Notes under the pieces: generated by a model
The model's database searches: none
Seen by the model: the letters and a program-made list of their open reading frames with translations, nothing else
What the model was told of the DNA's origin: nothing
Assembly (NCBI GenBank): GCA_016180645.1
Contig: JACPAV010000020.1
Location: 1 to 64,000, forward strand
Direction: 5' to 3'
Origin: Nitrospirota bacterium
GTDB taxonomy: Bacteria > JACPQY01
Length of the DNA: 64,000 nt
Made by a program: the position numbers and the translations under genes
Shown: positions 1 through 64,000 of the stretch, in pieces
Position numbering within the stretch: position 1 is the first letter of the stretch
Layout of the letters: each line of letters begins with the position of its first letter

Positions 1-1
1 C

Positions 2-622
2 GAAGACGAGGATCCCGCCAGGGCCAAGACTCTCTACTGGCGTGGGAAGGAATTCGGCTGGCGTTCGCTCATGGAGAACAAGTGCTTCAAGAAGCGCTTT
101 GATGCAAAGCCCGCCAACCCGGACTGGTACGATCTCGCCCAATGCTTCACGAAAAAGCAGGAGGCTCAGTATCTCGTATGGACCGCGGCGGCGTGGGGTG
201 GCTGGCTCAAGCTCAGCATGCAGGAGGAGGACGCAAGCTTCGAGATCTTCTTCGACGCCGTGCCCGTCCGGGAGTTCATGGACCGGGCGAGGGTGCTGGA
301 TGAGAACTACTACTACGGCATGCCGCTCCTGTTCTTCGGAATCCTGTACACGCAGATGCCGCCCATGGCCGGAGGCGGCAGGGACAAGGCAGAGGAAACC
401 TTTCAAAAGGCCTTCCGTGTTTCAGACGGCAGGTTCCTGCTGGCGAAAGTCATGTACGCCCGATTTCTCCTCGTCGCCATCAAGGATCGGGAGGCCTTCA
501 CCAAGACGCTGAAGGAAGTCATCGAAGCGCCCGACGATCTCCTGCCGGAGGCGCGCTTGGCCAACGCGATCGCCAAGAGAAAAGCGACGTTCTTTCTTTC
601 AAGGATGAACGAGCTTTTCTGA
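2..622 (+). CDS. tatT: TRAP transporter TatT component (TPAT T-component), 5'-truncated by the window edge
   Basis: Frame is open from base 2. Motifs YYYGMPLLFFGILY..PPMAGG..DKA, FLLAKVMYAR and RLANAIAKRKA resemble TatT, and it lies directly upstream of dctP genes. Confidence 0.8.
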   Translation, partial: EDEDPARAKTLYWRGKEFGWRSLMENKCFKKRFDAKPANPDWYDLAQCFTKKQEAQYLVWTAAAWGGWLKLSMQEEDASFEIFFDAVPVREFMDRARVLDENYYYGMPLLFFGILYTQMPPMAGGGRDKAEETFQKAFRVSDGRFLLAKVMYARFLLVAIKDREAFTKTLKEVIEAPDDLLPEARLANAIAKRKATFFLSRMNELF

Positions 623-644
623 CCATGCTCGGCGCGGTCACAAT

Positions 645-1832
645 TTGAGCTTTTTCCCCGACCCTTCTCTTCGTAGCGTCCGGTTTCATACCGGACGAAT
701 TATCGCCCGATGTAAAATCGGGCGCTACCAGGGATGGTTGCCAAGAAAACGCTATTTTCGCCCCCGTGCTTGGTATCTCCTCCTCGTTCTTCTCTTACCG
801 CATCGGGAGGCGGTGCCTGCCGGCGCCTCGCGTGACGAAGGAGTTGTGCTCCGGGAACGACCTCTTGCCCTTCGATTGGCAACCGTTCCCCCCGAAGACA
901 CCAGCTACGGGATCGCCATCCGAAGGACCGCCAAGCGTATCGAGGAACGGTCAAAGGGGCGACTCAAGATCAAGCACTATGCCGGTGCTGTGCTTGGAGA
1001 TGAACCGCCCGTGGCCAAGATGGTCCAAGATGGTGAAATCGAGGCGGGAGGACTTACGGGGCTCGGCTTGGGAAAGATTTCTCCGGAGATCCGCATTCTG
1101 GAACTCCCCCTGCTGTTTGAGACGTACCAGGAGCAGGACTACATCATGCAGCGCTATTTCGCCCACTTTGCTGATGGAATGGAGAAACAGGGGGTCAAGC
1201 TCCTTTCCCTGATAAGCTACGGCAGGATCAACCTTTGGAGCAACGTTCCCATCCATACAATTGAAGATGCACTGAGCATGAAACTGTGGCTCTGGAAAGG
1301 CGATGTGCTTGCCGAAGCGATCACAGCGTCCTTGGGCGGGCGCAAGGAGAACGTGGTGCCGCTGGAGATCACGGAGGTCCCGGCTGCCCTGCATGATGGC
1401 CGGGTGAATCTCATCTACAACTTCGCGGCAGGGCTGATCATCTTGGGTTGGTACCCCTATGTGACCCATGTGATCACAGACACGCTAAGCCGGGCGGTGT
1501 CGGGCTTTGTGGTGAACCTGAAGGCGTGGAACTCCTTCCCGGCGGATCTTCAGGAAATATGCCGCGATGAGCTACGAAACACGATGGAGACACTCGGAAC
1601 GTGGATAAGTCGCGACGACCGCACTGCCTACATAGCCTTGGTGAAGCGTGGAATCCAGGGGACGGAAATGAACGAAAAGGAAAAGGAGAAATTCAGAACG
1701 AAGATGCGCGAAGTGCGGTTTTCGCTGGTGGGAAAGCTCTATTCACGAGAACTCCTCGACAGTATCCTGGCGGACCTGGAGTCTTTTCGCGCGGCGGAAC
1801 GACAGAAGGACGCTGCTCCCGGGAAGTATTGA
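645..1832 (+). CDS. dctP: TRAP substrate-binding protein DctP (TatP type), paralogue 1; true start probably further downstream
   Basis: LRLATVPPEDT, YAGAVLGDE, LELPLLF, WNSFPADLQ motifs. Confidence 0.85.
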   Translation: MSFFPDPSLRSVRFHTGRIIARCKIGRYQGWLPRKRYFRPRAWYLLLVLLLPHREAVPAGASRDEGVVLRERPLALRLATVPPEDTSYGIAIRRTAKRIEERSKGRLKIKHYAGAVLGDEPPVAKMVQDGEIEAGGLTGLGLGKISPEIRILELPLLFETYQEQDYIMQRYFAHFADGMEKQGVKLLSLISYGRINLWSNVPIHTIEDALSMKLWLWKGDVLAEAITASLGGRKENVVPLEITEVPAALHDGRVNLIYNFAAGLIILGWYPYVTHVITDTLSRAVSGFVVNLKAWNSFPADLQEICRDELRNTMETLGTWISRDDRTAYIALVKRGIQGTEMNEKEKEKFRTKMREVRFSLVGKLYSRELLDSILADLESFRAAERQKDAAPGKY

Positions 1833-1850
1833 TCGTTGCGTAGTCAATGC

Positions 1851-1923
1851 CGCGTTCACCCTTCGACGAGCTCAGGGCGAACGGCTTTTTCCGCTCGTGG
1901 TGAGCTTGTCGAACCATGAGCGG
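1851..1923. repeat. REP-like inverted pair (CCCTTCGACGAGCTCAGGGCGAACGG / CCGCTCGTGGTGAGCTTGTCGAACCA)
   Basis: Two related arms in opposite orientation in the dctP1-dctP2 gap; a related arm occurs at 58651-58694. Confidence 0.7.
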
Positions 1924-1964
1924 GGTGGGCCCACAGGCGGCCTTATCCAGGCAAGGATCAGGGC

Positions 1965-3014
1965 GTGACTTACATGGCGATTTCGCTCACCGCGACACTA
2001 CTCGCGGTCCTGTTGCAGGCAGCTAGCGCGACTGCACCGACCATTGAGCCTCAGCCCGCCCCGGAATACCTCCTGCGCGCGGCTACCCTAGCCCCGGAGG
2101 GGTATGTTTGGGTCAAGTACGTTCGCCAACTGTACAATGAGGTTACCCGGCGGACGGACGGCAAGGTCCGGCTGGACTTATACACCGGTGGTTCCACCGG
2201 CGACGAGCCGGAAATCGTCGAGCAGATGAGGACCGGTGATCTGGAGGGAGCGGGGATGACCATCAACGGAGCGCATCGTATCGACCCGGCGTTCAGCGTC
2301 CTATCCCTACCCTTCCTGTTTGACTCGGCACAGGAGTGGCTCTACGTGGCCGAGCGCATGCTCGAATACTTCAGGCCACGGGCATGGAGGGCAGGATACT
2401 ACTTGACTTCAATCCTCATACAGGGAGGTCCCACCCAGTGGTATTCCACCCAGCCCCCGATGCCGCTATCCGATCTCATGGAGAAAGCCACATGCTGGGC
2501 TTGGGCGGGGGGTGAGCCGACCATGAGGGCGCAGTACGACGCCTGGGGCGCGAAACATGTTTTCGAGACCGGTGCTCTGGAAGTCGCGGAGGCACTCGAC
2601 AAGGGGAAAATATCCCTTTTCCGTACCTCCGGGCTTGCCATGGTCGCATTCCAGTGGTTTCCATACGTGAAAACTGTCTACATGGTGAACGTCCTCTACG
2701 AACCAGGGGTGATCGTCATCACGCGGAAGGCATGGGAGAAGCTGCCACAGGAGTTCCAAAAAGTGATCCAAGACGTCACCCGAGAGCACATGCCGCGACT
2801 CAACAAGCGCGCCTTGCACGACGACGAAGTGGCCCTGCTGGGCATGACCAAGCGATACGTGGACATCGTTCATCCCAAGCCGGAGGAGATGGCGTGGCTG
2901 AAGGAGAAGAGCATGGCCGTGTGGAAGAAGCTGGAGGGGAAGATGTTCCCGCCGGAACTGCTTTCAAAAGTGATCGAGCTGAGGGACGAATACCGCCGCC
3001 TGAAGAATCCGTGA
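1965..3014 (+). CDS. dctP: TRAP substrate-binding protein DctP, paralogue 2
   Basis: Signal peptide, ATLAPEG, YTGGSTGDE, LSLPFLF, WEKLPQEFQ. Confidence 0.88.
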   Translation: MTYMAISLTATLLAVLLQAASATAPTIEPQPAPEYLLRAATLAPEGYVWVKYVRQLYNEVTRRTDGKVRLDLYTGGSTGDEPEIVEQMRTGDLEGAGMTINGAHRIDPAFSVLSLPFLFDSAQEWLYVAERMLEYFRPRAWRAGYYLTSILIQGGPTQWYSTQPPMPLSDLMEKATCWAWAGGEPTMRAQYDAWGAKHVFETGALEVAEALDKGKISLFRTSGLAMVAFQWFPYVKTVYMVNVLYEPGVIVITRKAWEKLPQEFQKVIQDVTREHMPRLNKRALHDDEVALLGMTKRYVDIVHPKPEEMAWLKEKSMAVWKKLEGKMFPPELLSKVIELRDEYRRLKNP

Positions 3015-4105
3015 TCGCGCAGGAGACCCGCCGGGCAGACACAAACGCTTCCCGTGCAGCTTCGAGGACACGGGCCACTCGCATGACAGCCGCGGTTCTC
3101 CTGGCTTTCGCGCTGGGCACATCGGTTGCGCTCGCCGAACCGCCCGTGGGCCGGACCTACGTTATCCGTACCGCGAGTCTTGCGCCTGAAGGGTACGTTT
3201 GGACAAAGTACGTTCGCCGTACGTTCGAAGCAATCACCGCGAGAACGGGTGGTCAGGTCCGGTTGGAGTTGCATGCTGGAGGGGTGATGGGTGATGAACC
3301 GGAGATGATCCAAAAGCTTGAGGCGGGTGAAATAGACGCGGTGGGTGTGACGTTCAACGGCGCGAACCGCATGGACCCCGCACTAGCGGTACTGGGTTTG
3401 CCTTTCCTATTCGATTCGGACTCGGAGTACTCGTACGTAGCAAACAGTCTCCTCCAGTTCTTCCATCAGCGTCTGCTCAAGCAGGGCTACTACATGCTGG
3501 CGTTGATTTTCCAAGGTGGAGGAGCACAACTGTTTTCAACCCAACCTCCTACCAGTCTTCGGGAACTCGTATCTACGGGGGTATTCTGGACGTGGAAGGG
3601 TGACAGAACACTTGAGGTATGGTTTGAGGCCATGAGAGTGACAAAAACCGTACAGTCAGAAGTACCAGAAGCTCTGGCCCTACTTCAGGACGGACGTGTA
3701 AGCGTTTTTTCGACCACTGCGATACCGATGGTCGCCTTGGGATGGTTTCCTTACGTCCGCACAGTGTACATGGTCGATGCGGCCTATCTGATGGGCGTGG
3801 TCGTGATCACGCGGCGTGTGTGGGATCGTCTTTCGGCCGACTTGAGACGTGTCATGGATGAAGAGTGGGAAAAGGCGGTGCCCGGTTTCAACAAAGCGAT
3901 TCTCCGAGACGAAGAGATCGCCCTACTTGGCATGTTGAAGCGGAAGGTAACCATCGTCCACCCGATGCCGGAAGAGATGACTTGGCTCAAAGAGCGGAGC
4001 CTGACCATGTGGAAGAAACTTGAGGGTACGTTCTTCCCGCCGGAACTGCTCGATCGGGTCCTTCAACTGCGGGACGAATATCGCAGGCTGAATCCGAAAC
4101 CATGA
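3011..4105 (+). CDS. dctP: TRAP substrate-binding protein DctP, paralogue 3 (start GTG 3011 or ATG 3083)
   Basis: ASLAPEG, HAGGVMGDE, LGLPFLF. The ORF-track start at 2654 overlaps dctP2 and is unlikely. Confidence 0.85.
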   Translation: MIAQETRRADTNASRAASRTRATRMTAAVLLAFALGTSVALAEPPVGRTYVIRTASLAPEGYVWTKYVRRTFEAITARTGGQVRLELHAGGVMGDEPEMIQKLEAGEIDAVGVTFNGANRMDPALAVLGLPFLFDSDSEYSYVANSLLQFFHQRLLKQGYYMLALIFQGGGAQLFSTQPPTSLRELVSTGVFWTWKGDRTLEVWFEAMRVTKTVQSEVPEALALLQDGRVSVFSTTAIPMVALGWFPYVRTVYMVDAAYLMGVVVITRRVWDRLSADLRRVMDEEWEKAVPGFNKAILRDEEIALLGMLKRKVTIVHPMPEEMTWLKERSLTMWKKLEGTFFPPELLDRVLQLRDEYRRLNPKP

Positions 4106-5190
4106 GATTTGACGGATTCCGAACCGTCGTGCGTCGGATTTCGTGGGTGGCTGTGGCCGCAGCTCTTTCCACATGGGCGCCGGAGGCAACAAGCCAAGGG
4201 ATGCCCTCGATGAAAATGGGCGGATCCCATTCCGAAAAGGGAGCGTACGTCCTTCATGTAGGCACGGTTGCGCCCGAAGGCGTGATGTACCACAAGTACG
4301 TGATGAGGGCGCTGAGGGAGAGCGAAGAGCGCTCGGCTGGTAGGTTGAGGTTCGTTATGCACGCGGGGGGCTCTGCGGGTGACGAACCGGAGGTCGCGAA
4401 AAAGATCCTCGACGGAAGACTGGACGGCGGCGGAATCTCGATCAACGGCGCGCAGAGACTGGAGCCGGAGACGATGATTCTCACGCTTCCCTTCTTCTAC
4501 GAGTCCGAAGAGGAGTACGAGTACGTGCGGGACAGGCTGCTCCCATATCTCACGGAACGGCTCAATGCCCGCGGGGTCGTACTTCTCGGTTTCATCGAGC
4601 GTGGGGGGCCGATCCAGCTTTTTTCAACACAGGAGCACGGGTCTGTGCGGGAGCTGATTGAGAACGCTTCGTGGTGGTCGTGGCAAGGTGATCAGTCCAT
4701 GCCACTCTTCTTTAGCGGCGTGGGTGCCGGTGCTATCGTCCCGACCGACCTGGACGGCCTCACCCAGGGTTTAAGAAAAGGAAGCATAACTGCATTCAGG
4801 ACCGCGGTTGCAGATACTGTGATTCTCGGCTGGTATCCATGGGTGAAGGCTATCTACAAGTTCGACTTGGCCCAGGAGTTCGGGATTGTGGTTATGAACC
4901 GCCGTTCCTTTGAGAGATTGCCCGCCGACTTGCAAGGTGTCATACGGCGGGTCTATGAGGAGCTGCTGCCGGACATCAACAAGAAGATCCGACGCGACGA
5001 GGAGATCGCCATGGTTGGGCTCTACAAGCGCGGGGTGAAGGTCATCCATCCTTCCAAGGAGGACCGCAACTGGCTCTCCCGAAACAAGGAGGCCATCTGG
5101 GATGCCTATCAGAAGGAGTTCTTTCCGCGGGGGTTGCTGGACCGGGTGATCGCCTTGCGGGAGGAGTACCGCCGTTCAAAGATCGAATAA
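4102..5190 (+). CDS. dctP: TRAP substrate-binding protein DctP, paralogue 4
   Basis: GTVAPEG, HAGGSAGDE, LTLPFFY, FERLPADLQ; ATGA overlap with the previous gene. Confidence 0.87.
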   Translation: MRFDGFRTVVRRISWVAVAAALSTWAPEATSQGMPSMKMGGSHSEKGAYVLHVGTVAPEGVMYHKYVMRALRESEERSAGRLRFVMHAGGSAGDEPEVAKKILDGRLDGGGISINGAQRLEPETMILTLPFFYESEEEYEYVRDRLLPYLTERLNARGVVLLGFIERGGPIQLFSTQEHGSVRELIENASWWSWQGDQSMPLFFSGVGAGAIVPTDLDGLTQGLRKGSITAFRTAVADTVILGWYPWVKAIYKFDLAQEFGIVVMNRRSFERLPADLQGVIRRVYEELLPDINKKIRRDEEIAMVGLYKRGVKVIHPSKEDRNWLSRNKEAIWDAYQKEFFPRGLLDRVIALREEYRRSKIE

Positions 5191-5650
5191 CGCCTACCGG
5201 AGAATTCTCCGCAGATTGCTCAGTGTCCATATGTTCTGGACCGGTCTCGGCGAGGCGGGACAGAGTCAACGATCAGGAACGAAGGCGAGGACGCCGCTCG
5301 CGCGCTTGTTTTCCTTTTGAAGCTTCGATCAGACTTGGGGGTGCGAATCTTGACGAAGCCCTCGAAGTTCACGCTCGACAGCTTGCATGGGTGAACTCCT
5401 CTCCATCACCACACAACGTACTCATCTCCTTCGATGAGGACCTTTCGGGTTGAGGGGTTCCGAAGAACGTCAACGCGAACGGCGTTGGCACACTGGGAGT
5501 GATGCGCTCGTCACCAGGAGAGACTCACCTCCGAATTGAGAGAAGCTGATACTTCACTCCAGTTTGCCATTCGTACGGCCATCAGCCGGTAACTGGGGCA
5601 AGGACGGGGAACGAAGGGGCAGGAAATCGCTGTCCGGAGTGGATCAGGAA

Positions 5651-5872
5651 TCAGAACGGGATAAGCTCACGCACCTTGCAGCGGAGAATGCTCGCAAGGC
5701 GGCTGAGAACCTCGATCGAAGGTCCTCGGCCACCTCGCTCGAGTAAGCCCAAGTAGTTGGGGGTAAGTCCGGCGGCAGCAGCTAGGCGTTCTTGGGTCAG
5801 GCCCGCACGCTTGCGATATTTTCGGATGGCATTGCCAATCTGGCTTCGATGATCCTGAGAGTGTTCCATCAT
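5651..5872 (-). CDS. XRE-family helix-turn-helix regulator
   Basis: IGNAIRKYRKRAGLTQERLAAAAGLTPNYLGLLERGGRGPSIEVLSRLA is a typical HTH_3. Confidence 0.85.
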   Translation of the reverse strand: MMEHSQDHRSQIGNAIRKYRKRAGLTQERLAAAAGLTPNYLGLLERGGRGPSIEVLSRLASILRCKVRELIPF

Positions 5873-5940
5873 GCTTCGGAAACAGGACGGGGCGCCCGGC
5901 GCGAGGGTACGGGGGAGCGGCCAGGCGCCCCTGTGTGGGC

Positions 5941-6120
5941 TTACAGATCTTGTGGCTTGAGTGTCTTGCGACCGTTGGCCTTGGCGCGCGCGCAGGCCGA
6001 TGCGATGAGAGACCGAGTCTTGCCGTCGAGCGCCGGGTAGAAATCCGACGAGACGTTGCACCCCTTGGCGGCGTCCTTGGTACGGCTCTTGGAGACGATG
6101 AGTTCTTTGGTCTTGGCCAT
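5941..6120 (-). CDS. Small prokaryotic histone-fold protein (59 aa, DUF1931-like), absent from the ORF track
   Basis: Hand translation gives MAKTKELIVSKSRTKDAAKGCNVSSDFYPALDGKTRSLIASACARAKANGRKTLKPQDL*. It has an AGGAGG RBS and the histone RKTxxxxD C-terminal motif. Confidence 0.85.
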   Translation of the reverse strand: MAKTKELIVSKSRTKDAAKGCNVSSDFYPALDGKTRSLIASACARAKANGRKTLKPQDL

Positions 6121-6284
6121 GTTCCCTCCTGTCAGTTGGTTGTTTGAGTCAGCTTCGGGTTAGCAAAGTGGTGCCGCGTTGTCAATCGTGTCGAGAGACG
6201 CAGGACGGATGTGCCGATTCTTGCGGGGCTGGATGGGAAACCCCGGTGCGAGGAATTACTGGTTGGCGAGGGCTGTACGGGCGA

Positions 6285-7187
6285 TCAGAACGGCAGATTG
6301 AGACCGCCGGTCTTCGGCTTGAGTCCCTTCCGCCTGGCTTCCTGCTCATAGGGGAAGGGACAGCCGCACTTGTCGCAGTCCACCTCCGAACCCAGCACGC
6401 AGGGCAGCTTCCGATTGAGCTTCAGATCCAGGGTGAGGGTGCGCCGGGGCATGTTGCACTTCGGCGTGATTTCCTTCGCCGTCTCACTCTTCATCAGCTC
6501 CAGCACGACCTCGGAGTTGAGAAGCAAGTCGGGATGTTTTTTCTTGACGGAGACCAGGCGGTCGATGAATCGATCCCTTTCCTCCCACGAGAAATCGAGG
6601 ACGTTCTTCTGGGTCTCGGTGTGTTTGTAGCCCCTGACCGTCTCATACTGCCGGAGCGGCGTGAAGAGCAGGACAAGAAACGAGACGGACGCCGGCTTCT
6701 CGATCCGGCGAAGGTCCTCGACCATGGTCTCCAGGCAACCTTCATTCATGCGGTGGAAGGTGGCCTGAAACACCACGTGGTCGATCGGGCTTTCGCCGAG
6801 GTTCTTCATCGTCTTGTCGTAACTGCCCCGACCCCGCACCTGATCGTGAATCCCGCGAGTGCCGTCCAACGAGACAAAAGGGATCAGCCCGGGGAGTTTC
6901 GGTATCGGCAGGGTCCCGTTCGTGAAAAGCTGGTTCATCTGGAAGAGTTTCGCCCCCCGCTCCAGAATCTGCGGCCGGTAGGTCGGCTCACCCCCACACC
7001 ATCCCATACTCACGATCTTGTGCCGCTCCTGGAGGATCTTCATCCCCGCCAGGAACTCTTCCGTGTCGATCTCCTCGGACTCATGCTCCTCCCGATAATA
7101 GAAGCAGTGCTTGCACCGAAGATTGCAGCGATCGGTAACATCGACGATGGCGGAGTGGTGTTCCGCGCCGGTCAGATTCTCATACAT
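6285..7187 (-). CDS. Radical SAM protein
   Basis: CNLRCKHC (CxxxCxxC), GGEP, SLDG and a Cys-rich C-terminus; start placed at MYENL. Confidence 0.9.
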   Translation of the reverse strand: MYENLTGAEHHSAIVDVTDRCNLRCKHCFYYREEHESEEIDTEEFLAGMKILQERHKIVSMGWCGGEPTYRPQILERGAKLFQMNQLFTNGTLPIPKLPGLIPFVSLDGTRGIHDQVRGRGSYDKTMKNLGESPIDHVVFQATFHRMNEGCLETMVEDLRRIEKPASVSFLVLLFTPLRQYETVRGYKHTETQKNVLDFSWEERDRFIDRLVSVKKKHPDLLLNSEVVLELMKSETAKEITPKCNMPRRTLTLDLKLNRKLPCVLGSEVDCDKCGCPFPYEQEARRKGLKPKTGGLNLPF

Positions 7188-7581
7188 GGAACCCCCTCTG
7201 GCATGATTTTTCTGATTCCATACCATCGAGCGGCTGTGGTCAAGTGGCTAAGCCGGGCGAGGTAGTCCTCCCGGTCCTGGAGATCATGGAGTGCTCATTG
7301 TGTTTTCTTCTTGATTCCATGGGACCACACGCAGGATCACAGGCCAGGCCGTAGCCGGCGGATTGTCGTGCACGGTCTGCTTATTGGAACCTGATTTCCG
7401 CGCCGGCATGGCCGTAATTCCGCGCGCCCGGCTTCCGGGTTCGACAAATCGGATCGACCTGCTTCGCCTCTCCGGCGAGAAACATACCCCAATGTGCCAG
7501 CACAGTGCGTGAATATCTCAGCAGGATTTAGTCATCCAATCCGAAGGTTCAACAAGAAGTTGTTTTATCACCCAAACCACC

Positions 7582-7610
7582 TTGACATGATTTCGGCGCC
7601 GTGCTATTTG
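7582..7610 (+). promoter_or_regulatory. Candidate sigma70 promoter TTGACA-N17-TATTTG
   Basis: Perfect -35 hexamer and weak -10, 8 nt before ATG 7619. Confidence 0.4.
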
Positions 7611-7618
7611 CCCCGCCC

Positions 7619-10600
7619 ATGAAATTCTTTGACGCAGTGCGTCAGGCGAGAGTTCAACGAAAAATGGGCCGGAGCGACCTCGCCGAGAAGGTCGGGATCA
7701 GCCGGATCTCCATGGGAAGCAGCACTCTCCCGCCTGCGGGTATCGTATCCCCTACCGTGGCAGTCCGTGGGACTGGGCGTTTCTTATTCCGCGTTGTCCT
7801 GGGCGCGCTGTTCGCCGGCTGTACGGCCGAAAGACGATCGGACCAGGAGGCGGTTGCTCAGGCGAGGGAGATCATCGTGGACGTCCCTTTGACGCCGGAG
7901 GCAGCCGCGGCGATGGTGGGCATAGGGGAGGAGGCGATTTCAGCGGGAGTACGTCTGGGGCGACGTGGGATTTCACAGGAGGTAGTACGGGGGGGCATTC
8001 GGGCGGAGGAGACGCAACTGATTGCCTCCGGGATCCGCGGCGGCATCCGTGCGGGCGTGAGGGGCGGAATTCGGGCCGGGTCTCAGACTGGGGTTCGCGG
8101 TGGTGCTCAGGAAGGCGTGAGGCTTTCGCCGGGTCGACAGGGATCCGGAGCGCCTGACCTCTCATACGAGTTTCGAGTGACCCTCCCTGCCGGGCTCGAT
8201 GCTCAGCGGCCGGATCTGTTTGTGGACATTGCTCTCACGGGCGCGCCATCAAGGCCTTTGGTGTCGATGGTGGCTGGGGGTGCAGTGAACGTCGCGACGG
8301 GAGGGCAGGTGCAGGTCAACGAACTCGAGTTGGGCACGGGGGCGACCCTCCTGCCGGACCAGGACGGGGATGGTGTCGCGAGCCTCATTGAGGTCGCTGT
8401 TTCGATCGTGCTGGTAACGGATATTCGGCCCGATGATCCCGATTCCGTCCCAACGCAGGAACTTGTTCAGAAGGCCTTTCTTCGGATGCAGGAGCGATTG
8501 AATGCGCTGCTCAAGGATCAGGGGTTTAACGGGCTCGTGGTGGTGATCGTGGATCTGGCGGCGCCGGACACGAGTGTGAGTGCGGACGTGGCAAAGAACG
8601 GGGGCTTCACGAAGAGTACGAGAATCGTCTTTTCGCTGGGATGCACGGAACCCGGCTGCCGGTTTAGCTGCGAGCTCGATGGCGCGGCGGCTGAGCCCTG
8701 CGAATCGCCCTATTCAACGGAGGCAGGCGAGGGAAGGCACGAACTGAGGGTAAGGGCTTCGGATGCGCTGGGAAATGCGGACCGCACACCGGCGGTTTTC
8801 GTTTGGACCGTCATCACCAAGGGCGCCGCGACGGTGCCGGAGGATGTTCCGGCGCCGGTATCGAATGCGGCGGCCGCGACAGTCAAGTTCGGCTGCGGCG
8901 CGGGTTCGGGATGCGCGTTCCGGTGTGAGCTCGACGGGAAGCCGTTTCCCGCGCCTCAGGGTGCGTGCAGTTCACCCCTTGTGCTGAGCGGTCTTGGAGA
9001 GGGAGAGCATTTGCTCAAGATTGTGGCAACGGACGCGGCCGGCAACACGGAACCTCAGCCGACGGTGATTGCATGGACGGTAGATACGAAGGCGCCGGAC
9101 ACGCTGGTGAAGTCAAAACCGGCGGCACTCACGAGCAAGGTTGTTGCCGTGTTCGAATTCTCGTCCGACGATGTGGCGGCATCCTTCTCCTGTTCGGTGG
9201 ACGGCGGAGTCTCCCAAGCGTGCTCGTCCCCGTTCTCGGCGAGCGTGAGCGAAGGTAGGCATGTCTTGCAGGTAGTTGCGACGGACAAGGCGGGAAACGT
9301 GGATCCGACTCCCGCTACGGCGGCCTGGGAGTTGGATACGACGGCCCCATCCTTCGCGGGACTGAGTGGATCTCAAGTGGTCTCAGTAAACCAGGTGACA
9401 CTTTCATGGAGCGCAGCGACGGACAAGGTGACTCCGGCGCAGAAGATCGTCTACGAGATCTGCCAGAGCACGGTGGCGCAGAGTTGTGTGGGAAACTTCG
9501 TGGGGGCCGTCGCCGTGCCGGCAGGATCGACATCCTATTCGATGGGCGGGCTTTCGCCGGCCACCAGGTACTACCTTGTAGTGCGAGCGGTGGATGAGGC
9601 GGGGAATCGGGAGTCCAACCTGATTGAGAAGAGCGCCGCGACAGTGCTGGATGGGAGGGTGTCCGGCAGCGCACAACATTCGTGTGCGGTAACGGGCGGA
9701 GGACTCGTGAAGTGCTGGGGAAGGGGCAATAGCGGCGAATTGGGAGACGGCGTGACGTCGGGCCCGGTTACGTGCGGTGGGTCGTTCTATGCAAATCCGA
9801 CGCCCGTTACGGTGAACGGGCTTTCGGGAGTTGTGCGTGTTGTGGGTGGCGGAGCCTTCAGTTGTGGGTTGTCGAGTGGAGGGAGCCTACGATGCTGGGG
9901 TGGAAATTTCTACGGTCAGCATGGGGATGGCAGCCGAACGACGAAGTCAGTACCTGCCGGTAGTGATGGTGTGCAGGGGTTGAGTGACGTATCCGTGGGT
10001 GCAGGAGGATATCACGCCTGCGGAATGTTTTCGGGTGGGGTGGTCAAGTGCTGGGGAGGGAACGGCTACGGCCAACTGGGGGGCGGCGGAACAAGCGGTC
10101 CGAATGACTGCGAGGGACAGGCATGCAGCACCACGCCTGCGGCCGTGGTGGGCATCGGTGCCGCGGTTGGTGTGGTTGCGGGGGACCTCTTCGCATGTGC
10201 CTTGGAAGGGGACGGCGGTGTGAAGTGCTGGGGTGAAAATTCGATGGGTCAGCTCGGTGACGGTACCGTGGCTGGAAGAGGAACGCCGATGACCGTTCCG
10301 GGCGTGACGCCTGCCCGCAGGCTCTTTGCTGGATCCACGCAAGCGTGTGCTCTCATGACCGATGGGAACTACAAGTGCTGGGGCTCCAATGCGTACGGAG
10401 AATTGGGTACGGGAGGCACCGGCCCGGATACGTGTGGTTCTACGCCGTGCAGCAGGACTCCTGTGACGTCGGTCAATCTCGCCGGCGCCGTTTTGCCCGC
10501 CCTGGGAGCAGGGCACACTTGTGGGCTGTTCGGAGGTGGTGTTGTGAAATGCTGGGGACAAGGCGGGTTGGGCCAACTCGGAAACGGCGGGACAAGCGAC

Positions 10601-10786
10601 AGCACTGCGCCCGTGACCGTGGGCGGACTTGCCGGGGTCGTTGGGATTGCCGCGGGCTGGAATCACACCTGTGCTCTGCGGTCGGATGGGAAGATTCTCT
10701 GTTGGGGGGCGAACACATGCGGCCAGCTTGGGGACGGGACCACCGTGGACGGAAGCGTGCCGACGGCGGTCCTGAACTTCCCTTGA
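7619..10786 (+). CDS. Large surface lipoprotein: GIRGG repeats, Ig-like repeats, FN3 and a 7-repeat RCC1/BLIP-II propeller, with an N-terminal HTH remnant
   Basis: Lipobox LFAGC; three C..F.CxLDG..CxSP Ig-like units; seven C...VKCWG.N..GQLG repeats. Confidence 0.85.
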   Translation: MKFFDAVRQARVQRKMGRSDLAEKVGISRISMGSSTLPPAGIVSPTVAVRGTGRFLFRVVLGALFAGCTAERRSDQEAVAQAREIIVDVPLTPEAAAAMVGIGEEAISAGVRLGRRGISQEVVRGGIRAEETQLIASGIRGGIRAGVRGGIRAGSQTGVRGGAQEGVRLSPGRQGSGAPDLSYEFRVTLPAGLDAQRPDLFVDIALTGAPSRPLVSMVAGGAVNVATGGQVQVNELELGTGATLLPDQDGDGVASLIEVAVSIVLVTDIRPDDPDSVPTQELVQKAFLRMQERLNALLKDQGFNGLVVVIVDLAAPDTSVSADVAKNGGFTKSTRIVFSLGCTEPGCRFSCELDGAAAEPCESPYSTEAGEGRHELRVRASDALGNADRTPAVFVWTVITKGAATVPEDVPAPVSNAAAATVKFGCGAGSGCAFRCELDGKPFPAPQGACSSPLVLSGLGEGEHLLKIVATDAAGNTEPQPTVIAWTVDTKAPDTLVKSKPAALTSKVVAVFEFSSDDVAASFSCSVDGGVSQACSSPFSASVSEGRHVLQVVATDKAGNVDPTPATAAWELDTTAPSFAGLSGSQVVSVNQVTLSWSAATDKVTPAQKIVYEICQSTVAQSCVGNFVGAVAVPAGSTSYSMGGLSPATRYYLVVRAVDEAGNRESNLIEKSAATVLDGRVSGSAQHSCAVTGGGLVKCWGRGNSGELGDGVTSGPVTCGGSFYANPTPVTVNGLSGVVRVVGGGAFSCGLSSGGSLRCWGGNFYGQHGDGSRTTKSVPAGSDGVQGLSDVSVGAGGYHACGMFSGGVVKCWGGNGYGQLGGGGTSGPNDCEGQACSTTPAAVVGIGAAVGVVAGDLFACALEGDGGVKCWGENSMGQLGDGTVAGRGTPMTVPGVTPARRLFAGSTQACALMTDGNYKCWGSNAYGELGTGGTGPDTCGSTPCSRTPVTSVNLAGAVLPALGAGHTCGLFGGGVVKCWGQGGLGQLGNGGTSDSTAPVTVGGLAGVVGIAAGWNHTCALRSDGKILCWGANTCGQLGDGTTVDGSVPTAVLNFP

Positions 10787-10863
10787 GGTGCGTGGTGGCG
10801 GTTGGTTCCAGCATGCTGAGGCACTCGCCAAGATCGTCAGCCTCACGCCGGGGAGGACGCGGA

Positions 10864-13800
10864 ATGGAACATGGCCTGCCGGGTGGTTTGCCGGCCATCC
10901 TGGCTTGGTTCCTTCTTGTGGCGCCAGGAGTCCTGTTCGGGGTGTCTTGCGAGGGCGGTGGCTTGAGAACGGTGGAGAAGAGGGGACTCTTCACCTTCGA
11001 GCCGGCGCCGGGCAGCTACACGTTCACGGAGATCGCAGCGCTTGGCGGCGTGCGCGTTTCGGGGGAAAAGACGAAGAGGATCTTCTACAGATTTTCGACG
11101 GCGCCCGTTGTGGGTGACCTGCGGACGAGCGTCATGAAGAACGGTGACCAGATACCGGCGGTGGCGTTCCCGGGGAATGGTTCAGCTCCCACCCTGGAGG
11201 CGGTGCTGTATGTTGCCGCCGAATTGGAGAGCGGCGATGTTTCCGAGGTTGTGCGGGTTGACTACAAGCTGGATCTTCCGCCCCATATCTTCTTCGATCC
11301 GCCTGTTGGAACGTATGCCGGGGCCGTCAAGGGCAGCGTCAAATGCAACGAAGGCTGTTCGCTGGTCGTTGGGAGGACGGCGGAAGGAGCAGACCGGCAG
11401 GAAACGCTGGGGAATGATTCGATGGAGTTCGACCTGGACAAGAACACGGAGGTCGTGGTGGTAGCCAAGGATTCGGCGAACCAGGTGAGACAGGTTACGG
11501 TGCACTACACCATCGGCGCGGAGATCCTGCTTACCATTGAGTCGGGGTCCTGTTCGGAAGCAGGCAGGGAGGCCGCGGAGAGCTTGATTGAGCTCAGATG
11601 CAAGACGTTTCCCGCGCGGCTCACGTTCACGAGCAACGCGGGTAAGCTGGAATTTTCGCTGGATGGGCAGACGTTTGCGCCGGTGAGCGGCGAGGTCGCC
11701 GTGGGAGAGGCGGGGGTTGTTCTGGTGCGCGCATCATCCGGCGCGGCCACGCGGACGTTCCAACTGGTTCTGGGGCAGGAGGGCGACTCGAAGATCTTCC
11801 TCTCTCCGAAACCGGGGTCGTATCGGACGGGGTTCACGCTGCGGGTCCTTTCCATACCGCGGGGTGACGTTACGGTTACCATCGTGGGGAGGGGGTTTGA
11901 GAAGAAGCCGGTTACGTGCAAATCCTGCAGCTTTGAATTCAAGGAGGAGGGGACCTACAACCTGCTCGTCTCATACGGCGTCATGCAACAAACCGTGGTC
12001 TACGTGATCGACTCGAAGGCCCCGGTCGTGACGCTCATCCCCGAGCCGGGGAGTTACAGCGTGACGACGAGCAAGCAGGAGGTCCGCTTCGAGACGGACG
12101 AGACGGCGAAAGTGAATGTGGTTGCATGCCAGGACCGGGGGAAGTGCACGGAGTTCAAGGAGGTGAAGCGCATCGGTCTTCCCAGCGGAGCGTGGACGCT
12201 GCTCTATCACTCCGTCGACGGCGCGGACAACGTGAGCGCCCCGCTTCAGGCCGTCTACACGATCTCCCAATCGCGGACCGTTCTTCCGAATGAGTTGAAA
12301 ATCGAGGCGACGCGGAACATTTCCGTGCAAGGCGGCTTCTTCCCGGTCCCGGTGAATCCGTCGACGAAAGTTCAGGCTTCCACGGCGTATCCGCCGTATC
12401 CGACCGTCGCCGTAACCCGGGCGGACATCAAGCGAGGCGTCATGTGTACCGAGGCCGGGCTGTTCGCGCCGAGCTTCACATCGACCTTGACCTGCACGGA
12501 CATGGATGTCGGAGATGCGCCGCTCTTCGCTTCCGGCAATTCCGTCTACTACGGAAACCCGGATTCGACGGCGGGCGCTTCGATCGTGATCTCCTGGCCT
12601 CTGCCGATCGAGGAGGTTCGGGCTACGGAGCCGGGGAAGATACTCTTCCTCGACAACGCGGCAAGCGTGTGCATTTGCACGCCGCCGTACGATTGTGGGA
12701 TCTCGTCGTCCGCGGACCTTGTCGCGATCGGCCAGAGCTTCGCGATGGTCAAGAGAACGGTATCGGGGTCCTCCACGAAGGAGAATACGAATATCGCCTG
12801 CCGCAAGCTGGCGTCAGGATCGAGGTTGATCGGAGCGATCTACGACCCCAACCCGGCGGCCCCGGCATCGACGGCAGCGGATCCTTTGCTGGACTTCGCG
12901 ACGAACGTGGTGGTGGCGAATTCGAGCGGGGGCGCGTTCACGGTGTCCCCTTTCCCGAGCAAGAGCCCGCTGAACGGAACGCCGCTCTTTGGCGACGTGC
13001 GCCTGCCCTACACGGTGATCTTCTATAGGGACACATCCGGGCGGGCGCATGCCGTCGTGTGGCGCGAAATCGACAAGGAGTACCAGTTTGACGAGGTGAT
13101 CCCCATCGACCCGGCCGGATTCGAAATGGTGGGAGACAAGCTCTTGGTGTGCGGCGGGCAGGGGGTCTATTTGGTTTCGGCGGGGATGAAGCAGTACGTC
13201 TACCTCGGGGAGACGGATATCGTCGGCTGCGGCATCAACTCGAACTTTTCTTTCATCGTGGTCGAGAAGGCGACGGGAGGCAACCCGAACAAGATCAAGG
13301 AACTGGACGTGCTGGCGCAGAATGCGACGCCGAGCGGCCGCGCCGTGTCTCTCCCGCAGAATGCTCATGCGAAGGTACTCACAGCGAAAGACTCGGTGAT
13401 CGTCGGCCTCCTGGACACGGGCACGGGTCTGAGCGGGTTCACGGCGGACTTTGACGAGGGAACGGCGCGGGTGATGGGAAGCGCGGCGCTGATGAGGTCC
13501 AACTACACCTATCCCGACATCGATCCATCTGTTGGGACGGCGGGCTATACAGCGCCTGCATTCAAGTCGGGCCCGGGGGCCGTGCTGGCCATGGCGTCCA
13601 CAAGCGGTGGGGATGCACCCGTGGTCATTGGATACCGGGATGTATGGTTCAATCTGCCCCTGCTTGTTGGGGGGAACAAAGGGATTTTTACAGGGGAGCG
13701 GATGACCAACACCGCTACAACTGGGAATCAGGCGACCGTTTCGGTTCCTTCGACGGCGGCGCAGTTGGCGGTCTACAAGGCGCCAACGACGTCACTGGCG

Positions 13801-14817
13801 GGGGACCGAGAGTACGAGGTCTGGGGTCCACCGGAGATGTATGGGGTGCCTGCACTTAGAAATCCGCTAAGTACGAATCCAGTTCCGAGTGCCGGCATCC
13901 AGTGTGACTTGCAGACTAACGCTGCCCTGCCGGCTATTCAGACGCCGTGCATCTACTTCGTGGGTCCGGACCCAACGACTTTAGGTACGGGATCAAGTCA
14001 CAAAATGTTGTGGTCCATGGCGCCGAACGCGGGGACTGCCTATCGGTCAACTCTTTCGACGCGATGGGGACTCTACCTGTTCGACCCGGACGACATTCAC
14101 GTCTTCGGGAACAATTTCGCCCAGGCTTCGGACTCCGCGACCGATGCGCCGGCCACCTACAAGAACCGCGCGTATCCGGGCGGAGCAGTGGATTCCGCGG
14201 CGGCCGGATCGTTGGCGGCTGCCGGCCAAACGGACGTCATCCTAAAGGTCGTGCAGGGCGGGGCGTCCAAGATCACCCTGTTGGATTTTTCGGGATCGAA
14301 GGAGCTGGGAGGCGTGGGGTCAAGCTCGTTCATGGACCTGTCCCAAGCCGTTGTCTCGGCCGGAAGCTGGGGAGACGTAGCCATGGACAACGCAGGAAAG
14401 GGTCTTGTCCTGTCGCCCACGAAGCAGATCCAGGTGACACGGGGCAGTTGTACCGCCCCGGTATGTCCGGCTGCCTTCTCGTTTCCCTACCTCTGGGTGC
14501 AGGAGGGCGGGGGCAGCGCGGTGGTGCTCAAACAATACGAGCTCTACAGCTTCACGCCGCCCGCGATGGCGTCTCCGGCCGGTGTCACGTTTTCATGGAA
14601 ACCGGCGACGCCGATTATCTTCATACAAAGTGACGACTCGTCGCTGTCGATCGACGTAGGAACTTCGTTGAGCACTCTGAAGCCTCTCCCAAAGGAAGGG
14701 TTGTCGCTTGAGGCCGTTTCGACCCTCTTCTTCAAAATACCCGTAATAGGGGGGGCGCCGGTGAGTTCCGTCAAATTGCTGGTCCGGGAAATCGGCACTC
14801 CGGACAAGCTCGAGTAA
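10864..14817 (+). CDS. Large secreted lipoprotein with chitobiase/FN3-associated (P.PG.Y) domains
   Basis: GGAGG RBS, lipobox-like LFGVSC, repeated EPAPGSY/DPPVGTY/SPKPGSY/IPEPGSY motifs. Confidence 0.65.
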   Translation: MEHGLPGGLPAILAWFLLVAPGVLFGVSCEGGGLRTVEKRGLFTFEPAPGSYTFTEIAALGGVRVSGEKTKRIFYRFSTAPVVGDLRTSVMKNGDQIPAVAFPGNGSAPTLEAVLYVAAELESGDVSEVVRVDYKLDLPPHIFFDPPVGTYAGAVKGSVKCNEGCSLVVGRTAEGADRQETLGNDSMEFDLDKNTEVVVVAKDSANQVRQVTVHYTIGAEILLTIESGSCSEAGREAAESLIELRCKTFPARLTFTSNAGKLEFSLDGQTFAPVSGEVAVGEAGVVLVRASSGAATRTFQLVLGQEGDSKIFLSPKPGSYRTGFTLRVLSIPRGDVTVTIVGRGFEKKPVTCKSCSFEFKEEGTYNLLVSYGVMQQTVVYVIDSKAPVVTLIPEPGSYSVTTSKQEVRFETDETAKVNVVACQDRGKCTEFKEVKRIGLPSGAWTLLYHSVDGADNVSAPLQAVYTISQSRTVLPNELKIEATRNISVQGGFFPVPVNPSTKVQASTAYPPYPTVAVTRADIKRGVMCTEAGLFAPSFTSTLTCTDMDVGDAPLFASGNSVYYGNPDSTAGASIVISWPLPIEEVRATEPGKILFLDNAASVCICTPPYDCGISSSADLVAIGQSFAMVKRTVSGSSTKENTNIACRKLASGSRLIGAIYDPNPAAPASTAADPLLDFATNVVVANSSGGAFTVSPFPSKSPLNGTPLFGDVRLPYTVIFYRDTSGRAHAVVWREIDKEYQFDEVIPIDPAGFEMVGDKLLVCGGQGVYLVSAGMKQYVYLGETDIVGCGINSNFSFIVVEKATGGNPNKIKELDVLAQNATPSGRAVSLPQNAHAKVLTAKDSVIVGLLDTGTGLSGFTADFDEGTARVMGSAALMRSNYTYPDIDPSVGTAGYTAPAFKSGPGAVLAMASTSGGDAPVVIGYRDVWFNLPLLVGGNKGIFTGERMTNTATTGNQATVSVPSTAAQLAVYKAPTTSLAGDREYEVWGPPEMYGVPALRNPLSTNPVPSAGIQCDLQTNAALPAIQTPCIYFVGPDPTTLGTGSSHKMLWSMAPNAGTAYRSTLSTRWGLYLFDPDDIHVFGNNFAQASDSATDAPATYKNRAYPGGAVDSAAAGSLAAAGQTDVILKVVQGGASKITLLDFSGSKELGGVGSSSFMDLSQAVVSAGSWGDVAMDNAGKGLVLSPTKQIQVTRGSCTAPVCPAAFSFPYLWVQEGGGSAVVLKQYELYSFTPPAMASPAGVTFSWKPATPIIFIQSDDSSLSIDVGTSLSTLKPLPKEGLSLEAVSTLFFKIPVIGGAPVSSVKLLVREIGTPDKLE

Positions 14818-14824
14818 GGGGGGC

Positions 14825-17047
14825 ATGAACTTGAAAAGTAAAAAAGAAAAAGTAAAAAGGAAAAAGATTGCAGCAATGCTGGGGATGGCGGGCGGGATCG
14901 GCCTCCTCGGCTGTTCGCTCCTGGACGAACCGACAGCCGGCACGGCGGCGGAGAAGGGGATCGAGACCGGGGAGCTTCTTCAAAAGGGCGTGACGAAGGA
15001 AGGAGAAGGAGAGGATCGGTTTATCGGGCGGACGTTTGAATACGAGGTCAGGGGGCTGACCCGCACTGAAATCTCACTGCAGCCCGGGCAGAAGATCACG
15101 ATCCTACCCAAGTATGAGGGGGATCCGCCGCGGCTGTTCGACCCGGACGCGCCGCGCCCGTTCGCCCCGAAAGGATCCCTCGTGTTCGGCTTTGACTTTG
15201 ACGAGAGGGGACTGTTTCTTTATGACGACTGGCGAAAGTCCAAGGTCGAATTCGTGGTGTCCAGGGAGCTGGTCGGCAAGACGCTGTTTCTTTCGAACAA
15301 CAATGGCGAGAAGCCTCTGAAGGCGGTGGTCGTGGTGGGCAAGACGGACGCGCCGGCGCCTTGGGCTCCCCGATGGACGATCTCGAGGTCGGTCAATCCG
15401 ATCTTCAATTGGGATCCGGACCCGCAGTCCGTGAAGTACAATTTCCAAATCGATTCGTCGGGGCGTTTTTCTTCGTCGGAGCTGGTGGCCAGCTTCGACA
15501 CGTTTCCGACGTCGGGTGGAAGCGAGTCTCCCCTACCGCTGCCACTTTTCAACCTGGGTGAGGTCGCGCGGGTCGTTCTCGGGGAAGGACAATATTACTG
15601 GAGGGTGGCCTCGCAGAGAAACCTCGGGCGGCCGCTGGCGCCGGAGTTTGAGTGGTCGGACTACTCCTCCCCCACGCCGTTTTCCGTTGAGTTGGGTCTT
15701 CCGCCGTTTGTGCTTTTGGAGAAGCCTCTGGAGCCTATCGCGGTGGGCCGCATACAGAAGATCCGGTTCTTCAGCAGCGCCGACGCCTCGGGGAACATTG
15801 TGAGAGTCAGCGTTGGCACGACCGAGTGCAACGACAGCAACTATGGTCGGAGCGTGGGTGACTGGAAGTTCATGGTGGACCGGCGGGAGACGCCGTACGG
15901 TCCCGTGGCGTACACCGATTTGTTTGAGCTTCAAGTGGACGAGGCTCCGAAGAAGTACACGATCACGATCGAGGTCGTTGACTCCTTCGATGTCCTTTTC
16001 CGTGACATCGCGACCGTACCCATCACGCTGAAGAGCCTCAAGAACCTCCTGCCACCGTCTCTCCAGAAGCTGGATCCGACGATTGACTTGGAGGGGCTGT
16101 TCAGTCTCCGGCGGGCGGTGATCCGGCTGAGCGAAGACACCTGTTCGGGAACCAGCGGGGAACCTCGTACGGAATTCTTCAACCCGGAAATCATTACGTC
16201 GGATGCATTGGATGCTTTCGATGCTCTGGCGACGGCCTGCCTGACTTCCATCACGGACGGTACGATCAAGTTGGCCAAGATCCTCGCGATGCCGCCCGAG
16301 GAGATTCCAACCAAACGAATGCCATTCGTGCGGTTCAAGCTGTCGACCGACCCGACAAAAACCGTGACGCAGGTGCTGACGGCGGTCTGCCAATCGCTCA
16401 CGCAGACGGCGCAGGGTCTTGCCGGGATGCAGCAGGGCGGCGGTGGCGCGGGAGACGGGACACAGCCGCAGCTCGACTGCTCGGCCTTGCAGCAGCTCAA
16501 TCCCCAGGTGATCGGCGCGGTCATCGGTCCTTTCCTCAAGTCCGGCCAGACGTTCCTGGATGCGCTGAAGAACGCCGTCAAGGTGGACCTGCTTGTGAAT
16601 GGGGATGTGTTCAGCCCCAGAATCAAACTCGGGAATCTTGCGGATTTCGTCAAAGTGGATCTGGTGTTTCTGCCGGAAATCGCGTTCATCTTCAACATCG
16701 ATGTTCCCATCATCGACTTCGAAAGCGTGATCCAAACCAAGATCAACGACGTGCTGGGATCGGCCCAGGTGGGATTGAGACAGGTCTTCAACGAATGCCT
16801 GCCGGGCCCGGTGTCGGACATACTCAACCAGTCGTTTACGAACCAGCTCGCCGCCGCCAGCGGGGTTCTTTTCCAGAACGCGCTGACGGGCCGAGCCGGC
16901 CTGGCGGGGGGCGGGCTGCCCACGGGCAAGCAGGTGGGAGTCAGACCGCCCGCGCCCGTGAATGCGCCGATGCTGTTTCCCATGAACCCGGCGAACCTGG
17001 CCGGGTGGCAGGCGTTTGCGGAGGGGAAAACGAGCAATGAGCAATGA
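14825..17047 (+). CDS. Hypothetical lipoprotein with an FN3-like segment
   Basis: Basic N-terminus and GLLGC lipobox; YNFQID and LGEGQYYWRV motifs. Confidence 0.7.
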   Translation: MNLKSKKEKVKRKKIAAMLGMAGGIGLLGCSLLDEPTAGTAAEKGIETGELLQKGVTKEGEGEDRFIGRTFEYEVRGLTRTEISLQPGQKITILPKYEGDPPRLFDPDAPRPFAPKGSLVFGFDFDERGLFLYDDWRKSKVEFVVSRELVGKTLFLSNNNGEKPLKAVVVVGKTDAPAPWAPRWTISRSVNPIFNWDPDPQSVKYNFQIDSSGRFSSSELVASFDTFPTSGGSESPLPLPLFNLGEVARVVLGEGQYYWRVASQRNLGRPLAPEFEWSDYSSPTPFSVELGLPPFVLLEKPLEPIAVGRIQKIRFFSSADASGNIVRVSVGTTECNDSNYGRSVGDWKFMVDRRETPYGPVAYTDLFELQVDEAPKKYTITIEVVDSFDVLFRDIATVPITLKSLKNLLPPSLQKLDPTIDLEGLFSLRRAVIRLSEDTCSGTSGEPRTEFFNPEIITSDALDAFDALATACLTSITDGTIKLAKILAMPPEEIPTKRMPFVRFKLSTDPTKTVTQVLTAVCQSLTQTAQGLAGMQQGGGGAGDGTQPQLDCSALQQLNPQVIGAVIGPFLKSGQTFLDALKNAVKVDLLVNGDVFSPRIKLGNLADFVKVDLVFLPEIAFIFNIDVPIIDFESVIQTKINDVLGSAQVGLRQVFNECLPGPVSDILNQSFTNQLAAASGVLFQNALTGRAGLAGGGLPTGKQVGVRPPAPVNAPMLFPMNPANLAGWQAFAEGKTSNEQ

Positions 17048-17064
17048 GCAACGAGCAATGAGTA
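17031..17064 (+). repeat. Heptamer tandem (GAGCAAY) x ~5 across the stop codon
   Basis: gagcaat gagcaat gagcaac gagcaat gagtaa. Confidence 0.6.
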
Positions 17065-17076
17065 AAAGGAGGATCT

Positions 17077-18060
17077 ATGCCGAGTGAGTTGCGAATGATC
17101 CCGCCACCTGAAACGGGCGCGCACCCGTCCTCCGCAGTAGCTGCTACGGAGGGGGAAGCGCCCCGTTCCCTGCCTGCCGCGACGCGTGCGCGTCCTGCGG
17201 CGCAGGCAGGCGGGTCGGTTTCAGGTGGTGGGATGATGTTGCGAATGTTGGCGGGTGCCTTGATCGCAGGCGCAGTGGGGGCCGCCACGCTCGGGCCGAG
17301 GACGTCACTATCCGAGGAGGAGGGCGCCGGCGGGGCGGGGACGCCGTCGGCGGCGGCATCGCCGACGGCCGAGGAAATCATGAAGAAGGTGGCGGGGAGA
17401 CCGCGCCCGCGGACGTTTCTTTCATACATATCGATATTCACTCAGGAGTCCGCGGGTGGCAGGCCTCTTCTACAGAAGGGGTCGATCGCCGTGGATTCGA
17501 GCGGGGCCACGGGAGAGGACAAAACGAAAAACGACTACCGCATGGCCATGATCCTGAAGGATCCGCCGGATTTCGCCGGGAGCAAGGCGTACGACGAACG
17601 GAGGAACGGCGTCCGAACGCAGCTGATTTGTCCGCGGAGCATGCAGGGCCAGTGCCGGCCGGTGCCGTCGGGGTCTTCGCAGTTTTTCGGGACGGAGATT
17701 GAATGGGAGGACATCAACCAGGCCGATCCGGACCGGTTTCAGTACGAGATGGAGCGCGAAGAGACGGACCAGTGGATTATTCGCGGCAAGGTAAAGGCCG
17801 ACCCTTCGATGGGGTACCTTATTCGCGTGGACAAGGCGGAGTACGACGTGCGTTCGATCCTGAAGTACAAGGACGGGAAACTTTTCAAGGAAGTACGGAT
17901 GCAGGAACGCAAATCCATCACGGGGCTGGCCTACCCCATCCCGACGATTATCGACGTGGAGAACAAGCTTACCGGACGGACCAGCACGATGACCTTGGTG
18001 GACCCGAGGGCGGGCGTCAAGATACCGCCGGAGATGCTTCGGGTTCCAGGTCGCTCCTGA
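17077..18060 (+). CDS. Outer-membrane lipoprotein-sorting (LolA-like) protein
   Basis: PPDFAGS, FFGTEIEWEDI, DGKLFKE, ENKLTGRTSTM motifs; AAGGAGG RBS. Confidence 0.75.
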   Translation: MPSELRMIPPPETGAHPSSAVAATEGEAPRSLPAATRARPAAQAGGSVSGGGMMLRMLAGALIAGAVGAATLGPRTSLSEEEGAGGAGTPSAAASPTAEEIMKKVAGRPRPRTFLSYISIFTQESAGGRPLLQKGSIAVDSSGATGEDKTKNDYRMAMILKDPPDFAGSKAYDERRNGVRTQLICPRSMQGQCRPVPSGSSQFFGTEIEWEDINQADPDRFQYEMEREETDQWIIRGKVKADPSMGYLIRVDKAEYDVRSILKYKDGKLFKEVRMQERKSITGLAYPIPTIIDVENKLTGRTSTMTLVDPRAGVKIPPEMLRVPGRS

Positions 18061-18117
18061 TCTCGGTAGACGCAAGAAGGGATGAGCCGTGGCCGACACA
18101 AGGCTGGGCGCGGGCCG

Positions 18118-19551
18118 ATGGAGAGTGCCATGAGGCGGCTCGGCATGGCATCGTGGGCGGTGGGGGTGCTTTTGGTTTGCGGGCATCTGGAAGTGTGGGC
18201 GGAAGACGAAGCGACGGCGCCGAGCGCGATCGAGAAGCAGACCGATCTCTCGGGGTTCGTGGAGTCGCGGACGAACTACGGCTACGGGGGCGCCGAACTG
18301 CCGATGGGCATGCGCTTCGGCGGGTACCTGGAGGGTGCAACGAGGCTGGAAAACAGCCTGCTGCGGCTGTCGGTATTGGGTCAATACGGGAATGCGTTTT
18401 CCGAGGATCGGAGAACGCAACGGCTCGATGCCGATGTGTGGTACGCGTACGCCCAGGTGTGGATGGGTGAGCACCAGCTGACAGCCGGCAGGCAAGTCCT
18501 GAACTGGGGAACGACGCAGGTGTCTCTGATCGATCAGGTCCATCCGGCCAACAGTCGGGAGACTCTCATCCCGGAGGACTTCGCCAAGGTGCCGCTTGAA
18601 ATGGTGAGCTGGAGCTACGAGGGAATGGAAGCGTACGTATCGTTCTGGCGTCCGAGCTGGCAACCCCTCCTTTCCGAGAGCCAGGCGTTCGTGAAGAGCA
18701 AGGCGGCCTTCTCAACCAAGGATCTCCTCATCGACCTGAACGACTTCACCCGCTCTCCGGAGTTCCCGGTGCAGATGGGGTTCCGCGCGGATGTGGCGAT
18801 TCCGTCCACAACCGTGCGCATCGCTCCATCGGCGCAGGTTCTGGTGGAGCGGATACCCGCATTCGAGTTGGAAAAGGGCCTCCAGGGCACCCCGGGCAAG
18901 GGGTTCGAGAAAATCGACAATATCGTGGAGGAAGACGTGGGCGAGTCGGTGGCGGCAACGGGAGAATTCCCGATCGTGATACGGCCCAAGCACTATTTCC
19001 TCCTGGGAAGCGGGTTCGAATACCAATTCTGGTACGACGAGAAGAATGATGGGTACAAGTACACGCTGCGGGGCGAAGCGGGATTCTTCTCGGGGCTCAG
19101 GCTTCCCGACGAGGATCTGAAACAGAACAGGCTCCAGATCGGTGCGGCGACGGTTGAGATCGCCCGGCGCTTCGGCGACTTCACCGTTATCGATGAGGCG
19201 ATGTATGCGCGGCACTCGAAGGAGGTTGACCTGGTTGGATTGGACCGGACTACGTGGGCGAACCTCCTGGCCGTGCAATACACGCACGGCGACAACTGGT
19301 TCCCGCGCGTGGCGGCGATCTACGTCAACTCCGAAGGGTTCGCCCTGGTTCCGATGCTGGAATATGTGGTCCATCGGGGGGTCGACGCCGCACGGAAGGA
19401 TTTTCACACAAAGCAAACGTCGATGAAGTTCCGCCTCGGGGCCGTCATGGTGGAGGGAGAGCCCATCCGGGGCCGCGGGGCGCAGGCGGAGATCTTTCCT
19501 CGTCTTCAGGCGTCCAACATGGTGTTCGCATGGGTCCGTTATGAGATGTGA
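18118..19551 (+). CDS. Outer-membrane beta-barrel (DUF1302-like)
   Basis: Signal peptide, AGRQVLNWG motif, aromatic C-terminal strand AWVRYEM; sits between LolA-like and MMPL genes. Confidence 0.65.
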   Translation: MESAMRRLGMASWAVGVLLVCGHLEVWAEDEATAPSAIEKQTDLSGFVESRTNYGYGGAELPMGMRFGGYLEGATRLENSLLRLSVLGQYGNAFSEDRRTQRLDADVWYAYAQVWMGEHQLTAGRQVLNWGTTQVSLIDQVHPANSRETLIPEDFAKVPLEMVSWSYEGMEAYVSFWRPSWQPLLSESQAFVKSKAAFSTKDLLIDLNDFTRSPEFPVQMGFRADVAIPSTTVRIAPSAQVLVERIPAFELEKGLQGTPGKGFEKIDNIVEEDVGESVAATGEFPIVIRPKHYFLLGSGFEYQFWYDEKNDGYKYTLRGEAGFFSGLRLPDEDLKQNRLQIGAATVEIARRFGDFTVIDEAMYARHSKEVDLVGLDRTTWANLLAVQYTHGDNWFPRVAAIYVNSEGFALVPMLEYVVHRGVDAARKDFHTKQTSMKFRLGAVMVEGEPIRGRGAQAEIFPRLQASNMVFAWVRYEM

Positions 19552-19664
19552 CCCCGCACCAATCCCGCGCCCAGGCCCTCGCTTGGGTACACGCGAGAGG
19601 CGTAGCCGCCTTTCGGCTCCGATCGTTGCCTCACGACAGACAGACGATAGGATAGGTGCTGGGT
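19551..19664 (+). repeat. ~114-bp gene-junction inverted-repeat element, copy 1 (family B)
   Basis: ACCCCGCACCAATCC...GGATAGGTGCTGGGT; interior resembles 38990-39103. Confidence 0.75.
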
Positions 19665-22600
19665 GAACGGCTGGCTGCCGCCTGTCGAGCGCCTGATGAT
19701 CCCGGGGCTTGTCATTGCGGGGATGGTCTGCTCGATGCTGATTCGGGCGACTTGGGGCCGGAGGCCGCAGGCTGAACCCTCAAGAACGGGGGGGGCCTCC
19801 GGGAGGAATCGGGCGGGGAGAGCTTGGGCGGGGTTGGTCCTGAGGTACCGGTGGCCGATTATCGTGGGGTTCGGCCTGCTGAGCCTGCTCCCTCTATATG
19901 CCCGGCCGATCATCTACACCGACCCGATCGGAGAGTTTCCGAAAGACGACCCTCTTTACGTGCAGTACCGCAAGCAGGAACACTTGGGGACGGGCCGGCT
20001 GGCGGTGATCTCCCGGAGTTTCCGATGTCTGGACGAGCTATCGAGGATTCTTCCGCGTGACGTGGTTCTCCCGGCGGTGGAAGACACCAGTCCACTTGAT
20101 CGCAAAGGTCTGTTCTTCATGCGCCCCGAGGACTTGGACACGCTCAAGGACTTGGCGGGAAACTACCCCATCGGGTCCGTTCTGAACGCCGGGTCCGCGG
20201 GGGAGCTCTACTACGAGTACGGGAACCTCCTCAGGGTCGCGGTCACCAAGGGAAAGGTGGCCATGAATCCCCGGGACGCCGATACGCGTCTGAATGCGCT
20301 GGACCGGTTTGTGGACGACACGGAGAGGATCCTGCTGAGCGGAGCGGCGCGAGCGAGCGATGTCCTGCCTGAGGCGAATCGTGATCTCCCGCGGAATCAA
20401 GGGAGGCAAAGGCCCCCTGCGCTCCGCTCCGGAGACGATGAATGGAAGAATCATGGGGCCTCGGCATCGCAGATGGCGATGAAGAAGGCGACGCAAGGAC
20501 CGCATGACCCTTCTGATCGTCGTCCCCGGAGCGAAGCGGAGGGGGGGAACCCCGGCTGGGATCCCTTTCCGGTGGAGACGATGCTTCTTCCCGGCGATGC
20601 GGGGGCGTGGCTCGCAGGGAGGGGTTTTATTCTGCCCGTGACATGGGCATACGAGGGCCTCGAAGCCCAGGCGCGTGCGCCGGCATTCTATACCATGTAC
20701 CTCAGGGTCACGGCGCCGCACACGGTGGACCCGAACGTGGGGCGGGAGGCCAAGGCGGCCATGCTTCCCCTGTTCAGGCAGGTCGCGAAACAGAAGGGAT
20801 GTACGGTTGAGGTCACGGCCAACTTGGAGGACGGCCGTGCGGTCATCCGGGAAGAGCCGGATTTCGAGATTGGCGGCGTGTCGGTGGGAAGCGGTGAGAT
20901 CTACGACTTGGTCCTGCGTGACCTGTGGAAGACGGGATTGGCGACCAGCCTGATTGTTCTCGTGGTGTTTACGCTGTTCCTCCGACGGTTCGCCGTCGGT
21001 CTTATTGCGATGGCCGTAACGACGATTCCGGTCCTCATTGCGTGGGGCTTAGGCGGACTCCTTCTGAAAGACATCACGGTGGTCGCCAGCCTGATCATGC
21101 CGCTCCTCATCGGACTCGGGGACGACATCTGTCTCCACATGGTGACGCGCCTCCGGAACCTGGATGGAGACGAGTTCAAGGAGGGCTTGGCGGACATCGT
21201 GGGACCGACGCTGTGGGCCGGCTCGGTATTTGCCGCCGCGGGGCTGGCTCTGAGCGCCGCGTACATCATGGGCCCGCAGCGTATGGGGGCCTTGGCGACC
21301 ATTGGAATGGTCTGCACGACGGCTGCCGCCGTGATGCTTGCGCCGGCGCTGATGTCGGTGGTGCCGCTGAAGTACAGGCGGGATCGGGAGGGCTTGCTGA
21401 AAGCGTTTGCGGACGCGATCGCCGAACGCGTGCAGGTGGGGGCGACGGTGGTGCAGCGAAGGCCGCGGCTTGTCGTGACCCTGGTTGCGGGGCTGGTTGC
21501 AGTGTCGTGCGTGGTGGCGTTCGGGTACCCGGGCGTAAAGATGATATGGAACCCATACAAAGTACTGGCTGAGGTGCCGGGCAAGCGCTGGCTGCACAGG
21601 ACTCAGGAGGCCACGGGCTATTGGCCGGTACCGACCGCGGTGTATCCATCGGATGGAGGGCCGAGCAAGGGGTCGATCCGAACGGATCGACTGGTCGGCA
21701 AGGTGGAATCGTTGGAGAGAGTCATGCCGGGGCTTGAAGCTCCGCGGGTGGTCGAAGAAGCGCGGGCGATCATGGTGAGGGAGGTCGAGAGGGGGAAAAG
21801 CGGCAGGGATCGGAAACTGGCCGAGGGGCTGAGAAGGTTCGATGAGGGGCTGGATGCTCTGGGAGAGATGATGGGCTTGAGCGGCCAGGTGTCGAGCTAC
21901 TACCGCGTGAAGGAGCTACGGGAGAAGGTGCGCTCGCTGATCGCATACGCCATGGAAGACGACGCGGCGCGACGTGAGGCCCTGCGAGACCTGGATACTT
22001 GGGCCGCGGCCAGCGTGGCCGGTGGCCGTGACAAGCTGCTGCGCATGGAGACGACCCGGCCGCAGCCGGACGACCTGCCGTTTTTCGGAGAAGGGGGGCG
22101 GGAAAGGATGTGGGTGTACCCGCGGGAGGCGGTGGTCCACTTGGCCGATGAAAAGATCGAGGAATGGGTCCGGCACACGGACGCCATGGGTGAAACGATC
22201 GGCGCCGAGAAGATCATCCACCACTACATTCAAAGGATGAAGTCGAGTCTGGTGCTGTGCGTCGTCCTGGGGTTTGTCATGATCTTGCTTGCGAATCAGA
22301 TGGCGGCTGGGTCGTGGAAGACGAACTTGATCATCCTGTCCCTTCCGTTGGCCGCGGCCGTGGTGACGGCGGCGGGCATGGCGGTGGTAGGGATTCCGTT
22401 CGATACCTCAAGCGTGTGGGCCTTCGCGCTGCTCCTTGGCATAGGGCTTGACGATGCCGTTCACGTGGTTCATGTCGGCCCGCGGGGATTGGTGCCGATA
22501 CTTCCACCGATGTTGGTGACCACGCTGACGACGGTGGGAGCGGGTGTCACGTTGCTGTTCGCCGGGACTCCTGGGTTTCGCTCGTTCGGTTGGTTCTACA

Positions 22601-22725
22601 TCTTCAGTCTCACGACGGTGTGGATCCTTTCAGTCTTTTTCCTGCCGTGCCTGCTCCAAGTGATGAAGCTGCGCACGGGCGAGGCCGTGGGCCCAGGCTC
22701 AGAACCTGTCCGGGGCTCTGGGTAA
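19663..22725 (+). CDS. MMPL/RND-family transporter
   Basis: Two transmembrane blocks with LLIGLGDD and LLLGIGLDDAVH motifs. Confidence 0.85.
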   Translation: MNGWLPPVERLMIPGLVIAGMVCSMLIRATWGRRPQAEPSRTGGASGRNRAGRAWAGLVLRYRWPIIVGFGLLSLLPLYARPIIYTDPIGEFPKDDPLYVQYRKQEHLGTGRLAVISRSFRCLDELSRILPRDVVLPAVEDTSPLDRKGLFFMRPEDLDTLKDLAGNYPIGSVLNAGSAGELYYEYGNLLRVAVTKGKVAMNPRDADTRLNALDRFVDDTERILLSGAARASDVLPEANRDLPRNQGRQRPPALRSGDDEWKNHGASASQMAMKKATQGPHDPSDRRPRSEAEGGNPGWDPFPVETMLLPGDAGAWLAGRGFILPVTWAYEGLEAQARAPAFYTMYLRVTAPHTVDPNVGREAKAAMLPLFRQVAKQKGCTVEVTANLEDGRAVIREEPDFEIGGVSVGSGEIYDLVLRDLWKTGLATSLIVLVVFTLFLRRFAVGLIAMAVTTIPVLIAWGLGGLLLKDITVVASLIMPLLIGLGDDICLHMVTRLRNLDGDEFKEGLADIVGPTLWAGSVFAAAGLALSAAYIMGPQRMGALATIGMVCTTAAAVMLAPALMSVVPLKYRRDREGLLKAFADAIAERVQVGATVVQRRPRLVVTLVAGLVAVSCVVAFGYPGVKMIWNPYKVLAEVPGKRWLHRTQEATGYWPVPTAVYPSDGGPSKGSIRTDRLVGKVESLERVMPGLEAPRVVEEARAIMVREVERGKSGRDRKLAEGLRRFDEGLDALGEMMGLSGQVSSYYRVKELREKVRSLIAYAMEDDAARREALRDLDTWAAASVAGGRDKLLRMETTRPQPDDLPFFGEGGRERMWVYPREAVVHLADEKIEEWVRHTDAMGETIGAEKIIHHYIQRMKSSLVLCVVLGFVMILLANQMAAGSWKTNLIILSLPLAAAVVTAAGMAVVGIPFDTSSVWAFALLLGIGLDDAVHVVHVGPRGLVPILPPMLVTTLTTVGAGVTLLFAGTPGFRSFGWFYIFSLTTVWILSVFFLPCLLQVMKLRTGEAVGPGSEPVRGSG
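20414..20544. repeat. Two 57-bp family-A units in inverted orientation (20414-20470 minus, 20488-20544 plus), in frame in MMPL
   Basis: Encode PALRSGDDEWKNHGASAS and ATQGPHDPSDRRPRSEAEG. Confidence 0.85.
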
Positions 22726-22736
22726 AGGAGATCGGG

Positions 22737-24728
22737 GTGGCTGGAGGAATCCTTCGACTCGGCCGGCCCGCGATGGGCGGGTTGGTATTGTTTGTCCTTA
22801 CAGGCTGCGGCCCGACGCTCGTGACCGTGAGGGCAAAAGGACGGGTCGTGCTTGACCAGGGAGAACCTGTGGCGGCCGGGGCGCCGCTGATATGTGGATT
22901 CTACACGCGCAAAGGGGGCGCGCATGAGGTTCCCTATGATGAAAAGACAGCGCGGGTTCGGCCGGATGGCACATTTGCAATCGAGCACCAGCTTCCCGTT
23001 GACGAGACCGGGGGCGTGTTTGCCGGCGTGCATGTGAGGGGACAAGCCATCTTCATTGTGGACACGGACGCAGCGGCTGCCGTCAAGGATTGTCCGGAAG
23101 GCGATCGGGGACACGTGTGCGAACTCACGGTCGAAATCGCTGAGAGCTTGACCCCGGAAGCGGCCGCGGTGGCGAAAGCGCGGAGCGAAGGGGAAACGGC
23201 GGATCTATCCGGGTTGTGCGGTCTTCGTGAGGGGCTGAACGGGGTGGGACGGATCCCTGAGCTCAAGGAGGCGGAGCAGGAAGAAAAGGCCCGGCTGTCG
23301 GGTCGTATCGGTTCGAAGGTGGGGGCGGAGCAGGCGGAGGCGCGGCGCCTGATCGAAGCCGAACGAGAGCCGGAGGCGATTGAGCGGCTGGGCTCGCTGG
23401 CGACGATACCATGCGTGGACGATGCTCGACGGAAGGAGCTTCAGAAGGAGGTTGTGCGAGCGGAGGACAGTTTGGCGGTACGGCAGGCCAGGGCGGCCCT
23501 CGGCGCCAAGGCGGTCCCTGAGGCGATGGAGATAGTGGACGGCGTGCTGAAACGCAGTCCGAAGCATGTGGGTGCAATCGAAACCCGCGCGGAGGCGTTG
23601 GTCGCGCTGGAGAGGAAGGCGGAGGCGGTGCAGGAGATCGAGAAGGCGGTGGGGATTGAGCCGAAGAATCCGGCGCTCAGGCTACGGCTGGCGGACGTGC
23701 TCTCATCGATGGATCAGATGGAGGCGGCCGTGAAGCAGTACGAGGCCCACCTTGATCTGGCCCCTCAATCCGTCGAAGGATACGCGGGATTATCAAGAAG
23801 TTTGGGGAAACTCGGTCGTTGGAAAGAAGCGATGTACGCAGCCGGCAAGGCGTTCGATCTCGGGAAGGACCGGGCGGAGTATGCGCTTCTGGCGGGGGGA
23901 TTCGCGCTGCAAGCCGGCGAGCCGGCAGTTGCAGAAGGTCGGTTTGCCGCGGTGCTCGATCTCATACCGGAGTCTTCCGAGGGAGTTGTGGGCGTGGCGA
24001 CGGCACTGGAGAGGGAGGGGCGCGCGGAGGCGGCGTTGGAAGTGTACGAGAAGGCCGTGCGGGCCGGTTTTCTGGACGCTGCAGGATCGTTATCGGCGGG
24101 AAGGGCTCTAAGGCAGGGTGGGAGACTTCAGCCTGCAGTGCGCGCACTCGAGCGGGCCGTGGAGCTGTCTCCGGGGCAGACCGAGCCGGTCTGGCGGGTC
24201 GAGGCCACGATTCTACTCGGGCAGGCGCTTTCCGAGCAGGGGTATCTGGATGCGGCGGTCGAGCGTGTCGCGGGCGCGATACGGCGCGTCCCGACGGAGG
24301 CGAGGCTCTATGTCGTGCTTGGGGAGCTGCAGCTGAAACGGAAGCGGTACGGCGACGCTATCGCCGCGGGCCTCAAAGCCTATTCGCTGGACAAGAAGGA
24401 AGAGACTCGCCTCCTTCTCCTGCATGCTTCGGTGTTGAAGGCCTCCGGAGACCTGGCGACGAGGGGGTTCTCGGCCGAGGAGATTTCCGCGTTGGACCGG
24501 TTCCTGAGCGACGCGGTCGTGGTCGATCAAATCGCAAGGCTGACCGGGATGCTGGTGGAGACCTTTCGTGGCCTGACGCTTTATCGGCGTACAGCGCTCT
24601 TGGCGATCGCGCTGAAAAAGGATGCATCGAGAAGTTGGATTGAGCTGATGCCGGTGAGACCTCCGGAGAGCCTGGTGAAGAAGCTTCTTCGGATGGGACC
24701 CAAGAAGTTTGGAGTGTGGTCGGAATGA
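22737..24728 (+). CDS. Tetratricopeptide-repeat lipoprotein
   Basis: Lipobox LTGC and many TPR units; AAGGAG RBS before the GTG. Confidence 0.8.
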   Translation: MAGGILRLGRPAMGGLVLFVLTGCGPTLVTVRAKGRVVLDQGEPVAAGAPLICGFYTRKGGAHEVPYDEKTARVRPDGTFAIEHQLPVDETGGVFAGVHVRGQAIFIVDTDAAAAVKDCPEGDRGHVCELTVEIAESLTPEAAAVAKARSEGETADLSGLCGLREGLNGVGRIPELKEAEQEEKARLSGRIGSKVGAEQAEARRLIEAEREPEAIERLGSLATIPCVDDARRKELQKEVVRAEDSLAVRQARAALGAKAVPEAMEIVDGVLKRSPKHVGAIETRAEALVALERKAEAVQEIEKAVGIEPKNPALRLRLADVLSSMDQMEAAVKQYEAHLDLAPQSVEGYAGLSRSLGKLGRWKEAMYAAGKAFDLGKDRAEYALLAGGFALQAGEPAVAEGRFAAVLDLIPESSEGVVGVATALEREGRAEAALEVYEKAVRAGFLDAAGSLSAGRALRQGGRLQPAVRALERAVELSPGQTEPVWRVEATILLGQALSEQGYLDAAVERVAGAIRRVPTEARLYVVLGELQLKRKRYGDAIAAGLKAYSLDKKEETRLLLLHASVLKASGDLATRGFSAEEISALDRFLSDAVVVDQIARLTGMLVETFRGLTLYRRTALLAIALKKDASRSWIELMPVRPPESLVKKLLRMGPKKFGVWSE

Positions 24729-24732
24729 AGGA

Positions 24733-24831
24733 ATGTGGTCATGTATTCACGGAGTCATGTGATCATGTGCTCGGACCTGCGTCTCTTCTCCGCTACATGA
24801 CCCCATCACTACATCACCACATGGCCACATG
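24733..24831. repeat. Degenerate 8-mer tandem (CATGTG..) with a complementary copy further right
   Basis: atgtggtcatgt/catgtgatcatgtg versus acatcaccacatggccacatg. Confidence 0.45.
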
Positions 24832-26307
24832 AGGACGCGCGCGCTTGTGGTTGACGACTCAGACATGGACCGGTCCGTCATGGTTGAGGGTGTTCGGCTG
24901 GCGTACTCTGAGGCGGAGATTGCGGAGGCCGGCTCGGGAGCGGACGCGCTTGAGTTGATCCAAGGAAACGCGTTCAACCTGCTGATTACGGACTTGGTGC
25001 TTGGAGAGGGGATAGACGGACTCAAGATCATTGAGCACGCCAGGGATGTACTGCCGCGTATCGGCGTGGTGGTCGTCACGGGGCAGCGGGCCACCCAGCC
25101 GGATGTGCAGAAGGCCCGGGGTCTGGGAGCGAGGCACCTTCTGTTCAAACCGGTTCAACCGGATCTCGTTAGGCGTGCTTGCCGGGATGCGATGCGGTAC
25201 CGATCGCTGGCTGAGAAGGCACGAGAGGCTGTGGCTCCCAGGATGACGGTCAATCCGGAGTTGGGAGATATTGCTGAGATTGTTGGAGACAGCCCGCTCG
25301 TTAAGGCGATGAAGGCGGATATCTACCGTTTTGCGCGGATGGATTCATACCCGGTGCTTGTCACGGGGGAGACGGGAACGGGCAAGGAGCTTGTAGCCAA
25401 GGCCATCCACCGATTCAGCCCGCGGGCGAGGGGTCCGCTCATTCCCGTCAATCTTGCTGAAATCGATCGAGAGCGTTTCGAGTCGGAAATATTCGGCCAC
25501 GTGCGGGGGGCGTTCACCGGGGCGGACCGTGACAATCCGGGCGCCGTGGGGAGGGCCGAAAAGGGGATACTTTTCCTGGATGAGATTGAAGCCCTGTCAT
25601 TGGCCTTGCAGGGCAAGCTACTGAGGTTCTTGGAGTCGCGGGAATTCCAGCGAATGGGGGAGAAAGGGCAGCTTCGTTACGCGGACGTGCGAATCGTGCT
25701 GGCGACCAACCGGAACTTGGACGAGATGGTGTTGGAGGGAGAGTTCCGGGAAGATCTTTACTTCCGGGTCAATGTCTGTTCAATCGCGCTGCCGCCGCTC
25801 CGCGTGCGCGGGGCTGATATTGCAGAGCTGGTGAAGCACTTTATTCAGGTGTTGTCCGGGGAGGTGGGTGTCAAGGTGGAGCGTGTCGAGGATGGCGTAT
25901 ATGAGGCCGCTGCGAAACACGGTTGGCCTGGCAACGTAAGGCAGCTTCGGACGACGGTATTGAGGGCCCTGATGGACGTCACCAAGGCCAATGCAGATCC
26001 AGGGGTTGTCAAGGCAGAGGTGTTCGTTTCTCACATGCACGCCAGCCAGCCGTTAGGGGGTTCCATGGGATTGGGATCAGAAGACACTGCCGTGGACGAG
26101 AGGGTGGGCCAGTTGATCGAAGACGCGGCGGCGAAGGATCTGTTGGCTCAGCTTTGGTATGAAAAGGTGAGTTGGAAAGAGATATGTCGAAGGATCCCGA
26201 GGAACCGAATTACACTCCACACATGGCTGCGGCGGATGTCGGAGGCGGGAAAAATCACCGGCTATCCGCGGAGACTCCACCCGCGGAGTCGGGAGATGGA
26301 GTGGTAG
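24829..26307 (+). CDS. Sigma54-dependent response regulator (NtrC family)
   Basis: Receiver domain (VVDD, ITD), GETGTGKE, GAFTGA, LFLDEI, WPGNVRQL. Confidence 0.93.
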   Translation: MRTRALVVDDSDMDRSVMVEGVRLAYSEAEIAEAGSGADALELIQGNAFNLLITDLVLGEGIDGLKIIEHARDVLPRIGVVVVTGQRATQPDVQKARGLGARHLLFKPVQPDLVRRACRDAMRYRSLAEKAREAVAPRMTVNPELGDIAEIVGDSPLVKAMKADIYRFARMDSYPVLVTGETGTGKELVAKAIHRFSPRARGPLIPVNLAEIDRERFESEIFGHVRGAFTGADRDNPGAVGRAEKGILFLDEIEALSLALQGKLLRFLESREFQRMGEKGQLRYADVRIVLATNRNLDEMVLEGEFREDLYFRVNVCSIALPPLRVRGADIAELVKHFIQVLSGEVGVKVERVEDGVYEAAAKHGWPGNVRQLRTTVLRALMDVTKANADPGVVKAEVFVSHMHASQPLGGSMGLGSEDTAVDERVGQLIEDAAAKDLLAQLWYEKVSWKEICRRIPRNRITLHTWLRRMSEAGKITGYPRRLHPRSREMEW

Positions 26308-26379
26308 GTGATTGTGGGACGGTCGGAGTAACGGGTGGTGGCGCGACGAGTTCTTTTTCAGTTATGGTATCATGGAGTC

Positions 26380-26838
26380 GTGAACATCGAACCATTCGAA
26401 ATCGACTTGGACGGCATAGGAGGGCTGCAGATGCGGCGCACGTCCCTCGCGGCGCACCTGATCGGCACGGTCCTCCCTACGCTCCCGGCAGATGTCCTGA
26501 CGCGGATACAGAGGAAGGCGCTGGAGAGACGGATTGAGGGGGTAAAACGGGTGAAGGCGGAAGAAGGAGAAGAGCCTTGGGACTGGAATCCGGGTGACCA
26601 ACTTCCCGCAGATGATGGAATCGTCGATGCGCTCCTGGGTCCGGGAACATTTCATCTGTTTCTGGCGGAGACGATGGTGGAAGAACTGATGGGCATCGAG
26701 TTCACCAGGGAGCACGTTCCGCAGATGGAGGCCTTCTTCCGCTTCGATGCGCGTACGCGAGTCGAAGCGGAGGCCCGACTGGGCATCCTCTTTGCCTGTC
26801 CTTGGTCGGATCCCGGTTGTGATATGATTGAGTCATGA
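26380..26838 (+). CDS. Hypothetical protein, tandem paralogue A
   Basis: Closely similar to 26902-27315 (NIEPFEID.DGIGGLQMR.TSL.AHLIGTVLPTLP). Confidence 0.7.
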   Translation: MNIEPFEIDLDGIGGLQMRRTSLAAHLIGTVLPTLPADVLTRIQRKALERRIEGVKRVKAEEGEEPWDWNPGDQLPADDGIVDALLGPGTFHLFLAETMVEELMGIEFTREHVPQMEAFFRFDARTRVEAEARLGILFACPWSDPGCDMIES

Positions 26839-26901
26839 AATCGACGATCGAAAGTCGACAATCATTGGATATCCGATGACGATGAATCCATCGGCCGACG
26901 G

Positions 26902-27315
26902 ATGAACATCGAACCATTCGAAATCGACGTGGACGGCATAGGGGGGCTGCAAATGCGGCTTACCTCGCTTGAGGCGCACCTGATTGGCACGGTCCTACCG
27001 ACACTGCCGGGATCGGTCCAGATGCGGATACGCAATCTGGCGCTCCACAAACGAGTTGAGGCGGTAAAGCGGGTCAAGGCCGCGTGGGGGGAAGGGCCTT
27101 GGGAATGGAAGCCTGGTGACCCACTTCCTGCACATGATGGAATTGCCAATGCGCTCCTCGGATCTGGAACGTTTTATCTGTTTGTGGCGGAGACGATGGT
27201 TGAGGAGCTGATGGGTATTGAGTGCACGAATGCCCACGTCCCCCAGATGGAGGCCTTCTTCAAGTTTGATGGGCGTGCGAAGCTGGCCTACGACGCCGCA
27301 CGGGGCGTGCTGTAG
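26902..27315 (+). CDS. Hypothetical protein, tandem paralogue B
   Basis: Direct duplicate of the upstream gene; many differences are synonymous. Confidence 0.7.
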   Translation: MNIEPFEIDVDGIGGLQMRLTSLEAHLIGTVLPTLPGSVQMRIRNLALHKRVEAVKRVKAAWGEGPWEWKPGDPLPAHDGIANALLGSGTFYLFVAETMVEELMGIECTNAHVPQMEAFFKFDGRAKLAYDAARGVL

Positions 27316-27405
27316 CGCCTTTCATCCGCCGGCCGGCAGATTCATGTCCTGACCCACCCCTGAGCGGCAGGCGGGTTATTGCCGCTCGGGAAGCCCGGAT
27401 GCTCC

Positions 27406-28035
27406 TTACGCCGCGGACTCTGCGCGGATCTCTTCGGGGAGCATCGTCGGGCGATTTGCTCGCAAGAACCTCGCGACGATCTCTCGGTTTCTCGCCGGGG
27501 AAGACCAATTGACGTGCGCGAACTGGCGCATCAGGTGCAAGAGGTGATCCCTGTTTTCCGCGGTGAAGGCGTCCTCGCACTCCACCAGCTCGAGGAACCG
27601 AAGAACGGCTGTGGGGCCCGTGAGCATTTGCATCACCTTGCCGTAAGCGGCTTGGTGAATTCCCATCTGGAGCGCGACGAGCGTCGTGTCGAAGCGGCCT
27701 ACGACCTTCATATGGTCGTGCTTCAGGCGGCGGAACACGGCGGAGCCGGCAGCCAGGCGGGCTCTTATCGCGGCGCACAATCCTTCGCAATGGTTTGCGA
27801 GGAGGGTTTGCGCCGCGCTGCGGACGTGGGCGGGAGGCTCATGCTTGGCCTGCCACGCCTCGATGACCGCAATGACGTCCTCTGGATCTCTCACCCTGGC
27901 CAGGGCCTCATCCAGAGGTACGATGTCCTCTTGCGTGACGATCATGCCGAACGTGTCGTTTTCACGCTGTTCCCTGAAGTCGCTGAGGATCTGTTTCACC
28001 CTCTGCGACGGGGAGTTCGCTGCGTGTTTGATCAT
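27406..28035 (-). CDS. Hypothetical protein
   Basis: AGGAAGGAG RBS before MIKH; last gene of the minus-strand run. Confidence 0.55.
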   Translation of the reverse strand: MIKHAANSPSQRVKQILSDFREQRENDTFGMIVTQEDIVPLDEALARVRDPEDVIAVIEAWQAKHEPPAHVRSAAQTLLANHCEGLCAAIRARLAAGSAVFRRLKHDHMKVVGRFDTTLVALQMGIHQAAYGKVMQMLTGPTAVLRFLELVECEDAFTAENRDHLLHLMRQFAHVNWSSPARNREIVARFLRANRPTMLPEEIRAESAA

Positions 28036-28355
28036 GGTGGTCTCCTTCCTTCCCGCCGCGTAGGTTCTCTCCCGAATGACGGGAGGGATCTGCGCGGCGG
28101 GAGAAAGGGCCATCAGCCGCAACGCCAAGGGCGAGGCGGCCAATTCGGGCGAGACAGTCACCAACAGGATAACAACCGCCTGCACACTCAGGCGTGGGTC
28201 AGGAATTTGCACAAGGATCCCACCACCTGTCCGCCTCAGGCGGACCGGAAGGCAGGTCTTCGGCCTGGTGACGGGTGGTGGGATGATGGCGCGTGGGCCA
28301 TGCACCACGTGGGGTGCATGGTTCACACCGAAGGAGGGAGACCGAAGACTGAGGC

Positions 28356-29426
28356 TCACAGCATCCTCAAGGAGAAGCGGCCCCGGCCGGTTTCTTTCAC
28401 CTTGTAGAGTTCGTCGTCGGCGGCGCGGAGGGCAACGACAGGAGGCACGGTGGCAGGCGCTCGCACGAATCCGGAGCTGAGGGAGTAGGGCACCGACTGG
28501 AGTTCCTTGGGGACAAGGTCGTAGAGCTGTTTTGCCTTGTCCTTGAGACGGGAGGCGTCCGTGGGACAGAAAAACACCCCGAATTCGTCGCCGCCTAAGC
28601 GGCCGGCAAAACTGCCCTGACTGGTGACGGACTTGAGGCAGGCCGCCGCGGTCTTGATCGCCTCATTGCCCCCGTCATGACCGAGGCTGTCGTTGATCCT
28701 TTTGAGGAAATCCACGTCCACGAAGGCGACCCCGTAGGAATCCGTCGGCCGAAGCTGCCGGCATTCATCGACAACGCGTTTCATGAAGTAGGCGTGAAGG
28801 AACAAGCCCGTAAGTCCGTCCAGGGTGGCTCCTCGCTCGGCATATCGCGCGCGCTGGGCAAGGTTTCGGACTTTGTCGGTGTTGCGGCGTCGCATCTTGG
28901 CAAGAAGGTCGGCGCGGTTAAGGAGGAACCACGCTTCGCCGAGGTTACGAGGAGAAAGGGAGACATCGCAGCCCGCGATCAGGAGGTCGGTAACGCGATC
29001 GAGAGACAACTCATCGGTCCAGACGGCGATACAGGACACGTGGTCGGCGAGCGGACCGCCCCCGGATGCCAGGAGGAGGGCTCGGAGGGCCGTGGCGTCG
29101 TCCGCGCCGCAGTAGATGATGCGGAGGTCCCCCGGGGCCGTGGGGTCGATTCGATTCTCGTTTTGAGCCCAGGTGACACGGAGCCCGTCTGGACTGAACA
29201 CGGTCATCCGGGTTGCGAGCTGTGCCGCGCTGACATCCCCGATGAGGATCCAGACCGGTGGCGGGAGGGCGGCTGAAGTGCCGTTGTCCCCTTCGCGTCG
29301 CTCCGGGGACGACCCCCTTCGCTCCGCTCCGGGGACGATGATAGGATTCGCGATGGGGTCTTCGCGTCGCGATCGGATTTGCCGTGGGGTCTGTGCGTCG
29401 ACCCGGGGGCTAGGCTGGTACGGCAT
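28356..29426 (-). CDS. Diguanylate cyclase (GGDEF)
   Basis: DGLTGL, DVDFLKRINDSLGHDGGN, RLGGDEF, AD..LY..K..GR. Confidence 0.9.
   Translation of the reverse strand: MPYQPSPRVDAQTPRQIRSRREDPIANPIIVPGAERRGSSPERREGDNGTSAALPPPVWILIGDVSAAQLATRMTVFSPDGLRVTWAQNENRIDPTAPGDLRIIYCGADDATALRALLLASGGGPLADHVSCIAVWTDELSLDRVTDLLIAGCDVSLSPRNLGEAWFLLNRADLLAKMRRRNTDKVRNLAQRARYAERGATLDGLTGLFLHAYFMKRVVDECRQLRPTDSYGVAFVDVDFLKRINDSLGHDGGNEAIKTAAACLKSVTSQGSFAGRLGGDEFGVFFCPTDASRLKDKAKQLYDLVPKELQSVPYSLSSGFVRAPATVPPVVALRAADDELYKVKETGRGRFSLRML
29288..29401 (-). repeat. Family-A unit nested in a family-A unit (114 bp), in the GGDEF N-terminus
   Basis: Outer left half, full inner unit, outer right half. Confidence 0.8.
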
Positions 29427-30789
29427 GGCTTTGAATGTGTCGGATAATGGATTCAGGCGTGTGTTGCCTCAGCACGCGGTCCGCTTTTGCGGGTGTGACG
29501 AGGACGTCGACGGGGGTACTGAAACCATAGGAATTCACCTCTGTGGGCGGGCCGACGTCCGAGGATCTGGACGCGAGAAGCGCTGTGTTGTCCCCTTCGC
29601 TCGTGGGCCTTGCTAGGCTTCGCGCAAGGCCCACGTCCGGGGACGACGAGCAGAATTGCCATGGGATCATTGCGTCGTGGATGACAGGGCACCATCCCGA
29701 GGGGAGATGACCTTGGGGATCGGAAAACCGCCTCGGGGTTTCAAGAATGATTTCGTCCTGCTCGAGTCCCAGGAACTCGGCGAGTTCAATCTCGGCAGAG
29801 CCGGGATGGGCGGCCAGTTCGAGGAAAGCCTGCTCCCCGGGACGGAGCGATAGCACCGTCCGATAGAGACCTCTCTCGCCGACGCGTGTGCCCCGAACGA
29901 GGGCATCGGCGACCACATTGCCTTGCGTGGCGATCCATGTCTTGCAGTCGTCCGGCGTCTTGCCGCTGAGTGCGCGAAGCACGTCCTCGGGCTCCATGAG
30001 CAGGGCATCGATGGCCTTCTTGATCATCGCCCTGCCCGCACGGACGCAGGGGTGATGATACAACGTGCGGCGAAGGGCCGCGATGTTTTCGCTCCAAAGT
30101 CGCGTGAGGGGGGCAGCAAAATCCAGGACAGTGAGCCGATCGTATGAGTCGGTTGTGACAACGGACGGATAGAGAATGCCTGGAAGCTCGGCGAGGGAGG
30201 CGAGGCCTGCATGGAAGGCACTACGTGGATGGACGTCGGCCTGAACGCATCCCAAGGGGGCAAAGAGACAGTCCGCGAGGAGGGTCGCGGTCTCGCGGCG
30301 GTTCTCGTAGGCGTCGGTTGAGGGCAGGCTGTCAGGGAGTGGGTAGACCAGGTTGGCGAGAGTAAGCGGATCAAGCCCCATCGCCTTGAGCGGTTCGCCG
30401 AGTGTTTGGAGGATGATTTCGCGTCCGGTTCGGGGAATAAGGACTTCGTCCAGGGCTTCGGCGATGAGGTCCAGGAGGGGGCTGGCGGCGAAGGCAATGT
30501 CATGAACGAGCGCAGCCGCGAGGTAGCGAAGCTCGTCTTCAGGGGCCAGGATCTCCGTGATTTCCGGAACGTTGTTCCGGAGCGCGGCGAGCATGGCCTG
30601 AGCCCGTTCCAATGATCCGAGGGCGTGTTCAAAGCGGTCATTCTTGGACCCGGGATAAACCAGGTCCGCGCCGTTCCAGACGGGAGCTCTCCGCAGGCTT
30701 TGGAGCGCTTCGGATTCCACGAGCGGTATGAGAGGGAGCGGAACACGAACGCTCGACAAGGGCTGTTGAATCATGATCCATCGGGGCAT
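29410..30789 (-). CDS. HD-domain protein, divergent SAMHD1/dNTP triphosphohydrolase-like
   Basis: LQSLRR, LVYPG...RFEHALG, AALVHDI, LYHHP.VRA. Confidence 0.7.
   Translation of the reverse strand: MPRWIMIQQPLSSVRVPLPLIPLVESEALQSLRRAPVWNGADLVYPGSKNDRFEHALGSLERAQAMLAALRNNVPEITEILAPEDELRYLAAALVHDIAFAASPLLDLIAEALDEVLIPRTGREIILQTLGEPLKAMGLDPLTLANLVYPLPDSLPSTDAYENRRETATLLADCLFAPLGCVQADVHPRSAFHAGLASLAELPGILYPSVVTTDSYDRLTVLDFAAPLTRLWSENIAALRRTLYHHPCVRAGRAMIKKAIDALLMEPEDVLRALSGKTPDDCKTWIATQGNVVADALVRGTRVGERGLYRTVLSLRPGEQAFLELAAHPGSAEIELAEFLGLEQDEIILETPRRFSDPQGHLPSGWCPVIHDAMIPWQFCSSSPDVGLARSLARPTSEGDNTALLASRSSDVGPPTEVNSYGFSTPVDVLVTPAKADRVLRQHTPESIIRHIQSHAVPA
29592..29678 (-). repeat. Family-A unit with an internal CGTGGGCCTTGC..GCAAGGCCCACG hairpin, in frame in the HD gene
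   Basis: 87 bp = 57 + 30. Confidence 0.75.
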
Positions 30790-30796
30790 GGGGCAC

Positions 30797-33763
30797 CTAC
30801 TGGATCGTGAATTCTTTCGTGTGGGGACACGCGCCGGATAGCGACGTGTCCGGATTGCTCCAGTTGCCGCCGCGGTCGCGGACCGATACGAGGATACGCC
30901 AAGCGCCGCTTGGATCGGGTGGCCGTGGCGAATCCGGAAGTGGCACGGAGGCGGTCTTGGAGGAATCGCACACATGGAGGAGGTCGATCCATTCACGAAG
31001 GGAGGAAGGCAGCTGGGAAATGTTTTTCATGTCGCATTCGGGCGCATTCTGCACGCAGATGGCGATGCCTTTGCCTTGATACAGGATGTCCTGGCCTTCG
31101 CATGGAGTGTAGGGGGTTGACGAGCTGAGTGAGGAGACAGGGTAAAGGCTGGTCCACAAGGGGGAGAAGCTGCCGGAGCCTGCGTGGCACCCGTAGGTAG
31201 CGCCACAGTTGGACGGATCTGCGGGACTCAGGGCGAATTCGCCGAGGGGGATGCGATTCTCGCTCGTTCCGCACTTGCCCGCCGGCGGAGTCGAGGCTCG
31301 TTCCAAATAGACGGTTGCTCGATCGACGTCGGAGACGTGATCGAAGGCGACAACGTCGAGTCCAAGCTTGAGTGTTCCCGCCGAAAAGGAGGGGATACCG
31401 TTCGCGCTGAAGAGGGCCATTCGAACCTCTGGAGTGCTGGTATCCTGAGATCCGGACCCAGAAAGGTTATCCGTGAGGACCAGACGCCTGACGGTGAGGA
31501 AGTTGCCGGACGTGTCGACGGCCTCAACTGAAAGCAGGGCGCGGCAGGGGGCGCTCGGGCAGGATGGAATCATGGGATATCCGATGGGGCCCATGCTCCA
31601 GTGGCCATAGTAACCCCAGGCGTCCTCGAGGGTGTTGCGCCACGTGTCGGCCGGAGTGCGGGAAAGGTCCCTGGGGCAGTAGGTGGAGGGGAGTCCATCC
31701 TGCCAGACGGTGACGCCTTGGCGTCCGGGCTGGAGGCTTTCGATCTTGAGGCACCAGCGGTAAAGATCAATGCCTCTGTCATCCTGGAGCGCCGGGAGGG
31801 GGACCCCGGAAATCAGATTGCCGGTGTACCTGGGGTCCCCGCTGAGGAGGAGTTGCGGAGGTGTTTCGTCAACGACCACGGCGATTGATTTCACGGAAGT
31901 CTTGATGCCCGCGTAGTCGGCGGCTTCGTAGAAGAGAAATCTGGCGCAGCTGGAGCCGTGGCAGAACAGGTCCTCCGGAATACGGTAGAACGGGACAGGC
32001 TTTGTGAAAGATCGAGGGGCGCATTCGGTGGGCGAAATGTCGCCACGGGATCGGTAGCAGCGTTCCGCCTCGGTGTTGGGGGTACAGGAAGCTTGCGGAC
32101 CAGTTGGTGTCACACAATAGGAGAGACGCGATAGATCGTTGGTCTCGGGTGAAGGCGTGCGAACAAAATTGGCTGGGAGGGGGCCGGTGTAGAGGCCGTC
32201 CTTGAGATCGCAATCGAGAAGGATCTGCCCGTCCTCGAACGGAGGGCGTTTCTCCCACGAGGAACCTGACCAGCGCTTGTGGAAAGATCGGCCGGGATTG
32301 CGCACGACGCAGCGGGTGGGCTCGGTGTCGGAGTAAAATCCCCCGCAGTCGGTGGAGCAATTGCCAAGGGTATCGCAGGCCTGGACACAGAGCCCCATGC
32401 TGAGGGCCTTACCTTGCGGTACGCCAAGCGTGATCGACATCTCGAACGATGCCTGGCCGGAATCGTTCGATATCGAGTAGTCGTCCGGTATGCAGTAGAA
32501 GGGATGATCGGCGGACCAATCGTATACCTCAGCGTTCGGCCACACGCAGTAGCTGATGCGTGAGACCCCGACCTGGTCCGACGCGCTGATGAGGATCGGC
32601 ACGGAGGAGCGACCTGAGACGGCCTCACCGAAGGGTCCTGTAAGGAGAAGCCCTGGACCCGACGCGTCGACGGTAACCTTGGCGCGGACGATATCGGATA
32701 GGACGTCATCCACGGTTGCGGCCCGCGCCAGAAGCTCATATGTGCGGGTCTCGCTGAATGCCTGTGGCGGAAGAGCTTGTAGAAAGAGAGTCTCGCTGAC
32801 GGTGGTCATTTGGGTCCAGTCGGACGGTCCGCAGGTCTGTGTGGATGTGGTGACAAAGCAGTACTCCAGCCTGTGGAGCATTTGTCCCTGGGGGGCCGAA
32901 GCCTTGATGGTGATCGGGTGGTTCAGGGAAACAAGATATGCCGGACTCAGGGTGATGATCGGTTTGGGCGCGGACTCCGTCGCTGGGGGCAGGGTATCGC
33001 GAGCTGGAGCATCTGGATCGGAATTTGTAATGGTCTGAGCAGCGGGGGCTGGGAAGGGTTCAGCGTTCGAGGTTTGTGCGGCTACCGAAGCATCGCTATG
33101 GGACGCAGCCTGCATCCACGTGAGGACTGATTTGAGGCCGGCGTCGTTGACGGCGTAGAACGCAAGCCAAGTGGCGCAGTTGTTGCCCCCTGCGCTACGC
33201 TCCGGGGACGACGAATGGAAGGTCAATGGGGTCTTTGCGTCGCAGGGAGCGGTTGCACGTCGGGCCGCCGCCTGGATCTGTCCCAGTGAGATTTGGGTGG
33301 TTCGGCGCGGCGGGAGTCCGTTCAGGGCTTCTCTGATCGGAGTATGGCACGTAGCGGTTTCTATGGATGCTGTCACATCGGAACACCAGACGATTTCGCG
33401 GAGGCCGGAATCAGGGTCTTCGGCGTGCAGCAGGAATTGGAGGCCGTTCGCAAGGGACGTCTTGGTAATCTGTGTGAGGGGAGGGGTGGAATCGGTGACA
33501 ACCGCACCCTCGGATGAAACGACGGTTGGTTCGGATGGATCCTCCTCCAAGCACGAGTAGGACGATAGGGTAGCAACCGTAAGGGCAAGGATGTACAGGA
33601 TGCCACGTGCAGGACGCGCAAACGGTGCCGGCAAGGGCGAGGAGCCTACTCCGCCGAAGAAGTCAGTTCGGCTGCGAAGGGTGGATGGCCGACCCGGCCC
33701 GGCGCCGATTGTGTGTCGCCCGTTTCCAAGGCTAATGGGTGTCATGTTCATTTCTATACGCAA
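30797..33763 (-). CDS. Large Cys-rich Ig-like-domain lipoprotein (start uncertain)
   Basis: Lipobox-like SSYSC; repeated D..PP / D.SG..Y/W.C / A.D.AG motifs. Confidence 0.7.
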   Translation of the reverse strand: MRIEMNMTPISLGNGRHTIGAGPGRPSTLRSRTDFFGGVGSSPLPAPFARPARGILYILALTVATLSSYSCLEEDPSEPTVVSSEGAVVTDSTPPLTQITKTSLANGLQFLLHAEDPDSGLREIVWCSDVTASIETATCHTPIREALNGLPPRRTTQISLGQIQAAARRATAPCDAKTPLTFHSSSPERSAGGNNCATWLAFYAVNDAGLKSVLTWMQAASHSDASVAAQTSNAEPFPAPAAQTITNSDPDAPARDTLPPATESAPKPIITLSPAYLVSLNHPITIKASAPQGQMLHRLEYCFVTTSTQTCGPSDWTQMTTVSETLFLQALPPQAFSETRTYELLARAATVDDVLSDIVRAKVTVDASGPGLLLTGPFGEAVSGRSSVPILISASDQVGVSRISYCVWPNAEVYDWSADHPFYCIPDDYSISNDSGQASFEMSITLGVPQGKALSMGLCVQACDTLGNCSTDCGGFYSDTEPTRCVVRNPGRSFHKRWSGSSWEKRPPFEDGQILLDCDLKDGLYTGPLPANFVRTPSPETNDLSRLSYCVTPTGPQASCTPNTEAERCYRSRGDISPTECAPRSFTKPVPFYRIPEDLFCHGSSCARFLFYEAADYAGIKTSVKSIAVVVDETPPQLLLSGDPRYTGNLISGVPLPALQDDRGIDLYRWCLKIESLQPGRQGVTVWQDGLPSTYCPRDLSRTPADTWRNTLEDAWGYYGHWSMGPIGYPMIPSCPSAPCRALLSVEAVDTSGNFLTVRRLVLTDNLSGSGSQDTSTPEVRMALFSANGIPSFSAGTLKLGLDVVAFDHVSDVDRATVYLERASTPPAGKCGTSENRIPLGEFALSPADPSNCGATYGCHAGSGSFSPLWTSLYPVSSLSSSTPYTPCEGQDILYQGKGIAICVQNAPECDMKNISQLPSSLREWIDLLHVCDSSKTASVPLPDSPRPPDPSGAWRILVSVRDRGGNWSNPDTSLSGACPHTKEFTIQ
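33187..33243 (-). repeat. 57-bp family-A unit in frame in the Ig-like lipoprotein
   Basis: Encodes DAKTPLTFHSSSPERSAG. Confidence 0.85.
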
Positions 33764-33868
33764 GGCGTGCCAGACTCATTGACTTAACTCCTTACCCCGA
33801 CTTGACATATCGCACGGTTGAACTGCGCGATCCTCCGAGTTTGTTTCAGCCGAAACAAGGGCAGGAGA

Positions 33869-34168
33869 TTAGGGGCCGTAGATCCATCCAGAGCGCCGAT
33901 AGTTGGGCCAGCCGGGGACGGGGAAGCCCCACCTCCACTTGAGATGCGCAAAATAGCCCGGTGGTTTCCCTTTCCTGGCCTTCCTTCGGAAAAGACCCAC
34001 GACGATCCCCACGAGGAGGCCGATGGGAAACGCGACATAGACGCCGAGGAGTTGCATGGTGATGAGGCTGCCGAGGGCGGTGGCGATCGCCATCGGTTTT
34101 ACATCGGACTTGTCGAGCCCGAGGATGGAAACGGGTTGATCGACGAGAGTGTGAACCTTTCGGGGCAT
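33869..34168 (-). CDS. traL: TraL-like conjugative transfer protein
   Basis: DQPVSILGLD, a transmembrane segment and KGKPPGYFAHL.W match the TraL pattern. Confidence 0.65.
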   Translation of the reverse strand: MPRKVHTLVDQPVSILGLDKSDVKPMAIATALGSLITMQLLGVYVAFPIGLLVGIVVGLFRRKARKGKPPGYFAHLKWRWGFPVPGWPNYRRSGWIYGP

Positions 34169-34174
34169 GATTCC

Positions 34175-35779
34175 CTACCTTCGTGCGATGGAAATGCCGG
34201 TTCGCACGGCTTGGAACGTGGTTCGGCCTGCACCGAGACCCTTTTGGTAGGCTGCTCGACCTGCGCCCATCCCCTTGGAGACGACCGTGCCGGAAACGCC
34301 GGATGCACCCGATGCCACCTTGTGTGTCTGATGGAAACTCCGGATGGCGGCGATACTCGGCGCAAGCAGAATATCGAAGATGACGAAGCAGGCGAGAACG
34401 GGAAGCCCGTACAAAAGAGCGAACTGGGCAAACTGAAGGGCGAACTGGGTGACGAAGAGGTCCTCAAACATCGCGCCGCGGAAGGCGCCAAGGTCCATGG
34501 AAGAACCGGAGGAATAGAGCGCATTGACGATAATGGAGCCGCTATCGTGCGTAAGATCGGGGCGATCGAGAAAGGCGGTCATCATTTTCCAGCTCAGTCC
34601 CTGAAAGGACGTGACGACGAGGTAGAAATAAGGGAGGGACCTCACGACAAACGCCAGGCCGAAAAAGCCGAGGTAGGCACGCCAGCCGATGATCGGGACA
34701 AAAGAAAGGAGCATCGTAAGGGGAAACGCGAGCGCCAGGACCAGGTTCATGACTCCGTTGACGAGTGAAAATACGTACGGGCCCACGGCGTCTGCAACGT
34801 AGGTCTTGACGAGGATCCCAAGGCCATAGAGGAAGCCCATGACGATGTACTGAGTAGATTGTGCGGCCGCTATCTTGGTGAAGCCCTTGACGCGATCGAT
34901 CACGCCATCCGTTCCCGTGAAGGCGTCAAACGCGGAAGCCTCCTGGCGGAGGTGGGCGAGCTCGATTTGGGTGCGTAGCGAGGATTCGGCCCAGAGTCGG
35001 CCGGCGCCGTGAAGAGCTCTGTTTTGCGTGAGGCCGAGATCCTGGAGGGACTTCTCGGCGAGGGTGTCGACGTTTTGGAGGCGCTGCTTGCAGGTCTCGC
35101 TGAGATTCGACCTGTTTTGCGTGTCGGCGTACTCGACCCCGCAGGTTTCGAGGAATTCATCGACCGCGTCCTGGATGGCAGGGGAAGTGAATTTTGCGTT
35201 GACGGCAGCGGAGATCCGGGTCATGTGGGCCGGGACGTCGCCTAAGGTCTTCTGCATAGCGTCCGCGGTGGCGGTCGTGATGCCGGACCAGAAGGAGTCG
35301 GTGAGCGAGAGAATGAGCCAGTAGGGGCGAGGAACGTAGACGATGTCTTGGTCACCGGTGGAAGCAAGCCGATACTTCCCTTCGGCAATCCATTGCCAGG
35401 GAAGATTGGTTGTGGGCTGCGGTGCCGTCCCTTCCGCTCCGCTCCACGGACGACGCGATGAAGAATCATGAGGTCCTTGCGTCGTAGCGGCTCCCGTCTT
35501 GGGGCCGGCATCCGGGTAGATCCTGGGAAAAGCATTCATGGAGAGAGGCGCCGGAAGGGCGATGCAGGACAGAAGGATCAGCCACGGAATGGACGTCGAG
35601 AGGATCCGGGGGGTCCGGGCGAAGTACAGACGGACGATGAGGACGAGGACGGTAACAAGGGTCGTGGCTTGGGCCAGGCTGAGAAGAAGACGGCTCTTGG
35701 TGAGGAGGGATAGGCTCTGTTCAAGGATGAGAGCTCCTTTCCAGGCCAGCTGCTGGTCGAGGAACGTCAGGGTGACCAT
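34175..35779 (-). CDS. TraG_N/VirB6-like polytopic membrane protein, copy 1
   Basis: N-terminal TMs, VPRPY, EFLETC..C, LAFPL cluster; T4SS context. Confidence 0.6.
   Translation of the reverse strand: MVTLTFLDQQLAWKGALILEQSLSLLTKSRLLLSLAQATTLVTVLVLIVRLYFARTPRILSTSIPWLILLSCIALPAPLSMNAFPRIYPDAGPKTGAATTQGPHDSSSRRPWSGAEGTAPQPTTNLPWQWIAEGKYRLASTGDQDIVYVPRPYWLILSLTDSFWSGITTATADAMQKTLGDVPAHMTRISAAVNAKFTSPAIQDAVDEFLETCGVEYADTQNRSNLSETCKQRLQNVDTLAEKSLQDLGLTQNRALHGAGRLWAESSLRTQIELAHLRQEASAFDAFTGTDGVIDRVKGFTKIAAAQSTQYIVMGFLYGLGILVKTYVADAVGPYVFSLVNGVMNLVLALAFPLTMLLSFVPIIGWRAYLGFFGLAFVVRSLPYFYLVVTSFQGLSWKMMTAFLDRPDLTHDSGSIIVNALYSSGSSMDLGAFRGAMFEDLFVTQFALQFAQFALLYGLPVLACFVIFDILLAPSIAAIRSFHQTHKVASGASGVSGTVVSKGMGAGRAAYQKGLGAGRTTFQAVRTGISIARR
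35429..35485 (-). repeat. 57-bp family-A unit in frame in TraG_N copy 1
   Basis: TTQGPHDSSSRRPWSGAEG. Confidence 0.85.
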
Positions 35780-35784
35780 GGGGC

Positions 35785-35910
35785 CCCCTCCGCTCGTGGG
35801 CCTTGCTTGGCTCCCGCCTTCGCGAAGCCCGCTCCGGTGGGCGTAGGAAGGTCGCGCAAGGCCCACGTCCGGGGACGATGAGTGGAAAGATCATAAGGTC
35901 TTGGCATCGC
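35785..35910 (-). repeat. Intergenic family-A unit with a nested hairpin that itself carries a GCTCCCGCCTTCGCGAAGCCCGCT module
   Basis: 126 bp = 57 + 69; the inner module is also seen reversed at ~48007-48039. Confidence 0.75.
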
Positions 35911-37265
35911 TACACTCTGGCGTCCAGGAATCCGCTGAAGAGCATACGAGTGATGCGGAAACTCCAGCGGGGGAGGCCCTTGAGCGCGAAGAGGCTCCCG
36001 ATATAGAAAATGTTGCGAAGCGTATCGATGTCGACGGAGTGGGATTCGTTGAAGACCGTGGAGGCGGCCTGCAGGCCGCTGAGGAGCGGGTCATGGATAT
36101 CGGCGGCCATGTTGGAGCTGAAACTGCCGAGCAGGGAGTCGATGACATGAAAGAGAAAGACGTAGATGGGCCAGCTGCGTGCCCAAAAGAGAAACATGGC
36201 GTAGCGGATGACCGTCGAGTAGTTGGTCGTTGTCAGGGTGACGATGGCAAACACAGGGTAAAGGAGGAGAATAACGAAGGAGATACCGCCCCCGATGGCG
36301 GTCATAAGGGGAAGACCGAAAAGGTGTATCACGATTTTTGAAACCCAGCCGAGGGCACTGGTGATGAGGGAGATCACGCCGCCCCCCTTGTCCACCAGGA
36401 GGCTGGTCGATTGCTCCCAGGTTTCGACCTCCTCTTCGGCCCACATCTGCATTTGTTTCTTGGCCAGGCCTTCCTTGTTAAGACCAGCGGCGGCAACGAG
36501 CTGGTCGGGTAGAGTCATGCCGACCTGCTCCCTGGCTTTTTGAAGCATCTCTTTCTGAAGGAGATCTTTCGCATCCTTGCACGACATGTGATTGACGTCG
36601 GCAGTCGACGGACCCGGCGACGCGGGGATTCCATAACGATTCTGTTCGTCGTCCCCGGAGCGAAGCGGAGGGGGCGCGGGCAGATGGCTGAGGGCCTGGT
36701 CAAGCGTCTCGCCGCCTCCGAGATATGGAGCGGCCGAGGCAAAACAGTGGTCGAGCCAAGACCGAAGATCCTGCCGCAGGCGGGGATCGGGCAGCGCGGA
36801 CGCCGCCATGAGGTAGGATTGTCTGGCGTTCAGGAATGGGGCCTCCCGAAAGGTCCCCTTCACGCCATAATCGGCCGCAGCGACGGTGAAGGTGACAAGA
36901 GAGTCAACGATGGTGACCGGAAGAGCCAGAAGGAGGGGTACGGGCGCAGATGCCCGCACGTTGATTCCTTGGTAGAAATTCACTGCCGACGGTCCGGCAA
37001 CGGTGAATTCCTTGATCCTCACATTGACCGGCATGAAGAGGAGGGCGCCCAGGAAGAGCTTGAGCACGACCTGCGGAAAGGAAAGGTAGTCGCCCTGAAA
37101 GAGGATTCTGAAGACCATATAGGCGATCAGGACCAAGGAGACGGCCGCGGCCAGAGAGGGAATGAGACCCTTCCCGAAAGGACCGAGGGCCGCCGTGACG
37201 GCCCGGAAGGCCATGTCGGTCAGGAGAGAGTCCAGCCTGGTGAGGGATTGAACGGTGAAGGTCAC
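35910..37265 (-). CDS. TraG_N/VirB6-like membrane protein, copy 2
   Basis: VPLLLALP, WLDHCF..C, LLYPV, LFWARSWP. Confidence 0.65.
   Translation of the reverse strand: MTFTVQSLTRLDSLLTDMAFRAVTAALGPFGKGLIPSLAAAVSLVLIAYMVFRILFQGDYLSFPQVVLKLFLGALLFMPVNVRIKEFTVAGPSAVNFYQGINVRASAPVPLLLALPVTIVDSLVTFTVAAADYGVKGTFREAPFLNARQSYLMAASALPDPRLRQDLRSWLDHCFASAAPYLGGGETLDQALSHLPAPPPLRSGDDEQNRYGIPASPGPSTADVNHMSCKDAKDLLQKEMLQKAREQVGMTLPDQLVAAAGLNKEGLAKKQMQMWAEEEVETWEQSTSLLVDKGGGVISLITSALGWVSKIVIHLFGLPLMTAIGGGISFVILLLYPVFAIVTLTTTNYSTVIRYAMFLFWARSWPIYVFLFHVIDSLLGSFSSNMAADIHDPLLSGLQAASTVFNESHSVDIDTLRNIFYIGSLFALKGLPRWSFRITRMLFSGFLDARV
36617..36673 (+). repeat. 57-bp family-A unit in frame in TraG_N copy 2
   Basis: Encodes PLRSGDDEQNRYGIPAS on the minus strand. 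Confidence 0.85.
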
Positions 37266-37375
37266 CCCGCACCTATCCTTTCAAGGTGGCTTCGGATGCC
37301 GAAGATTGTAGCCGAAGACAGCTTCCCCTCACGCGCGATGTCGATTGAGATCCCGTGACGGGATAGGTGCGGGGT
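37264..37375 (-). repeat. Gene-junction element, copy 2 (family B)
   Basis: Perfect 15-bp terminal IR ACCCCGCACCTATCC. Confidence 0.8.
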
Positions 37376-38991
37376 CATGGGTGTTTCGCGAGCACCGAGG
37401 GAGGCGGCTGGGCGCCGGCCTCAAGGAGAACATCGACGGGGCGGATTGCACCATAGCGCACCTGCTCAATCACCCAGGCTTTCTTGGTGCGTTCGTAGGC
37501 GGCCACCTCGTTCAGAAGTTCAACGAGCGCCTGCCTGAAGATGTCATGGTAGTCTGAAAGTTTCCCGACGTTGCCCTCCAGAACGCCAAGATCGGTCTGA
37601 ACGGTCTGGATGAGCGCGCGGAGCTCCTCTTTGGCTCCCGTCTGAAGCTGGAGCGTGTCGTTGGGGACGGACTGGCCGGCGGCTTCGGGAAAGATGTGGG
37701 CGCGGTTGGCGGCCGTGAGAACGGCCTGGGTGCGTCTCAAGACGACGAAATTCGCCAGGTGTTCAGCGACGATGTCTTTGGCGAGAAAACACAAGCGGTC
37801 GAACTCGTCGTTGTGGGTTTCGGCGTTGGCGCGACAGAGCGCGGCTCCATAGTAGGTGAGGGAACCAAGGGGGATTTGACGGGCGTCCGCGAAGGCGCCG
37901 TCGCAGACTCCACCGGGCATGAGGGGGGTGTCGGAGCCGAAGGTTTTGGTCGTGCCGTAGACGGTAAGGCTGAGACCTGAACGACCCCCGGGTACGGAAT
38001 AGAGCTTTTCCAGTTCGGCCCGGGCGCCATCGGGCCCTACAATGGACGGATTGGCGGCGATCCGGTCCACGGTGCGCGTGACTTCCTCCTTGAGGCAGCG
38101 GCGGAGCTCGCGCGTCTTATCGCCAATGGGTGTGCTCGTGGTCTGACCGGCCTCGATGGAGCTTTGCATTGGCCAAAGTTTGCGCCCCCAATTCGCCCAG
38201 ACGTTTCCGGCGATCTTTTCCATGGCTTGGTCCGCAGTGAAAGCGCCGGGGATGCCGAGTTTCTTCCACCAGTCTTCCAATGCAGAGGGGTCGCTGCAGC
38301 CGCCGGCGTCCGCGGCCTGACCTTTGCGAGCGACGCACTCGAGTCGTTTGTTGTAGTCTTTGAGGAAGGGACTGCTGGATCCTTGCGTTTCTTGAGAGAG
38401 CTTGAGGGCTGCAAACTGGGCCATTTGTTGACAATCGGCCATCTGGAAGGAGGCAACCATCGCGCCGATACGTTGCAGCTCGTCGATGGTGGAACCGACC
38501 TTGGGCAGGTGTTTCATGAGATACAGGGAAGCAAAGCCGGCGGTAGCCGGCAGACTGGAGACCACCTGGCGGAGCTGGTCGACGTTGGCGTGCTGGACAA
38601 TGAAATTGTTCACGTCGAATTGGCAACCGTTCATATGAACACCCGGCATCTGCAGACGAAAGAGCTCCGTATTGGATGGCGGCTGATCAGGAGCCCAGTG
38701 CAAATTGAACGTTCGGAGATCCGTGTCCCCCGAGGCGCTTCCCGATCCATACCAAGGGGGCCTTTTGTCGGGGGTGCGACCATAATCAGTCGCGAAGGGT
38801 TCCGCATGGGCCGGAGGAACGGGCGCCACCAAAACGAGAAACGCCGTCGCGAGGCCGAACGAGACGAGAAGGATGCGACGCAAAGACCCCATGGCGAATC
38901 CGATCGTCGTCCCGGTGCCGATCCTCATACCCTTCCGATCACCGTCCCCGGAGGGGGCCGGAGCGAAGCGAAGGGGGCGCGGCGTCTTCAC
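37375..38991 (-). CDS. TraH-like periplasmic conjugation protein (start GTG 38991 or ATG 38892)
   Basis: Signal peptide, FRLQMPG...GCQFD and QMADCQ; located between TraF and TraG as in F-type clusters. Confidence 0.5.
   Translation of the reverse strand: MKTPRPLRFAPAPSGDGDRKGMRIGTGTTIGFAMGSLRRILLVSFGLATAFLVLVAPVPPAHAEPFATDYGRTPDKRPPWYGSGSASGDTDLRTFNLHWAPDQPPSNTELFRLQMPGVHMNGCQFDVNNFIVQHANVDQLRQVVSSLPATAGFASLYLMKHLPKVGSTIDELQRIGAMVASFQMADCQQMAQFAALKLSQETQGSSSPFLKDYNKRLECVARKGQAADAGGCSDPSALEDWWKKLGIPGAFTADQAMEKIAGNVWANWGRKLWPMQSSIEAGQTTSTPIGDKTRELRRCLKEEVTRTVDRIAANPSIVGPDGARAELEKLYSVPGGRSGLSLTVYGTTKTFGSDTPLMPGGVCDGAFADARQIPLGSLTYYGAALCRANAETHNDEFDRLCFLAKDIVAEHLANFVVLRRTQAVLTAANRAHIFPEAAGQSVPNDTLQLQTGAKEELRALIQTVQTDLGVLEGNVGKLSDYHDIFRQALVELLNEVAAYERTKKAWVIEQVRYGAIRPVDVLLEAGAQPPPSVLAKHP
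38875..38976 (+). repeat. Family-A unit with a 45-bp insert, overlapping the traH-like 5' end
   Basis: 102 bp = 57 + 45; the same insert is present within 46512-46670. Confidence 0.75.
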
Positions 38992-39103
38992 CCCGCACCT
39001 ATTCTTTCGTCTGTCTGAGGCGTGGCAAAGACAGGTGCCGATAGGCGGCTTTGCCTCCGACACGATCCCACCCGGCGCGCTTCTTTCGGAATAGGTGCGG
39101 GGT
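38990..39103 (-). repeat. Gene-junction element, copy 3 (family B)
   Basis: Terminal IR ACCCCGCACCTATTC / GAATAGGTGCGGGGT. Confidence 0.8.
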
Positions 39104-39955
39104 TCATCGGATCCAGTGGGGGAGGTCCGGCGCAACCTCGCGGAGTCTTCCGAGGATTGCATCGCGCGAGCTCAGGCCGCGCAGCTGCGTGGGTTCCGAG
39201 CTATGAGGCGAGAGAAATATCATTGTAGGTGTCGTCGTGATCTTTGCCGATTCGAAGAGCGAATCACCCGGGATGAACGGGAACGGAAGGGCGCGTTTCG
39301 GATAACCGGTGGATGGGGCGACGCCGATGACCTGAATGTGGCCGTGGGATATCTTGAGGATCTCGGCAAGAATCGGTTCCTGCTGGGCGCAAAAAGGGCA
39401 CCCCTCGCGTGAGAAATAGAGAATGGTGGGGCGGTCAGGCGCTGGAAATTGGAAGCTGGCGTTCTGGGGCGATGCGTTCTGCGGCGATGGTTGAGCTGGG
39501 AGAGGAAGGGCGCCAGGGATGGTATACCCCATGGATGCCCATTCGGCCGCAAGGGCCTGGGCGAGCAAGGCGGATCCGTAGTTGACCCGAGTCATGGTCT
39601 CTCTGAGCTTCGCGGCGATCTCCGAGGCTTTTTGTTCCGTGGGCGCGGCAAGAAACAGTTGGACCTCCTGCTCGGTCGGCCCCACGGCGCCAGGCGCCTG
39701 GGGTGGTCGCCCAGGCTCTTCCTCTTCTGTGTCTCGTGGAGCGGGGGCAAGGGTCTTGTTCTTGGGAAGCTGAGTGGGTGGCACCTTGTCGTTGGAGGAT
39801 GGCTTCACACAGTCCCGTGAAAAGAAGTTGATCTTGCACGGTAGGAAATCGATCCACGCGCCGGCGAGTCCGGGCGAGATGATGGCACCCGAGAGGATGA
39901 CAAGGGTCGATAGGACCGACCGCAGGGGAACAAGGAGCTTGGCGAGGGTATTCAT
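39104..39955 (-). CDS. traF: TraF-like thioredoxin-fold protein
   Basis: Signal peptide, LYFSREGCPFCAQQEPIL, ITTTPTMI. Confidence 0.7.
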   Translation of the reverse strand: MNTLAKLLVPLRSVLSTLVILSGAIISPGLAGAWIDFLPCKINFFSRDCVKPSSNDKVPPTQLPKNKTLAPAPRDTEEEEPGRPPQAPGAVGPTEQEVQLFLAAPTEQKASEIAAKLRETMTRVNYGSALLAQALAAEWASMGYTIPGALPLPAQPSPQNASPQNASFQFPAPDRPTILYFSREGCPFCAQQEPILAEILKISHGHIQVIGVAPSTGYPKRALPFPFIPGDSLFESAKITTTPTMIFLSPHSSEPTQLRGLSSRDAILGRLREVAPDLPHWIR

Positions 39956-40314
39956 CTGTGGGGCGGTGATGGTGGAGTGCCTTGCATCCGGTCAGGCCCT
40001 GTGGGGAGAAACAACGAATCCGAGGGTAGTGGGTCCTCCCCGGACAGGAGTTGTCGTAAGGTGGTAAGGCTCTGCCTGACTTGGTGGTATGTTTTAATCT
40101 GGGTCCGAAGGGCAGCGAGAACAGCGGTTGGCTGGGCACTGGAGGCGTCCAGGAGATGCGGGCAGCTGGCCCTTTCCGTGCAGCGGCCCTGAGATGACGG
40201 CTTGAGCAGATAGGCGGTAGCTGCCGCGGCCGCAACGAGGAAGAAGAATGTTCGGAGCAGAGGGCGAGGGCACCTCTGCGGGCCTGTCGCTGGGTTCAGG
40301 GGGCTGGTCTTCAT
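39952..40314 (-). CDS. Hypothetical membrane-anchored protein
   Basis: One TM; ATGA overlap with traF. Confidence 0.5.
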   Translation of the reverse strand: MKTSPLNPATGPQRCPRPLLRTFFFLVAAAAATAYLLKPSSQGRCTERASCPHLLDASSAQPTAVLAALRTQIKTYHQVRQSLTTLRQLLSGEDPLPSDSLFLPTGPDRMQGTPPSPPHR

Positions 40315-40317
40315 GGG

Positions 40318-40896
40318 TCAGGCAGGCAGTGCGGAGAGGTCGGTGCGATTGAGAGTTCGATCCGCAACGAACTGTTCAATCGCGTGGGCGATGCCGGAGA
40401 GCTTCATGGCGACAACCGCGGCCGCAAATTTCTCAAGCTGGGAGAATACGAGGCGGCCAATGGTGGATCGGAGAATGCGGGATGCTCCGAGATCAAGATG
40501 AAGGAGGATCTCCGCGTCGATGCGGGTCTTCCCGTCGCCGGCTAAAAATCGGTACAAGCCTTCTCCGGTAATGTAGGCATCGAAGCCCTCGACGCGGATC
40601 GTCCAGGTGATCGAATTGGTGCGTGGGCACCAGGAACTGACCGTGACGAAAGCGATCTCCTGTGCGCCGATCGCCTTGCGGAGGAGCTTGGGAACGTTCG
40701 CCTCCACCACCCAGCGGTCGGTCCGGATTACGGTTCCCTGAGAACTCGTCTTGTGAATCGGCTTGATGGATCGAATGTCAGGCATGTAGTCCGTGAGCGA
40801 TTCGAGATTCGTAAGGGCCAGCGAGAACAGGTCATCCGCGGAGCCGGCGTGGACGACCAGGTCCTTCTGTATTCGCAGTGTCTTTTTGGTTTGCAT
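40318..40896 (-). CDS. SRPBCC/START-like (DUF2505-like) protein
   Basis: LTDYMPDIRSI..RW..A.VP..L and SITWTI pattern; GGAGG RBS. Confidence 0.55.
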   Translation of the reverse strand: MQTKKTLRIQKDLVVHAGSADDLFSLALTNLESLTDYMPDIRSIKPIHKTSSQGTVIRTDRWVVEANVPKLLRKAIGAQEIAFVTVSSWCPRTNSITWTIRVEGFDAYITGEGLYRFLAGDGKTRIDAEILLHLDLGASRILRSTIGRLVFSQLEKFAAAVVAMKLSGIAHAIEQFVADRTLNRTDLSALPA

Positions 40897-41008
40897 CTCC
40901 AACCTCCTCTTTTGGAGAAACTATAAGCATGGGCGTGCCAAGGGACTGATGCAGCCGTTCGGGATGACTGGGAATTCCACGCAGGCGGCACCACAAATAC
41001 TCCGTGTT

Positions 41009-41024
41009 TGTTTCAGGTGAAACA
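41009..41024. promoter_or_regulatory. parS-like palindrome 1 (TGTTTCAGGTGAAACA)
   Basis: One mismatch from the parS consensus TGTTTCACGTGAAACA. Confidence 0.7.
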
Positions 41025-41084
41025 TCCGGCAAGGGGGAGGAACCGCTGACGATGAGGTCGGTGATCGCGGGCGGGAGGCTCCGT

Positions 41085-41100
41085 TGTTTCAGGTGAAACA
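41085..41100. promoter_or_regulatory. parS-like palindrome 2 (TGTTTCAGGTGAAACA)
   Basis: Identical 16-mer 76 bp from the first. Confidence 0.7.
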
Positions 41101-41219
41101 AACGCGGAGGACTTTTGGTTAGGGTCGCATGGATTTAGGCGTCATAGCAGGGGATTGGGCAGGTACCTTGGCATGGGGTTGCTCTATGGTGTGGTCATGA
41201 GTGTGATCGAGTCCGCAAG

Positions 41220-41276
41220 ACGATGTAGAGACCCCATCAACCTTCCACTCATCGTCCCCGAAGCGAAGCGGAGGGG
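41220..41276 (+). repeat. 57-bp family-A unit upstream of the pilin gene
   Basis: ..GACCCCATCAACCTTCCACTCATCGTCCCCGAAGCGAAGCGGAGGGG. Confidence 0.8.
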
Positions 41277-41459
41277 GCGATCAGGCGCGAACGCTCTGAC
41301 GGGAGCGGCCGGGTCGGCCATCCTGGCCGCTTCCGGCACCGCTACCGCGTCCTGCGGGCGGGAATCGATCCACCAAGAAATAAGGAAGGAAATGAATCGA
41401 AGGGAAGCAAACCGCCGCTCGATAGAGCGGCATCCCGAAAGGGAAGGAGGTACAGTCGA

Positions 41460-41858
41460 ATGAATACATCGGTAAGAAAAAGAATTGCAGCGCTCGTCGG
41501 CGGATTGTGCTTGACGATCGCCGTGCTGGCCGGAACCGCCGCAGTGGCGCGTGAAGCGGCCGCTGCAGGGACCTCGAACTCGGTGAACATCTCGCCGGAG
41601 TTCAACGATATCGTCACGTACACGGACAGCGCGACAAGCCTCACGAAGGGAGTGTTGATCCCGCTTCTTTTCGTGATCGGAATCGCGATGTTCCTGCTCG
41701 GGCTGTACATCGCGAAAGGTTCACTGGTGGTGAGAAGCCTCACGGCCTTCCTTCTCGCCGGCTTCGTGGTGGGGCTTGCGAATAAGGCGTTGACTAAGAT
41801 CAACGGGTTCAACAGCACCGCAGTGGTGGTGACCACCCCCACCAGCAGCCAGCCCTAA
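41460..41858 (+). CDS. Putative conjugative pilin (TraA/VirB2-like)
   Basis: Signal peptide plus two hydrophobic helices, directly before the VirB4 gene; GGAGG RBS. Confidence 0.55.
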   Translation: MNTSVRKRIAALVGGLCLTIAVLAGTAAVAREAAAAGTSNSVNISPEFNDIVTYTDSATSLTKGVLIPLLFVIGIAMFLLGLYIAKGSLVVRSLTAFLLAGFVVGLANKALTKINGFNSTAVVVTTPTSSQP

Positions 41859-41870
41859 GAGCGGCCGGCG

Positions 41871-44408
41871 ATGGCGGTGTCAAGAGCTGTCCTGGAGGTC
41901 CTCTTCTCCAGAGGAGAGGACCTCGGGGAGCTCCTGCCGTACGGGTTCCATGATCGTTCGGCCGGGGTGTACATGGGAGTGGACGGCGCGATGGGCGCCA
42001 TCTTCGAGCTCACACCGTGCGCCTCGGAAAGCGAAACGGAAGAGATCCGGAACGAGGCCGTAGCGAAAGCCGAACGGTTCTTCGCGGATATCCCTTCAGG
42101 CGTTGACGCCCAGTTCATCATTGTTTCGAGTGGTCACGTCGATGAGGACGTGGACGCGTACGAAGCCGGAACGGACACGGACAATAAGATCGTGCGGGCC
42201 TTGGTGGACAACCGGATGGCGCGGCATCAACGGGCGGTACGCGAAGGGTTCGTCCCGGGTGACCCGATGCGGGCGAGATCCGTGCGGTACTACTTCACGC
42301 TGCGTTATGGCAAACGTGAGATTGAGGGTGGCTGGTCACGCGTTCTCGGGATGGTCCGTTCGGGCAGCTACCACAGGGACAAGGTAGATCGCCGGCACGA
42401 TGAAGTGAAGGAGGTTTTCCAACGCTGGGTGGAGACGGTTCGCCGAGGACTCGACTGGTTGGGCCTCGACCCGCGACCCGTGGGTCCTTCTGCTCTTCTG
42501 CGGCTACTCGACATCATCCTGAATCCGAATCTGTCGTATCAGCGTCCGCTTGACGGTCGCACACCCTTCGACCCGGAGTTGCCTTTGCGACATCAGGTTT
42601 GCCGGGAGGTGTACGAGGTCGCAGGGGGGCGGATCCTAACGGGTGCGGAACAGGGGACGGAAGGGCGCAAGGTCATCAAGGCATTCTCCCTCACGGGTCT
42701 TCCGAGTCAGGTACGGCCGGGGATGATCCAGGATCTGATCGAACGCATCCCCTACGATTTTGTGGCTACGCTGAACTTCAGAGTTGAGGACAGCCTGGAT
42801 GCCATTCAGGGCCTCGATGTCGCCCGTTTTTTTCTGGGGCGTCACTCGCGGGGTATGCTCGGCCAGGAGAATTTCGGTGCCCGGGCAACGCTGGAGGAGA
42901 TTGAGGAGGTTTCGACGGAGGTTCATTCCCAGGGGAGGCGCCTGATAAAGTTTGCGCTCCACGTCGTGGCCGTCGGCAAAGCGTCGCAAGAGGCGCGCAT
43001 TGAGGACGAGGTGGGGCAGGCGTTTCGGAGCCTGATGGGGACTGCGACGGTAGAAAGAATTGTGTGCCTGCCGGTCCTCCTTTCGTCTCTCCCGCTTGGC
43101 TTCGACGCGGCGCTCGACACGAGCCTCAGGCGCCTTCGGACCGTGCTGTCAGACCGCTTCGCTTGCCTGACGCCCGTGTGGGGCTGCTGGCGGGGAATGA
43201 ACAATCGGGTGGCGGCCTATGTCAACCGATTGGGGGAGATGGTTGGCTTTGATTTGTTTGGAGCGGACGGAGCGCCGCACGCGATGATCTTGGGTGGGAC
43301 GGGGAAGGGGAAAAGCTTTATGATGCAGGACCTCATCCTCCAGACCTTCCGGCACAGGGACAAGCCGTACTTTTTCGTGATCGACATGATGGGCGGATCC
43401 TACCGAAAACTGTGCGAGGTTTTGGGGGGGCGATACATCGAGGTGGACCTCAAGAAGCCGGTGCGGATGAACCTTTTCGCCGGCGAATATTCCGAGGACC
43501 AGGCTGCGTATTGGACGAATCTGTTGTACCTCATGGTCAAGGACCAAGGGGCCAAGGGTCCCATGTCGCACGAAGTCAGGGCCGTGCTGACCGATGGCGT
43601 TAGGTCCGCGTTCGCGGGCAAGGGAGGGGAGGAGGTTTTCCTTTCGGATGTGGCGGACGCTCTCCGATCTCTGGGGGATTTGGGAGCGGGTCTTGCGCTC
43701 AGACTACGGCCGTTTCTGAGGGGGGTCGGCGTCTTCGGCGAGATATTTGACGGTCCCTCAACCCTGCCTACGGGGGACCTGCCACGTTTCACCGTGTTTG
43801 ACCTGACGGGAGCCAAGGAACACAAAGACCTCCACGCACCACTGCTGGGCGCCGTGATCCAACAGATCCAGCGACTGGTTTCGGGGCCGGCTCTGCGCGG
43901 GGTGAGAAAGATCATCCCGATGGACGAAGGCTGGGCGGCGCTAAAGGATGATGCGGGCGAGGAGTTCGCGAGGGAGGCGTGGAAAACTTTCCGAAAAATG
44001 TACGCGGCGGTTCTGTTCATGACGCAGGACATGGAAGACGTGGCCAAGAGCGCGGCTGGACAAGCGATCATCAACAACTCATCAACCTTTATTATCTTCC
44101 AGCACAGAGACGAGGCGTTTTCATCGCTCAAGAGCGGACTTAACCTGTCAGACGCCCGGACCAACTTGGTGCGCTCCCTGCAATGGAAGAAGGGGTATTT
44201 CAGCGAAGTGTACGTGAAAACGGCACACGGCGGCCGAACGGTGGATACGGTACTGAGGGTGATTCCGGACGGGTTCAGCTATTGGATGTTCACGATGGAC
44301 GGAGACGATCTGAAGGTGCTCGATGAAAAGCAGCGGAGCGCGGGAAACCTTTTGGCAGCGATCGAGGCGCTTTCGAAGGAGAAGCCGCATGGAGCGAAGG
44401 CGGCCTAA
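41871..44408 (+). CDS. traC: TraC/VirB4 T4SS ATPase
   Basis: GGTGKGKS Walker A, IDMMGGSY, MDEGW, FRK...TQD. Confidence 0.92.
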   Translation: MAVSRAVLEVLFSRGEDLGELLPYGFHDRSAGVYMGVDGAMGAIFELTPCASESETEEIRNEAVAKAERFFADIPSGVDAQFIIVSSGHVDEDVDAYEAGTDTDNKIVRALVDNRMARHQRAVREGFVPGDPMRARSVRYYFTLRYGKREIEGGWSRVLGMVRSGSYHRDKVDRRHDEVKEVFQRWVETVRRGLDWLGLDPRPVGPSALLRLLDIILNPNLSYQRPLDGRTPFDPELPLRHQVCREVYEVAGGRILTGAEQGTEGRKVIKAFSLTGLPSQVRPGMIQDLIERIPYDFVATLNFRVEDSLDAIQGLDVARFFLGRHSRGMLGQENFGARATLEEIEEVSTEVHSQGRRLIKFALHVVAVGKASQEARIEDEVGQAFRSLMGTATVERIVCLPVLLSSLPLGFDAALDTSLRRLRTVLSDRFACLTPVWGCWRGMNNRVAAYVNRLGEMVGFDLFGADGAPHAMILGGTGKGKSFMMQDLILQTFRHRDKPYFFVIDMMGGSYRKLCEVLGGRYIEVDLKKPVRMNLFAGEYSEDQAAYWTNLLYLMVKDQGAKGPMSHEVRAVLTDGVRSAFAGKGGEEVFLSDVADALRSLGDLGAGLALRLRPFLRGVGVFGEIFDGPSTLPTGDLPRFTVFDLTGAKEHKDLHAPLLGAVIQQIQRLVSGPALRGVRKIIPMDEGWAALKDDAGEEFAREAWKTFRKMYAAVLFMTQDMEDVAKSAAGQAIINNSSTFIIFQHRDEAFSSLKSGLNLSDARTNLVRSLQWKKGYFSEVYVKTAHGGRTVDTVLRVIPDGFSYWMFTMDGDDLKVLDEKQRSAGNLLAAIEALSKEKPHGAKAA

Positions 44409-46101
44409 ATTGAGAAACCTTCGTTACGTGGTGGCGGGTGTGGCGGCAAGCGCGTGCCTGCTGTGGGACCTTTCGTCGGCCAGTGCCTCGGAGAGCCCAA
44501 CCGGAGTAGCCGGGGACCTGGTGAATCTTTGTTACTCGTTCCTCAACCCCACGTGTCTTGGGTACGGCCTTGAAGTCAAACCGGTTGTGTGCCCGGCAAC
44601 AAATGCGGCGGTCAGCTACTACACGCCGCGGTTCATTGTCGAAATCGTCAACAAGCCGGGTGAAGTGCTCTTGGGTGAACCCTTCAGCTACTTGGTCGAG
44701 AGGGCGCTGGAGGAGGTGCAAGCCGGGTGGAAAACGATGGGCATGGGTGTGATCGGGGGGGCGCTGGGAGCCTTGAGCGGAAGAAGCGCCGAAATGGCGG
44801 CGCTGGGGGCGGGGACGGGTGCGCTCCTGGGGGAGCTCGGACTCGAACGCCTGGGCTCGGGTGAAAGCAAGTACGAGAACGGATCGTTTCAATTCAGGCG
44901 CGAAGCCCACGTGTACGAGCTGGACTGGGATCCCTACTCAATGCTGGAACTGGACCAGAACTGCGAGCCGAGAATGATTCCAGATTATCCGTTGATCTAT
45001 CCGGTTTATCTCTCAGAACTGGACTTCTGGCACTGGTCGACCGGATTGGGAGATTTTGTCGCAACCGATGAGTTGGCCTTCAAGGGAAAGACGCTTGCGA
45101 CAGGGGTTCCGCGGGCCTTGTTGGGGTTCAAGACGCTCGGTCCGTACGGACCGGCGTACCCGACCTACGGTGAGGTCGAAGATCCAGGGAACGAAGCGCA
45201 GGGCGCGCTTGTACTCGCGCTGCGGGCGGTCCAACGAAGTCACGACCTGGGTCTACCCGGGCTGAGCATGGGAGACGTGAGAAGAGTTCTTCTTTCCGAC
45301 GCAGGTAAGCTTGGCGCCGGTACGTGCGTGGACCCGAACATGGACATGAAGGACATGCCGGCGCACATGTTTGACTTCTCCAAAAGTTCCGCTCTCAACA
45401 TGAATGGCTGGGTCCTCTACGTCTACGAAAAGCGCACACACTGCGTGGACAAGGCTACCTGGCGGTGCGGAGTGGGGGTTGCAGCCCGGGCCATAGGGGC
45501 CGTAACGGGACCGAAGGGATACTTGCTTGTGGAAGGTGGGGCGAGGTGGCTCAAGAGCGCGGAAGTGAGCATGCGCGTGAAGGAGTTTTCGGAGAAGGTC
45601 ATCGAGACGTATCGGGAATACAGGAAGTACATCAAGACCCTCCTCAAGCTGGCGGGCGTGGTGATCAGCGCGTACACGATCTATCGATCGGTGGATGAAA
45701 TCAGGCAGATGTCGAAAACGGCGGGAGATGAGAAGGCGGCCCGCGAGGCAACGGGGAAGGACGGTGTGGAGACGGTGTCGAGGGCCAACCGGGTCCGATC
45801 ACAGTCCGAGCGCTGCGCAGGCCTCGCCGCGGGAGACCGGGAGAGCTGTCTAAAATCCGAAATGCGCAAGGAGGAGTGTCAAGAGAATACGGAGTGTAAC
45901 TCTGTGAGCAGGGAGCAGGATGCCAGGATTAAGGGGGCGGCCACGGCGCATTCGCGCCACCTGGGCGGCGGCAGATATGAAATCAGCGACGGGACGCAGA
46001 CCACGATCATCCAACTGCCCGTCGCGCCGGAGGCGACGCAAGGCCCCGATGATTCTTCCTCTCGTCGTCCCCGGAGCGGAGCGGAGGGGAATGACAAATG
46101 A
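44389..46101 (+). CDS. TraU-like protein
   Basis: VSYYTPRFIVEIV, FREAHVY-like, YLSELDFWHW, YGPAYP.YG motifs; Cys-rich. Confidence 0.65.
   Translation: MERRRPKLRNLRYVVAGVAASACLLWDLSSASASESPTGVAGDLVNLCYSFLNPTCLGYGLEVKPVVCPATNAAVSYYTPRFIVEIVNKPGEVLLGEPFSYLVERALEEVQAGWKTMGMGVIGGALGALSGRSAEMAALGAGTGALLGELGLERLGSGESKYENGSFQFRREAHVYELDWDPYSMLELDQNCEPRMIPDYPLIYPVYLSELDFWHWSTGLGDFVATDELAFKGKTLATGVPRALLGFKTLGPYGPAYPTYGEVEDPGNEAQGALVLALRAVQRSHDLGLPGLSMGDVRRVLLSDAGKLGAGTCVDPNMDMKDMPAHMFDFSKSSALNMNGWVLYVYEKRTHCVDKATWRCGVGVAARAIGAVTGPKGYLLVEGGARWLKSAEVSMRVKEFSEKVIETYREYRKYIKTLLKLAGVVISAYTIYRSVDEIRQMSKTAGDEKAAREATGKDGVETVSRANRVRSQSERCAGLAAGDRESCLKSEMRKEECQENTECNSVSREQDARIKGAATAHSRHLGGGRYEISDGTQTTIIQLPVAPEATQGPDDSSSRRPRSGAEGNDK
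46033..46089 (+). repeat. 57-bp family-A unit forming the TraU-like C-terminus
   Basis: GCGACGCAAGGCCCCGATGATTCTTCCTCTCGTCGTCCCCGGAGCGGAGCGGAGGGG. Confidence 0.9.
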
Positions 46102-46964
46102 GCGTCGTCGGGGTGGTGCAGGATCACTGGCGCGTTTTCCACTCAAGTGTATTGGGTCAGGGCGGATGGATTCCTGTCGCGCACTCGGGCGGGCTGCTGT
46201 GGCTCAGTCTCTCGCCCGGTCTGGGCTTCCTGATGCTGTGCCTTGGCGCCGCCAGCCGCGCGCGCGGCCGGCGGGGAACGGGGTTATGGGTGAACCTGGC
46301 GTTGAACCATCTGGTGCTGGGAGTTTCGTACTGGGCGCTTGTGGGTCTCAGGATCCACGGCGCACTGATGGAGTCCGCCGGATTTGGGGGAGAGATGGTG
46401 GCTCTGGAAGTCCTGCTCCTGAGCGGACTGGTCGGAGTTCATTACTACTACCGGCAAGCGGGTCGACCGAACGCTACGGTGGTTGAGGAGTGGGAGGCCG
46501 GGATGGGTCTGACGACGCAAGGCCCCCATGATTCTTCATCTCGCGACGCGAAGATCCCATGTCGATTCCTGTCGTCGTCCCGGTGCCAATCCCCATCGCT
46601 TCCAATCACCGTCCCCGGAGGGGGGCCGAAGCGGAGCGAAGGGGATCGTCCGTGGAGCGGAGCGGAGGGGACGAAGGCGCAAGCCCCCGTGCGCTTCTGG
46701 GTGAGGTGCGTCTGTTGGGTGTACTTGGTCCTTCCGGCGGTGCTGTATCTCGCAGTCCGCGCGAGGCGGGGTTGGGGTGCTGGGCGGGGCGGCGATGCTG
46801 AGATCCCACGATCCTTCCACTCACGACGCCAAGACCCCATGGCGAATCCGCCCGTCGCCCCAGAAGCGGAGCGAATGGGGTCGTCCCTGGAGCGGAGCGG
46901 AGGGGGCGGCGGCGCGGATGATTTGCGGTTGACGCCTGAAGAGCGGGGATACGATGTGGCTTGA
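46098..46964 (+). CDS. Hypothetical membrane protein largely expanded by repeat insertions
   Basis: About four TMs; overlaps its neighbours; about 90 codons are repeat-derived. Confidence 0.55.
   Translation: MSVVGVVQDHWRVFHSSVLGQGGWIPVAHSGGLLWLSLSPGLGFLMLCLGAASRARGRRGTGLWVNLALNHLVLGVSYWALVGLRIHGALMESAGFGGEMVALEVLLLSGLVGVHYYYRQAGRPNATVVEEWEAGMGLTTQGPHDSSSRDAKIPCRFLSSSRCQSPSLPITVPGGGPKRSEGDRPWSGAEGTKAQAPVRFWVRCVCWVYLVLPAVLYLAVRARRGWGAGRGGDAEIPRSFHSRRQDPMANPPVAPEAERMGSSLERSGGGGGADDLRLTPEERGYDVA
46512..46670 (+). repeat. Nested family-A units plus a 45-bp insert
   Basis: 159 bp = 57 + 57 + 45. Confidence 0.8.
46792..46905 (+). repeat. Nested family-A units
   Basis: 114 bp = 2 x 57. Confidence 0.8.
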
Positions 46965-49203
46965 TCTCCTTGCGTTTTATAAGAGGTGGATCCGCGTCTT
47001 CTCGGAGGCTATTCCTTGGGCGCTAACAAAGGGAGACTGGAAGGACGTTCTACATGTCATGGCGTTGAGCGTGTGTTCGGTGGGATTTGTGGTGGGTGTT
47101 CGCCTTCTTCGAAAGTCTTGTTCGAATGGCGACGGTGCCACGATGGCAGACCGTACCCGGAGGTCCATGGATGGACCGGGAGGGTGCGGGCGGCGGAGGG
47201 CCGTCCATCGTTTCTCGTACCCGCTCGCGCAGTGCCTCATCAGTACAGGTCTGGTGTACTGGGTATTTCTCTGGTTCGGATGGGGAGGGATCTTCATGGG
47301 CTACCCATCCATTTTCGCCGGGGTAATGATCGTGTACGCGGGTACGGCGCTGCTGCATCCAAGACTTCACTACCTGCTGATTGGCCAAAAGCTCATGGAT
47401 GAATTTGCCATAACCGTGCTCTACCCGTGGTATCGGGCCACGGGCAGACCGGTCCTAACGGATCCCGGATTCGCCGTCCGGTTTGTGTCTATGGCAATTC
47501 CGCTGTCGCGCGCCGCGAGGTATGTCGTGGGGGAAATACTCAGGGATCGGAAGGCGGATTCCGGAGAAAACGCGTTTGCGTTTTGTCGACGCCTCTACAA
47601 GGAAAGCCTCGACCCATCGCGTCGGGGCGTCCTGAAGCGGCACCGGACGCCGGCAGGGTCGCCCCCTCCGCTCCGCTTCGGGGACGATGAGTGGAAGGAT
47701 CATGGGATCTCAGCATCGCCGGCTGGGAGTCATTCGCCCACGTCACCCTCCGCCGCCCTCCATGGCGCTCCGGGTACGGTCGGCCATCCTGGCACCGCAG
47801 TCGCGGTCCACGATGAAAAGACAATGGAAATTGATAGACAGCGCGAGGTCAGGGGTGAGGGGCCGCAGAGGGCGGCTTCCGTAGGGTCCACCCTTGAAAA
47901 GGCGTCGAGGCCGGAGGGGACCGCGAGTGAATCGGAGCGCGCACCTCGGCGTACCAGTGAACCTGCCCGCCGGCAGGACGCCGAAGGGGTGCCGGACCTT
48001 CCTTCGCCCGCCGTAGCGGGCTTCGCGAAGGCGGGAGCGGCCAGGATGGCCGACCCGGCCCGAAGCGGAGCGGAAGGGGCGAAAACAGCGGGCGATGGGG
48101 AGATCAGGGGTCCGCTGAAAGAGTTGGAACTGGAACTCGGGGCGAAGGAACCGTGGGTGGGCACGACTCTGCGGTATCTGACGGAAGAGCGCGTGCCTTT
48201 CCCGATGAGTGGTGAGGAGCGCGTTGAGGATCTGTTCCGGAGATCCCAGTGCCTCACGTGGAGCATTGCACGCCAGATCGGGAACGTTTCCGAGAGCGGC
48301 CGGTATGCCTCCATCACGCAAAGGATCATGTCTCGGCACAAGGGGGCGCGCATCATTACGATCCCCCCCGAGGGTCCGGGGCGGCCACTGGAGGTTCTAT
48401 TGGGGGTGGGCGCAAAGTCGGTTGATGATCCGGAATTCGTTCATTGGCTGGGAACGGGATTCCTGATGGCCGCGGTAATCCGTGAGGCGAGCGTAGCCGG
48501 AGGGTGGCGTGTGGTCATGCTGTGCCGGGAGAGGACCGTTACGCCGGCGTTGGATGAAAATGATCGGGGGACGGAGACGCACGGGCAGTTAAAGAATAAA
48601 TTCGAGCAGTACAGGGAAGTGCTCCGCTGGGTTCCCGGAGCGACATTGGTGTGGGTCACGAACAGTGAGGCGCGGGCGCTGGGGATCCTCGAGGACGCCG
48701 CGGCGGTTCTTCCGCCGGAAATGGTTTCCCGAGTATTGGTACGGGCCATGGTCGGGAGGGAGTCGGTTCTGCGTCTTGGCGGAAACGCGGCTCCGGTTGT
48801 GCTCGGGCACCTGTCGGTTCGGATGCCCACCGGTGAGACAAGGCGGGAGATTCATCTGCTCCATGACAGACGAGCTGGGGAACGTGGGCCGGGCGGCGAC
48901 AGTGTTAGACCTTTGGTGGCTCTACCCACGGCGAAAGGAGACAGGGTTGTCATGGAGAAGAGCCAACCCCCGAGTCCCACAAACACAAACGGAGAGAGTG
49001 TCGACGTTGTGGCGTACGTGACTGGCAAGGATGGAGAGAAATCGGCGGGCCAACTCCCACTGCAAGAAACGGGTGGCAGCACGGAGCGGCCGCGGGCTGC
49101 GTTGCACCCAGGCTACATGGAGCACCCTTGCGAAGTGGGTAGGCTGGTTTTCCCGGGTTACGTGCGGTTGGACGCCGCTGAAGGGACGGGAGTTCGTGCA
49201 TAG
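46954..49203 (+). CDS. Membrane-anchored protein with a replication-relaxation (Replic_Relax-like) domain
   Basis: N-terminal TMs; HWLG...ENDRGTE...LKNKFEQY...LVWVTNSEARA resembles Replic_Relax. Confidence 0.5.
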   Translation: MWLDLLAFYKRWIRVFSEAIPWALTKGDWKDVLHVMALSVCSVGFVVGVRLLRKSCSNGDGATMADRTRRSMDGPGGCGRRRAVHRFSYPLAQCLISTGLVYWVFLWFGWGGIFMGYPSIFAGVMIVYAGTALLHPRLHYLLIGQKLMDEFAITVLYPWYRATGRPVLTDPGFAVRFVSMAIPLSRAARYVVGEILRDRKADSGENAFAFCRRLYKESLDPSRRGVLKRHRTPAGSPPPLRFGDDEWKDHGISASPAGSHSPTSPSAALHGAPGTVGHPGTAVAVHDEKTMEIDRQREVRGEGPQRAASVGSTLEKASRPEGTASESERAPRRTSEPARRQDAEGVPDLPSPAVAGFAKAGAARMADPARSGAEGAKTAGDGEIRGPLKELELELGAKEPWVGTTLRYLTEERVPFPMSGEERVEDLFRRSQCLTWSIARQIGNVSESGRYASITQRIMSRHKGARIITIPPEGPGRPLEVLLGVGAKSVDDPEFVHWLGTGFLMAAVIREASVAGGWRVVMLCRERTVTPALDENDRGTETHGQLKNKFEQYREVLRWVPGATLVWVTNSEARALGILEDAAAVLPPEMVSRVLVRAMVGRESVLRLGGNAAPVVLGHLSVRMPTGETRREIHLLHDRRAGERGPGGDSVRPLVALPTAKGDRVVMEKSQPPSPTNTNGESVDVVAYVTGKDGEKSAGQLPLQETGGSTERPRAALHPGYMEHPCEVGRLVFPGYVRLDAAEGTGVRA
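47149..47189 (+). repeat. Family-C 41-bp hairpin repeat (identical copy 51218-51258; variants 47744-47781 minus and 52550-52588)
   Basis: GACCGTACCCGGAGGTCCATGGATGGACCGGGAGGGTGCGG. Confidence 0.85.
47663..47719 (-). repeat. 57-bp family-A unit in frame
   Basis: Encodes PLRFGDDEWKDHGISAS. Confidence 0.85.
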
Positions 49204-49447
49204 GAAGCTAGGGACGACAAGGAGCTTCCCATATCCGTTGATGCAAGTGTTTCAAAGGATCGGTAAGAAGTACACGCTCCAGGATGTGCGACTGTTTTTC
49301 GCCCATCCGGATCTGGTCGTGGAATCACTGCGGAGTGAGACATGTGAAAGCTTGGGAGGGGTTCCGCTGGAGCTGACCGGGCTGGAGGACTATCTCCTGT
49401 TGTGTTCAGTTCGTTTCATCGGAGGAACCCGGAGGGGAAAGCGATGA
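49196..49447 (+). pseudogene. Short diverged duplicate of an internal segment of the coupling protein
   Basis: PLMQVFQRIGKKYTLQDVRLFFAHPDL versus TraD PLMQALRSTGVRYTLKDVRAFFAYPEL. Confidence 0.6.
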
Positions 49448-50577
49448 AGAAGGACAAGGATGCCGAATTCGATGTGATCTTGTGGATAGTCGTGGCCATC
49501 CTGGCCGGGGCCTACATGCTCCACTTGGCGGGGGGCCGCGTCCCGGGTCTGGAGGAGACGTTTGCCGAGGCGGACGGCAGTTTCGACGAGGCCCTCGATC
49601 TTTCGAGTGGAACCGCCCGCCTGCTGTCGGATCACGGCTGGTTTCCGGATCGATACATTGACGCTTCTTGGCCGATCCGTCGTGTGATCCTGGCGGCGCA
49701 CAAGAACGGAAGCCTCCCGGCGAAGATCAAGGTCCGATGTTTGGTTCATCTCTGGAGGCTTGCGGTTGGGGGGTTGTTCGTCGTGTTTGGCTGGCTCGTC
49801 TGGTGGGCTGTGTTTTCGGCCAAGCGAGACAAAGTATCTGAGATGGCAGGAAAAAATGTCGGAGAAATCGAAGCTGGATACCACATTTCAATGCGGCCGT
49901 GGGTCGCGTACCCGGTGCTTCGATTGACAACCAGAGGCCGACGACTGACTGGATGCGTTGTAGATACCGTCCGCACCCCGGAGATTGTGGAGTTGTGCCT
50001 TGAGATGGGGCTCCTCTATGCGAGTTACCCGGGTGAACGATTGACGTTCGGTGCAGGGCGTGACGGGGGGCGGCTTTTGGATGCGGTCGTAGAGATGTTG
50101 GAACACTTCCGCAGACGGAAGTGGCCGGCGAGTCTGCGACGGGACCGTCGCGCGCGGGATCTTGCGTTCGCGGGGGTCATGGGCGCTCCTCTGGGGAAGC
50201 TGGACTCCGACCAACGAGGGGAGGGAACCCACCACTTTCTTGGCCCCTATCATGAGCACAAGAGCAGGATGCTTATCGCCGGACTGAAGACCTTCCAGGC
50301 GCTCCCGCAGGATGACAGACAGCGGCTTCTGTTGTGGGTTGGGACCCATCATAGCGACTCTTTACCGGATGAGTGCAGGGGGGAGAGAGACATCGCGCGG
50401 TTCATCTGTCACGCGGAGAGCGACGTGGTGGCAGAGCGAGCCAGTGAGGTCCACGACCTCGTAGAGGGGACGACGGCCGAAGAGGCCGGTAGGCGAAGGG
50501 AGCAGGCGCGACGCAGGGACCCCATAACGATTCCTTCCGTCGTCCCCGGAGCGGAGCGCAGGGGGCATGGACTTTAG
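49444..50577 (+). CDS. Two-TM protein with a degenerate HD-like C-terminal domain
   Basis: TMs, then AFAGVMGAPLGK / HEHKS / THHS spaced like HD folds but without the HD dyad. Confidence 0.55.
   Translation: MKKDKDAEFDVILWIVVAILAGAYMLHLAGGRVPGLEETFAEADGSFDEALDLSSGTARLLSDHGWFPDRYIDASWPIRRVILAAHKNGSLPAKIKVRCLVHLWRLAVGGLFVVFGWLVWWAVFSAKRDKVSEMAGKNVGEIEAGYHISMRPWVAYPVLRLTTRGRRLTGCVVDTVRTPEIVELCLEMGLLYASYPGERLTFGAGRDGGRLLDAVVEMLEHFRRRKWPASLRRDRRARDLAFAGVMGAPLGKLDSDQRGEGTHHFLGPYHEHKSRMLIAGLKTFQALPQDDRQRLLLWVGTHHSDSLPDECRGERDIARFICHAESDVVAERASEVHDLVEGTTAEEAGRRREQARRRDPITIPSVVPGAERRGHGL
50508..50564 (+). repeat. 57-bp family-A unit at a C-terminus; its G-rich end precedes the next ATG
   Basis: RRRDPITIPSVVPGAERRG. 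Confidence 0.85.
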
Positions 50578-50794
50578 CGGGTCAAGCAGTTGGAAGCGCG
50601 ATGGGGCCGAACGCACGCGTCACCTCGGCCTTGATCCGAGCGGGTGGCTGTTTGTGGCGCTCGTTCCGGTCACCTTCATAGTCGTGGATCCGAGCCAAGT
50701 CCCGACAGCGGCGTACGCGCTGCTGCTGGCCGTTGGCTCTATTGCCGTTTGGCGACGCCGCAGCAAGCAGCGAGAAGGAGGTTCCAATGTTTAG
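50567..50794 (+). CDS. Small membrane protein
   Basis: Two TMs; overlaps both flanking genes. Confidence 0.55.
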   Translation: MDFSGSSSWKRDGAERTRHLGLDPSGWLFVALVPVTFIVVDPSQVPTAAYALLLAVGSIAVWRRRSKQREGGSNV

Positions 50795-52514
50795 GTGGTT
50801 CGGACGGGGTGAAGACCGTCGGAGGCCGACGACGGGTGGCCGAAGGCTTGGAGGCTTTCCAAGGGTGTTTCAAACCGGACGAAGTGTGGAGAGTGGGAAG
50901 CCGGTCTGGATCTGGAACGATGGGGTGGAGCACGTGATAATCGTCGGCATCAGCGGGGCGGGGAAGACGACGTTTCTCAAGTACCTGGCGAATTGCATCA
51001 TCTCCGGGGGCGGGGGGTATCTCCATGTGACAGGTAAGCCGACAGATGAGGTCCTGAAAACGCTGCACTGGATGGCGGTTCACGCGGGGCGGGGAGACCA
51101 GTTCTATCTGCTGGACATCAACCGGATCGGGCGCGACGGGCCCGCAGTGCCACGATGGCAGACGACGCCGGGATCGGATGGCCATTCCAATCGTCGTCCC
51201 TGGAGCGGAGCGGAAGGGACCGTACCCGGAGGTCCATGGATGGACCGGGAGGGTGCGGACCGAGAGGCTGCGGGGGTATATGGTCGGGCGCTTCGAACCC
51301 ATCGGTGGGATCCGTTGTTCGGTTTGACGGCCCCGGAACAGGTTCAAGTGGTTCTGAGCGTGCTGGACCCCGAATATTTCCGGGGCGACAAGATCTACTA
51401 CTCGGAAATGGCCACGAGTTTCCTGCATCCGCTGATGCAAGCGCTGCGAAGCACGGGCGTGAGGTACACCCTCAAGGATGTAAGGGCTTTCTTTGCGTAT
51501 CCGGAACTGGCCGTACGGTATCTCCGGAGTGGAACGTATCGCCGCTCGCAAGGGATTCCGGAAGAGGTGAAACTCTTGGAGGACGAGCTGCTCCGATACC
51601 AGATGTCAAAAAGCAACACGGACAAGTTGGCCATGATGCTGTCGCAGATGGACGCGAACCTCCGGTTTTTTACCAGCCCTCCGTACGATGAAGTCTTCTG
51701 CCCGGCTGTCCCGGACTTTGAGATGATGGATTGCATCCGAGGGAATGCCGTGGTGGCCGTGTGTCTGGCGCCCATGGGGCGGGAGGATATCGCACGGAGG
51801 TTCGGGCGACTTTTCGTGGCAAACCTGAAGGCTTCCATCGGGCGGATTCTGATGAATCTCTCGTACCAGAAGCCCGACCCTATCTTCACGGTAGCTCTGG
51901 ATGAGTTCGGCGCGTTTGCTTCTCCGCAGATGGCGGTGTTATTCGAGCAATGCCGGGAGGCGCGGGTTCGACTCATTCCCGCGTTGCAGACAATCGAGAC
52001 ATTGGAGGACCCGAGCCTGGGGTTGAATCCTTCTTTTCGGAAAAGGGTCTTCGAAAACTGCGCCGTCAAGATGTTTTTTACTCTCGGGGCGGACAGCGCG
52101 GATATCGCTCAAGGTTACTTTGGACAGACGCGCAAAACATATCGGTCGGTGAGCCGGTCGGACCAACGCGGGCTTTCGATGGCCGCGCATGGGCTTTCCC
52201 ACCTGGGTCGGAGTTTGGGCAAGGGCTGGCAGGAGGGATACCAGGAGCGGGAGGCGTGGACGGTTCCGGCTCGCGAATTCATAGGGCTCAGGAAGTGGGA
52301 GGCGATTGTGGACGAGGGAGACTCAGTGCCGCGCCGGGCGGATTTGATGCGCCTGTTTGACTGCCCGGAGGGACATGAGATGAGATTGCTGTCCCATCAG
52401 GGGCACTTTGTGGGGCGGCTGCCACAGAAAGAAGGGAGGCCCGTGGGTCCGGGATCGGTCAGCATGCTGAACATGTGGGAGTCCTGCGTGAAGCAAGTCA
52501 GGCTGCAATGCTAA
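50787..52514 (+). CDS. traD: Type IV coupling protein (TraD/VirD4-like), no N-terminal TM
   Basis: HVIIVGISGAGKT, LDEF, QCREARV..ALQT, ENC; AAGGAGG RBS. Confidence 0.85.
   Translation: MFRWFGRGEDRRRPTTGGRRLGGFPRVFQTGRSVESGKPVWIWNDGVEHVIIVGISGAGKTTFLKYLANCIISGGGGYLHVTGKPTDEVLKTLHWMAVHAGRGDQFYLLDINRIGRDGPAVPRWQTTPGSDGHSNRRPWSGAEGTVPGGPWMDREGADREAAGVYGRALRTHRWDPLFGLTAPEQVQVVLSVLDPEYFRGDKIYYSEMATSFLHPLMQALRSTGVRYTLKDVRAFFAYPELAVRYLRSGTYRRSQGIPEEVKLLEDELLRYQMSKSNTDKLAMMLSQMDANLRFFTSPPYDEVFCPAVPDFEMMDCIRGNAVVAVCLAPMGREDIARRFGRLFVANLKASIGRILMNLSYQKPDPIFTVALDEFGAFASPQMAVLFEQCREARVRLIPALQTIETLEDPSLGLNPSFRKRVFENCAVKMFFTLGADSADIAQGYFGQTRKTYRSVSRSDQRGLSMAAHGLSHLGRSLGKGWQEGYQEREAWTVPAREFIGLRKWEAIVDEGDSVPRRADLMRLFDCPEGHEMRLLSHQGHFVGRLPQKEGRPVGPGSVSMLNMWESCVKQVRLQC
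51162..51258 (+). repeat. Family-A unit abutting a family-C unit, in frame in the coupling protein
   Basis: TTPGSDGHSNRRPWSGAEG followed by TVPGGPWMDREGA. Confidence 0.85.
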
Positions 52515-52602
52515 ACGGCTCGTGTTCGAAAGGCGGTGCCCGGACGGCGGACCGTACCCGGAGCGCCAAGGATGGCGCGAGAGGGTGCACCCTGACGTGA
52601 GT

Positions 52603-53361
52603 ATGCTGTGGGGTGTGGTCTTGGCTGCGATCGTCGCTCTTGACTCGACGCAAGGACCGGATGATTCTTCATCTCGCGGCGTAAAGGCCGAACGGCCGTT
52701 CCGCTCGCCGCCCTTGGAGCGAAGCGCAGAGGGTCGTCCGTGGCTCGTGCTACGCAGCGAGGCGCCGCTTCGCAGAGTAGCAAGCGGAGCGGAGGGGACG
52801 GAGTGCCAGGATCCTTTCACACCAGCAGCGGTCGAGTTCGGTCTGTCGCCGAAGTTGCTGTACGCGATTGCAAAGGTGGAAAGTGGCGCGCGGCGAAACG
52901 CTCTAAACGTGAGAGGCAAAGGTTATCAGGGGCTGTTGCCTTCCGAAGCGGCCGGTAAGGCGCAGGTTGCCTGGCGTAGGGGGGAATCGTTTGACCTGTG
53001 CGTCATGCAGATCAATTCGCAGCATCTGGGGAAGGAGCTGGCGCGGGGAGAAGCTGTACACCTGTTGGACGCTGGCGATTGTGTTCGGCGTGGAGCACGC
53101 ATACTTGCAGAGAACTATCTCCGGACCAAGGACATCTTACGGGCAATTGCGTTGTACCACAGCCCGAATCGGGCGCGGGGCGATGCTTATGCGTTGAAGG
53201 TAATGCGTGCATGGCGGGCCATTGGGAGTGAAAGGCTTTGCGTCGAGGCGGTTGAGCCTTGGGATGGTGTTGGCAAGGTCGAAGCCCAGTCAAATAGGGT
53301 GAGTGAACCGCGCAAGAACAACCGCCAAGCGCGCCTTGTTGGTCGGGCTTCCTTCAGGTAG
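52603..53361 (+). CDS. Lytic transglycosylase (VirB1/SLT-like)
   Basis: AIAKVES, DLCVMQINS, AIALYHS; start uncertain. Confidence 0.85.
   Translation: MLWGVVLAAIVALDSTQGPDDSSSRGVKAERPFRSPPLERSAEGRPWLVLRSEAPLRRVASGAEGTECQDPFTPAAVEFGLSPKLLYAIAKVESGARRNALNVRGKGYQGLLPSEAAGKAQVAWRRGESFDLCVMQINSQHLGKELARGEAVHLLDAGDCVRRGARILAENYLRTKDILRAIALYHSPNRARGDAYALKVMRAWRAIGSERLCVEAVEPWDGVGKVEAQSNRVSEPRKNNRQARLVGRASFR
52645..52797 (+). repeat. Nested family-A units plus a 39-bp hairpin insert, in frame in the SLT gene
   Basis: 153 bp = 114 + 39. Confidence 0.75.
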
Positions 53362-53636
53362 CGAAACCCCGTTCTTCACCGTCAGAGTTCCCATAGTCCA
53401 GCGTGTGTTGGTCGAGCTTGCGCCAGAAGGCCATCACGCTGCGTGAGGGTTCGGTCAAATTCTTTGCATGGCGACGACTTGCCCCTTATCCCGAAGGCAT
53501 GCTGGAGAGAATTCCGAAGTGGGCACTGGCATCGCGCAGCAAGTCTGATGTCAATCACGTCCCCAAGACCGACGTACCAGACCAGAGTTGAAATCAGGCA
53601 ACAATGCCCCTGGCCAATGAGGAGCCGGTGAGGAAC

Positions 53637-53918
53637 CTATCTTGAGGGCGTTCGTTTTTCCGCCTGAAGCTTTTCCTTAACCCAGCGGTTTATCAGGAAA
53701 GTGGAGGACATGCCCCGCCTTCTTGCGAGCTGCTGCACTTGCCGAGAGAGCCTTTCATCGAGGGCGCAATATGTCGTCTCCGACTGGATGTCCACGTCGA
53801 TAGAAACGGGTTTCGTATTCGGCCAATAGTCGGACAGGTCGTGCGTATCCCAGAACTCCCCGATCTCCCGATAGGACTTGGCTCCCGATAGGGAACTCCT
53901 GCCTCTCCTAGATCTCAT
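53637..53918 (-). CDS. CopG/BrnA-type antitoxin
   Basis: EIGEFWDTHDLSDY and an RHH-like C-terminus (LARRRGMS...LINRWVKEKL). Confidence 0.8.
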   Translation of the reverse strand: MRSRRGRSSLSGAKSYREIGEFWDTHDLSDYWPNTKPVSIDVDIQSETTYCALDERLSRQVQQLARRRGMSSTFLINRWVKEKLQAEKRTPSR

Positions 53919-54204
53919 TTCTCCTCCGTTCGGACCGACTCATGTCTCTTGCGGATAGTATGAGGGCTTGGTGGTTTTTCTTCAACACGAAGAACGCAAT
54001 CAAGTATCGTCCGGAACGTGTGCGTCCCATGGCCTCGTACACATTCTCACCCTTGCGGTACCCCTTTTCAACGAAGCGGAATGAGGGAAGATTTGACAGG
54101 AGTTCCCGTACTTCACTTTTCTCTACGTGGTGTTTCGTGGCCAACTTGTGGACGATATCGTCGAGCCAGATAAGTCCATCGATTCTCAACCGTCCGCGGG
54201 CCAC
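53908..54204 (-). CDS. brnT: BrnT-family toxin
   Basis: W...KL..KH.V...EV.E, G.T..GRYL, ILSARDM...ERR. Confidence 0.85.
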   Translation of the reverse strand: MARGRLRIDGLIWLDDIVHKLATKHHVEKSEVRELLSNLPSFRFVEKGYRKGENVYEAMGRTRSGRYLIAFFVLKKNHQALILSARDMSRSERRRNEI

Positions 54205-54207
54205 GGA

Positions 54208-57200
54208 TTACGGCAGGTTCGTAACGGGGACGGGGGTGAGGCGGTTGACGGTGGTGCCGTCGCCGAGCTGGCCGAAATCGCCGCGTCCCCAGCATTTGAC
54301 CGCGCCGTCGGAAAGAAGGGAACAGGTGTGAGAGGCTCCCCCCGCGACGGCCACACCGCCCGAAAGGGAAGACACGGCGATGGGAGTCAGGCGATTAGCG
54401 GTCGTCCCGTCCCCAAGCTGACCGTAGCCATTGTTCCCCCAGCATTTCACCGTGCCGTCGGAAAGAAGGGAACAGGTGTGAGAGGCGCCCCCCGCGACGG
54501 CGACAGTTCCCGACAGGCTGCTCACGGCCACGGGGGTCGATTTGTCCGCCGCCGTCCCATCCCCGATCTGACCGGTGTTATTCTGCCCCCAGCATTTCAC
54601 CGTGCCGTCGGATAGAAGGGAACAGGTGTGATCGTAGCTCCCCGCCACGGCCACAGTTCCCGACAGGTTGCTCACGGCCACGGGGTTCGATTTGTCCGCC
54701 GTCGTCCCATCCCCAAGCTGACCGAAGAGATTGTACCCCCAGCACTTCACCGTGCCGTCGGAAAGAAGGGAACAGGTGTGGGAGGTGCCCCCCGCCACGG
54801 CCACAGTTCCCGACAGGCTGCTCACGGCCACGGGGTTCGATTTGTTCACCGTCGTCCCGTCCCCAAGCTGACCGAAGAGATTGTACCCCCAGCACTTCAC
54901 CGTGCCGTCGGAAAGAAGGGAACAGGTGTGAAGCCCGCCCCCCACGATGGCCACACCGCCCGACAGGCTGCTCACGGCCACGGGGGTCGACTTGTCGGCG
55001 GTCGTCCCGTCCCCGAGTTGGCCAAAATTGTTGGCACCTCCGCCGCCCCAGCATTTCACCGTGCCGTCGGAAAGAAGCGAACAGGTGTGATTCTGGCCCC
55101 CGGACACGGCGACACCGCCCGTGAGATTGCTCACGGCCACGGGGGTCGTCTTTTGCGCCCCCGTCCCGTCCCCAAGCTGACCGTAGAGATTGTATCCCCA
55201 GCATTTCATCGTGCCGTCGGAAAGAAGGGAACAGGTGTGATTGCCGAGGTGGGCGGTGAGTCCTTCGCGCCACGGCCGGGCAGGGGCGCCGGAGGCAGTG
55301 CCTTCGTGGAGGCGCGGAAGTTTCACGCCCATCGGGCTGGCGGGCATGGAGACGGTAACGCGAGTCGATTTGTCTACCGTCGTCCCGTCCCCAAGCTCAC
55401 CGTAGAGATTGTTCCCCCAGCATTTCACCGTCCCATCCGAGGCGAGGGCGCAGGTGTGGGAGTTCCCTCCCGCCACGGCAACCGCGCCCGAAAGGGCGGA
55501 AACGACGACCGGAGTCGTCTTGTTCGCCGTCGTCCCGTCCCCAAGCTGACCATTGAGATTGTATCCCCAGCATTTCACCTTCCCATCCGAGGCGAGGGCG
55601 CAGGTGTGGTAGATCCCTCCCGCCATGGCGACCGCGCCGGAAAGGGTGGAAACGGCCACCGGAGTCGTCTTGTCCGCCGTCGTCCCATCCCCAAGCCCGC
55701 CATACAAATTGCGGCCCCAGCATTTCACCGTTCCATCCGAGGCGAGGGCGCAGGCGTGATAGTACCCTCCCGCCACGGCGACCGCGCCGGAAAGGGAGGT
55801 GACGGTCACGGGGGTCGATTTATTGACCGTCGTCCCGTCCCCAAGCTGACCAGAGCCATTGTCACCCCAGCATTTCACCGTGCCGTCGGAAAGAAGGGAA
55901 CAGGTGTGCCAGTTGCCCCCCGCGACGGCGACAGCCCCGCTCAGCGCGGACACGGCGATCGGGGTCGATTTGCCCACCGTCGTCCCGTCCCCTAGCCGAC
56001 CGCTGCCATTGTACCCCCAGCATTTCACCGTGCCGTCGGATAGGAGGGAACAGGTGTGAATATTACCCCCCGCGACGGCGACAGCCCCGCTCAGCGTGGA
56101 CACAGCGATGGGCGTCGTCTTATTCACCGTCGTCCCGTCCCCAAGCTGACCCTCGTTATTGTCCCCCCAGCACTTCACTTTGCCGTCGGAATGAAGGGAG
56201 CAGGTGTGATTGTAGCCCCCCGCAACGGCTACAGCCGCGCTCAGCGCGGACACAGCGACGGGGGTCGATTTATTGACCGTCGTCCCATCCCCAAGCTGAC
56301 CACTGGAATTGTATCCCCAGCATTTCACCGCTCCACCGGAGGCGAGGACGCACGTGTGGTAGCCGAAGTGGGTCGTGACGACCTGCGCAATGCCGATGGT
56401 GGACCACGTGAGGGCGGATTTTTCGACGGTGTTGGATTCGACGTTGAGGGCTTCATCGCGGGCGCGGACGCGGTAGTAGACTTTGGTTCCCTGCGTGAGC
56501 GAGCCGTCGTTGTACGTCGTCGCACCGGCCGAGGTTGTGAACGTCACGCTCCAGGTGGTGGTGCAGTAGTTGGGCGTGGTGGCGCGACAGATTTGGTACA
56601 CGATCGCGCCGGAAGCGCTCACGGTGTCCGACGCCGCGCTCCATGCGAGATCAACGTTCGTTGCCGACGTTGCCGTGGCGGAGGTCAGCCCGCCGAACGT
56701 CGGCGGCGTGTTGTCGAATGTGAACGCGTTCCCCGCGCCGGGCGTTTCGATGTTCGTCACGTTGTCGCTCGCCCGGGACTTGATCGTGTATGCGCTTCCA
56801 CTGACCCACGTTGGAAGTGTGAAGGAAGAATTCCATGAGGTGGTCCCCGACGTGGCAAGCCACACAAGCCCCGCCTGCCATGCGGAAGTTCCATCCCAGT
56901 AGAAGCTGTCGGAATTCCTCTGAACGGAAAGCTGCACGGTGTTGATTCCGCTTCCGGCGCCATCCGCAGCCGTACCGGAAATGAGGGCCAGCGAACTTAG
57001 CTTCGCGTTGTTGGCGGGCGTTGTGATCGCGGACGACGGCGCCGCCGTATCCGGTTTGAAGCCGTCCGAGAACGCCCACGCGCCGAAATTGTTGACATTG
57101 TCCTTACCACGAACGCAGTGGTAGTAGGTCGTTCCATTCGTCAGCGCGAGTCCGGTGCGATTGATGTTCGTGGCCACCAGTTGCGTGGTGCCGGCCATGT

Positions 57201-59790
57201 CTCCGGTGCATGCGGTGGAACTGCTGATGTTCTGTTCATAGCCCGCCACTCCGCTACCGGCATCGCTGAATCCCGCCCAATTCGAGTCCGTTGCATTCGT
57301 AGCCGACTGAAAATCGACATCCGCCCCCGTGCCGTCGTTCACCGTTCCCGCGGTGGGGCCCGCGGTATCCAATGTGATCGTATCGGAGACCGGCGAGCTG
57401 GGGTTTCCCGCGGCATCCGCGAACGTGGCATAGACCGTTTTGGTTCCATCGCCCGCCGCCAGGGTCCAAGCCTTCGAGGTGGAATAGGTTTCGAAGGACG
57501 AATAGGACGAATTGTCGTTCGAGAAGGACATGGACGTCGCTCCCGTAGCCGAGAGGGTGAGCGTGACGGAGGTGGTGCCGGCGTAGGCCGCACCGGCGTT
57601 GATCGAGTTCGTGCCGCCCGTGGGGGGGGTCTTGTCATTGGTTTTTGAGGTCACCGGGCTCTGATTCCCGGCCGCATCGCGGGCCACGATGTGGATCAGA
57701 TCCGACGCATCCGACTGATTGTCTCCAATACTGAAGGCGGTGAACGAGCCAGCGCCCGCGGCGGTGGACTGACCGATGAGCGCGGTGAGAAGGCCGTCCG
57801 AGAACACTTTGACGGTGCTGCCGCTTTCGACCGCGCCTGCGGAACCGGAAAGCTGGTCTGCCGTGCCCGGCAGATTCATGGTAACTGTGAGCTTCGTAGG
57901 GTCCGGCGCGGTGGGGGCTGTGGTGTCGGGAGGCGTACAAACAGCTCCCTCGTCCGTGAGGCCGTCGCAATCGTTGTCTTTTGAGTCGCAGATTTCTGTT
58001 GCGGGAGATCCGGCAACGGCATCGCAGACCGTGCCGGCTCCGTCCGTTTTGCACACGTTCGTCCCCGCCCTCCCACATTCCCCGACACCCGCCGAGCACA
58101 CCTGCCCTTTGTTCGTGAAGTCCTCGTCCGTTTTCGCGTCGCAGTCGTTGTCGGCGCCGTCGCAGGACTCGACGCCGGGCGACACCGTGGACGCGCAGGT
58201 AAGCGCTCCGGATACGCATACTTGTTTGCCGGGCGCGCAGACGCCGGGTTGGGAGGAGGTACAGGAAGCGGAGGGGAGGTCTTCGTCTGTTTTGCCGTCG
58301 CAATCGTTGTCCTTGCCGTCGCAAACCTCGGCGGCGGGGACTGAGGGGAGAGCGGAGCAGCGGGTGCCCAAGCCATCGGGCTTGCAGATAACCGTTCCGC
58401 TGGCCTGGCAGGCACCCACGCCAGCGGTGCAAGGTTGGCCGAGGGAGGCCCCCCCACCCACACCCTCCCCCGCCAAGGGGGAGGGGGCAATTATGAAGTC
58501 CTCGTCGATGAGCTGATCGCAGTCGTTGTCTTTGCCGTCGCAGATTTCGGCGGAAGGGGCGCACGCGGGCAGGACGGTGAAAGTGACGGTCGCGGGCGTG
58601 GAATCTTTGTTGCCCAGCGCGTCGCTCGCGGCTACGTTCAATGTGTAGGACCCGTCCTTCGACAATCCGCCTGAGGCGGACAGGACGAATGGGGTGGAGC
58701 ACGGTTTGGGCTCGAACGATTCGGGGCCTGTGAGGGAGCAACGGAATGTGCATGACGCCTCGTTGCACGCGAACGCGAAGGTGTACGGGTCGTTCGACGT
58801 GCGACGTTCGACGTTCGACGACACCACCGTCTCCGGTGGTGTGAGGTCCATTTCCTTGATCTCGATCTTGACCGCTGCCGGCGGCGTGACGCCCGCGGCC
58901 TTGAAGTCTTCCTTCACCTTCGTTTCCAGCTTCGTCGCGAGCGACTGGAAGGCCGCTTGCGCCTGCTCCTGCGTCGGCTTGGCCTGGGACGTTGCATCGG
59001 AAGCAATCTGAACGGCCTGGTCGAGCGTGATCTTCTTGGCTCCCTCAAGGGCCGGCGTGGCCAGAACCGTGGCCACTTCCACCAAGGTGGAGACTCCATT
59101 CCCATCCAGATCGGGAAGATCCACGTCGTTGAGGGCGATGGAGGTCTCCTCGATTTGGATCTCGAAGGAGACCGAGCCTGAAGGCTCGGCTACGGAACCT
59201 GCGGAAGGTTGACCTGCGGAGCCTGAAGGCTCCGCTACGGGAGGAGGAACCTTCATCTTCACGGTCGTCCTGACCTCGACGAGCGGGACATCCTGGTGCC
59301 GGCCGGGACGGACCCGCGTGCGGAAGGTGTTCTCGCCATCACGGGCGGCTTTCTTGGGTAGAAAGAAAGTGACCTCAAACGCAAAGGCAAGCTCGCCCTC
59401 TTCTGCCTGGCGACGCGCCGCCCCCCTGACACCGCCCCTCACGCCTCCGCGGACACCGGATGCCTCCGCCGCCCGGATGCCTCCTTGAACATCACCGCGC
59501 ACTCCGCCCCGGATGCCCCCGCGGATCCCCTCGGCCACCAACTCGTCGTTGACCAGGATGTCCGCCACCACCTCATCCTGCTCGGCCACACCGTTCAGGG
59601 CCGCAGCGACCTCGGTGGAAAGAGGCACGGAAACCGCCATCGGAACGGCGTCCTCAACAGCCGCATCAAGCGTGGCAGATTGCTCGGTTTTTCTCAGGCA
59701 AGACGATAGGATTGCTGACACAACAAGGAAACAAATCCCCCGTGCGAACAGGCGGTCCCTTCGCTCTGGTCTTCCCGCCCTCCCGTGCAT
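54208..59790 (-). CDS. Giant surface lipoprotein/adhesin: GIRGG region, Ig-like, Cys-rich CDGKDNDCD repeats, FN3 and 14 RCC1 repeats (two propellers)
   Basis: Own lipobox (FLVVSAILSSC) after ATG 59790; lies in the same open frame as the upstream recombinase. Confidence 0.85.
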   Translation of the reverse strand: MHGRAGRPERRDRLFARGICFLVVSAILSSCLRKTEQSATLDAAVEDAVPMAVSVPLSTEVAAALNGVAEQDEVVADILVNDELVAEGIRGGIRGGVRGDVQGGIRAAEASGVRGGVRGGVRGAARRQAEEGELAFAFEVTFFLPKKAARDGENTFRTRVRPGRHQDVPLVEVRTTVKMKVPPPVAEPSGSAGQPSAGSVAEPSGSVSFEIQIEETSIALNDVDLPDLDGNGVSTLVEVATVLATPALEGAKKITLDQAVQIASDATSQAKPTQEQAQAAFQSLATKLETKVKEDFKAAGVTPPAAVKIEIKEMDLTPPETVVSSNVERRTSNDPYTFAFACNEASCTFRCSLTGPESFEPKPCSTPFVLSASGGLSKDGSYTLNVAASDALGNKDSTPATVTFTVLPACAPSAEICDGKDNDCDQLIDEDFIIAPSPLAGEGVGGGASLGQPCTAGVGACQASGTVICKPDGLGTRCSALPSVPAAEVCDGKDNDCDGKTDEDLPSASCTSSQPGVCAPGKQVCVSGALTCASTVSPGVESCDGADNDCDAKTDEDFTNKGQVCSAGVGECGRAGTNVCKTDGAGTVCDAVAGSPATEICDSKDNDCDGLTDEGAVCTPPDTTAPTAPDPTKLTVTMNLPGTADQLSGSAGAVESGSTVKVFSDGLLTALIGQSTAAGAGSFTAFSIGDNQSDASDLIHIVARDAAGNQSPVTSKTNDKTPPTGGTNSINAGAAYAGTTSVTLTLSATGATSMSFSNDNSSYSSFETYSTSKAWTLAAGDGTKTVYATFADAAGNPSSPVSDTITLDTAGPTAGTVNDGTGADVDFQSATNATDSNWAGFSDAGSGVAGYEQNISSSTACTGDMAGTTQLVATNINRTGLALTNGTTYYHCVRGKDNVNNFGAWAFSDGFKPDTAAPSSAITTPANNAKLSSLALISGTAADGAGSGINTVQLSVQRNSDSFYWDGTSAWQAGLVWLATSGTTSWNSSFTLPTWVSGSAYTIKSRASDNVTNIETPGAGNAFTFDNTPPTFGGLTSATATSATNVDLAWSAASDTVSASGAIVYQICRATTPNYCTTTWSVTFTTSAGATTYNDGSLTQGTKVYYRVRARDEALNVESNTVEKSALTWSTIGIAQVVTTHFGYHTCVLASGGAVKCWGYNSSGQLGDGTTVNKSTPVAVSALSAAVAVAGGYNHTCSLHSDGKVKCWGDNNEGQLGDGTTVNKTTPIAVSTLSGAVAVAGGNIHTCSLLSDGTVKCWGYNGSGRLGDGTTVGKSTPIAVSALSGAVAVAGGNWHTCSLLSDGTVKCWGDNGSGQLGDGTTVNKSTPVTVTSLSGAVAVAGGYYHACALASDGTVKCWGRNLYGGLGDGTTADKTTPVAVSTLSGAVAMAGGIYHTCALASDGKVKCWGYNLNGQLGDGTTANKTTPVVVSALSGAVAVAGGNSHTCALASDGTVKCWGNNLYGELGDGTTVDKSTRVTVSMPASPMGVKLPRLHEGTASGAPARPWREGLTAHLGNHTCSLLSDGTMKCWGYNLYGQLGDGTGAQKTTPVAVSNLTGGVAVSGGQNHTCSLLSDGTVKCWGGGGANNFGQLGDGTTADKSTPVAVSSLSGGVAIVGGGLHTCSLLSDGTVKCWGYNLFGQLGDGTTVNKSNPVAVSSLSGTVAVAGGTSHTCSLLSDGTVKCWGYNLFGQLGDGTTADKSNPVAVSNLSGTVAVAGSYDHTCSLLSDGTVKCWGQNNTGQIGDGTAADKSTPVAVSSLSGTVAVAGGASHTCSLLSDGTVKCWGNNGYGQLGDGTTANRLTPIAVSSLSGGVAVAGGASHTCSLLSDGAVKCWGRGDFGQLGDGTTVNRLTPVPVTNLP
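54230..56360 (-). repeat. 14 near-identical ~150-bp RCC1 coding repeats in two blocks of 7
   Basis: CGTCCC(G/A)TCCCCAAGCTGACC-like core recurs every 150 bp within each block. Confidence 0.9.
58449..58487 (-). repeat. REP-like palindrome in frame (PSPLAGEGVGGG)
   Basis: CCCTCCCCC GCCAA GGGGGAGGG hairpin interrupting a Cys-rich repeat. Confidence 0.75.
59172..59238 (-). repeat. Two GTAG-type REP hairpins in frame (VAEPSGS x2)
   Basis: GTAG-CCGAGCC TTCA GGCTCGG and GTAG-CGGAGCC TTCA GGCTCCG. Confidence 0.7.
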
Positions 59791-59952
59791 TCCGTCTACT
59801 CTACGCCTGCCGGCCCATAGGTCAAGCATGCCAGCCAGGACGGTGCGGTACTCGGCTCCAGAGCCGAGCCACGAAGGTGAGGCATACTTGGCCGAGTGCC
59901 CCGGGGGCCGATTCCATGTGGGTTGGGGCCGAACAAACCGGTCATGCAGAAT

Positions 59953-61509
59953 GGGGGCGCAACCGTGGCTCAAAGAAAGATCACCTATGGGAATGATATG
60001 GCGGATGGTGATGCGACGTCCTTTGACGATCACGCGGTCCACCAGGAGGCGCAGGATGTTCACCTTTTGCTCGAAGCTCGGATTCTGAAGAGCCTTGACA
60101 ACTTCCTCGCACAAGCCTTTCACGCCTTCGATCAAGTGTAGCTGTTTCCGTTCCTCTTGGCGACGCGCTTCGAGCTCGGCGAGACGGGTTCGCAGGTGCG
60201 TCTTCTGATGGGCGATCCGCTCTTTTCTTTCTTTGAGCCGGTCCATCTCGATCTGGCCGCTCTGGTACGCATCGAGCAGTCTCTCCTCCTCCTTCTCCAG
60301 CATCCGGAGCCGGATGTCGATGCGATTGTGTTCGCGCTCTTCGACCGTCTGGTGCATGGGGTCCGGGAGGCCCTGGGCCGCGTACTGAAGGATGAGATCC
60401 GGTCGGCTCAGGATCTTTTGGAGGGACTGCCACACGATCCGCTCGACGGGATCGGCCGGCACCCCGGGGGCCTTGCATCGATCGGGACGGTCCAGGGGAT
60501 ACCTCGCCGGGCAGAGGTAGAGATGCTGATCTCCGGTGCTGGGGTGGCCCACCAAGCGGCGCCCACACCCACCACAGATGAGCAGGCTCTTGAGGAGATA
60601 GGCGTGCTGGGTGTTGTGCCGCCGGGAGAACCGAGAATGCTTGTCGAGTCGCTCCTGCGCCTCCTGCCAGGTCTTCTCGTCCACGATCGCCGGACAGGGC
60701 ACCGCGATCCACTCTTCCTTCGGGCGATGCGTTCGGCCCCGTTTGAGACCCGGCCGGATGTCCTTCCATCCCTGCCGGCCGATCGGATGCACTCGGTCCG
60801 AGAACGTCTCGCGGTTGGCATACCGCCGCCCCTTGTAGCACTCCTTCCGAAGCACGGTGGAAACATACCCCGACGACCAGTACCCCGGACCTTTGCGCAT
60901 GGGCATGCGGCGTTCATTGAGGCGCCGGGCGATCTCGCGGGTGTTCAAATCCTGTTCCACCAACCCCGTGTACATCAACCGCACGGCTTCGGCTTCCGCC
61001 TCATGGATCTTGATCGCCCCGCCGATGCCGTCGTCGCTTTTTCGGATAAAGGCGTACCCAAAGGGGGCCCGACCGCCCGTGATCCGACCCTGCTTGGCCG
61101 CCAAGATGAGGGTACGTTCATACTGTGCGAACACCCCTTGCATCTGGAGAAGCATCTGGTCCTCCGGCCGGTCCGAGTACCGATGGTTCAGGAAAACCAC
61201 TTCAACTCCGGCCTTCTTGAACTCATCCAAGAGGACCATCTGGACCACGAAGTCGCGGGCCAACCGGTCCGGCTGATAGACGTAGAGGAGTTCCATCCTC
61301 CCCTCGTGGATGTCGTCGCGAAGCCGCTCCAAGGCCGGGCGGTGGAGCACCGTTCCGCTCTGGTTCACATCCACATACTCGCGTTCGGACTCCACCTCGT
61401 TGCCATCGGCCTTCGCCCGCTCCCGCAGGGCATCGACCTGACTCTCAATCGTGTGACTCTCGTCCTCCGGACGAGGCGAAATCCGGGCGTACAAGGCGCT
61501 AATCTTCAT
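59953..61509 (-). CDS. Large serine recombinase (resolvase, recombinase, Zn-ribbon, coiled coil) with no stop codon of its own
   Basis: ALYARIS catalytic Ser, SGTVLHRPAL, PDRLAR, APFGY, YLLKSLLICGGCG; AGGAGG RBS. Confidence 0.9.
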
Positions 61510-61717
61510 CGTATCCTCCTGAGGCTTTGAGCAGGGGTTCCGTCTCGACGCATCTTCCCGTCATCGACGGATCGTTCGTTTTCCTCCGGTTCATCCCAGG
61601 AGGGGAGCGCAAAATCCGATAGGCCCGCCTCAAATACGCCTCCGCCTCGCGGTGCCGGATCTCTTCCCATTCCATCTCCCACGCAGTCTCCTTCTTCCTT
61701 GACGCGATCCGAGGCAT
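61499..61717 (-). CDS. Small hypothetical protein upstream of the recombinase
   Basis: Overlaps the recombinase start; EAEAYLRRAYRIL helix. Confidence 0.45.
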   Translation of the reverse strand: MPRIASRKKETAWEMEWEEIRHREAEAYLRRAYRILRSPPGMNRRKTNDPSMTGRCVETEPLLKASGGYDED

Positions 61718-62164
61718 GGAACACTCCTCCCGCCCCCCCGAACCCTCACCTCTTCCTTTTCTTCTGTGAGTCGGTCAGGGGAAGGGGAAGATTCGGCGGG
61801 CGTTCGTTTCAGGCGCGGGGGGAGAAACTTCTTCTGATACAAAAGGGGGTAGATACAGCCCCGCGCTCCTTCACGAAGAGATCGCCTCCAACGGTAAGCG
61901 ATGTGATGCCGACACTGGCACACATCCCAATAAGGCGCTTTACATTTGTTCGGCGGGAAAACCAACTTCTGAGGATGCTTGAAGATCTCGAACTCGATAT
62001 AGGTTTTTATTGAGCTAAGATTGGGGGCGTAATCCGCACAAACTCGGAATTCGAGGGCCTCCCGGCCTGTAGGACCCGTTTGCAGCGTTTCCGCAGTTCT
62101 CAGGATGTCGACCCATTACGCTCAGTGTGTCATGCGACCGATCTTGTACCAGTTCCCACCCACG

Positions 62165-63178
62165 TCAGAATTTCAGCGTGAACTGGAATCGGAGGGGATT
62201 ATTCAAGGGGTCAACCAGGAATAGGGTGGTGCCGACCGCGATGTTGTACCAGAAGTGTGCGGCCACGACAGGCGCAAGACGGTGTGAGCGCTTGTCGAAG
62301 AGGAGTCCCAGGTAGAGTCCCCCAAGAGTGCCGTTCAGAAAGCGATCCGTTTTTTCCGTGGACGTGCCTGAGGGGAGGGTGTGGGCGAATCCAAAGAGGG
62401 CGGAGGCGAGGAGTATGCCCGGCCAACGACCGGTACTGTCCTGAAGTTCTTCCTGAACCATACCTCGCCAGAAAGCCTCCTCGGCCGCAGCCGTCATGAT
62501 GGACCCCGAGACAAGTTCGCTTCCGTAGAGGGCTGTGCCGGAAGATTTGGAGAACGTATGGTCGGCGCGTTCGATGGTCCTGATGTCGTCGTAACGAGAG
62601 GCGCGGCGCGTGAGCGCTTCGATCGTGGTGGCGGAGGAAGCGAGGATCCATCCGAAGTGGACCCAAGGGTCGCTGAGTGTGGTGGGTGAGAAGGGGGCAA
62701 GAAGGAGCCGCCCCTCGGAGGGCGGAGCGTTGGCCAGGCCGTTTGTGCGGGACTGTCTGAATGAATGCCGGGCGGCAAGATAGGTCGTGGCGATGCTGAG
62801 CTGGTAGGTTTTCTCGGCCAAGTGGTAGGCGATGTTTTGATCGGCATATGAATAGTCGGTGGCGGAGCGATCAAGGATGTAGCCTGTCGCGACGAGCGCT
62901 GCGGGAGCCGCGGAATACGCTGCGGCTCGGGAGTAGTCGCCAAGGTATGCGTGCCCTGCGCCGGGAATCAAAGACAGGAGCATTGCACGAGACATGCTGC
63001 GATTCGCGGGGCCGTCGACGTAGGCCGGGTCGACCGTCCTGGTCGCTTCCGGCACCGCTTCGGCATCCTGCCGGCGGGAAGGATCTGCCAGGGAGAGCCG
63101 GGGGCCGGGGGAGCAAAGGATACCGGTGATGAACGCGGTCGTTGTGACGATCAATCGACAGCGCTGTTGGGGGGCCAT
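62165..63178 (-). CDS. CPBP (CAAX/Abi) intramembrane glutamic endopeptidase
   Basis: EEAFWRG, LFGFAH, AHFWYN motifs; LSLIPGAGH.Y N-terminal motif. Confidence 0.85.
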   Translation of the reverse strand: MAPQQRCRLIVTTTAFITGILCSPGPRLSLADPSRRQDAEAVPEATRTVDPAYVDGPANRSMSRAMLLSLIPGAGHAYLGDYSRAAAYSAAPAALVATGYILDRSATDYSYADQNIAYHLAEKTYQLSIATTYLAARHSFRQSRTNGLANAPPSEGRLLLAPFSPTTLSDPWVHFGWILASSATTIEALTRRASRYDDIRTIERADHTFSKSSGTALYGSELVSGSIMTAAAEEAFWRGMVQEELQDSTGRWPGILLASALFGFAHTLPSGTSTEKTDRFLNGTLGGLYLGLLFDKRSHRLAPVVAAHFWYNIAVGTTLFLVDPLNNPLRFQFTLKF

Positions 63179-64000
63179 AGGCTTTATGGAGAATTTATCA
63201 CAGAAGATGGTCGCGGAGTTGAGCCGACAGGGAACGGAATGGATGGTAGCTGGGCCGGTGCCGGGGATTGGGTGAGCTACAATAGAGGCATGTTGGCGCA
63301 TAGAAAAGGTGGCGCATGATGAAGCAGGCATTGGTGAGCCCCTTTGGATTCGTGTGGCTGTGGCTACGGGTAGGCTTTATCCGGGCGGCGGCGATCCAGG
63401 TGTTTCTTCTGGTGTTGGCGGGGTTTGTTGCTGCGATGGGTCTATGGATGTTTACGGGGCAGTGGCTCTGGACGCGCCTTGGTATTCCGGCTGCGATTCA
63501 GGTGGGGATTGCGGCTTCTGGATGTGGTGCGATCGTTGTCGGATTCTATCCGAGGACGGCGAAGAGGGTTTGGCTTGTATTCTCCTCGGTAGTGGGCTCA
63601 TGGGCGGTGCGCAGGGGTGAAGGGTTTGCAGTCGAACGTTCGGTGGTGTGCGTGGGGATGGTGATCGCCGCGCTGGCATTCTTGTCCTTCTACCGGATTG
63701 AGTGGGGCCGGAGTGGAGGGGCCAAGTGTGGGGTGGTCAATAGCGTAGCAAGACTCGCGGGAGAAGGAGATGAACGGGAAAGGTGCGGCCTGTCGGTTGA
63801 GGCGCTAGGAACCTGGGCTGATCAGCGAAGCCTCATGGGAATGGGGTGGCATGGAGCTGTGCGGTGTGTGTCGAGGCCTTGGATTGGTTCGAAAGTGGCG
63901 TGGGTGAGTGACCATTTTAGTGCAACGGATGGAGCGGCGAACTCTTGGAATTGGATGCGCCAGGCGGAGGAAAAGTATGGAACGGGTTGGTGTGGCCGGG

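Follow-up and report, generated by a model that had tools for sequence, protein, structure and literature searches.

A 57-nucleotide repeat inserted in frame in many unrelated genes of a Nitrospirota bacterium

The window analyzed here is a 64,000-nt stretch from a Nitrospirota bacterium (assembly GCA_016180645.1, contig JACPAV010000020.1, positions 1 to 64,000). Its region 20413-52798 carries 17 loci with 21-22 units of a short repeat, in line with the 17 loci and about 21 units counted in the first-pass annotation. In the window, the left 16-mer end motif matched 14 times (1.54 expected) and the right 19-mer 17 times (0.16 expected), and 0 of 100 shuffles was as high for either. As annotated earlier, the position matrix of the units shows conserved ends around a variable middle. 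Simple units measure 57 nt, and composites measure 87, 102, 114, 126, 153, or 159 nt, with 5 nt added wherever the unit-end pattern stopped short. The earlier unit boundaries had the correct length but lay 1 nt off the natural register, which runs from the C of CGRYG through the G or A after GGGG.

Two simple units lie head to head in the MMPL ORF (19663-22725). One is of the CGATG type on the minus strand (20413..20469), read in a reverse frame (PPALRSGDDEWKNHGASAS), and the other is of the CGACG type on the plus strand (20489..20545; ATQGPHDPSDRRPRSEAEG) and differs by 1 nt from a copy at C29:24770. Minus-strand units are found inside the 988-aa ORF 30797-33763 (33186..33242; DAKTPLTFHSSSPERSAGG), where the consensus TGA of the frame is absent, and inside the 563-aa ORF 34175-35866 (35428..35484; TTQGPHDSSSRRPWSGAEG). 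The 749-aa ORF 46954-49203 contains a unit in reverse orientation (47662..47718, minus strand; PPPLRFGDDEWKDHGISAS) and, on the plus strand at 48058..48078, a remnant that retains nothing but the 3' hairpin module and follows a further small palindrome. On the plus strand, units occupy 36618..36674 (PPPLRSGDDEQNRYGIPAS), opposite to the host ORF 35910-37265(-); 41221..41277, a CGATG-type copy with CGAT repeated in its 3' flank, in a weak 102-aa ORF upstream of the tra operon; and 51163..51219 (TTPGSDGHSNRRPWSGAEG), inside the TraD-like coupling-protein ORF 50733-52514. Two plus-strand units form C-terminal tails. The unit at 46034..46090 supplies the last 19 of 23 codons in the TraU-like ORF and ends 9 nt before the stop and the overlapping next start, and that at 50509..50565, in ORF 49402-50577, is identical to the copy at C29:4727-4783, although the flanks are unrelated.

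The composites are units that carry inserts. At 29287..29400 (minus strand, 114 nt; codons 9-46 of the GGDEF ORF), one unit is nested in another between CG and TCG. At 29591..29677 (minus strand, 87 nt), the loop of the unit's 3' hairpin contains a perfect palindrome of 34 nt (net +30); this unit lies toward the C-terminal end of the HD_assoc ORF. The 126-nt composite at 35784..35909 (minus strand) combines a unit and a palindromic insert; it straddles the start of ORF 34175-35866 and is effectively intergenic. At 38876..38977 (plus strand, 102 nt), opposite to the host ORF 37375-39162(-), a 45-nt mini-unit (GGTGCC..CACC GTCCCCGGAGGGGG) occupies the stem of the 3' hairpin. ORF 46098-46964 harbors two plus-strand composites: 46513..46671 (159 nt), in which an outer unit contains an inner unit that in turn contains the 45-nt mini-unit, and, near its end, 46793..46906 (114 nt), a nested pair with the insertion between CA and TCG. 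The last composite, 52646..52798 (plus strand, 153 nt), is found toward the N-terminus of the SLT ORF; its outer unit has a second unit nested in it and, in the hairpin loop, another insert (net 39 nt). Every secondary insert inside a unit adds 3n bases.

All 17 loci fall in ORFs of at least 100 aa. About 15 had been placed inside CDSs, but only about 11 are clearly internal; the others are the tails at 46034 and 50509, the N-terminal copies at 29287 and 52646, which may lie upstream of the true starts, the copy in the weak ORF at 41221, and the ORF start at 35784-35909. Among the host identities proposed earlier, Pfam recovered MMPL, GGDEF, HD_assoc, TraG-D_C (TraD-like), and SLT; TraU was weak (E 8.8e-4), and TraG_N and the Ig lipoprotein were not recovered. 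Five reading frames, instead of the four frames or strands first reported, are used in the window, because the 38876 copy uses a second reverse frame. Frame use was uneven, and the xTQG..RRPRSGAEG frame accounted for 13 of 37 internal copies. Strict co-orientation with the host gene was rejected (23 copies in the same orientation, 14 opposite). Adaptation to lack stop codons was likewise rejected: units had a mean of 4.2 open frames, random genomic 57-mers 4.28, and shuffles 3.74. The encoded peptide is hydrophilic and rich in Gly, Ser, Arg, Pro, Asp, and Glu.

Genome-wide, 182 matches were found in 164 loci, and 88 of the matches were exact 57-mers. Lengths were multiples of 3 throughout, as had been claimed, even in composites outside called ORFs. 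Intergenic loci numbered 47 of the 164, and the core genes that host units include tgt and mfd. Unit density on two conjugative-element contigs (2.5-2.9 per 10 kb) was 5-10 times that elsewhere (0.1-1.4 per 10 kb). In-register tandem arrays of the unit occur at C31:101670, C3:236485, and C5:7267. Copies with only 0-3 nt of sequence difference, all on contigs C20 and C29, have unrelated flanks, which supports mobility of the repeat.

The host proteins were compared with homologues, as the first-pass annotation had proposed. In G001, the only other genome of the lineage, the peptide was missing from 5 of 5 clear orthologues (identity of at least 58%): Tgt, a radical SAM enzyme, PrpD, a molybdopterin oxidoreductase, and an NTP-transferase fusion. 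The gap comprised 19 (or 19-20) residues in four of them and 23, including the 19, in the molybdopterin oxidoreductase. The peptide was found in 0 of 61 Tgt homologues, nor was it present in the solved Tgt structures shown in the alignment, and the closest TraD-like homologue lacked the segment of unit 51163..51219. These comparisons directly demonstrate insertion. The earlier expectation of surface loops held for Tgt, the sole protein checked, in which the site is a variable loop among homologues; the Tgt model has a pLDDT of <50 at residues 199-212. The MMPL protein had no orthologue in G001, and loci L038, L053, and L044 had no match there. Word-based homologue searches gave no hit for the MMPL protein and, for the TraD-like protein, none besides the query, and tblastn gave no unit-free paralogues of the window's tra genes. 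Among sequencing runs, none of RNA was listed for the sequence. The contigs from four DNA runs of one study, three of which may be the source of the genome analyzed, stopped at units, and none gave a clean empty-site variant; they do show a skip of 45 nt at 46580/46626, which could come from another copy.

Taken together, the repeat is very probably a selfish, non-autonomous mini-element with a fixed length of 57 nt (19 codons) that copies itself into new sites and is tolerated in genes. Its survival inside genes would follow from the kept reading frame and from the tolerance of variable loops and protein termini for a hydrophilic peptide.

Each unit has CGRYG at its 5' end, followed by a variable loop, a complementary CRYCG in the interior, and a CCCC-(CGNAG)x3-GGGG hairpin. 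The 5' CGRYG and the internal CRYCG covary in 87 of 88 units; positions 3-32 are paired in 88/88 units and positions 4-31 in 85/88, via three pair types. The 3' flank opens with CG in 56% of units, compared with a genome frequency of 10.6%. The unit's own RY dinucleotide was found in this flank in 33 of 82 units (14.4 expected), which none of 10,000 permutations reached, whereas the 5'-flank control gave 1 of 82. Two rarer triples (CCGCG/CGCGG/CCGCG and CGAGG/CCTCG/CGAGG) obey the same rule of 5' end, internal segment, and flank. An exact CGACG was present in the flank of only 1 of the 40 CGACG-type units. In register, the identity between the unit start and the 3' flank exceeded the control at positions 0-8 and then fell to background. 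Direct repeats range from 0-1 to 12 nt from case to case, with a signal that averages about 8 nt, and repeats of 7-12 nt were present at 10 of 88 units (0.3 expected). In two orthologue comparisons (L041 and L045), the 5' CGRYG aligned with host codons, and at the Tgt site 6 of 8 positions matched (counted by eye). Nesting occurred at one fixed point, in 6 of 88 units and at least three composite units, and the nested copies had no direct repeat. The internal 5-mer varied without linkage to the remainder of the unit (14.8 differences between units that share its class, 15.4 between classes), so that subfamilies as lineages were rejected; such a pattern is expected if a change of this segment alone retargets the element. 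A strong palindrome was also rejected. The fold energies of ten units were no better than those of shuffles (z, -2.0 to +1.7), and the unit is only weakly palindromic.

For the movement of the element, the reading that we favor over its rivals, quite possible though somewhat short of probable, is transfer as single-stranded DNA that is cut and rejoined by a HUH-type nuclease, and we infer that this enzyme is supplied in trans. Candidates would be one of the seven Y1_Tnp (IS200/RAYT-like) genes of the genome or a relaxase of the conjugative elements richest in units. The enzyme would bind the 3' hairpin, and the 5-nt CRYCG at the hairpin's 5' foot would serve as its guide by pairing with a CGRYG cleavage or target site, as in IS608, for which target choice through base pairing with a guide is established (PMC5934647, PMC3201880). 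The element would then land beside a host CGRYG matching its own guide, leaving CGRYG on both sides of the inserted DNA.

Several observations count against this HUH and guide model. The search for a linked transposase or nuclease, suggested by the first-pass annotation, found no transposase beside any of the copies. Units flank none of the seven Y1 genes, and the closest one lies 570 bp away; for the two short RAYT genes, the flanking repeats are GTAG REP families of their own, and for the long Y1 genes they are GGGGTCAAG-type repeats. No gene-carrying parent element with the unit's ends was found in the genome. IS608-type elements show a strict strand bias, and here the link between orientation and GC skew was weak (odds ratio 0.39, p about 0.01, for copies that are not independent). 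The model is also weakened because direct repeats of 7-12 nt exceed what a 5-nt guide explains. The imperfect Tgt site, the repeat-free nesting, the ordinary fold energies, and the rarity of CGACG in the flanks of CGACG-type units are further points against it.

A transposase-free route, by template switching or short-patch gene conversion, is unlikely but accounts for part of the data. A nascent strand with a CGRYG-like host end would pair with the start of a unit at another site, copy one period, and return. Such copy-choice would explain the constant gain of 57 nt, the direct repeats of 0-12 nt with nonconsensus letters, the tandem arrays, the absence of a linked transposase, and the high density on DNA that goes through a single-stranded stage in replication. 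However, 5-8 nt of microhomology is little for ectopic switching on such a scale. The kept complementarity of the internal CRYCG, repeat-free nesting at exactly one point, and the same hairpin module in repeat families of other phyla (see below) would also be left unexplained.

Cut or copy movement as the MITE of a DDE transposase is rather improbable. Here the first ~8 nt of the unit would be a fixed-length target-site duplication with a strong CGRYGC preference, around a 49-nt core. Fixed duplication and core would explain the constant length, the flank identity over positions 0-8 fits such a duplication, as does the alignment of the 5' copy with host codons, and Tn3-family DDE genes are present on C29. 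However, the unit matrix and the pairing analysis revealed no terminal inverted repeats beyond CCCC/GGGG, nested copies have no duplication, no parent element was found, and the presumed duplicated site covaries with an internal complementary 5-mer. We know of no DDE element with this last property.

Retention chiefly for a role of the RNA or the protein, for instance a regulatory hairpin or useful peptide module, and not as selfish DNA, is consistent with the covarying paired positions and the uneven frame use but is very improbable, since at least five frames on both strands are in use, so that no single peptide is conserved, the host proteins are unrelated to each other, the sister genus lacks the peptide in every orthologue checked, many loci are intergenic, no Rfam family matches, and the folds are not unusually stable.

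The HUH and guide model can be extended to a guide-programmed single-strand mini-transposon, in which the 5-nt guide alone sets the landing site, accompanied by a set of 3n mini-elements and a widespread mobilizing enzyme. This extension is doubtful. If it is true, one compensated change retargets the element, and the nested mini-elements form a set (57, 45, net 30, 39, and 69 nt) with lengths shaped to 3n and thus able to live inside coding DNA. The hairpin CGTCCCCGRAGCGNAGCGNAGGGG is common to other repeat families in genomes titled Chloroflexota, Actinomycetota, Planctomycetota, and other groups, which would point to a widespread unrecognized mobilizing enzyme for 'orphan' CGTC-type repeats. 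When metagenomes were scanned for the junction between the two modules, in a search that may have omitted records of the window's own genome, seven loci came up, all partial chance matches with no whole unit. The phylum-level search found two genomes only. The covariation of 5' end, internal 5-mer, and flank offers a testable handle on site choice by transposase-less REP-like repeats, a question left open for CGTC repeats in the account given in PMC3733652. In practice, units fragment assemblies, whose contigs end at them, and lengthen ORFs at both ends, so that gene calls are distorted in such genomes.

Compared with known systems, DDE-type MITEs have terminal inverted repeats of 15-30 bp, which the unit lacks. 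IS200/IS605 single-strand transposons with their gene-less derivatives and REP/RAYT elements, as presented in PMC5934647, PMC3201880, and PMC3333891, share the proposed logic of a hairpin bound by a Y1 HUH enzyme with a guide at its 5' foot. However, IS200/IS605 elements have two guides, whereas one guide would serve both ends of the unit, whose apparent direct repeats are longer than the guide and whose strand bias is weak; none of the Y1 genes present shares the unit's ends, and no full-length tnpA relative with these ends was found in the genome. The unit also differs from GTAG REP/REPINs with RAYT in having no GTAG tag and in not flanking a RAYT gene.

No described REP or MITE family matched the element. 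Rfam gave no relevant family for the window and 20 loci from other phyla, and the literature searched contained no description of the 57-nt element. The CGTC REPs (CGTC-1 to -4; Di Nocera et al. 2013, PMC3733652) are described there with the same CGTC-preceded stem-loop, some intragenic copies, and no dedicated transposase. In the unit, the unpaired tag is CGTCG directly 5' of TCCCC in the majority class and CGCCG or CATCG in others. According to the same description, CGTC REPs occur mostly as head-to-head dimers, with stems of 8-9 bp whose first pairs are A/T, loops of 4-5 nt, and a CCA tail, whereas the unit has a 4-bp G/C stem (CCCC/GGGG, up to about 9 bp with the flank), a 13-nt (CGNAG)x3 loop, a GGGGR end, and an attached 33-nt 5' module.

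The first-pass view of a mobile coding element like the Rickettsia palindromic elements (RPEs) is supported by the findings above on homologues, described families, and lengths. RPEs, as characterized in PMC10969869 and PMC3733652, are found in frame in many unrelated functional genes (Ogata et al. 2000) and, according to PMC3733652, end in CGTC, which in the unit stands at the hairpin foot. Both are short dispersed in-frame repeats with a tolerated extra peptide, several frames or families, and no transposase of their own, and in both cases homologues of the host proteins lack the peptide, here across many unrelated ORFs. The position of the RPE peptide on the protein surface is matched by the unit in one protein, Tgt. 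RPEs are strongly palindromic and longer (about 100-150 bp in these sources), and the unit is set apart from them by description, not by comparison of RPE sequences. Covariation of flank and guide and nesting at a fixed site are features of the unit that are not among the RPE traits in the passages of PMC10969869 and PMC3733652 on which this comparison draws. The 57-nt element is of the REP/RPE kind but is not a match to the described families. In-frame selfish DNA on such a scale has so far been a peculiarity of Rickettsia, an obligate intracellular host, and is now found in a free-living, barely sampled groundwater lineage.

A profile built from nine units of the window, which spans C20:1-64000, was run iteratively against the full 65-contig assembly of 4.72 Mb. 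The profile gave 182 matches to the 57-nt unit, which merged into 164 loci, and 88 of the 182 covered the full unit without gaps, at exactly 57 nt. In the window, the conserved ends had 14 and 17 matches, against 1.5 and 0.16 expected, and none of 100 shuffles scored as high. Here, 17 loci with 21 to 22 units were found, which tallies with the count in the first-pass annotation, and the composites were 87, 102, 114 (twice), 126, 153, and 159 nt long, as stated there. When composites were measured, 5 nt was added by hand in many rows where the end pattern had ended early. The unit density per 10 kb was 2.9 on contig C20 and 2.5 on contig C29 vs 0.1 to 1.4 on the other contigs. Both C20 and C29 are conjugative-element DNA, with TraC, TraU-like, TraF-like, TraD-like, and SLT genes in the window and SSB, ParB, RadC, Toprim, DUF3150, DUF6094, SNF2, and TraE genes in the remainder of the two contigs. 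On the minus strand of the window, a single 2433-aa ORF (54208-61509) starts as a large serine recombinase, with Resolvase, Recombinase, and Zn-ribbon domains at aa 5 to 363, and continues into MopE and many RCC1 repeats; it is either an odd fusion or the product of a lost stop codon.

The data preferred a register one base to the right of that originally proposed. In the matrix of full units, the 5' part reads CGRYG-C, followed by approximately 24 variable bases including ..CCCATG..TTC.., and the 3' part reads CRYCG and then TCCCC-GGAGCGGAGCGGA-GGGG-R, in which three CGNAG pentamers form the hairpin loop. Three position pairs stood out in the mutual information of the 88 units: positions 3 and 32 pair in 88/88 (A-T in 60, G-C in 27, and G-T in 1), and positions 4 and 31 as well as 39 and 53 in 85/88 each. 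This covariation indicates that the 5' pentamer pairs with the internal pentamer and that the CCCC/GGGG stem is real. Internal position 32 was also linked to the third base 3' of the unit; therefore, the 3' flank is an alternative pairing partner for the internal pentamer. When ten window units were folded as DNA, no unusual stability was seen (z scores of -2.0 to +1.7 vs shuffles), and thus the unit is palindromic solely in the sense of covariation. The three CGRYG classes could be taken for lineages, but 14.8 of the 47 other positions differed within a class vs 15.4 between classes, which rules out such subfamilies.

The housekeeping hosts of the units include tgt, mfd, a sigma-54 activator, a molybdopterin oxidoreductase, trkH, radical SAM, prpD, and a phosphorylase. 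A phylum-level search returned the genome of the window (G000) and a sole further genome (G001), so sampling of the lineage is very sparse. Nine host proteins were searched in G001, where six were matched and three queries had no match. All five clear orthologues (58 to 72% identity) had empty sites, which bears out the expectation that homologues would lack the unit peptide. Exactly 19 residues were absent from the Tgt orthologue, 19 each at host loci L045 and L039, 19 to 20 at L043, and 23, the 19 among them, from the molybdopterin oxidoreductase (L041). In the sixth, distant match (L034, 32 to 35% identity), both units were absent too. The DNA of the Tgt site is TGCAAG joined directly to GCCGCG in G001 vs TGCAAG, the 57 nt, and GCCGCC in G000. 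The Tgt peptide was absent from 61/61 aligned homologues and from the solved Tgt structures displayed in the alignment. The insertion site is a naturally variable loop, given that about 9 of the 61 homologues have longer, unrelated loops there. In the AlphaFold Tgt model (mean pLDDT of 86.5), the sole internal stretch below 50 was residues 199 to 212, which overlaps the insertion. When the TraD-like protein of the window was aligned with its nearest homologue (39% identity across 512 aligned positions), about 55 contiguous residues, the unit peptide among them, had no counterpart in the homologue. The long tgt ORF begins upstream of tgt with about 45 codons (L046, C31:50852-50980) for which G001 has matches at 12 other places (41 to 69% identity); this start is probably a further dispersed repeat that lengthens the ORF.

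By a crude gene call with a coding fraction of 0.875, 87 of the 164 loci lay inside ORFs, 30 overlapped ORF ends, and 47 were intergenic. Loci are thus in excess in intergenic DNA, in line with what would be expected under purifying selection. Despite this excess, many copies are truly internal to ORFs. Among the 37 full units well inside ORFs, 23 were in the host orientation and 14 in the opposite one; six reading frames were used, most commonly xTQG..RRPRSGAEG (n = 13), and five were in use among the window units. Units that are specially stop-free were ruled out, as 4.2 frames were open vs 4.28 in random genomic 57-mers. The distinctive feature is length: the proposal that lengths are divisible by 3 held for the 57-nt unit and for all secondary inserts detected in the hairpin module, which add 45 nt or a net 30, 39, or 69 nt. 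Composites of 102, 114, 126, 132, and 195 nt beyond the ORF calls follow the same rule. The exceptions were single rows of 56, 58, 65, 125, and 157 nt, and further rows of 135 and 181 nt are apparent parser errors. At window position 48554/48555, 54 letters that the window lacks are present in the contigs from each of the four public runs. Their number is divisible by three and they fall within the ORF 46954-49203, so they reflect either presence/absence in the population or assembly collapse.

One pair of units was identical and six further pairs were 1 to 3 nt apart, with unrelated flanks in all seven. For most other pairs, the differences numbered at least 6 across the 57 positions. All seven pairs were confined to C20 and C29. 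The unit is mobile, or recently was. Nesting in another unit was seen for six of the 88 full units and for three or more inner units of composites, invariably between bases 2 and 3 of the internal CRYCG. The hairpin module also holds at least four other small palindromic inserts, namely, a 45-nt mini-unit, a 34-nt perfect palindrome, and segments of approximately 69 and 41 nt. In the window, such inserts inside units lie at approximately 29591-29677, 35784-35909, 38914-38958, 46582-46626, and 52720-52760, and each type recurs elsewhere in the genome, adding a multiple of three bases.

Of the 82 full units that are not nested, 46 (56%) had a 3' flank starting with CG vs 10.6% genome-wide. The unit's own RY dinucleotide was repeated in this flank in 33/82, against 14.4 expected and a maximum of 27 in 10,000 permutations, vs 1/82 in the 5'-flank control. 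Exact direct repeats of at least 7 nt were found for 10/88 units (0.3 expected), and in-register identity exceeded the control over approximately positions 0 to 8 (mean of 122 units). Rare variants, CCGCG...CGCGG...CCGCG and CGAGG...CCTCG...CGAGG, obeyed the same rule. At L041 and L045, the 5' copy fell opposite host codons of the orthologous gene; the 5' CGRYG may therefore belong to the target. Together, these data fit a rule whereby the internal 5-mer would decide the insertion site, like the guide of IS608 (PMC5934647 and PMC3201880). Against such a rule stand repeats of 12 nt, the poor match at the tgt site, and nested copies without a repeat.

As candidate mobilizing enzymes, seven Y1_Tnp genes were present in G000, at C48:52212-53294, C48:53614-54576, C46:14126-15064, C36:71675-72397, and C52:22213-23226, with two more on C25. 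Their best NCBIfam model was the REP-associated tyrosine transposase, at 70 to 74 bits, below the 80-bit cutoff. None of the seven was flanked by the unit, the nearest copy being 570 bp off; the long Y1_Tnp genes are flanked by other repeats. Each of the two short genes among the seven, RAYTs at C25:34771-35903 and C25:105641-106550, lies between copies of a GTAG REP family of its own, where coverage peaks at approximately 90 to 156 genome matches; both are classical REPtrons. No gene-bearing parent element of the unit was found, and unit orientation correlated weakly with GC skew.

Of the genomes sampled, G000 had 80 matches to the 25-nt hairpin pattern, G001 and one other genome had 2 each, and the remaining 38 had none. 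A search of a species-level genome collection with a degenerate 24-mer from the hairpin module detected 33 loci, by record title in Anaerolineae and other Chloroflexota, an Acidimicrobiales MAG, four Streptomyces, and MAGs labeled Planctomycetota, Elusimicrobia, Bacillota, and others. Their 5' parts differed, save at one locus in a MAG titled Nitrospirae bacterium (L021), which alone has the whole unit, in an intergenic position. The 24-nt module belongs to distinct repeat families in Chloroflexota, Acidimicrobiales, Streptomyces, and other genomes. In one Chloroflexia MAG (L012, L013, and L026), it is part of long reading frames whose GC content by codon position resembles that of coding DNA.

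No description of the 57-nt element was found in the literature searched, and its sequence and architecture are new. The RPE-like element proposed in the first-pass annotation is real: an abundant, in-frame mini-element of the REP/RPE kind, with an unusually clear guide-like signature of target choice. RPEs (PMC3733652 and PMC10969869) are among the concepts nearest to the unit. So are the CGTC-tagged REPs, which PMC3733652 describes as being without "a dedicated transposase."

Follow-up and report, generated by a model that had tools for sequence, protein, structure and literature searches.

A 2-kb cargo-less serine recombinase element in the 5' region of an adhesin gene of a Nitrospirota bacterium, with a recombinase frame that runs across the element's end

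Large serine recombinases (LSRs) are usually found bordering prophages, conjugative elements or cassettes. In Tn4451/Tn4453 and Tn5397 the LSR (TnpX and TndX, respectively) acts as the transposase: by itself it excises the transposon as a circle, with the joint serving as donor site, and inserts it again, and a short sequence is common to the junctions. Clostridial transposons of this type measure 6-20 kb and carry resistance or transfer genes, and in Tn4451 a promoter is formed at the circle joint. The binding position of directionality factors is the coiled-coil foot. A mobile element may also depend on its target for the end of its gene, as in IS870 of Agrobacterium, a DDE element whose fixed target sequence creates the transposase stop codon.

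According to excerpts of PMC10083194, DUF4368 is present in 63% of the TndX-like LSR subfamily, a multi-targeting clade, and excerpts of PMC11722253 place the action of directionality factors on serine integrases at the coiled-coil foot. IS607, as excerpted in PMC6188088 and PMC4058570, lacks terminal inverted repeats, shows minimal specificity for its target and has its domains in the opposite order. The 'suicidal' tyrosine integrases of SSV type, which belong to archaeal viruses and plasmids, carry the attachment site inside their own gene, so that integration changes the gene, which is split in the middle and inactivated; excerpts of PMC8371274 restrict them to archaea. A first-pass annotation of the locus studied here had taken attachment sites inside the 3' ends of LSR genes to be established, which was not confirmed, as the same excerpts give this layout only for the archaeal tyrosine integrases.

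The window (the whole 64,000-nt stretch that was analysed) very probably contains a transposon-like element of 2,070 bp, free of cargo and integrated in the 5' part of an adhesin gene, with an LSR frame that spans the element's ends and a recombinase-adhesin fusion that is a by-product of the insertion. The features of the locus are listed in Table 1.

Table 1. Positions of the recombinase element, its ends and the neighboring adhesin features in the window.
Feature	Position	Strand	Basis or remark
Surface lipoprotein gene ('adhesin'), 1860 aa	54208..59790	-	Own ATG 59790, lipobox LSSC, MopE motifs, RCC1-like repeats
Leader and signal-peptide stretch shared with paralogous adhesin locus C20:118.1-118.3k, 98-99%	59715..59956	-	B' side of attachment site
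Sigma-70-like promoter TTGACC-N16-TAGAGT	59798..59825	-	1 site vs 0.5 expected from shuffles
attR, right junction	59948..59962	-	Core CGCCCCCA shared with attL
Right terminal inverted repeat (P arm)	59960..59988	-	Within last recombinase codons
Large serine recombinase (LSR), residues 1-516	59962..61509	-	No stop within element
Conserved 72-aa gene	61499..61717	-	Overlaps recombinase start by 11 nt; found in 34/61 relatives' loci
Putative circle-form recombinase tail (NLSSIKTYIEFEIFKHPQK..), left-end stretch	61960..62017	-	Second copy homologous, NLHGIETYLEFEILEPF..*
Left terminal inverted repeat (P' arm)	61999..62023	-	Inverted-repeat search with shuffles
attL, left junction	62018..62032	-	15-mer 2,070 bp from that of attR
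One copy of 115-165-nt repeat family	62021..62160	-	At least 9 copies in genome

The insertion and its boundaries were evident from an empty site on the same contig. A paralogous adhesin locus (C20:118k) was 98-99% identical to the window from the core CGCCCCCATTCTGCATGACC.. to the lipobox; identity was lost exactly at the 15-mer, upstream of which the paralog carried a degenerate copy of the left-flank repeat, ending GATTTCGCCCCC. Relative to the paralog, the insertion was exactly the 2,070 bp between the two 15-mers, which read on the gene strand TTGCGCCCCCATTCT (59962-59948) and TTACGCCCCCAATCT (62032-62018) and agree at 13 of 15 positions. A match this good or better between the two search regions was reached in 9 of 100 shuffles and is, taken alone, within chance. 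The exact loss of identity at the 15-mer nevertheless bore out the first-pass proposal of a repeat pair at the junctions, and the empty paralog with its 2,070-bp difference upheld the minimal element integrated upstream of the adhesin. The inverted repeat of the window was imperfect and needed gaps, with a score reached in 3 of 500 shuffles. The joined ends formed TTGAGC-N22-GCTCAA, centered within the shared core, a dyad symmetry around a central dinucleotide as for attP and attB of serine integrases, which measure about 40-50 bp. The dyad centre was CC at 59957-59956, codon positions 2-3 of the recombinase frame, and its symmetry points to this dinucleotide as the likely crossover position.

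On the left flank, the sharp 3' end of the repeat family (..GATTACGCCCCCAAT) formed the B arm of the attachment site. The family showed no convincing conserved fold (consensus -3.5 kcal/mol, one compensatory pair), and no tRNA or Rfam family was found in 59000-63000. The next gene upstream of the element encoded a 388-aa CPBP-family protease, followed by a host repeat; as this neighbor is a CPBP/Rce1-like protease and not TnpB, an origin of the left-flank repeat from a TnpB guide RNA was rejected. The order comprised two genomes; with no match to the protease and many adhesin paralogues in the other one (84% complete), no orthologous empty site was assigned there.

Between the element ends there was no cargo, only the 72-aa gene and the recombinase. 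Pfam domains of the LSR were Resolvase (5-137, E 7e-27), Recombinase (171-290) and Zn_ribbon_recom (305-363), while a Pfam search with an E cut-off of 0.01 gave no hit to DUF4368. The protein aligned over 99% of its own length with at least 40 homologues and had the Recombinase domain, zinc ribbon and inserted coiled coil of the class. The catalytic residues S11, R9, D81, R82, R85 and Y130-E131-R132 were present. Helix E, which links the catalytic and DNA-binding parts, was not intact: 9 residues were missing between residues 135 and 136, a stretch that reads R/E-R-T/M-R-R-G-R/Q-L in 20 of 20 aligned relatives. In addition, P12, E15 and Q129 stood in place of T/S, Q and E in relatives. By descent the protein is still an LSR, but its activity is doubtful, and this copy is probably impaired by its 9-residue deletion.

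The 72-aa protein had the core motif WxIxSxxVPxRDxxRRLxQAxxLL; 32 members of its family yielded no Pfam match, and its PDB match was at chance level only (E 0.43). Its predicted complex with the LSR scored an ipSAE of 0.76, against 0.50 for the best of three controls; 116 of 157 solved complexes attain that mark, as do 2 of 215 mismatched pairs. Model runs agreed in at least 51% of contacts, and partner pLDDT was at least 54. In the model, partner strand 11-22 paired with the last LSR strand (498-510), and the partner helix lay on LSR helices 469-491 and 354-379. The model supports, but does not show, binding of the 72-aa protein to the LSR, and the protein may be regarded as a candidate directionality factor.

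The recombinase was continuous with the adhesin, as the first-pass annotation had stated, in a single open frame of 2433 codons (54208..61509, minus strand). Three MopE motifs and 13-14 RCC1 repeats were found by Pfam in this frame, C-terminal of the recombinase domains. The last conserved recombinase strand, ITIRHIIP, was followed by ..LSHGCAP, encoded at 59948-59962. A lipoprotein signal (..FLVVSAILSSC) occurred 57 codons past this point and after the ATG at 59790, which agreed with the earlier claim that the adhesin keeps its own lipobox; ATG 59829 is an alternative start. The insertion point lay 168 nt upstream of the adhesin ATG, leaving the adhesin coding sequence and the promoter-like site intact. 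That site, downstream of the insertion, ended 7 nt before ATG 59790 within a stretch identical in the empty paralog, and the adhesin start may be leaderless or near-leaderless. Of 17 longer homologues of the recombinase (904-967 aa), none had adhesin domains, a search of long proteins being weak evidence on conservation of the fusion.

Both 15-mers began at the third codon position; therefore, the joined ends keep the recombinase frame and enter that of ORF 61630-61965, continuing to the stop at 61630. The first-pass expectation that a circle would extend the recombinase into this ORF thus stood as to frame continuity, but the ORF as a whole was not conserved: only its first ~16 codons after the junction were shared with a second copy, whose frame stops after 32 codons. 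This second element (C26:12.85-14.87k) spanned ~2.0 kb, with a homologous left-end sequence and an LSR that was 51% identical and frameshifted. Its ends formed a 20/22-nt inverted repeat that none of 500 shuffles matched; the dinucleotide at its dyad centre differed between its two junctions. The search for further copies with the same ends, suggested in the earlier note, thus yielded a diverged copy with homologous ends. The joined ends read NLSSIKTYIEFEIF.. in the window and NLHGIETYLEFEIL..* in the C26 element, with 7 of 9 differences in codons 5-14 at third positions. No promoter at the window circle joint, as known from Tn4451, was seen by eye.

The same layout was found across the family, and in three subfamilies the LSR frame goes on over the joined ends into a conserved tail. 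Relatives in other phyla formed elements of 1.9-2.4 kb with 3-7 near-identical copies per genome, and subfamilies had defined conserved targets. When copies within a genome were compared, the element measured 2,002 bp in each of two Planctomycetota MAGs and 2,081 bp in a planctomycete with a complete genome; its inverted repeats were 23-27 bp long, and the three genomes contained 7, 4 and 3 full-length copies, respectively. In 21 of 52 relatives' loci, an inverted pair 1,872-2,413 bp apart was never reached in 100 shuffles; the first in-frame stop lay beyond the detected right repeat in 16 of these 21 and earlier in 5. The LSR-frame stop lay beyond the copy-defined element end by 35 nt (L087), ~35 nt (L069) and ~700 nt (L051). 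Among the LSRs most similar to that of the window (40-45% identity), many ended ..ENLR* or ..KLR* just past the conserved end, where the stop could be inside or outside the element. Short contigs (3 kb or less for 69 of the 117 listed homologues with a size on record) were given no weight as a sign of repeats because metagenome contigs are short anyway.

Relatives of the CACCATCC type carried TG between perfect arms, and the LSR frame was open past the TG junction in 10 of 12 loci, with L061 and L083 in another phase. In 10 of 10 such relatives, and in an eleventh in its own register, the joined frame encoded a conserved tail of 32-35 aa (HHPNAIxxLRATLVIPYRS..) with a conserved TAG. Differences within this tail numbered 454 at third positions vs 312 and 267 at positions 1 and 2. 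In integrated copies of this type the junction makes an ATG or GTG ahead of the 'tail', so that the latter may be a small gene in its own right and not an LSR segment.

The element is ordered as left inverted repeat, small conserved gene, LSR and right inverted repeat, and it sits exactly at the 3' end of the repeated intergenic element. In this family the two ends represent the half-sites of attP, with the LSR frame passing through the right one. In the excised circle, the frame would pass over the joint and, after a short tail, end at a stop provided by the left end; once integrated, the copy would have flank-encoded residues in place of this tail. In the window the flank happens to contain no stop over 57 codons and to share the phase of the adhesin, yielding the 2433-codon frame; the run-on into the adhesin reflects the lack of an internal stop codon in recombinase genes of this type. 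Movement would proceed via the circle by conservative recombination at the central dinucleotide.

The first-pass annotation had suggested an expression switch, in which excision and reintegration would swap the upstream region of the adhesin and turn it on or off, or in which the fusion itself would be selected. The insertion does lie between the adhesin leader and the repeated element, which stands ahead of five surface lipoprotein genes, and the paralog provides a second, nearly identical attachment site; element and adhesin also share an orientation, so that read-through transcription is possible. However, the adhesin retains its own promoter-like site, identical in the empty paralog; the LSR has its deletion where its relatives do not vary, and the one further copy carries a frameshift. 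The contigs of four metagenome runs, blind as contigs are to rare forms, showed neither an empty-site nor a circle joint, and the depth of the element equaled that of its flanks. No conserved fusion was found, and the fusion hangs on a single base that varies between runs. The switch was thus not borne out, and we consider it very unlikely. The adhesin's own promoter-like site, the 9-residue gap in the LSR and the lack of any excision product seen indicate that the fusion is best read as an accident. Placement of the recombinase within a larger island or prophage, with misplaced 2-kb boundaries, would agree with the usual location of LSRs at the edge of such elements, but it is hardly credible given the exact insertion relative to the paralog, the protease gene and host repeat directly upstream, and relatives that move as 2.0-2.1-kb units.

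The contig comparison covered runs X1-X4, with runs X5-X12 (<1/10 of words) left out; two of runs X1-X3 may be the source of the assembly. In X1-X3, a 2,143-nt Logan contig covered 59904-62046 without any difference from the window, at depths of 9.8, 44 and 8.8 vs 9.2, 47 and 8.8 for the flanks. These data bear on whether the in-frame continuity is an assembly artefact that arose by mixing the near-identical leaders of the window locus and its paralog. The stretch 59708-59933 is common to both loci and cannot be phased with short contigs, and at least three versions of the shared leader stretch occurred among the four runs. Within this leader, a single-base site after 59855 decides whether the recombinase frame stays open: with an extra base, present in run X3 (one of the four runs), the frame would stop at the TGA at 59824-59822 and the fusion would be closed. 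Yet the only contigs over 59855 in X1, X2 and X4 were without it (depth with the extra base 0/9.63, 0/75.5 and 0/8), which places an open version at whichever locus they represent, and the recombinase-to-leader junction itself was bridged by the unchanged 2,143-nt contig. A stop or frameshift at the junction, named by the first-pass annotation as evidence of misassembly, was therefore absent from the junction proper, whereas the X3 variant would close the frame further on. We see little likelihood of an artefact and retain the reading of an inserted element with an accidental fusion.

A further, tentative reading, which we hold to be possible but rather doubtful, is that only the excised circle carries a complete recombinase gene. 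On integration, the conserved C-terminal tail and stop would be lost exactly at the crossover (codon positions 2-3, in three subfamilies), so that the enzyme made from the chromosome would differ from that made from the circle. Together with the partner docked on the last strand beside the tail, this difference would provide a built-in means of distinguishing the integrated from the excised state and of determining in which direction recombination runs. Such elements would parallel, in bacteria and with a serine recombinase, the archaeal 'suicidal' integrases.

Searches of the full-text literature, with subscription journals and ISfinder outside their scope, yielded no account of 2-kb LSR elements without cargo or of an LSR gene spanning attP. 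The fusion of recombinase and adhesin is itself probably of no consequence. The element family is widespread, very small and cargo-less, and it combines an LSR and a conserved small partner with defined targets and an LSR gene that straddles its own attachment site. Compact, self-contained site-specific systems of this kind are of interest to users of serine integrases in genome engineering, and the family could serve as a clean model for the control of recombination direction. For annotators, it accounts for odd gene calls of a 'recombinase fused to neighbor' and for recombinases of very variable length.

Compared with known systems, the window element resembled Tn4451/Tn4453 and Tn5397 in the use of an LSR as transposase and in the short sequence common to both junctions, but it differed in having no cargo, a length of 2.07 kb and no DUF4368, and its family differed in the conserved small partner gene, the LSR frame across the attachment site and subfamilies with defined conserved targets. 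With the phage-type serine integrases (phiC31, Bxb1, A118/LI, SPbeta) it shared a three-domain recombinase and an imperfect dyad attachment site with a central dinucleotide; its small partner is predicted to bind at the coiled-coil foot. In contrast to these integrases, the element belonged to no phage or island and was its own cargo, its partner had no known family, and its relatives were multi-copy like an insertion sequence. Like IS607, it is a small mobile element moved by a serine recombinase; unlike IS607, it had inverted repeats, specific targets and a protein of at least 516 aa whose catalytic domain is N-terminal and whose DNA-binding part, at the C terminus, contains a zinc ribbon and a coiled coil. 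Skin/SpoIVCA-type excision switches differed in that the window element does not interrupt a coding sequence that excision would restore. With the SSV-type integrases it shared an attachment site inside the recombinase's own gene, but here the protein is a bacterial serine recombinase that loses only its tail and stop and keeps all domains. As in IS870, the element itself contained no stop codon for its transposase gene, and one came from the flank; in the family of the window element, however, the circle seems to take its stop from the opposite end of the element, and a chromosomal copy from whatever chance offers in the flank.

A single open frame of 2433 codons ran along the minus strand from 61509 to 54208, as the first-pass annotation had described, opening with a large serine recombinase (LSR) and closing with an adhesin. 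The last conserved LSR strand ended in ..ITIRHIIP, and the next 57 codons were unremarkable. The lipobox claimed for the adhesin downstream of the recombinase was present behind its own start codon (table). The adhesin comprised 1860 aa, with 3 MopE-type motifs and 13-14 RCC1 repeats. At ~55260-55400 (minus strand; residues ~2040-2085 of the long frame), the unrelated sequence ..MPASPMGVKLPRLHEGTASGAPARPWREGLTAHLG.. replaced one RCC1 repeat and disrupted the 150-nt repeat spacing, which could be a compensated double frameshift. The adhesin's N-terminal 497 aa had 47 matches in the sole other genome of the order; MopE/FN3/RCC1 surface proteins are a large paralogous family in this lineage. A BrnT-like toxin and CopG-type antitoxin pair lay just downstream of the adhesin gene (53637-54204, minus strand).

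The 15-bp imperfect direct repeats proposed at the recombinase junction (59948-59962 and 62018-62032) were equal at 13/15 positions and spaced 2,070 bp apart, a match that alone is within chance (equal or better between both search regions in 9/100 shuffles). When the genome was searched with the recombinase, the 37 residues following it matched at 89% identity 58 kb along the same contig, in a paralogous adhesin gene. Leader and signal peptide of the paralog were 98-99% identical to those of the window from CGCCCCCATTCTGCATGACC.. through the lipobox, and identity stopped at the 15-mer; upstream of the core, the paralog read ..GATTTCGCCCCC, whereas the left flank in the window read ..GATTACGCCCCC. 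Aligned with this empty site of the same genome, the window therefore holds an insertion of exactly 2,070 bp between the repeats. Logan contigs from three groundwater-study runs, two of which may be the assembly's own source, covered 59904-62046 without difference and at the depth of the flanks.

A second, diverged copy was found on another contig, C26, its left end homologous to that of the window from AATCT on. Together with the empty paralog, it bore out the earlier proposal of a minimal element with repeats at its ends. The C26 ends formed an inverted repeat (20/22 nt; 0/500 shuffles as good) and the window ends a gapped one (3/500); joined, the latter gave TTGAGC-N22-GCTCAA, with the symmetry centre inside the shared core. 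The C26 copy was located downstream of an smc-like gene, and its recombinase frame also exited via the right end, for 26 codons.

Coordinates of the element, its neighbours, repeats and relatives (C, contigs of this genome; L, loci of relatives' elements)
Feature	Location	Strand	Remarks
LSR	residues 1-516 of long frame	-	Pfam Resolvase, Recombinase, Zn_ribbon_recom
Adhesin start	ATG 59790	-	then lipoprotein signal ending LSSC
Promoter-like site TTGACC-N16-TAGAGT	3' end 7 nt ahead of ATG 59790, with the insertion upstream	-	identical in empty paralog
BrnT-like toxin	53908-54204	-	under Pfam cut-off
CopG-type antitoxin	53637-53918	-	
Left-flank repeat, window copy	62021-62160	-	family of 115-165 nt, at least 9 copies
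Left-flank repeat, other copies	C32:118052-118189, C32:89378-89487, C32:141023-141165, C3:100761-100845, C8:116-251, C29:36327-36398, C31:254897-255009, C15:1271-1353		
Second, diverged element copy	C26:12845-14872		LSR at 51% identity, with a frameshift around residue 350
Planctomycetota MAG (G003)			unit 2,002 bp, 7 full-length copies
Second Planctomycetota MAG (G004)			unit 2,002-2,003 bp, 4 full-length copies
Complete planctomycete genome CP197414.1 (G002)			unit 2,081 bp, 3 full-length copies
His-codon insertions	L050, L051, L054, L055, L057, L058, L064, L067, L069, L071, L080		public genomes, several phyla

Among the candidates scored, 2147 LSR homologues were found at E<=1e-20 (best 43-45% identity), and a one-genome-per-species scan returned 80 loci from 217 relatives. 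The moving unit was defined by comparing multiple copies inside one genome; the further copies that the first-pass annotation had advised seeking were thus found not only on C26 but also as multi-copy units in relatives' genomes (table), and two copies in a Bacillota MAG had ~1,867 bp in common at 85% identity. Element ends set by copy comparison were 23-27-bp inverted repeats. After omission of cut or partial matches, 53 of the 80 loci entered the end-repeat search; one lacked sufficient flank, and among the remaining 52 an inverted pair unmatched in 100 shuffles was present in 21, at spacings of 1,872-2,413 bp.

The LSR frame exited the element without a stop codon. In CP197414, the stop lay 35 nt beyond the element end set by copy comparison, and in the subfamily with CACCATCCGAAC.. 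ends the frame passed the last repeat base in 10/12 loci, L061 and L083 being in another phase. Where the repeat pair was significant, the first stop fell past the detected right repeat in 16/21 loci, by 18-1,358 nt or with no stop inside the locus; three of the 5 exceptions had early stops far within the gene. Among the relatives nearest to the window LSR, many proteins ended ..ENLR* or ..KLR*, and this stop may fall on either side of the element end. In the CACCATCC subfamily, 11 loci were checked at both junctions, and in every one TG flanked the two ends, indicating that TG is the crossover. Reading the LSR frame through TG into the left end yielded a tail of 32-35 aa, HHPNAIxxLRATLVIPYRS.., with a conserved TAG stop, in 10/10 loci, and an eleventh locus gave it when read in its own register. 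Tail differences clustered at third codon positions (454, vs 312 and 267), and the remaining two frames contained stops. The joined ends continued the LSR frame into NLSSIKTYIEFEIF.. in the window, as had been claimed for the excised circle, and into NLHGIETYLEFEIL.. in C26; the site centre lay on codon positions 2-3 in all three subfamilies. Our reading of these sequences is that the LSR gene's 3' end contains attP, the joined ends of the circle, in which case the native tail and stop would be readable from the circle only. In the chromosome, flanking sequence would determine how the frame ends. In integrated CACCATCC copies the junction creates an ATG or GTG, and the tail could therefore be a small gene of its own.

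An accidental by-product of insertion is the best reading of the recombinase-adhesin fusion. The earlier interpretation was of a minimal element upstream of the adhesin whose excision could switch expression; the element was supported and the switch was not, given the fusion's dependence on one base and the adhesin's own promoter-like site. The paralog leader has one extra base after 59855, with which the LSR frame would stop at TGA 59824-59822, 46 codons past the junction. Among four metagenome runs, the open version was the one seen in X1, X2 and X4 (extra base at 0/9.63, 0/75.5 and 0/8 depth), and the only contig over this place in X3 carried the base at 14.8/14.8; the stretch is common to the window locus and the paralog and contigs cannot phase it, but the X3 contigs included no open version. 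None of the 17 homologues found above 903 aa (904-967 aa) had adhesin domains, which is weak evidence. The window LSR lacks nine helix E residues found in 20/20 aligned relatives and deviates at 3 nearly invariant positions, so that this copy looks worn, and the genome's sole other copy is frameshifted. Empty-site or circle joints at the window locus, which the first-pass annotation had suggested seeking, were absent from the contigs of the four runs, in which rare forms are invisible. The leader common to both adhesin loci (59708-59933) occurred in at least 3 versions among the four runs, differing by five substitutions at 59743-59765 and the one base after 59855 in various combinations, which suggests gene conversion between paralogues or strain mixing.

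The attachment site consisted of the end of a repeat and the start of the adhesin leader, and the paralog site differed by 1 mismatch in 24. Close to the core, the end of the repeat was similar to the right end of the element, and the beginning of the leader to the left end, as would be expected for attB (the empty target) and attP. All copies of this left-flank repeat shared a sharp 3' end, ..CGCCCCCAAT(CT), also given as ..GATTACGCCCCCAAT, and 5 of them, including that of the window and a degenerate copy at the paralog (C20:118.3k), lay upstream of same-strand surface lipoprotein genes. The repeat matched no Rfam family and had no convincing conserved fold; a shared promoter or leader and the end of another mobile element are candidate identities. 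A GGAAC-N15-CG motif opened some copies. The adhesin leader also contained a REP-like repeat of ~55 nt (59829-59883, minus strand) with a hairpin, ..CTCGGC..GCCGAGTACCGCACCGTCC-TGGCTGGCA, present at at least 8 more places in the genome (C27, C47, C22, C32, C17, C18, C23, C3). In 11/11 loci, relatives of the CACCATCC type (ends CACCATCCGAAC..) had inserted into transposase genes of the IS66 and IS256/Mutator families; the insertion point was a TG/CA dinucleotide within the His codon of their C-x-x-H motif (e.g., CWAHLRRDF, QRCQFHL). These elements are transposons parasitising the transposase genes of other transposons, and a repeated sequence as target fits that family habit.

A small gene with the core motif WxIxSxxVPxRDxxRRLxQAxxLL lay directly upstream of the LSR in 34/61 loci searched and is part of the element family; its protein had no relative in Pfam or PDB searches. 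Complex prediction with the LSR scored 0.76, vs 0.50 for the best of 3 controls; 116/157 solved complexes and 2/215 mismatched pairs attained that mark. Runs shared at least 51% of contacts, with partner pLDDT of at least 54. In the predicted pose, the partner places a strand against the final LSR strand (498-510) and a helix against the helices at the coiled-coil foot, and the model supports, though it does not prove, binding of the small protein to the LSR. Directionality factors act at the foot of the LSR coiled coil, and the small protein is a candidate for such a factor.

The fusion is incidental to insertion, and the interest lies in the family of elements and the arrangement of its genes. 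A full-text literature search yielded no description of this family of cargo-less 2-kb LSR elements, or of LSR genes spanning attP. Archaeal SSV-type tyrosine integrases are the only described recombinases with the site in their own gene; PMC8371274 calls them exclusive to archaea. Among described systems, the clostridial LSR transposons Tn4451 and Tn5397 come closest, followed by phage serine integrases with directionality factors. Unlike these, the element has neither cargo nor DUF4368, carries a conserved partner of no known family, and has, on our reading, a recombinase gene that straddles attP.
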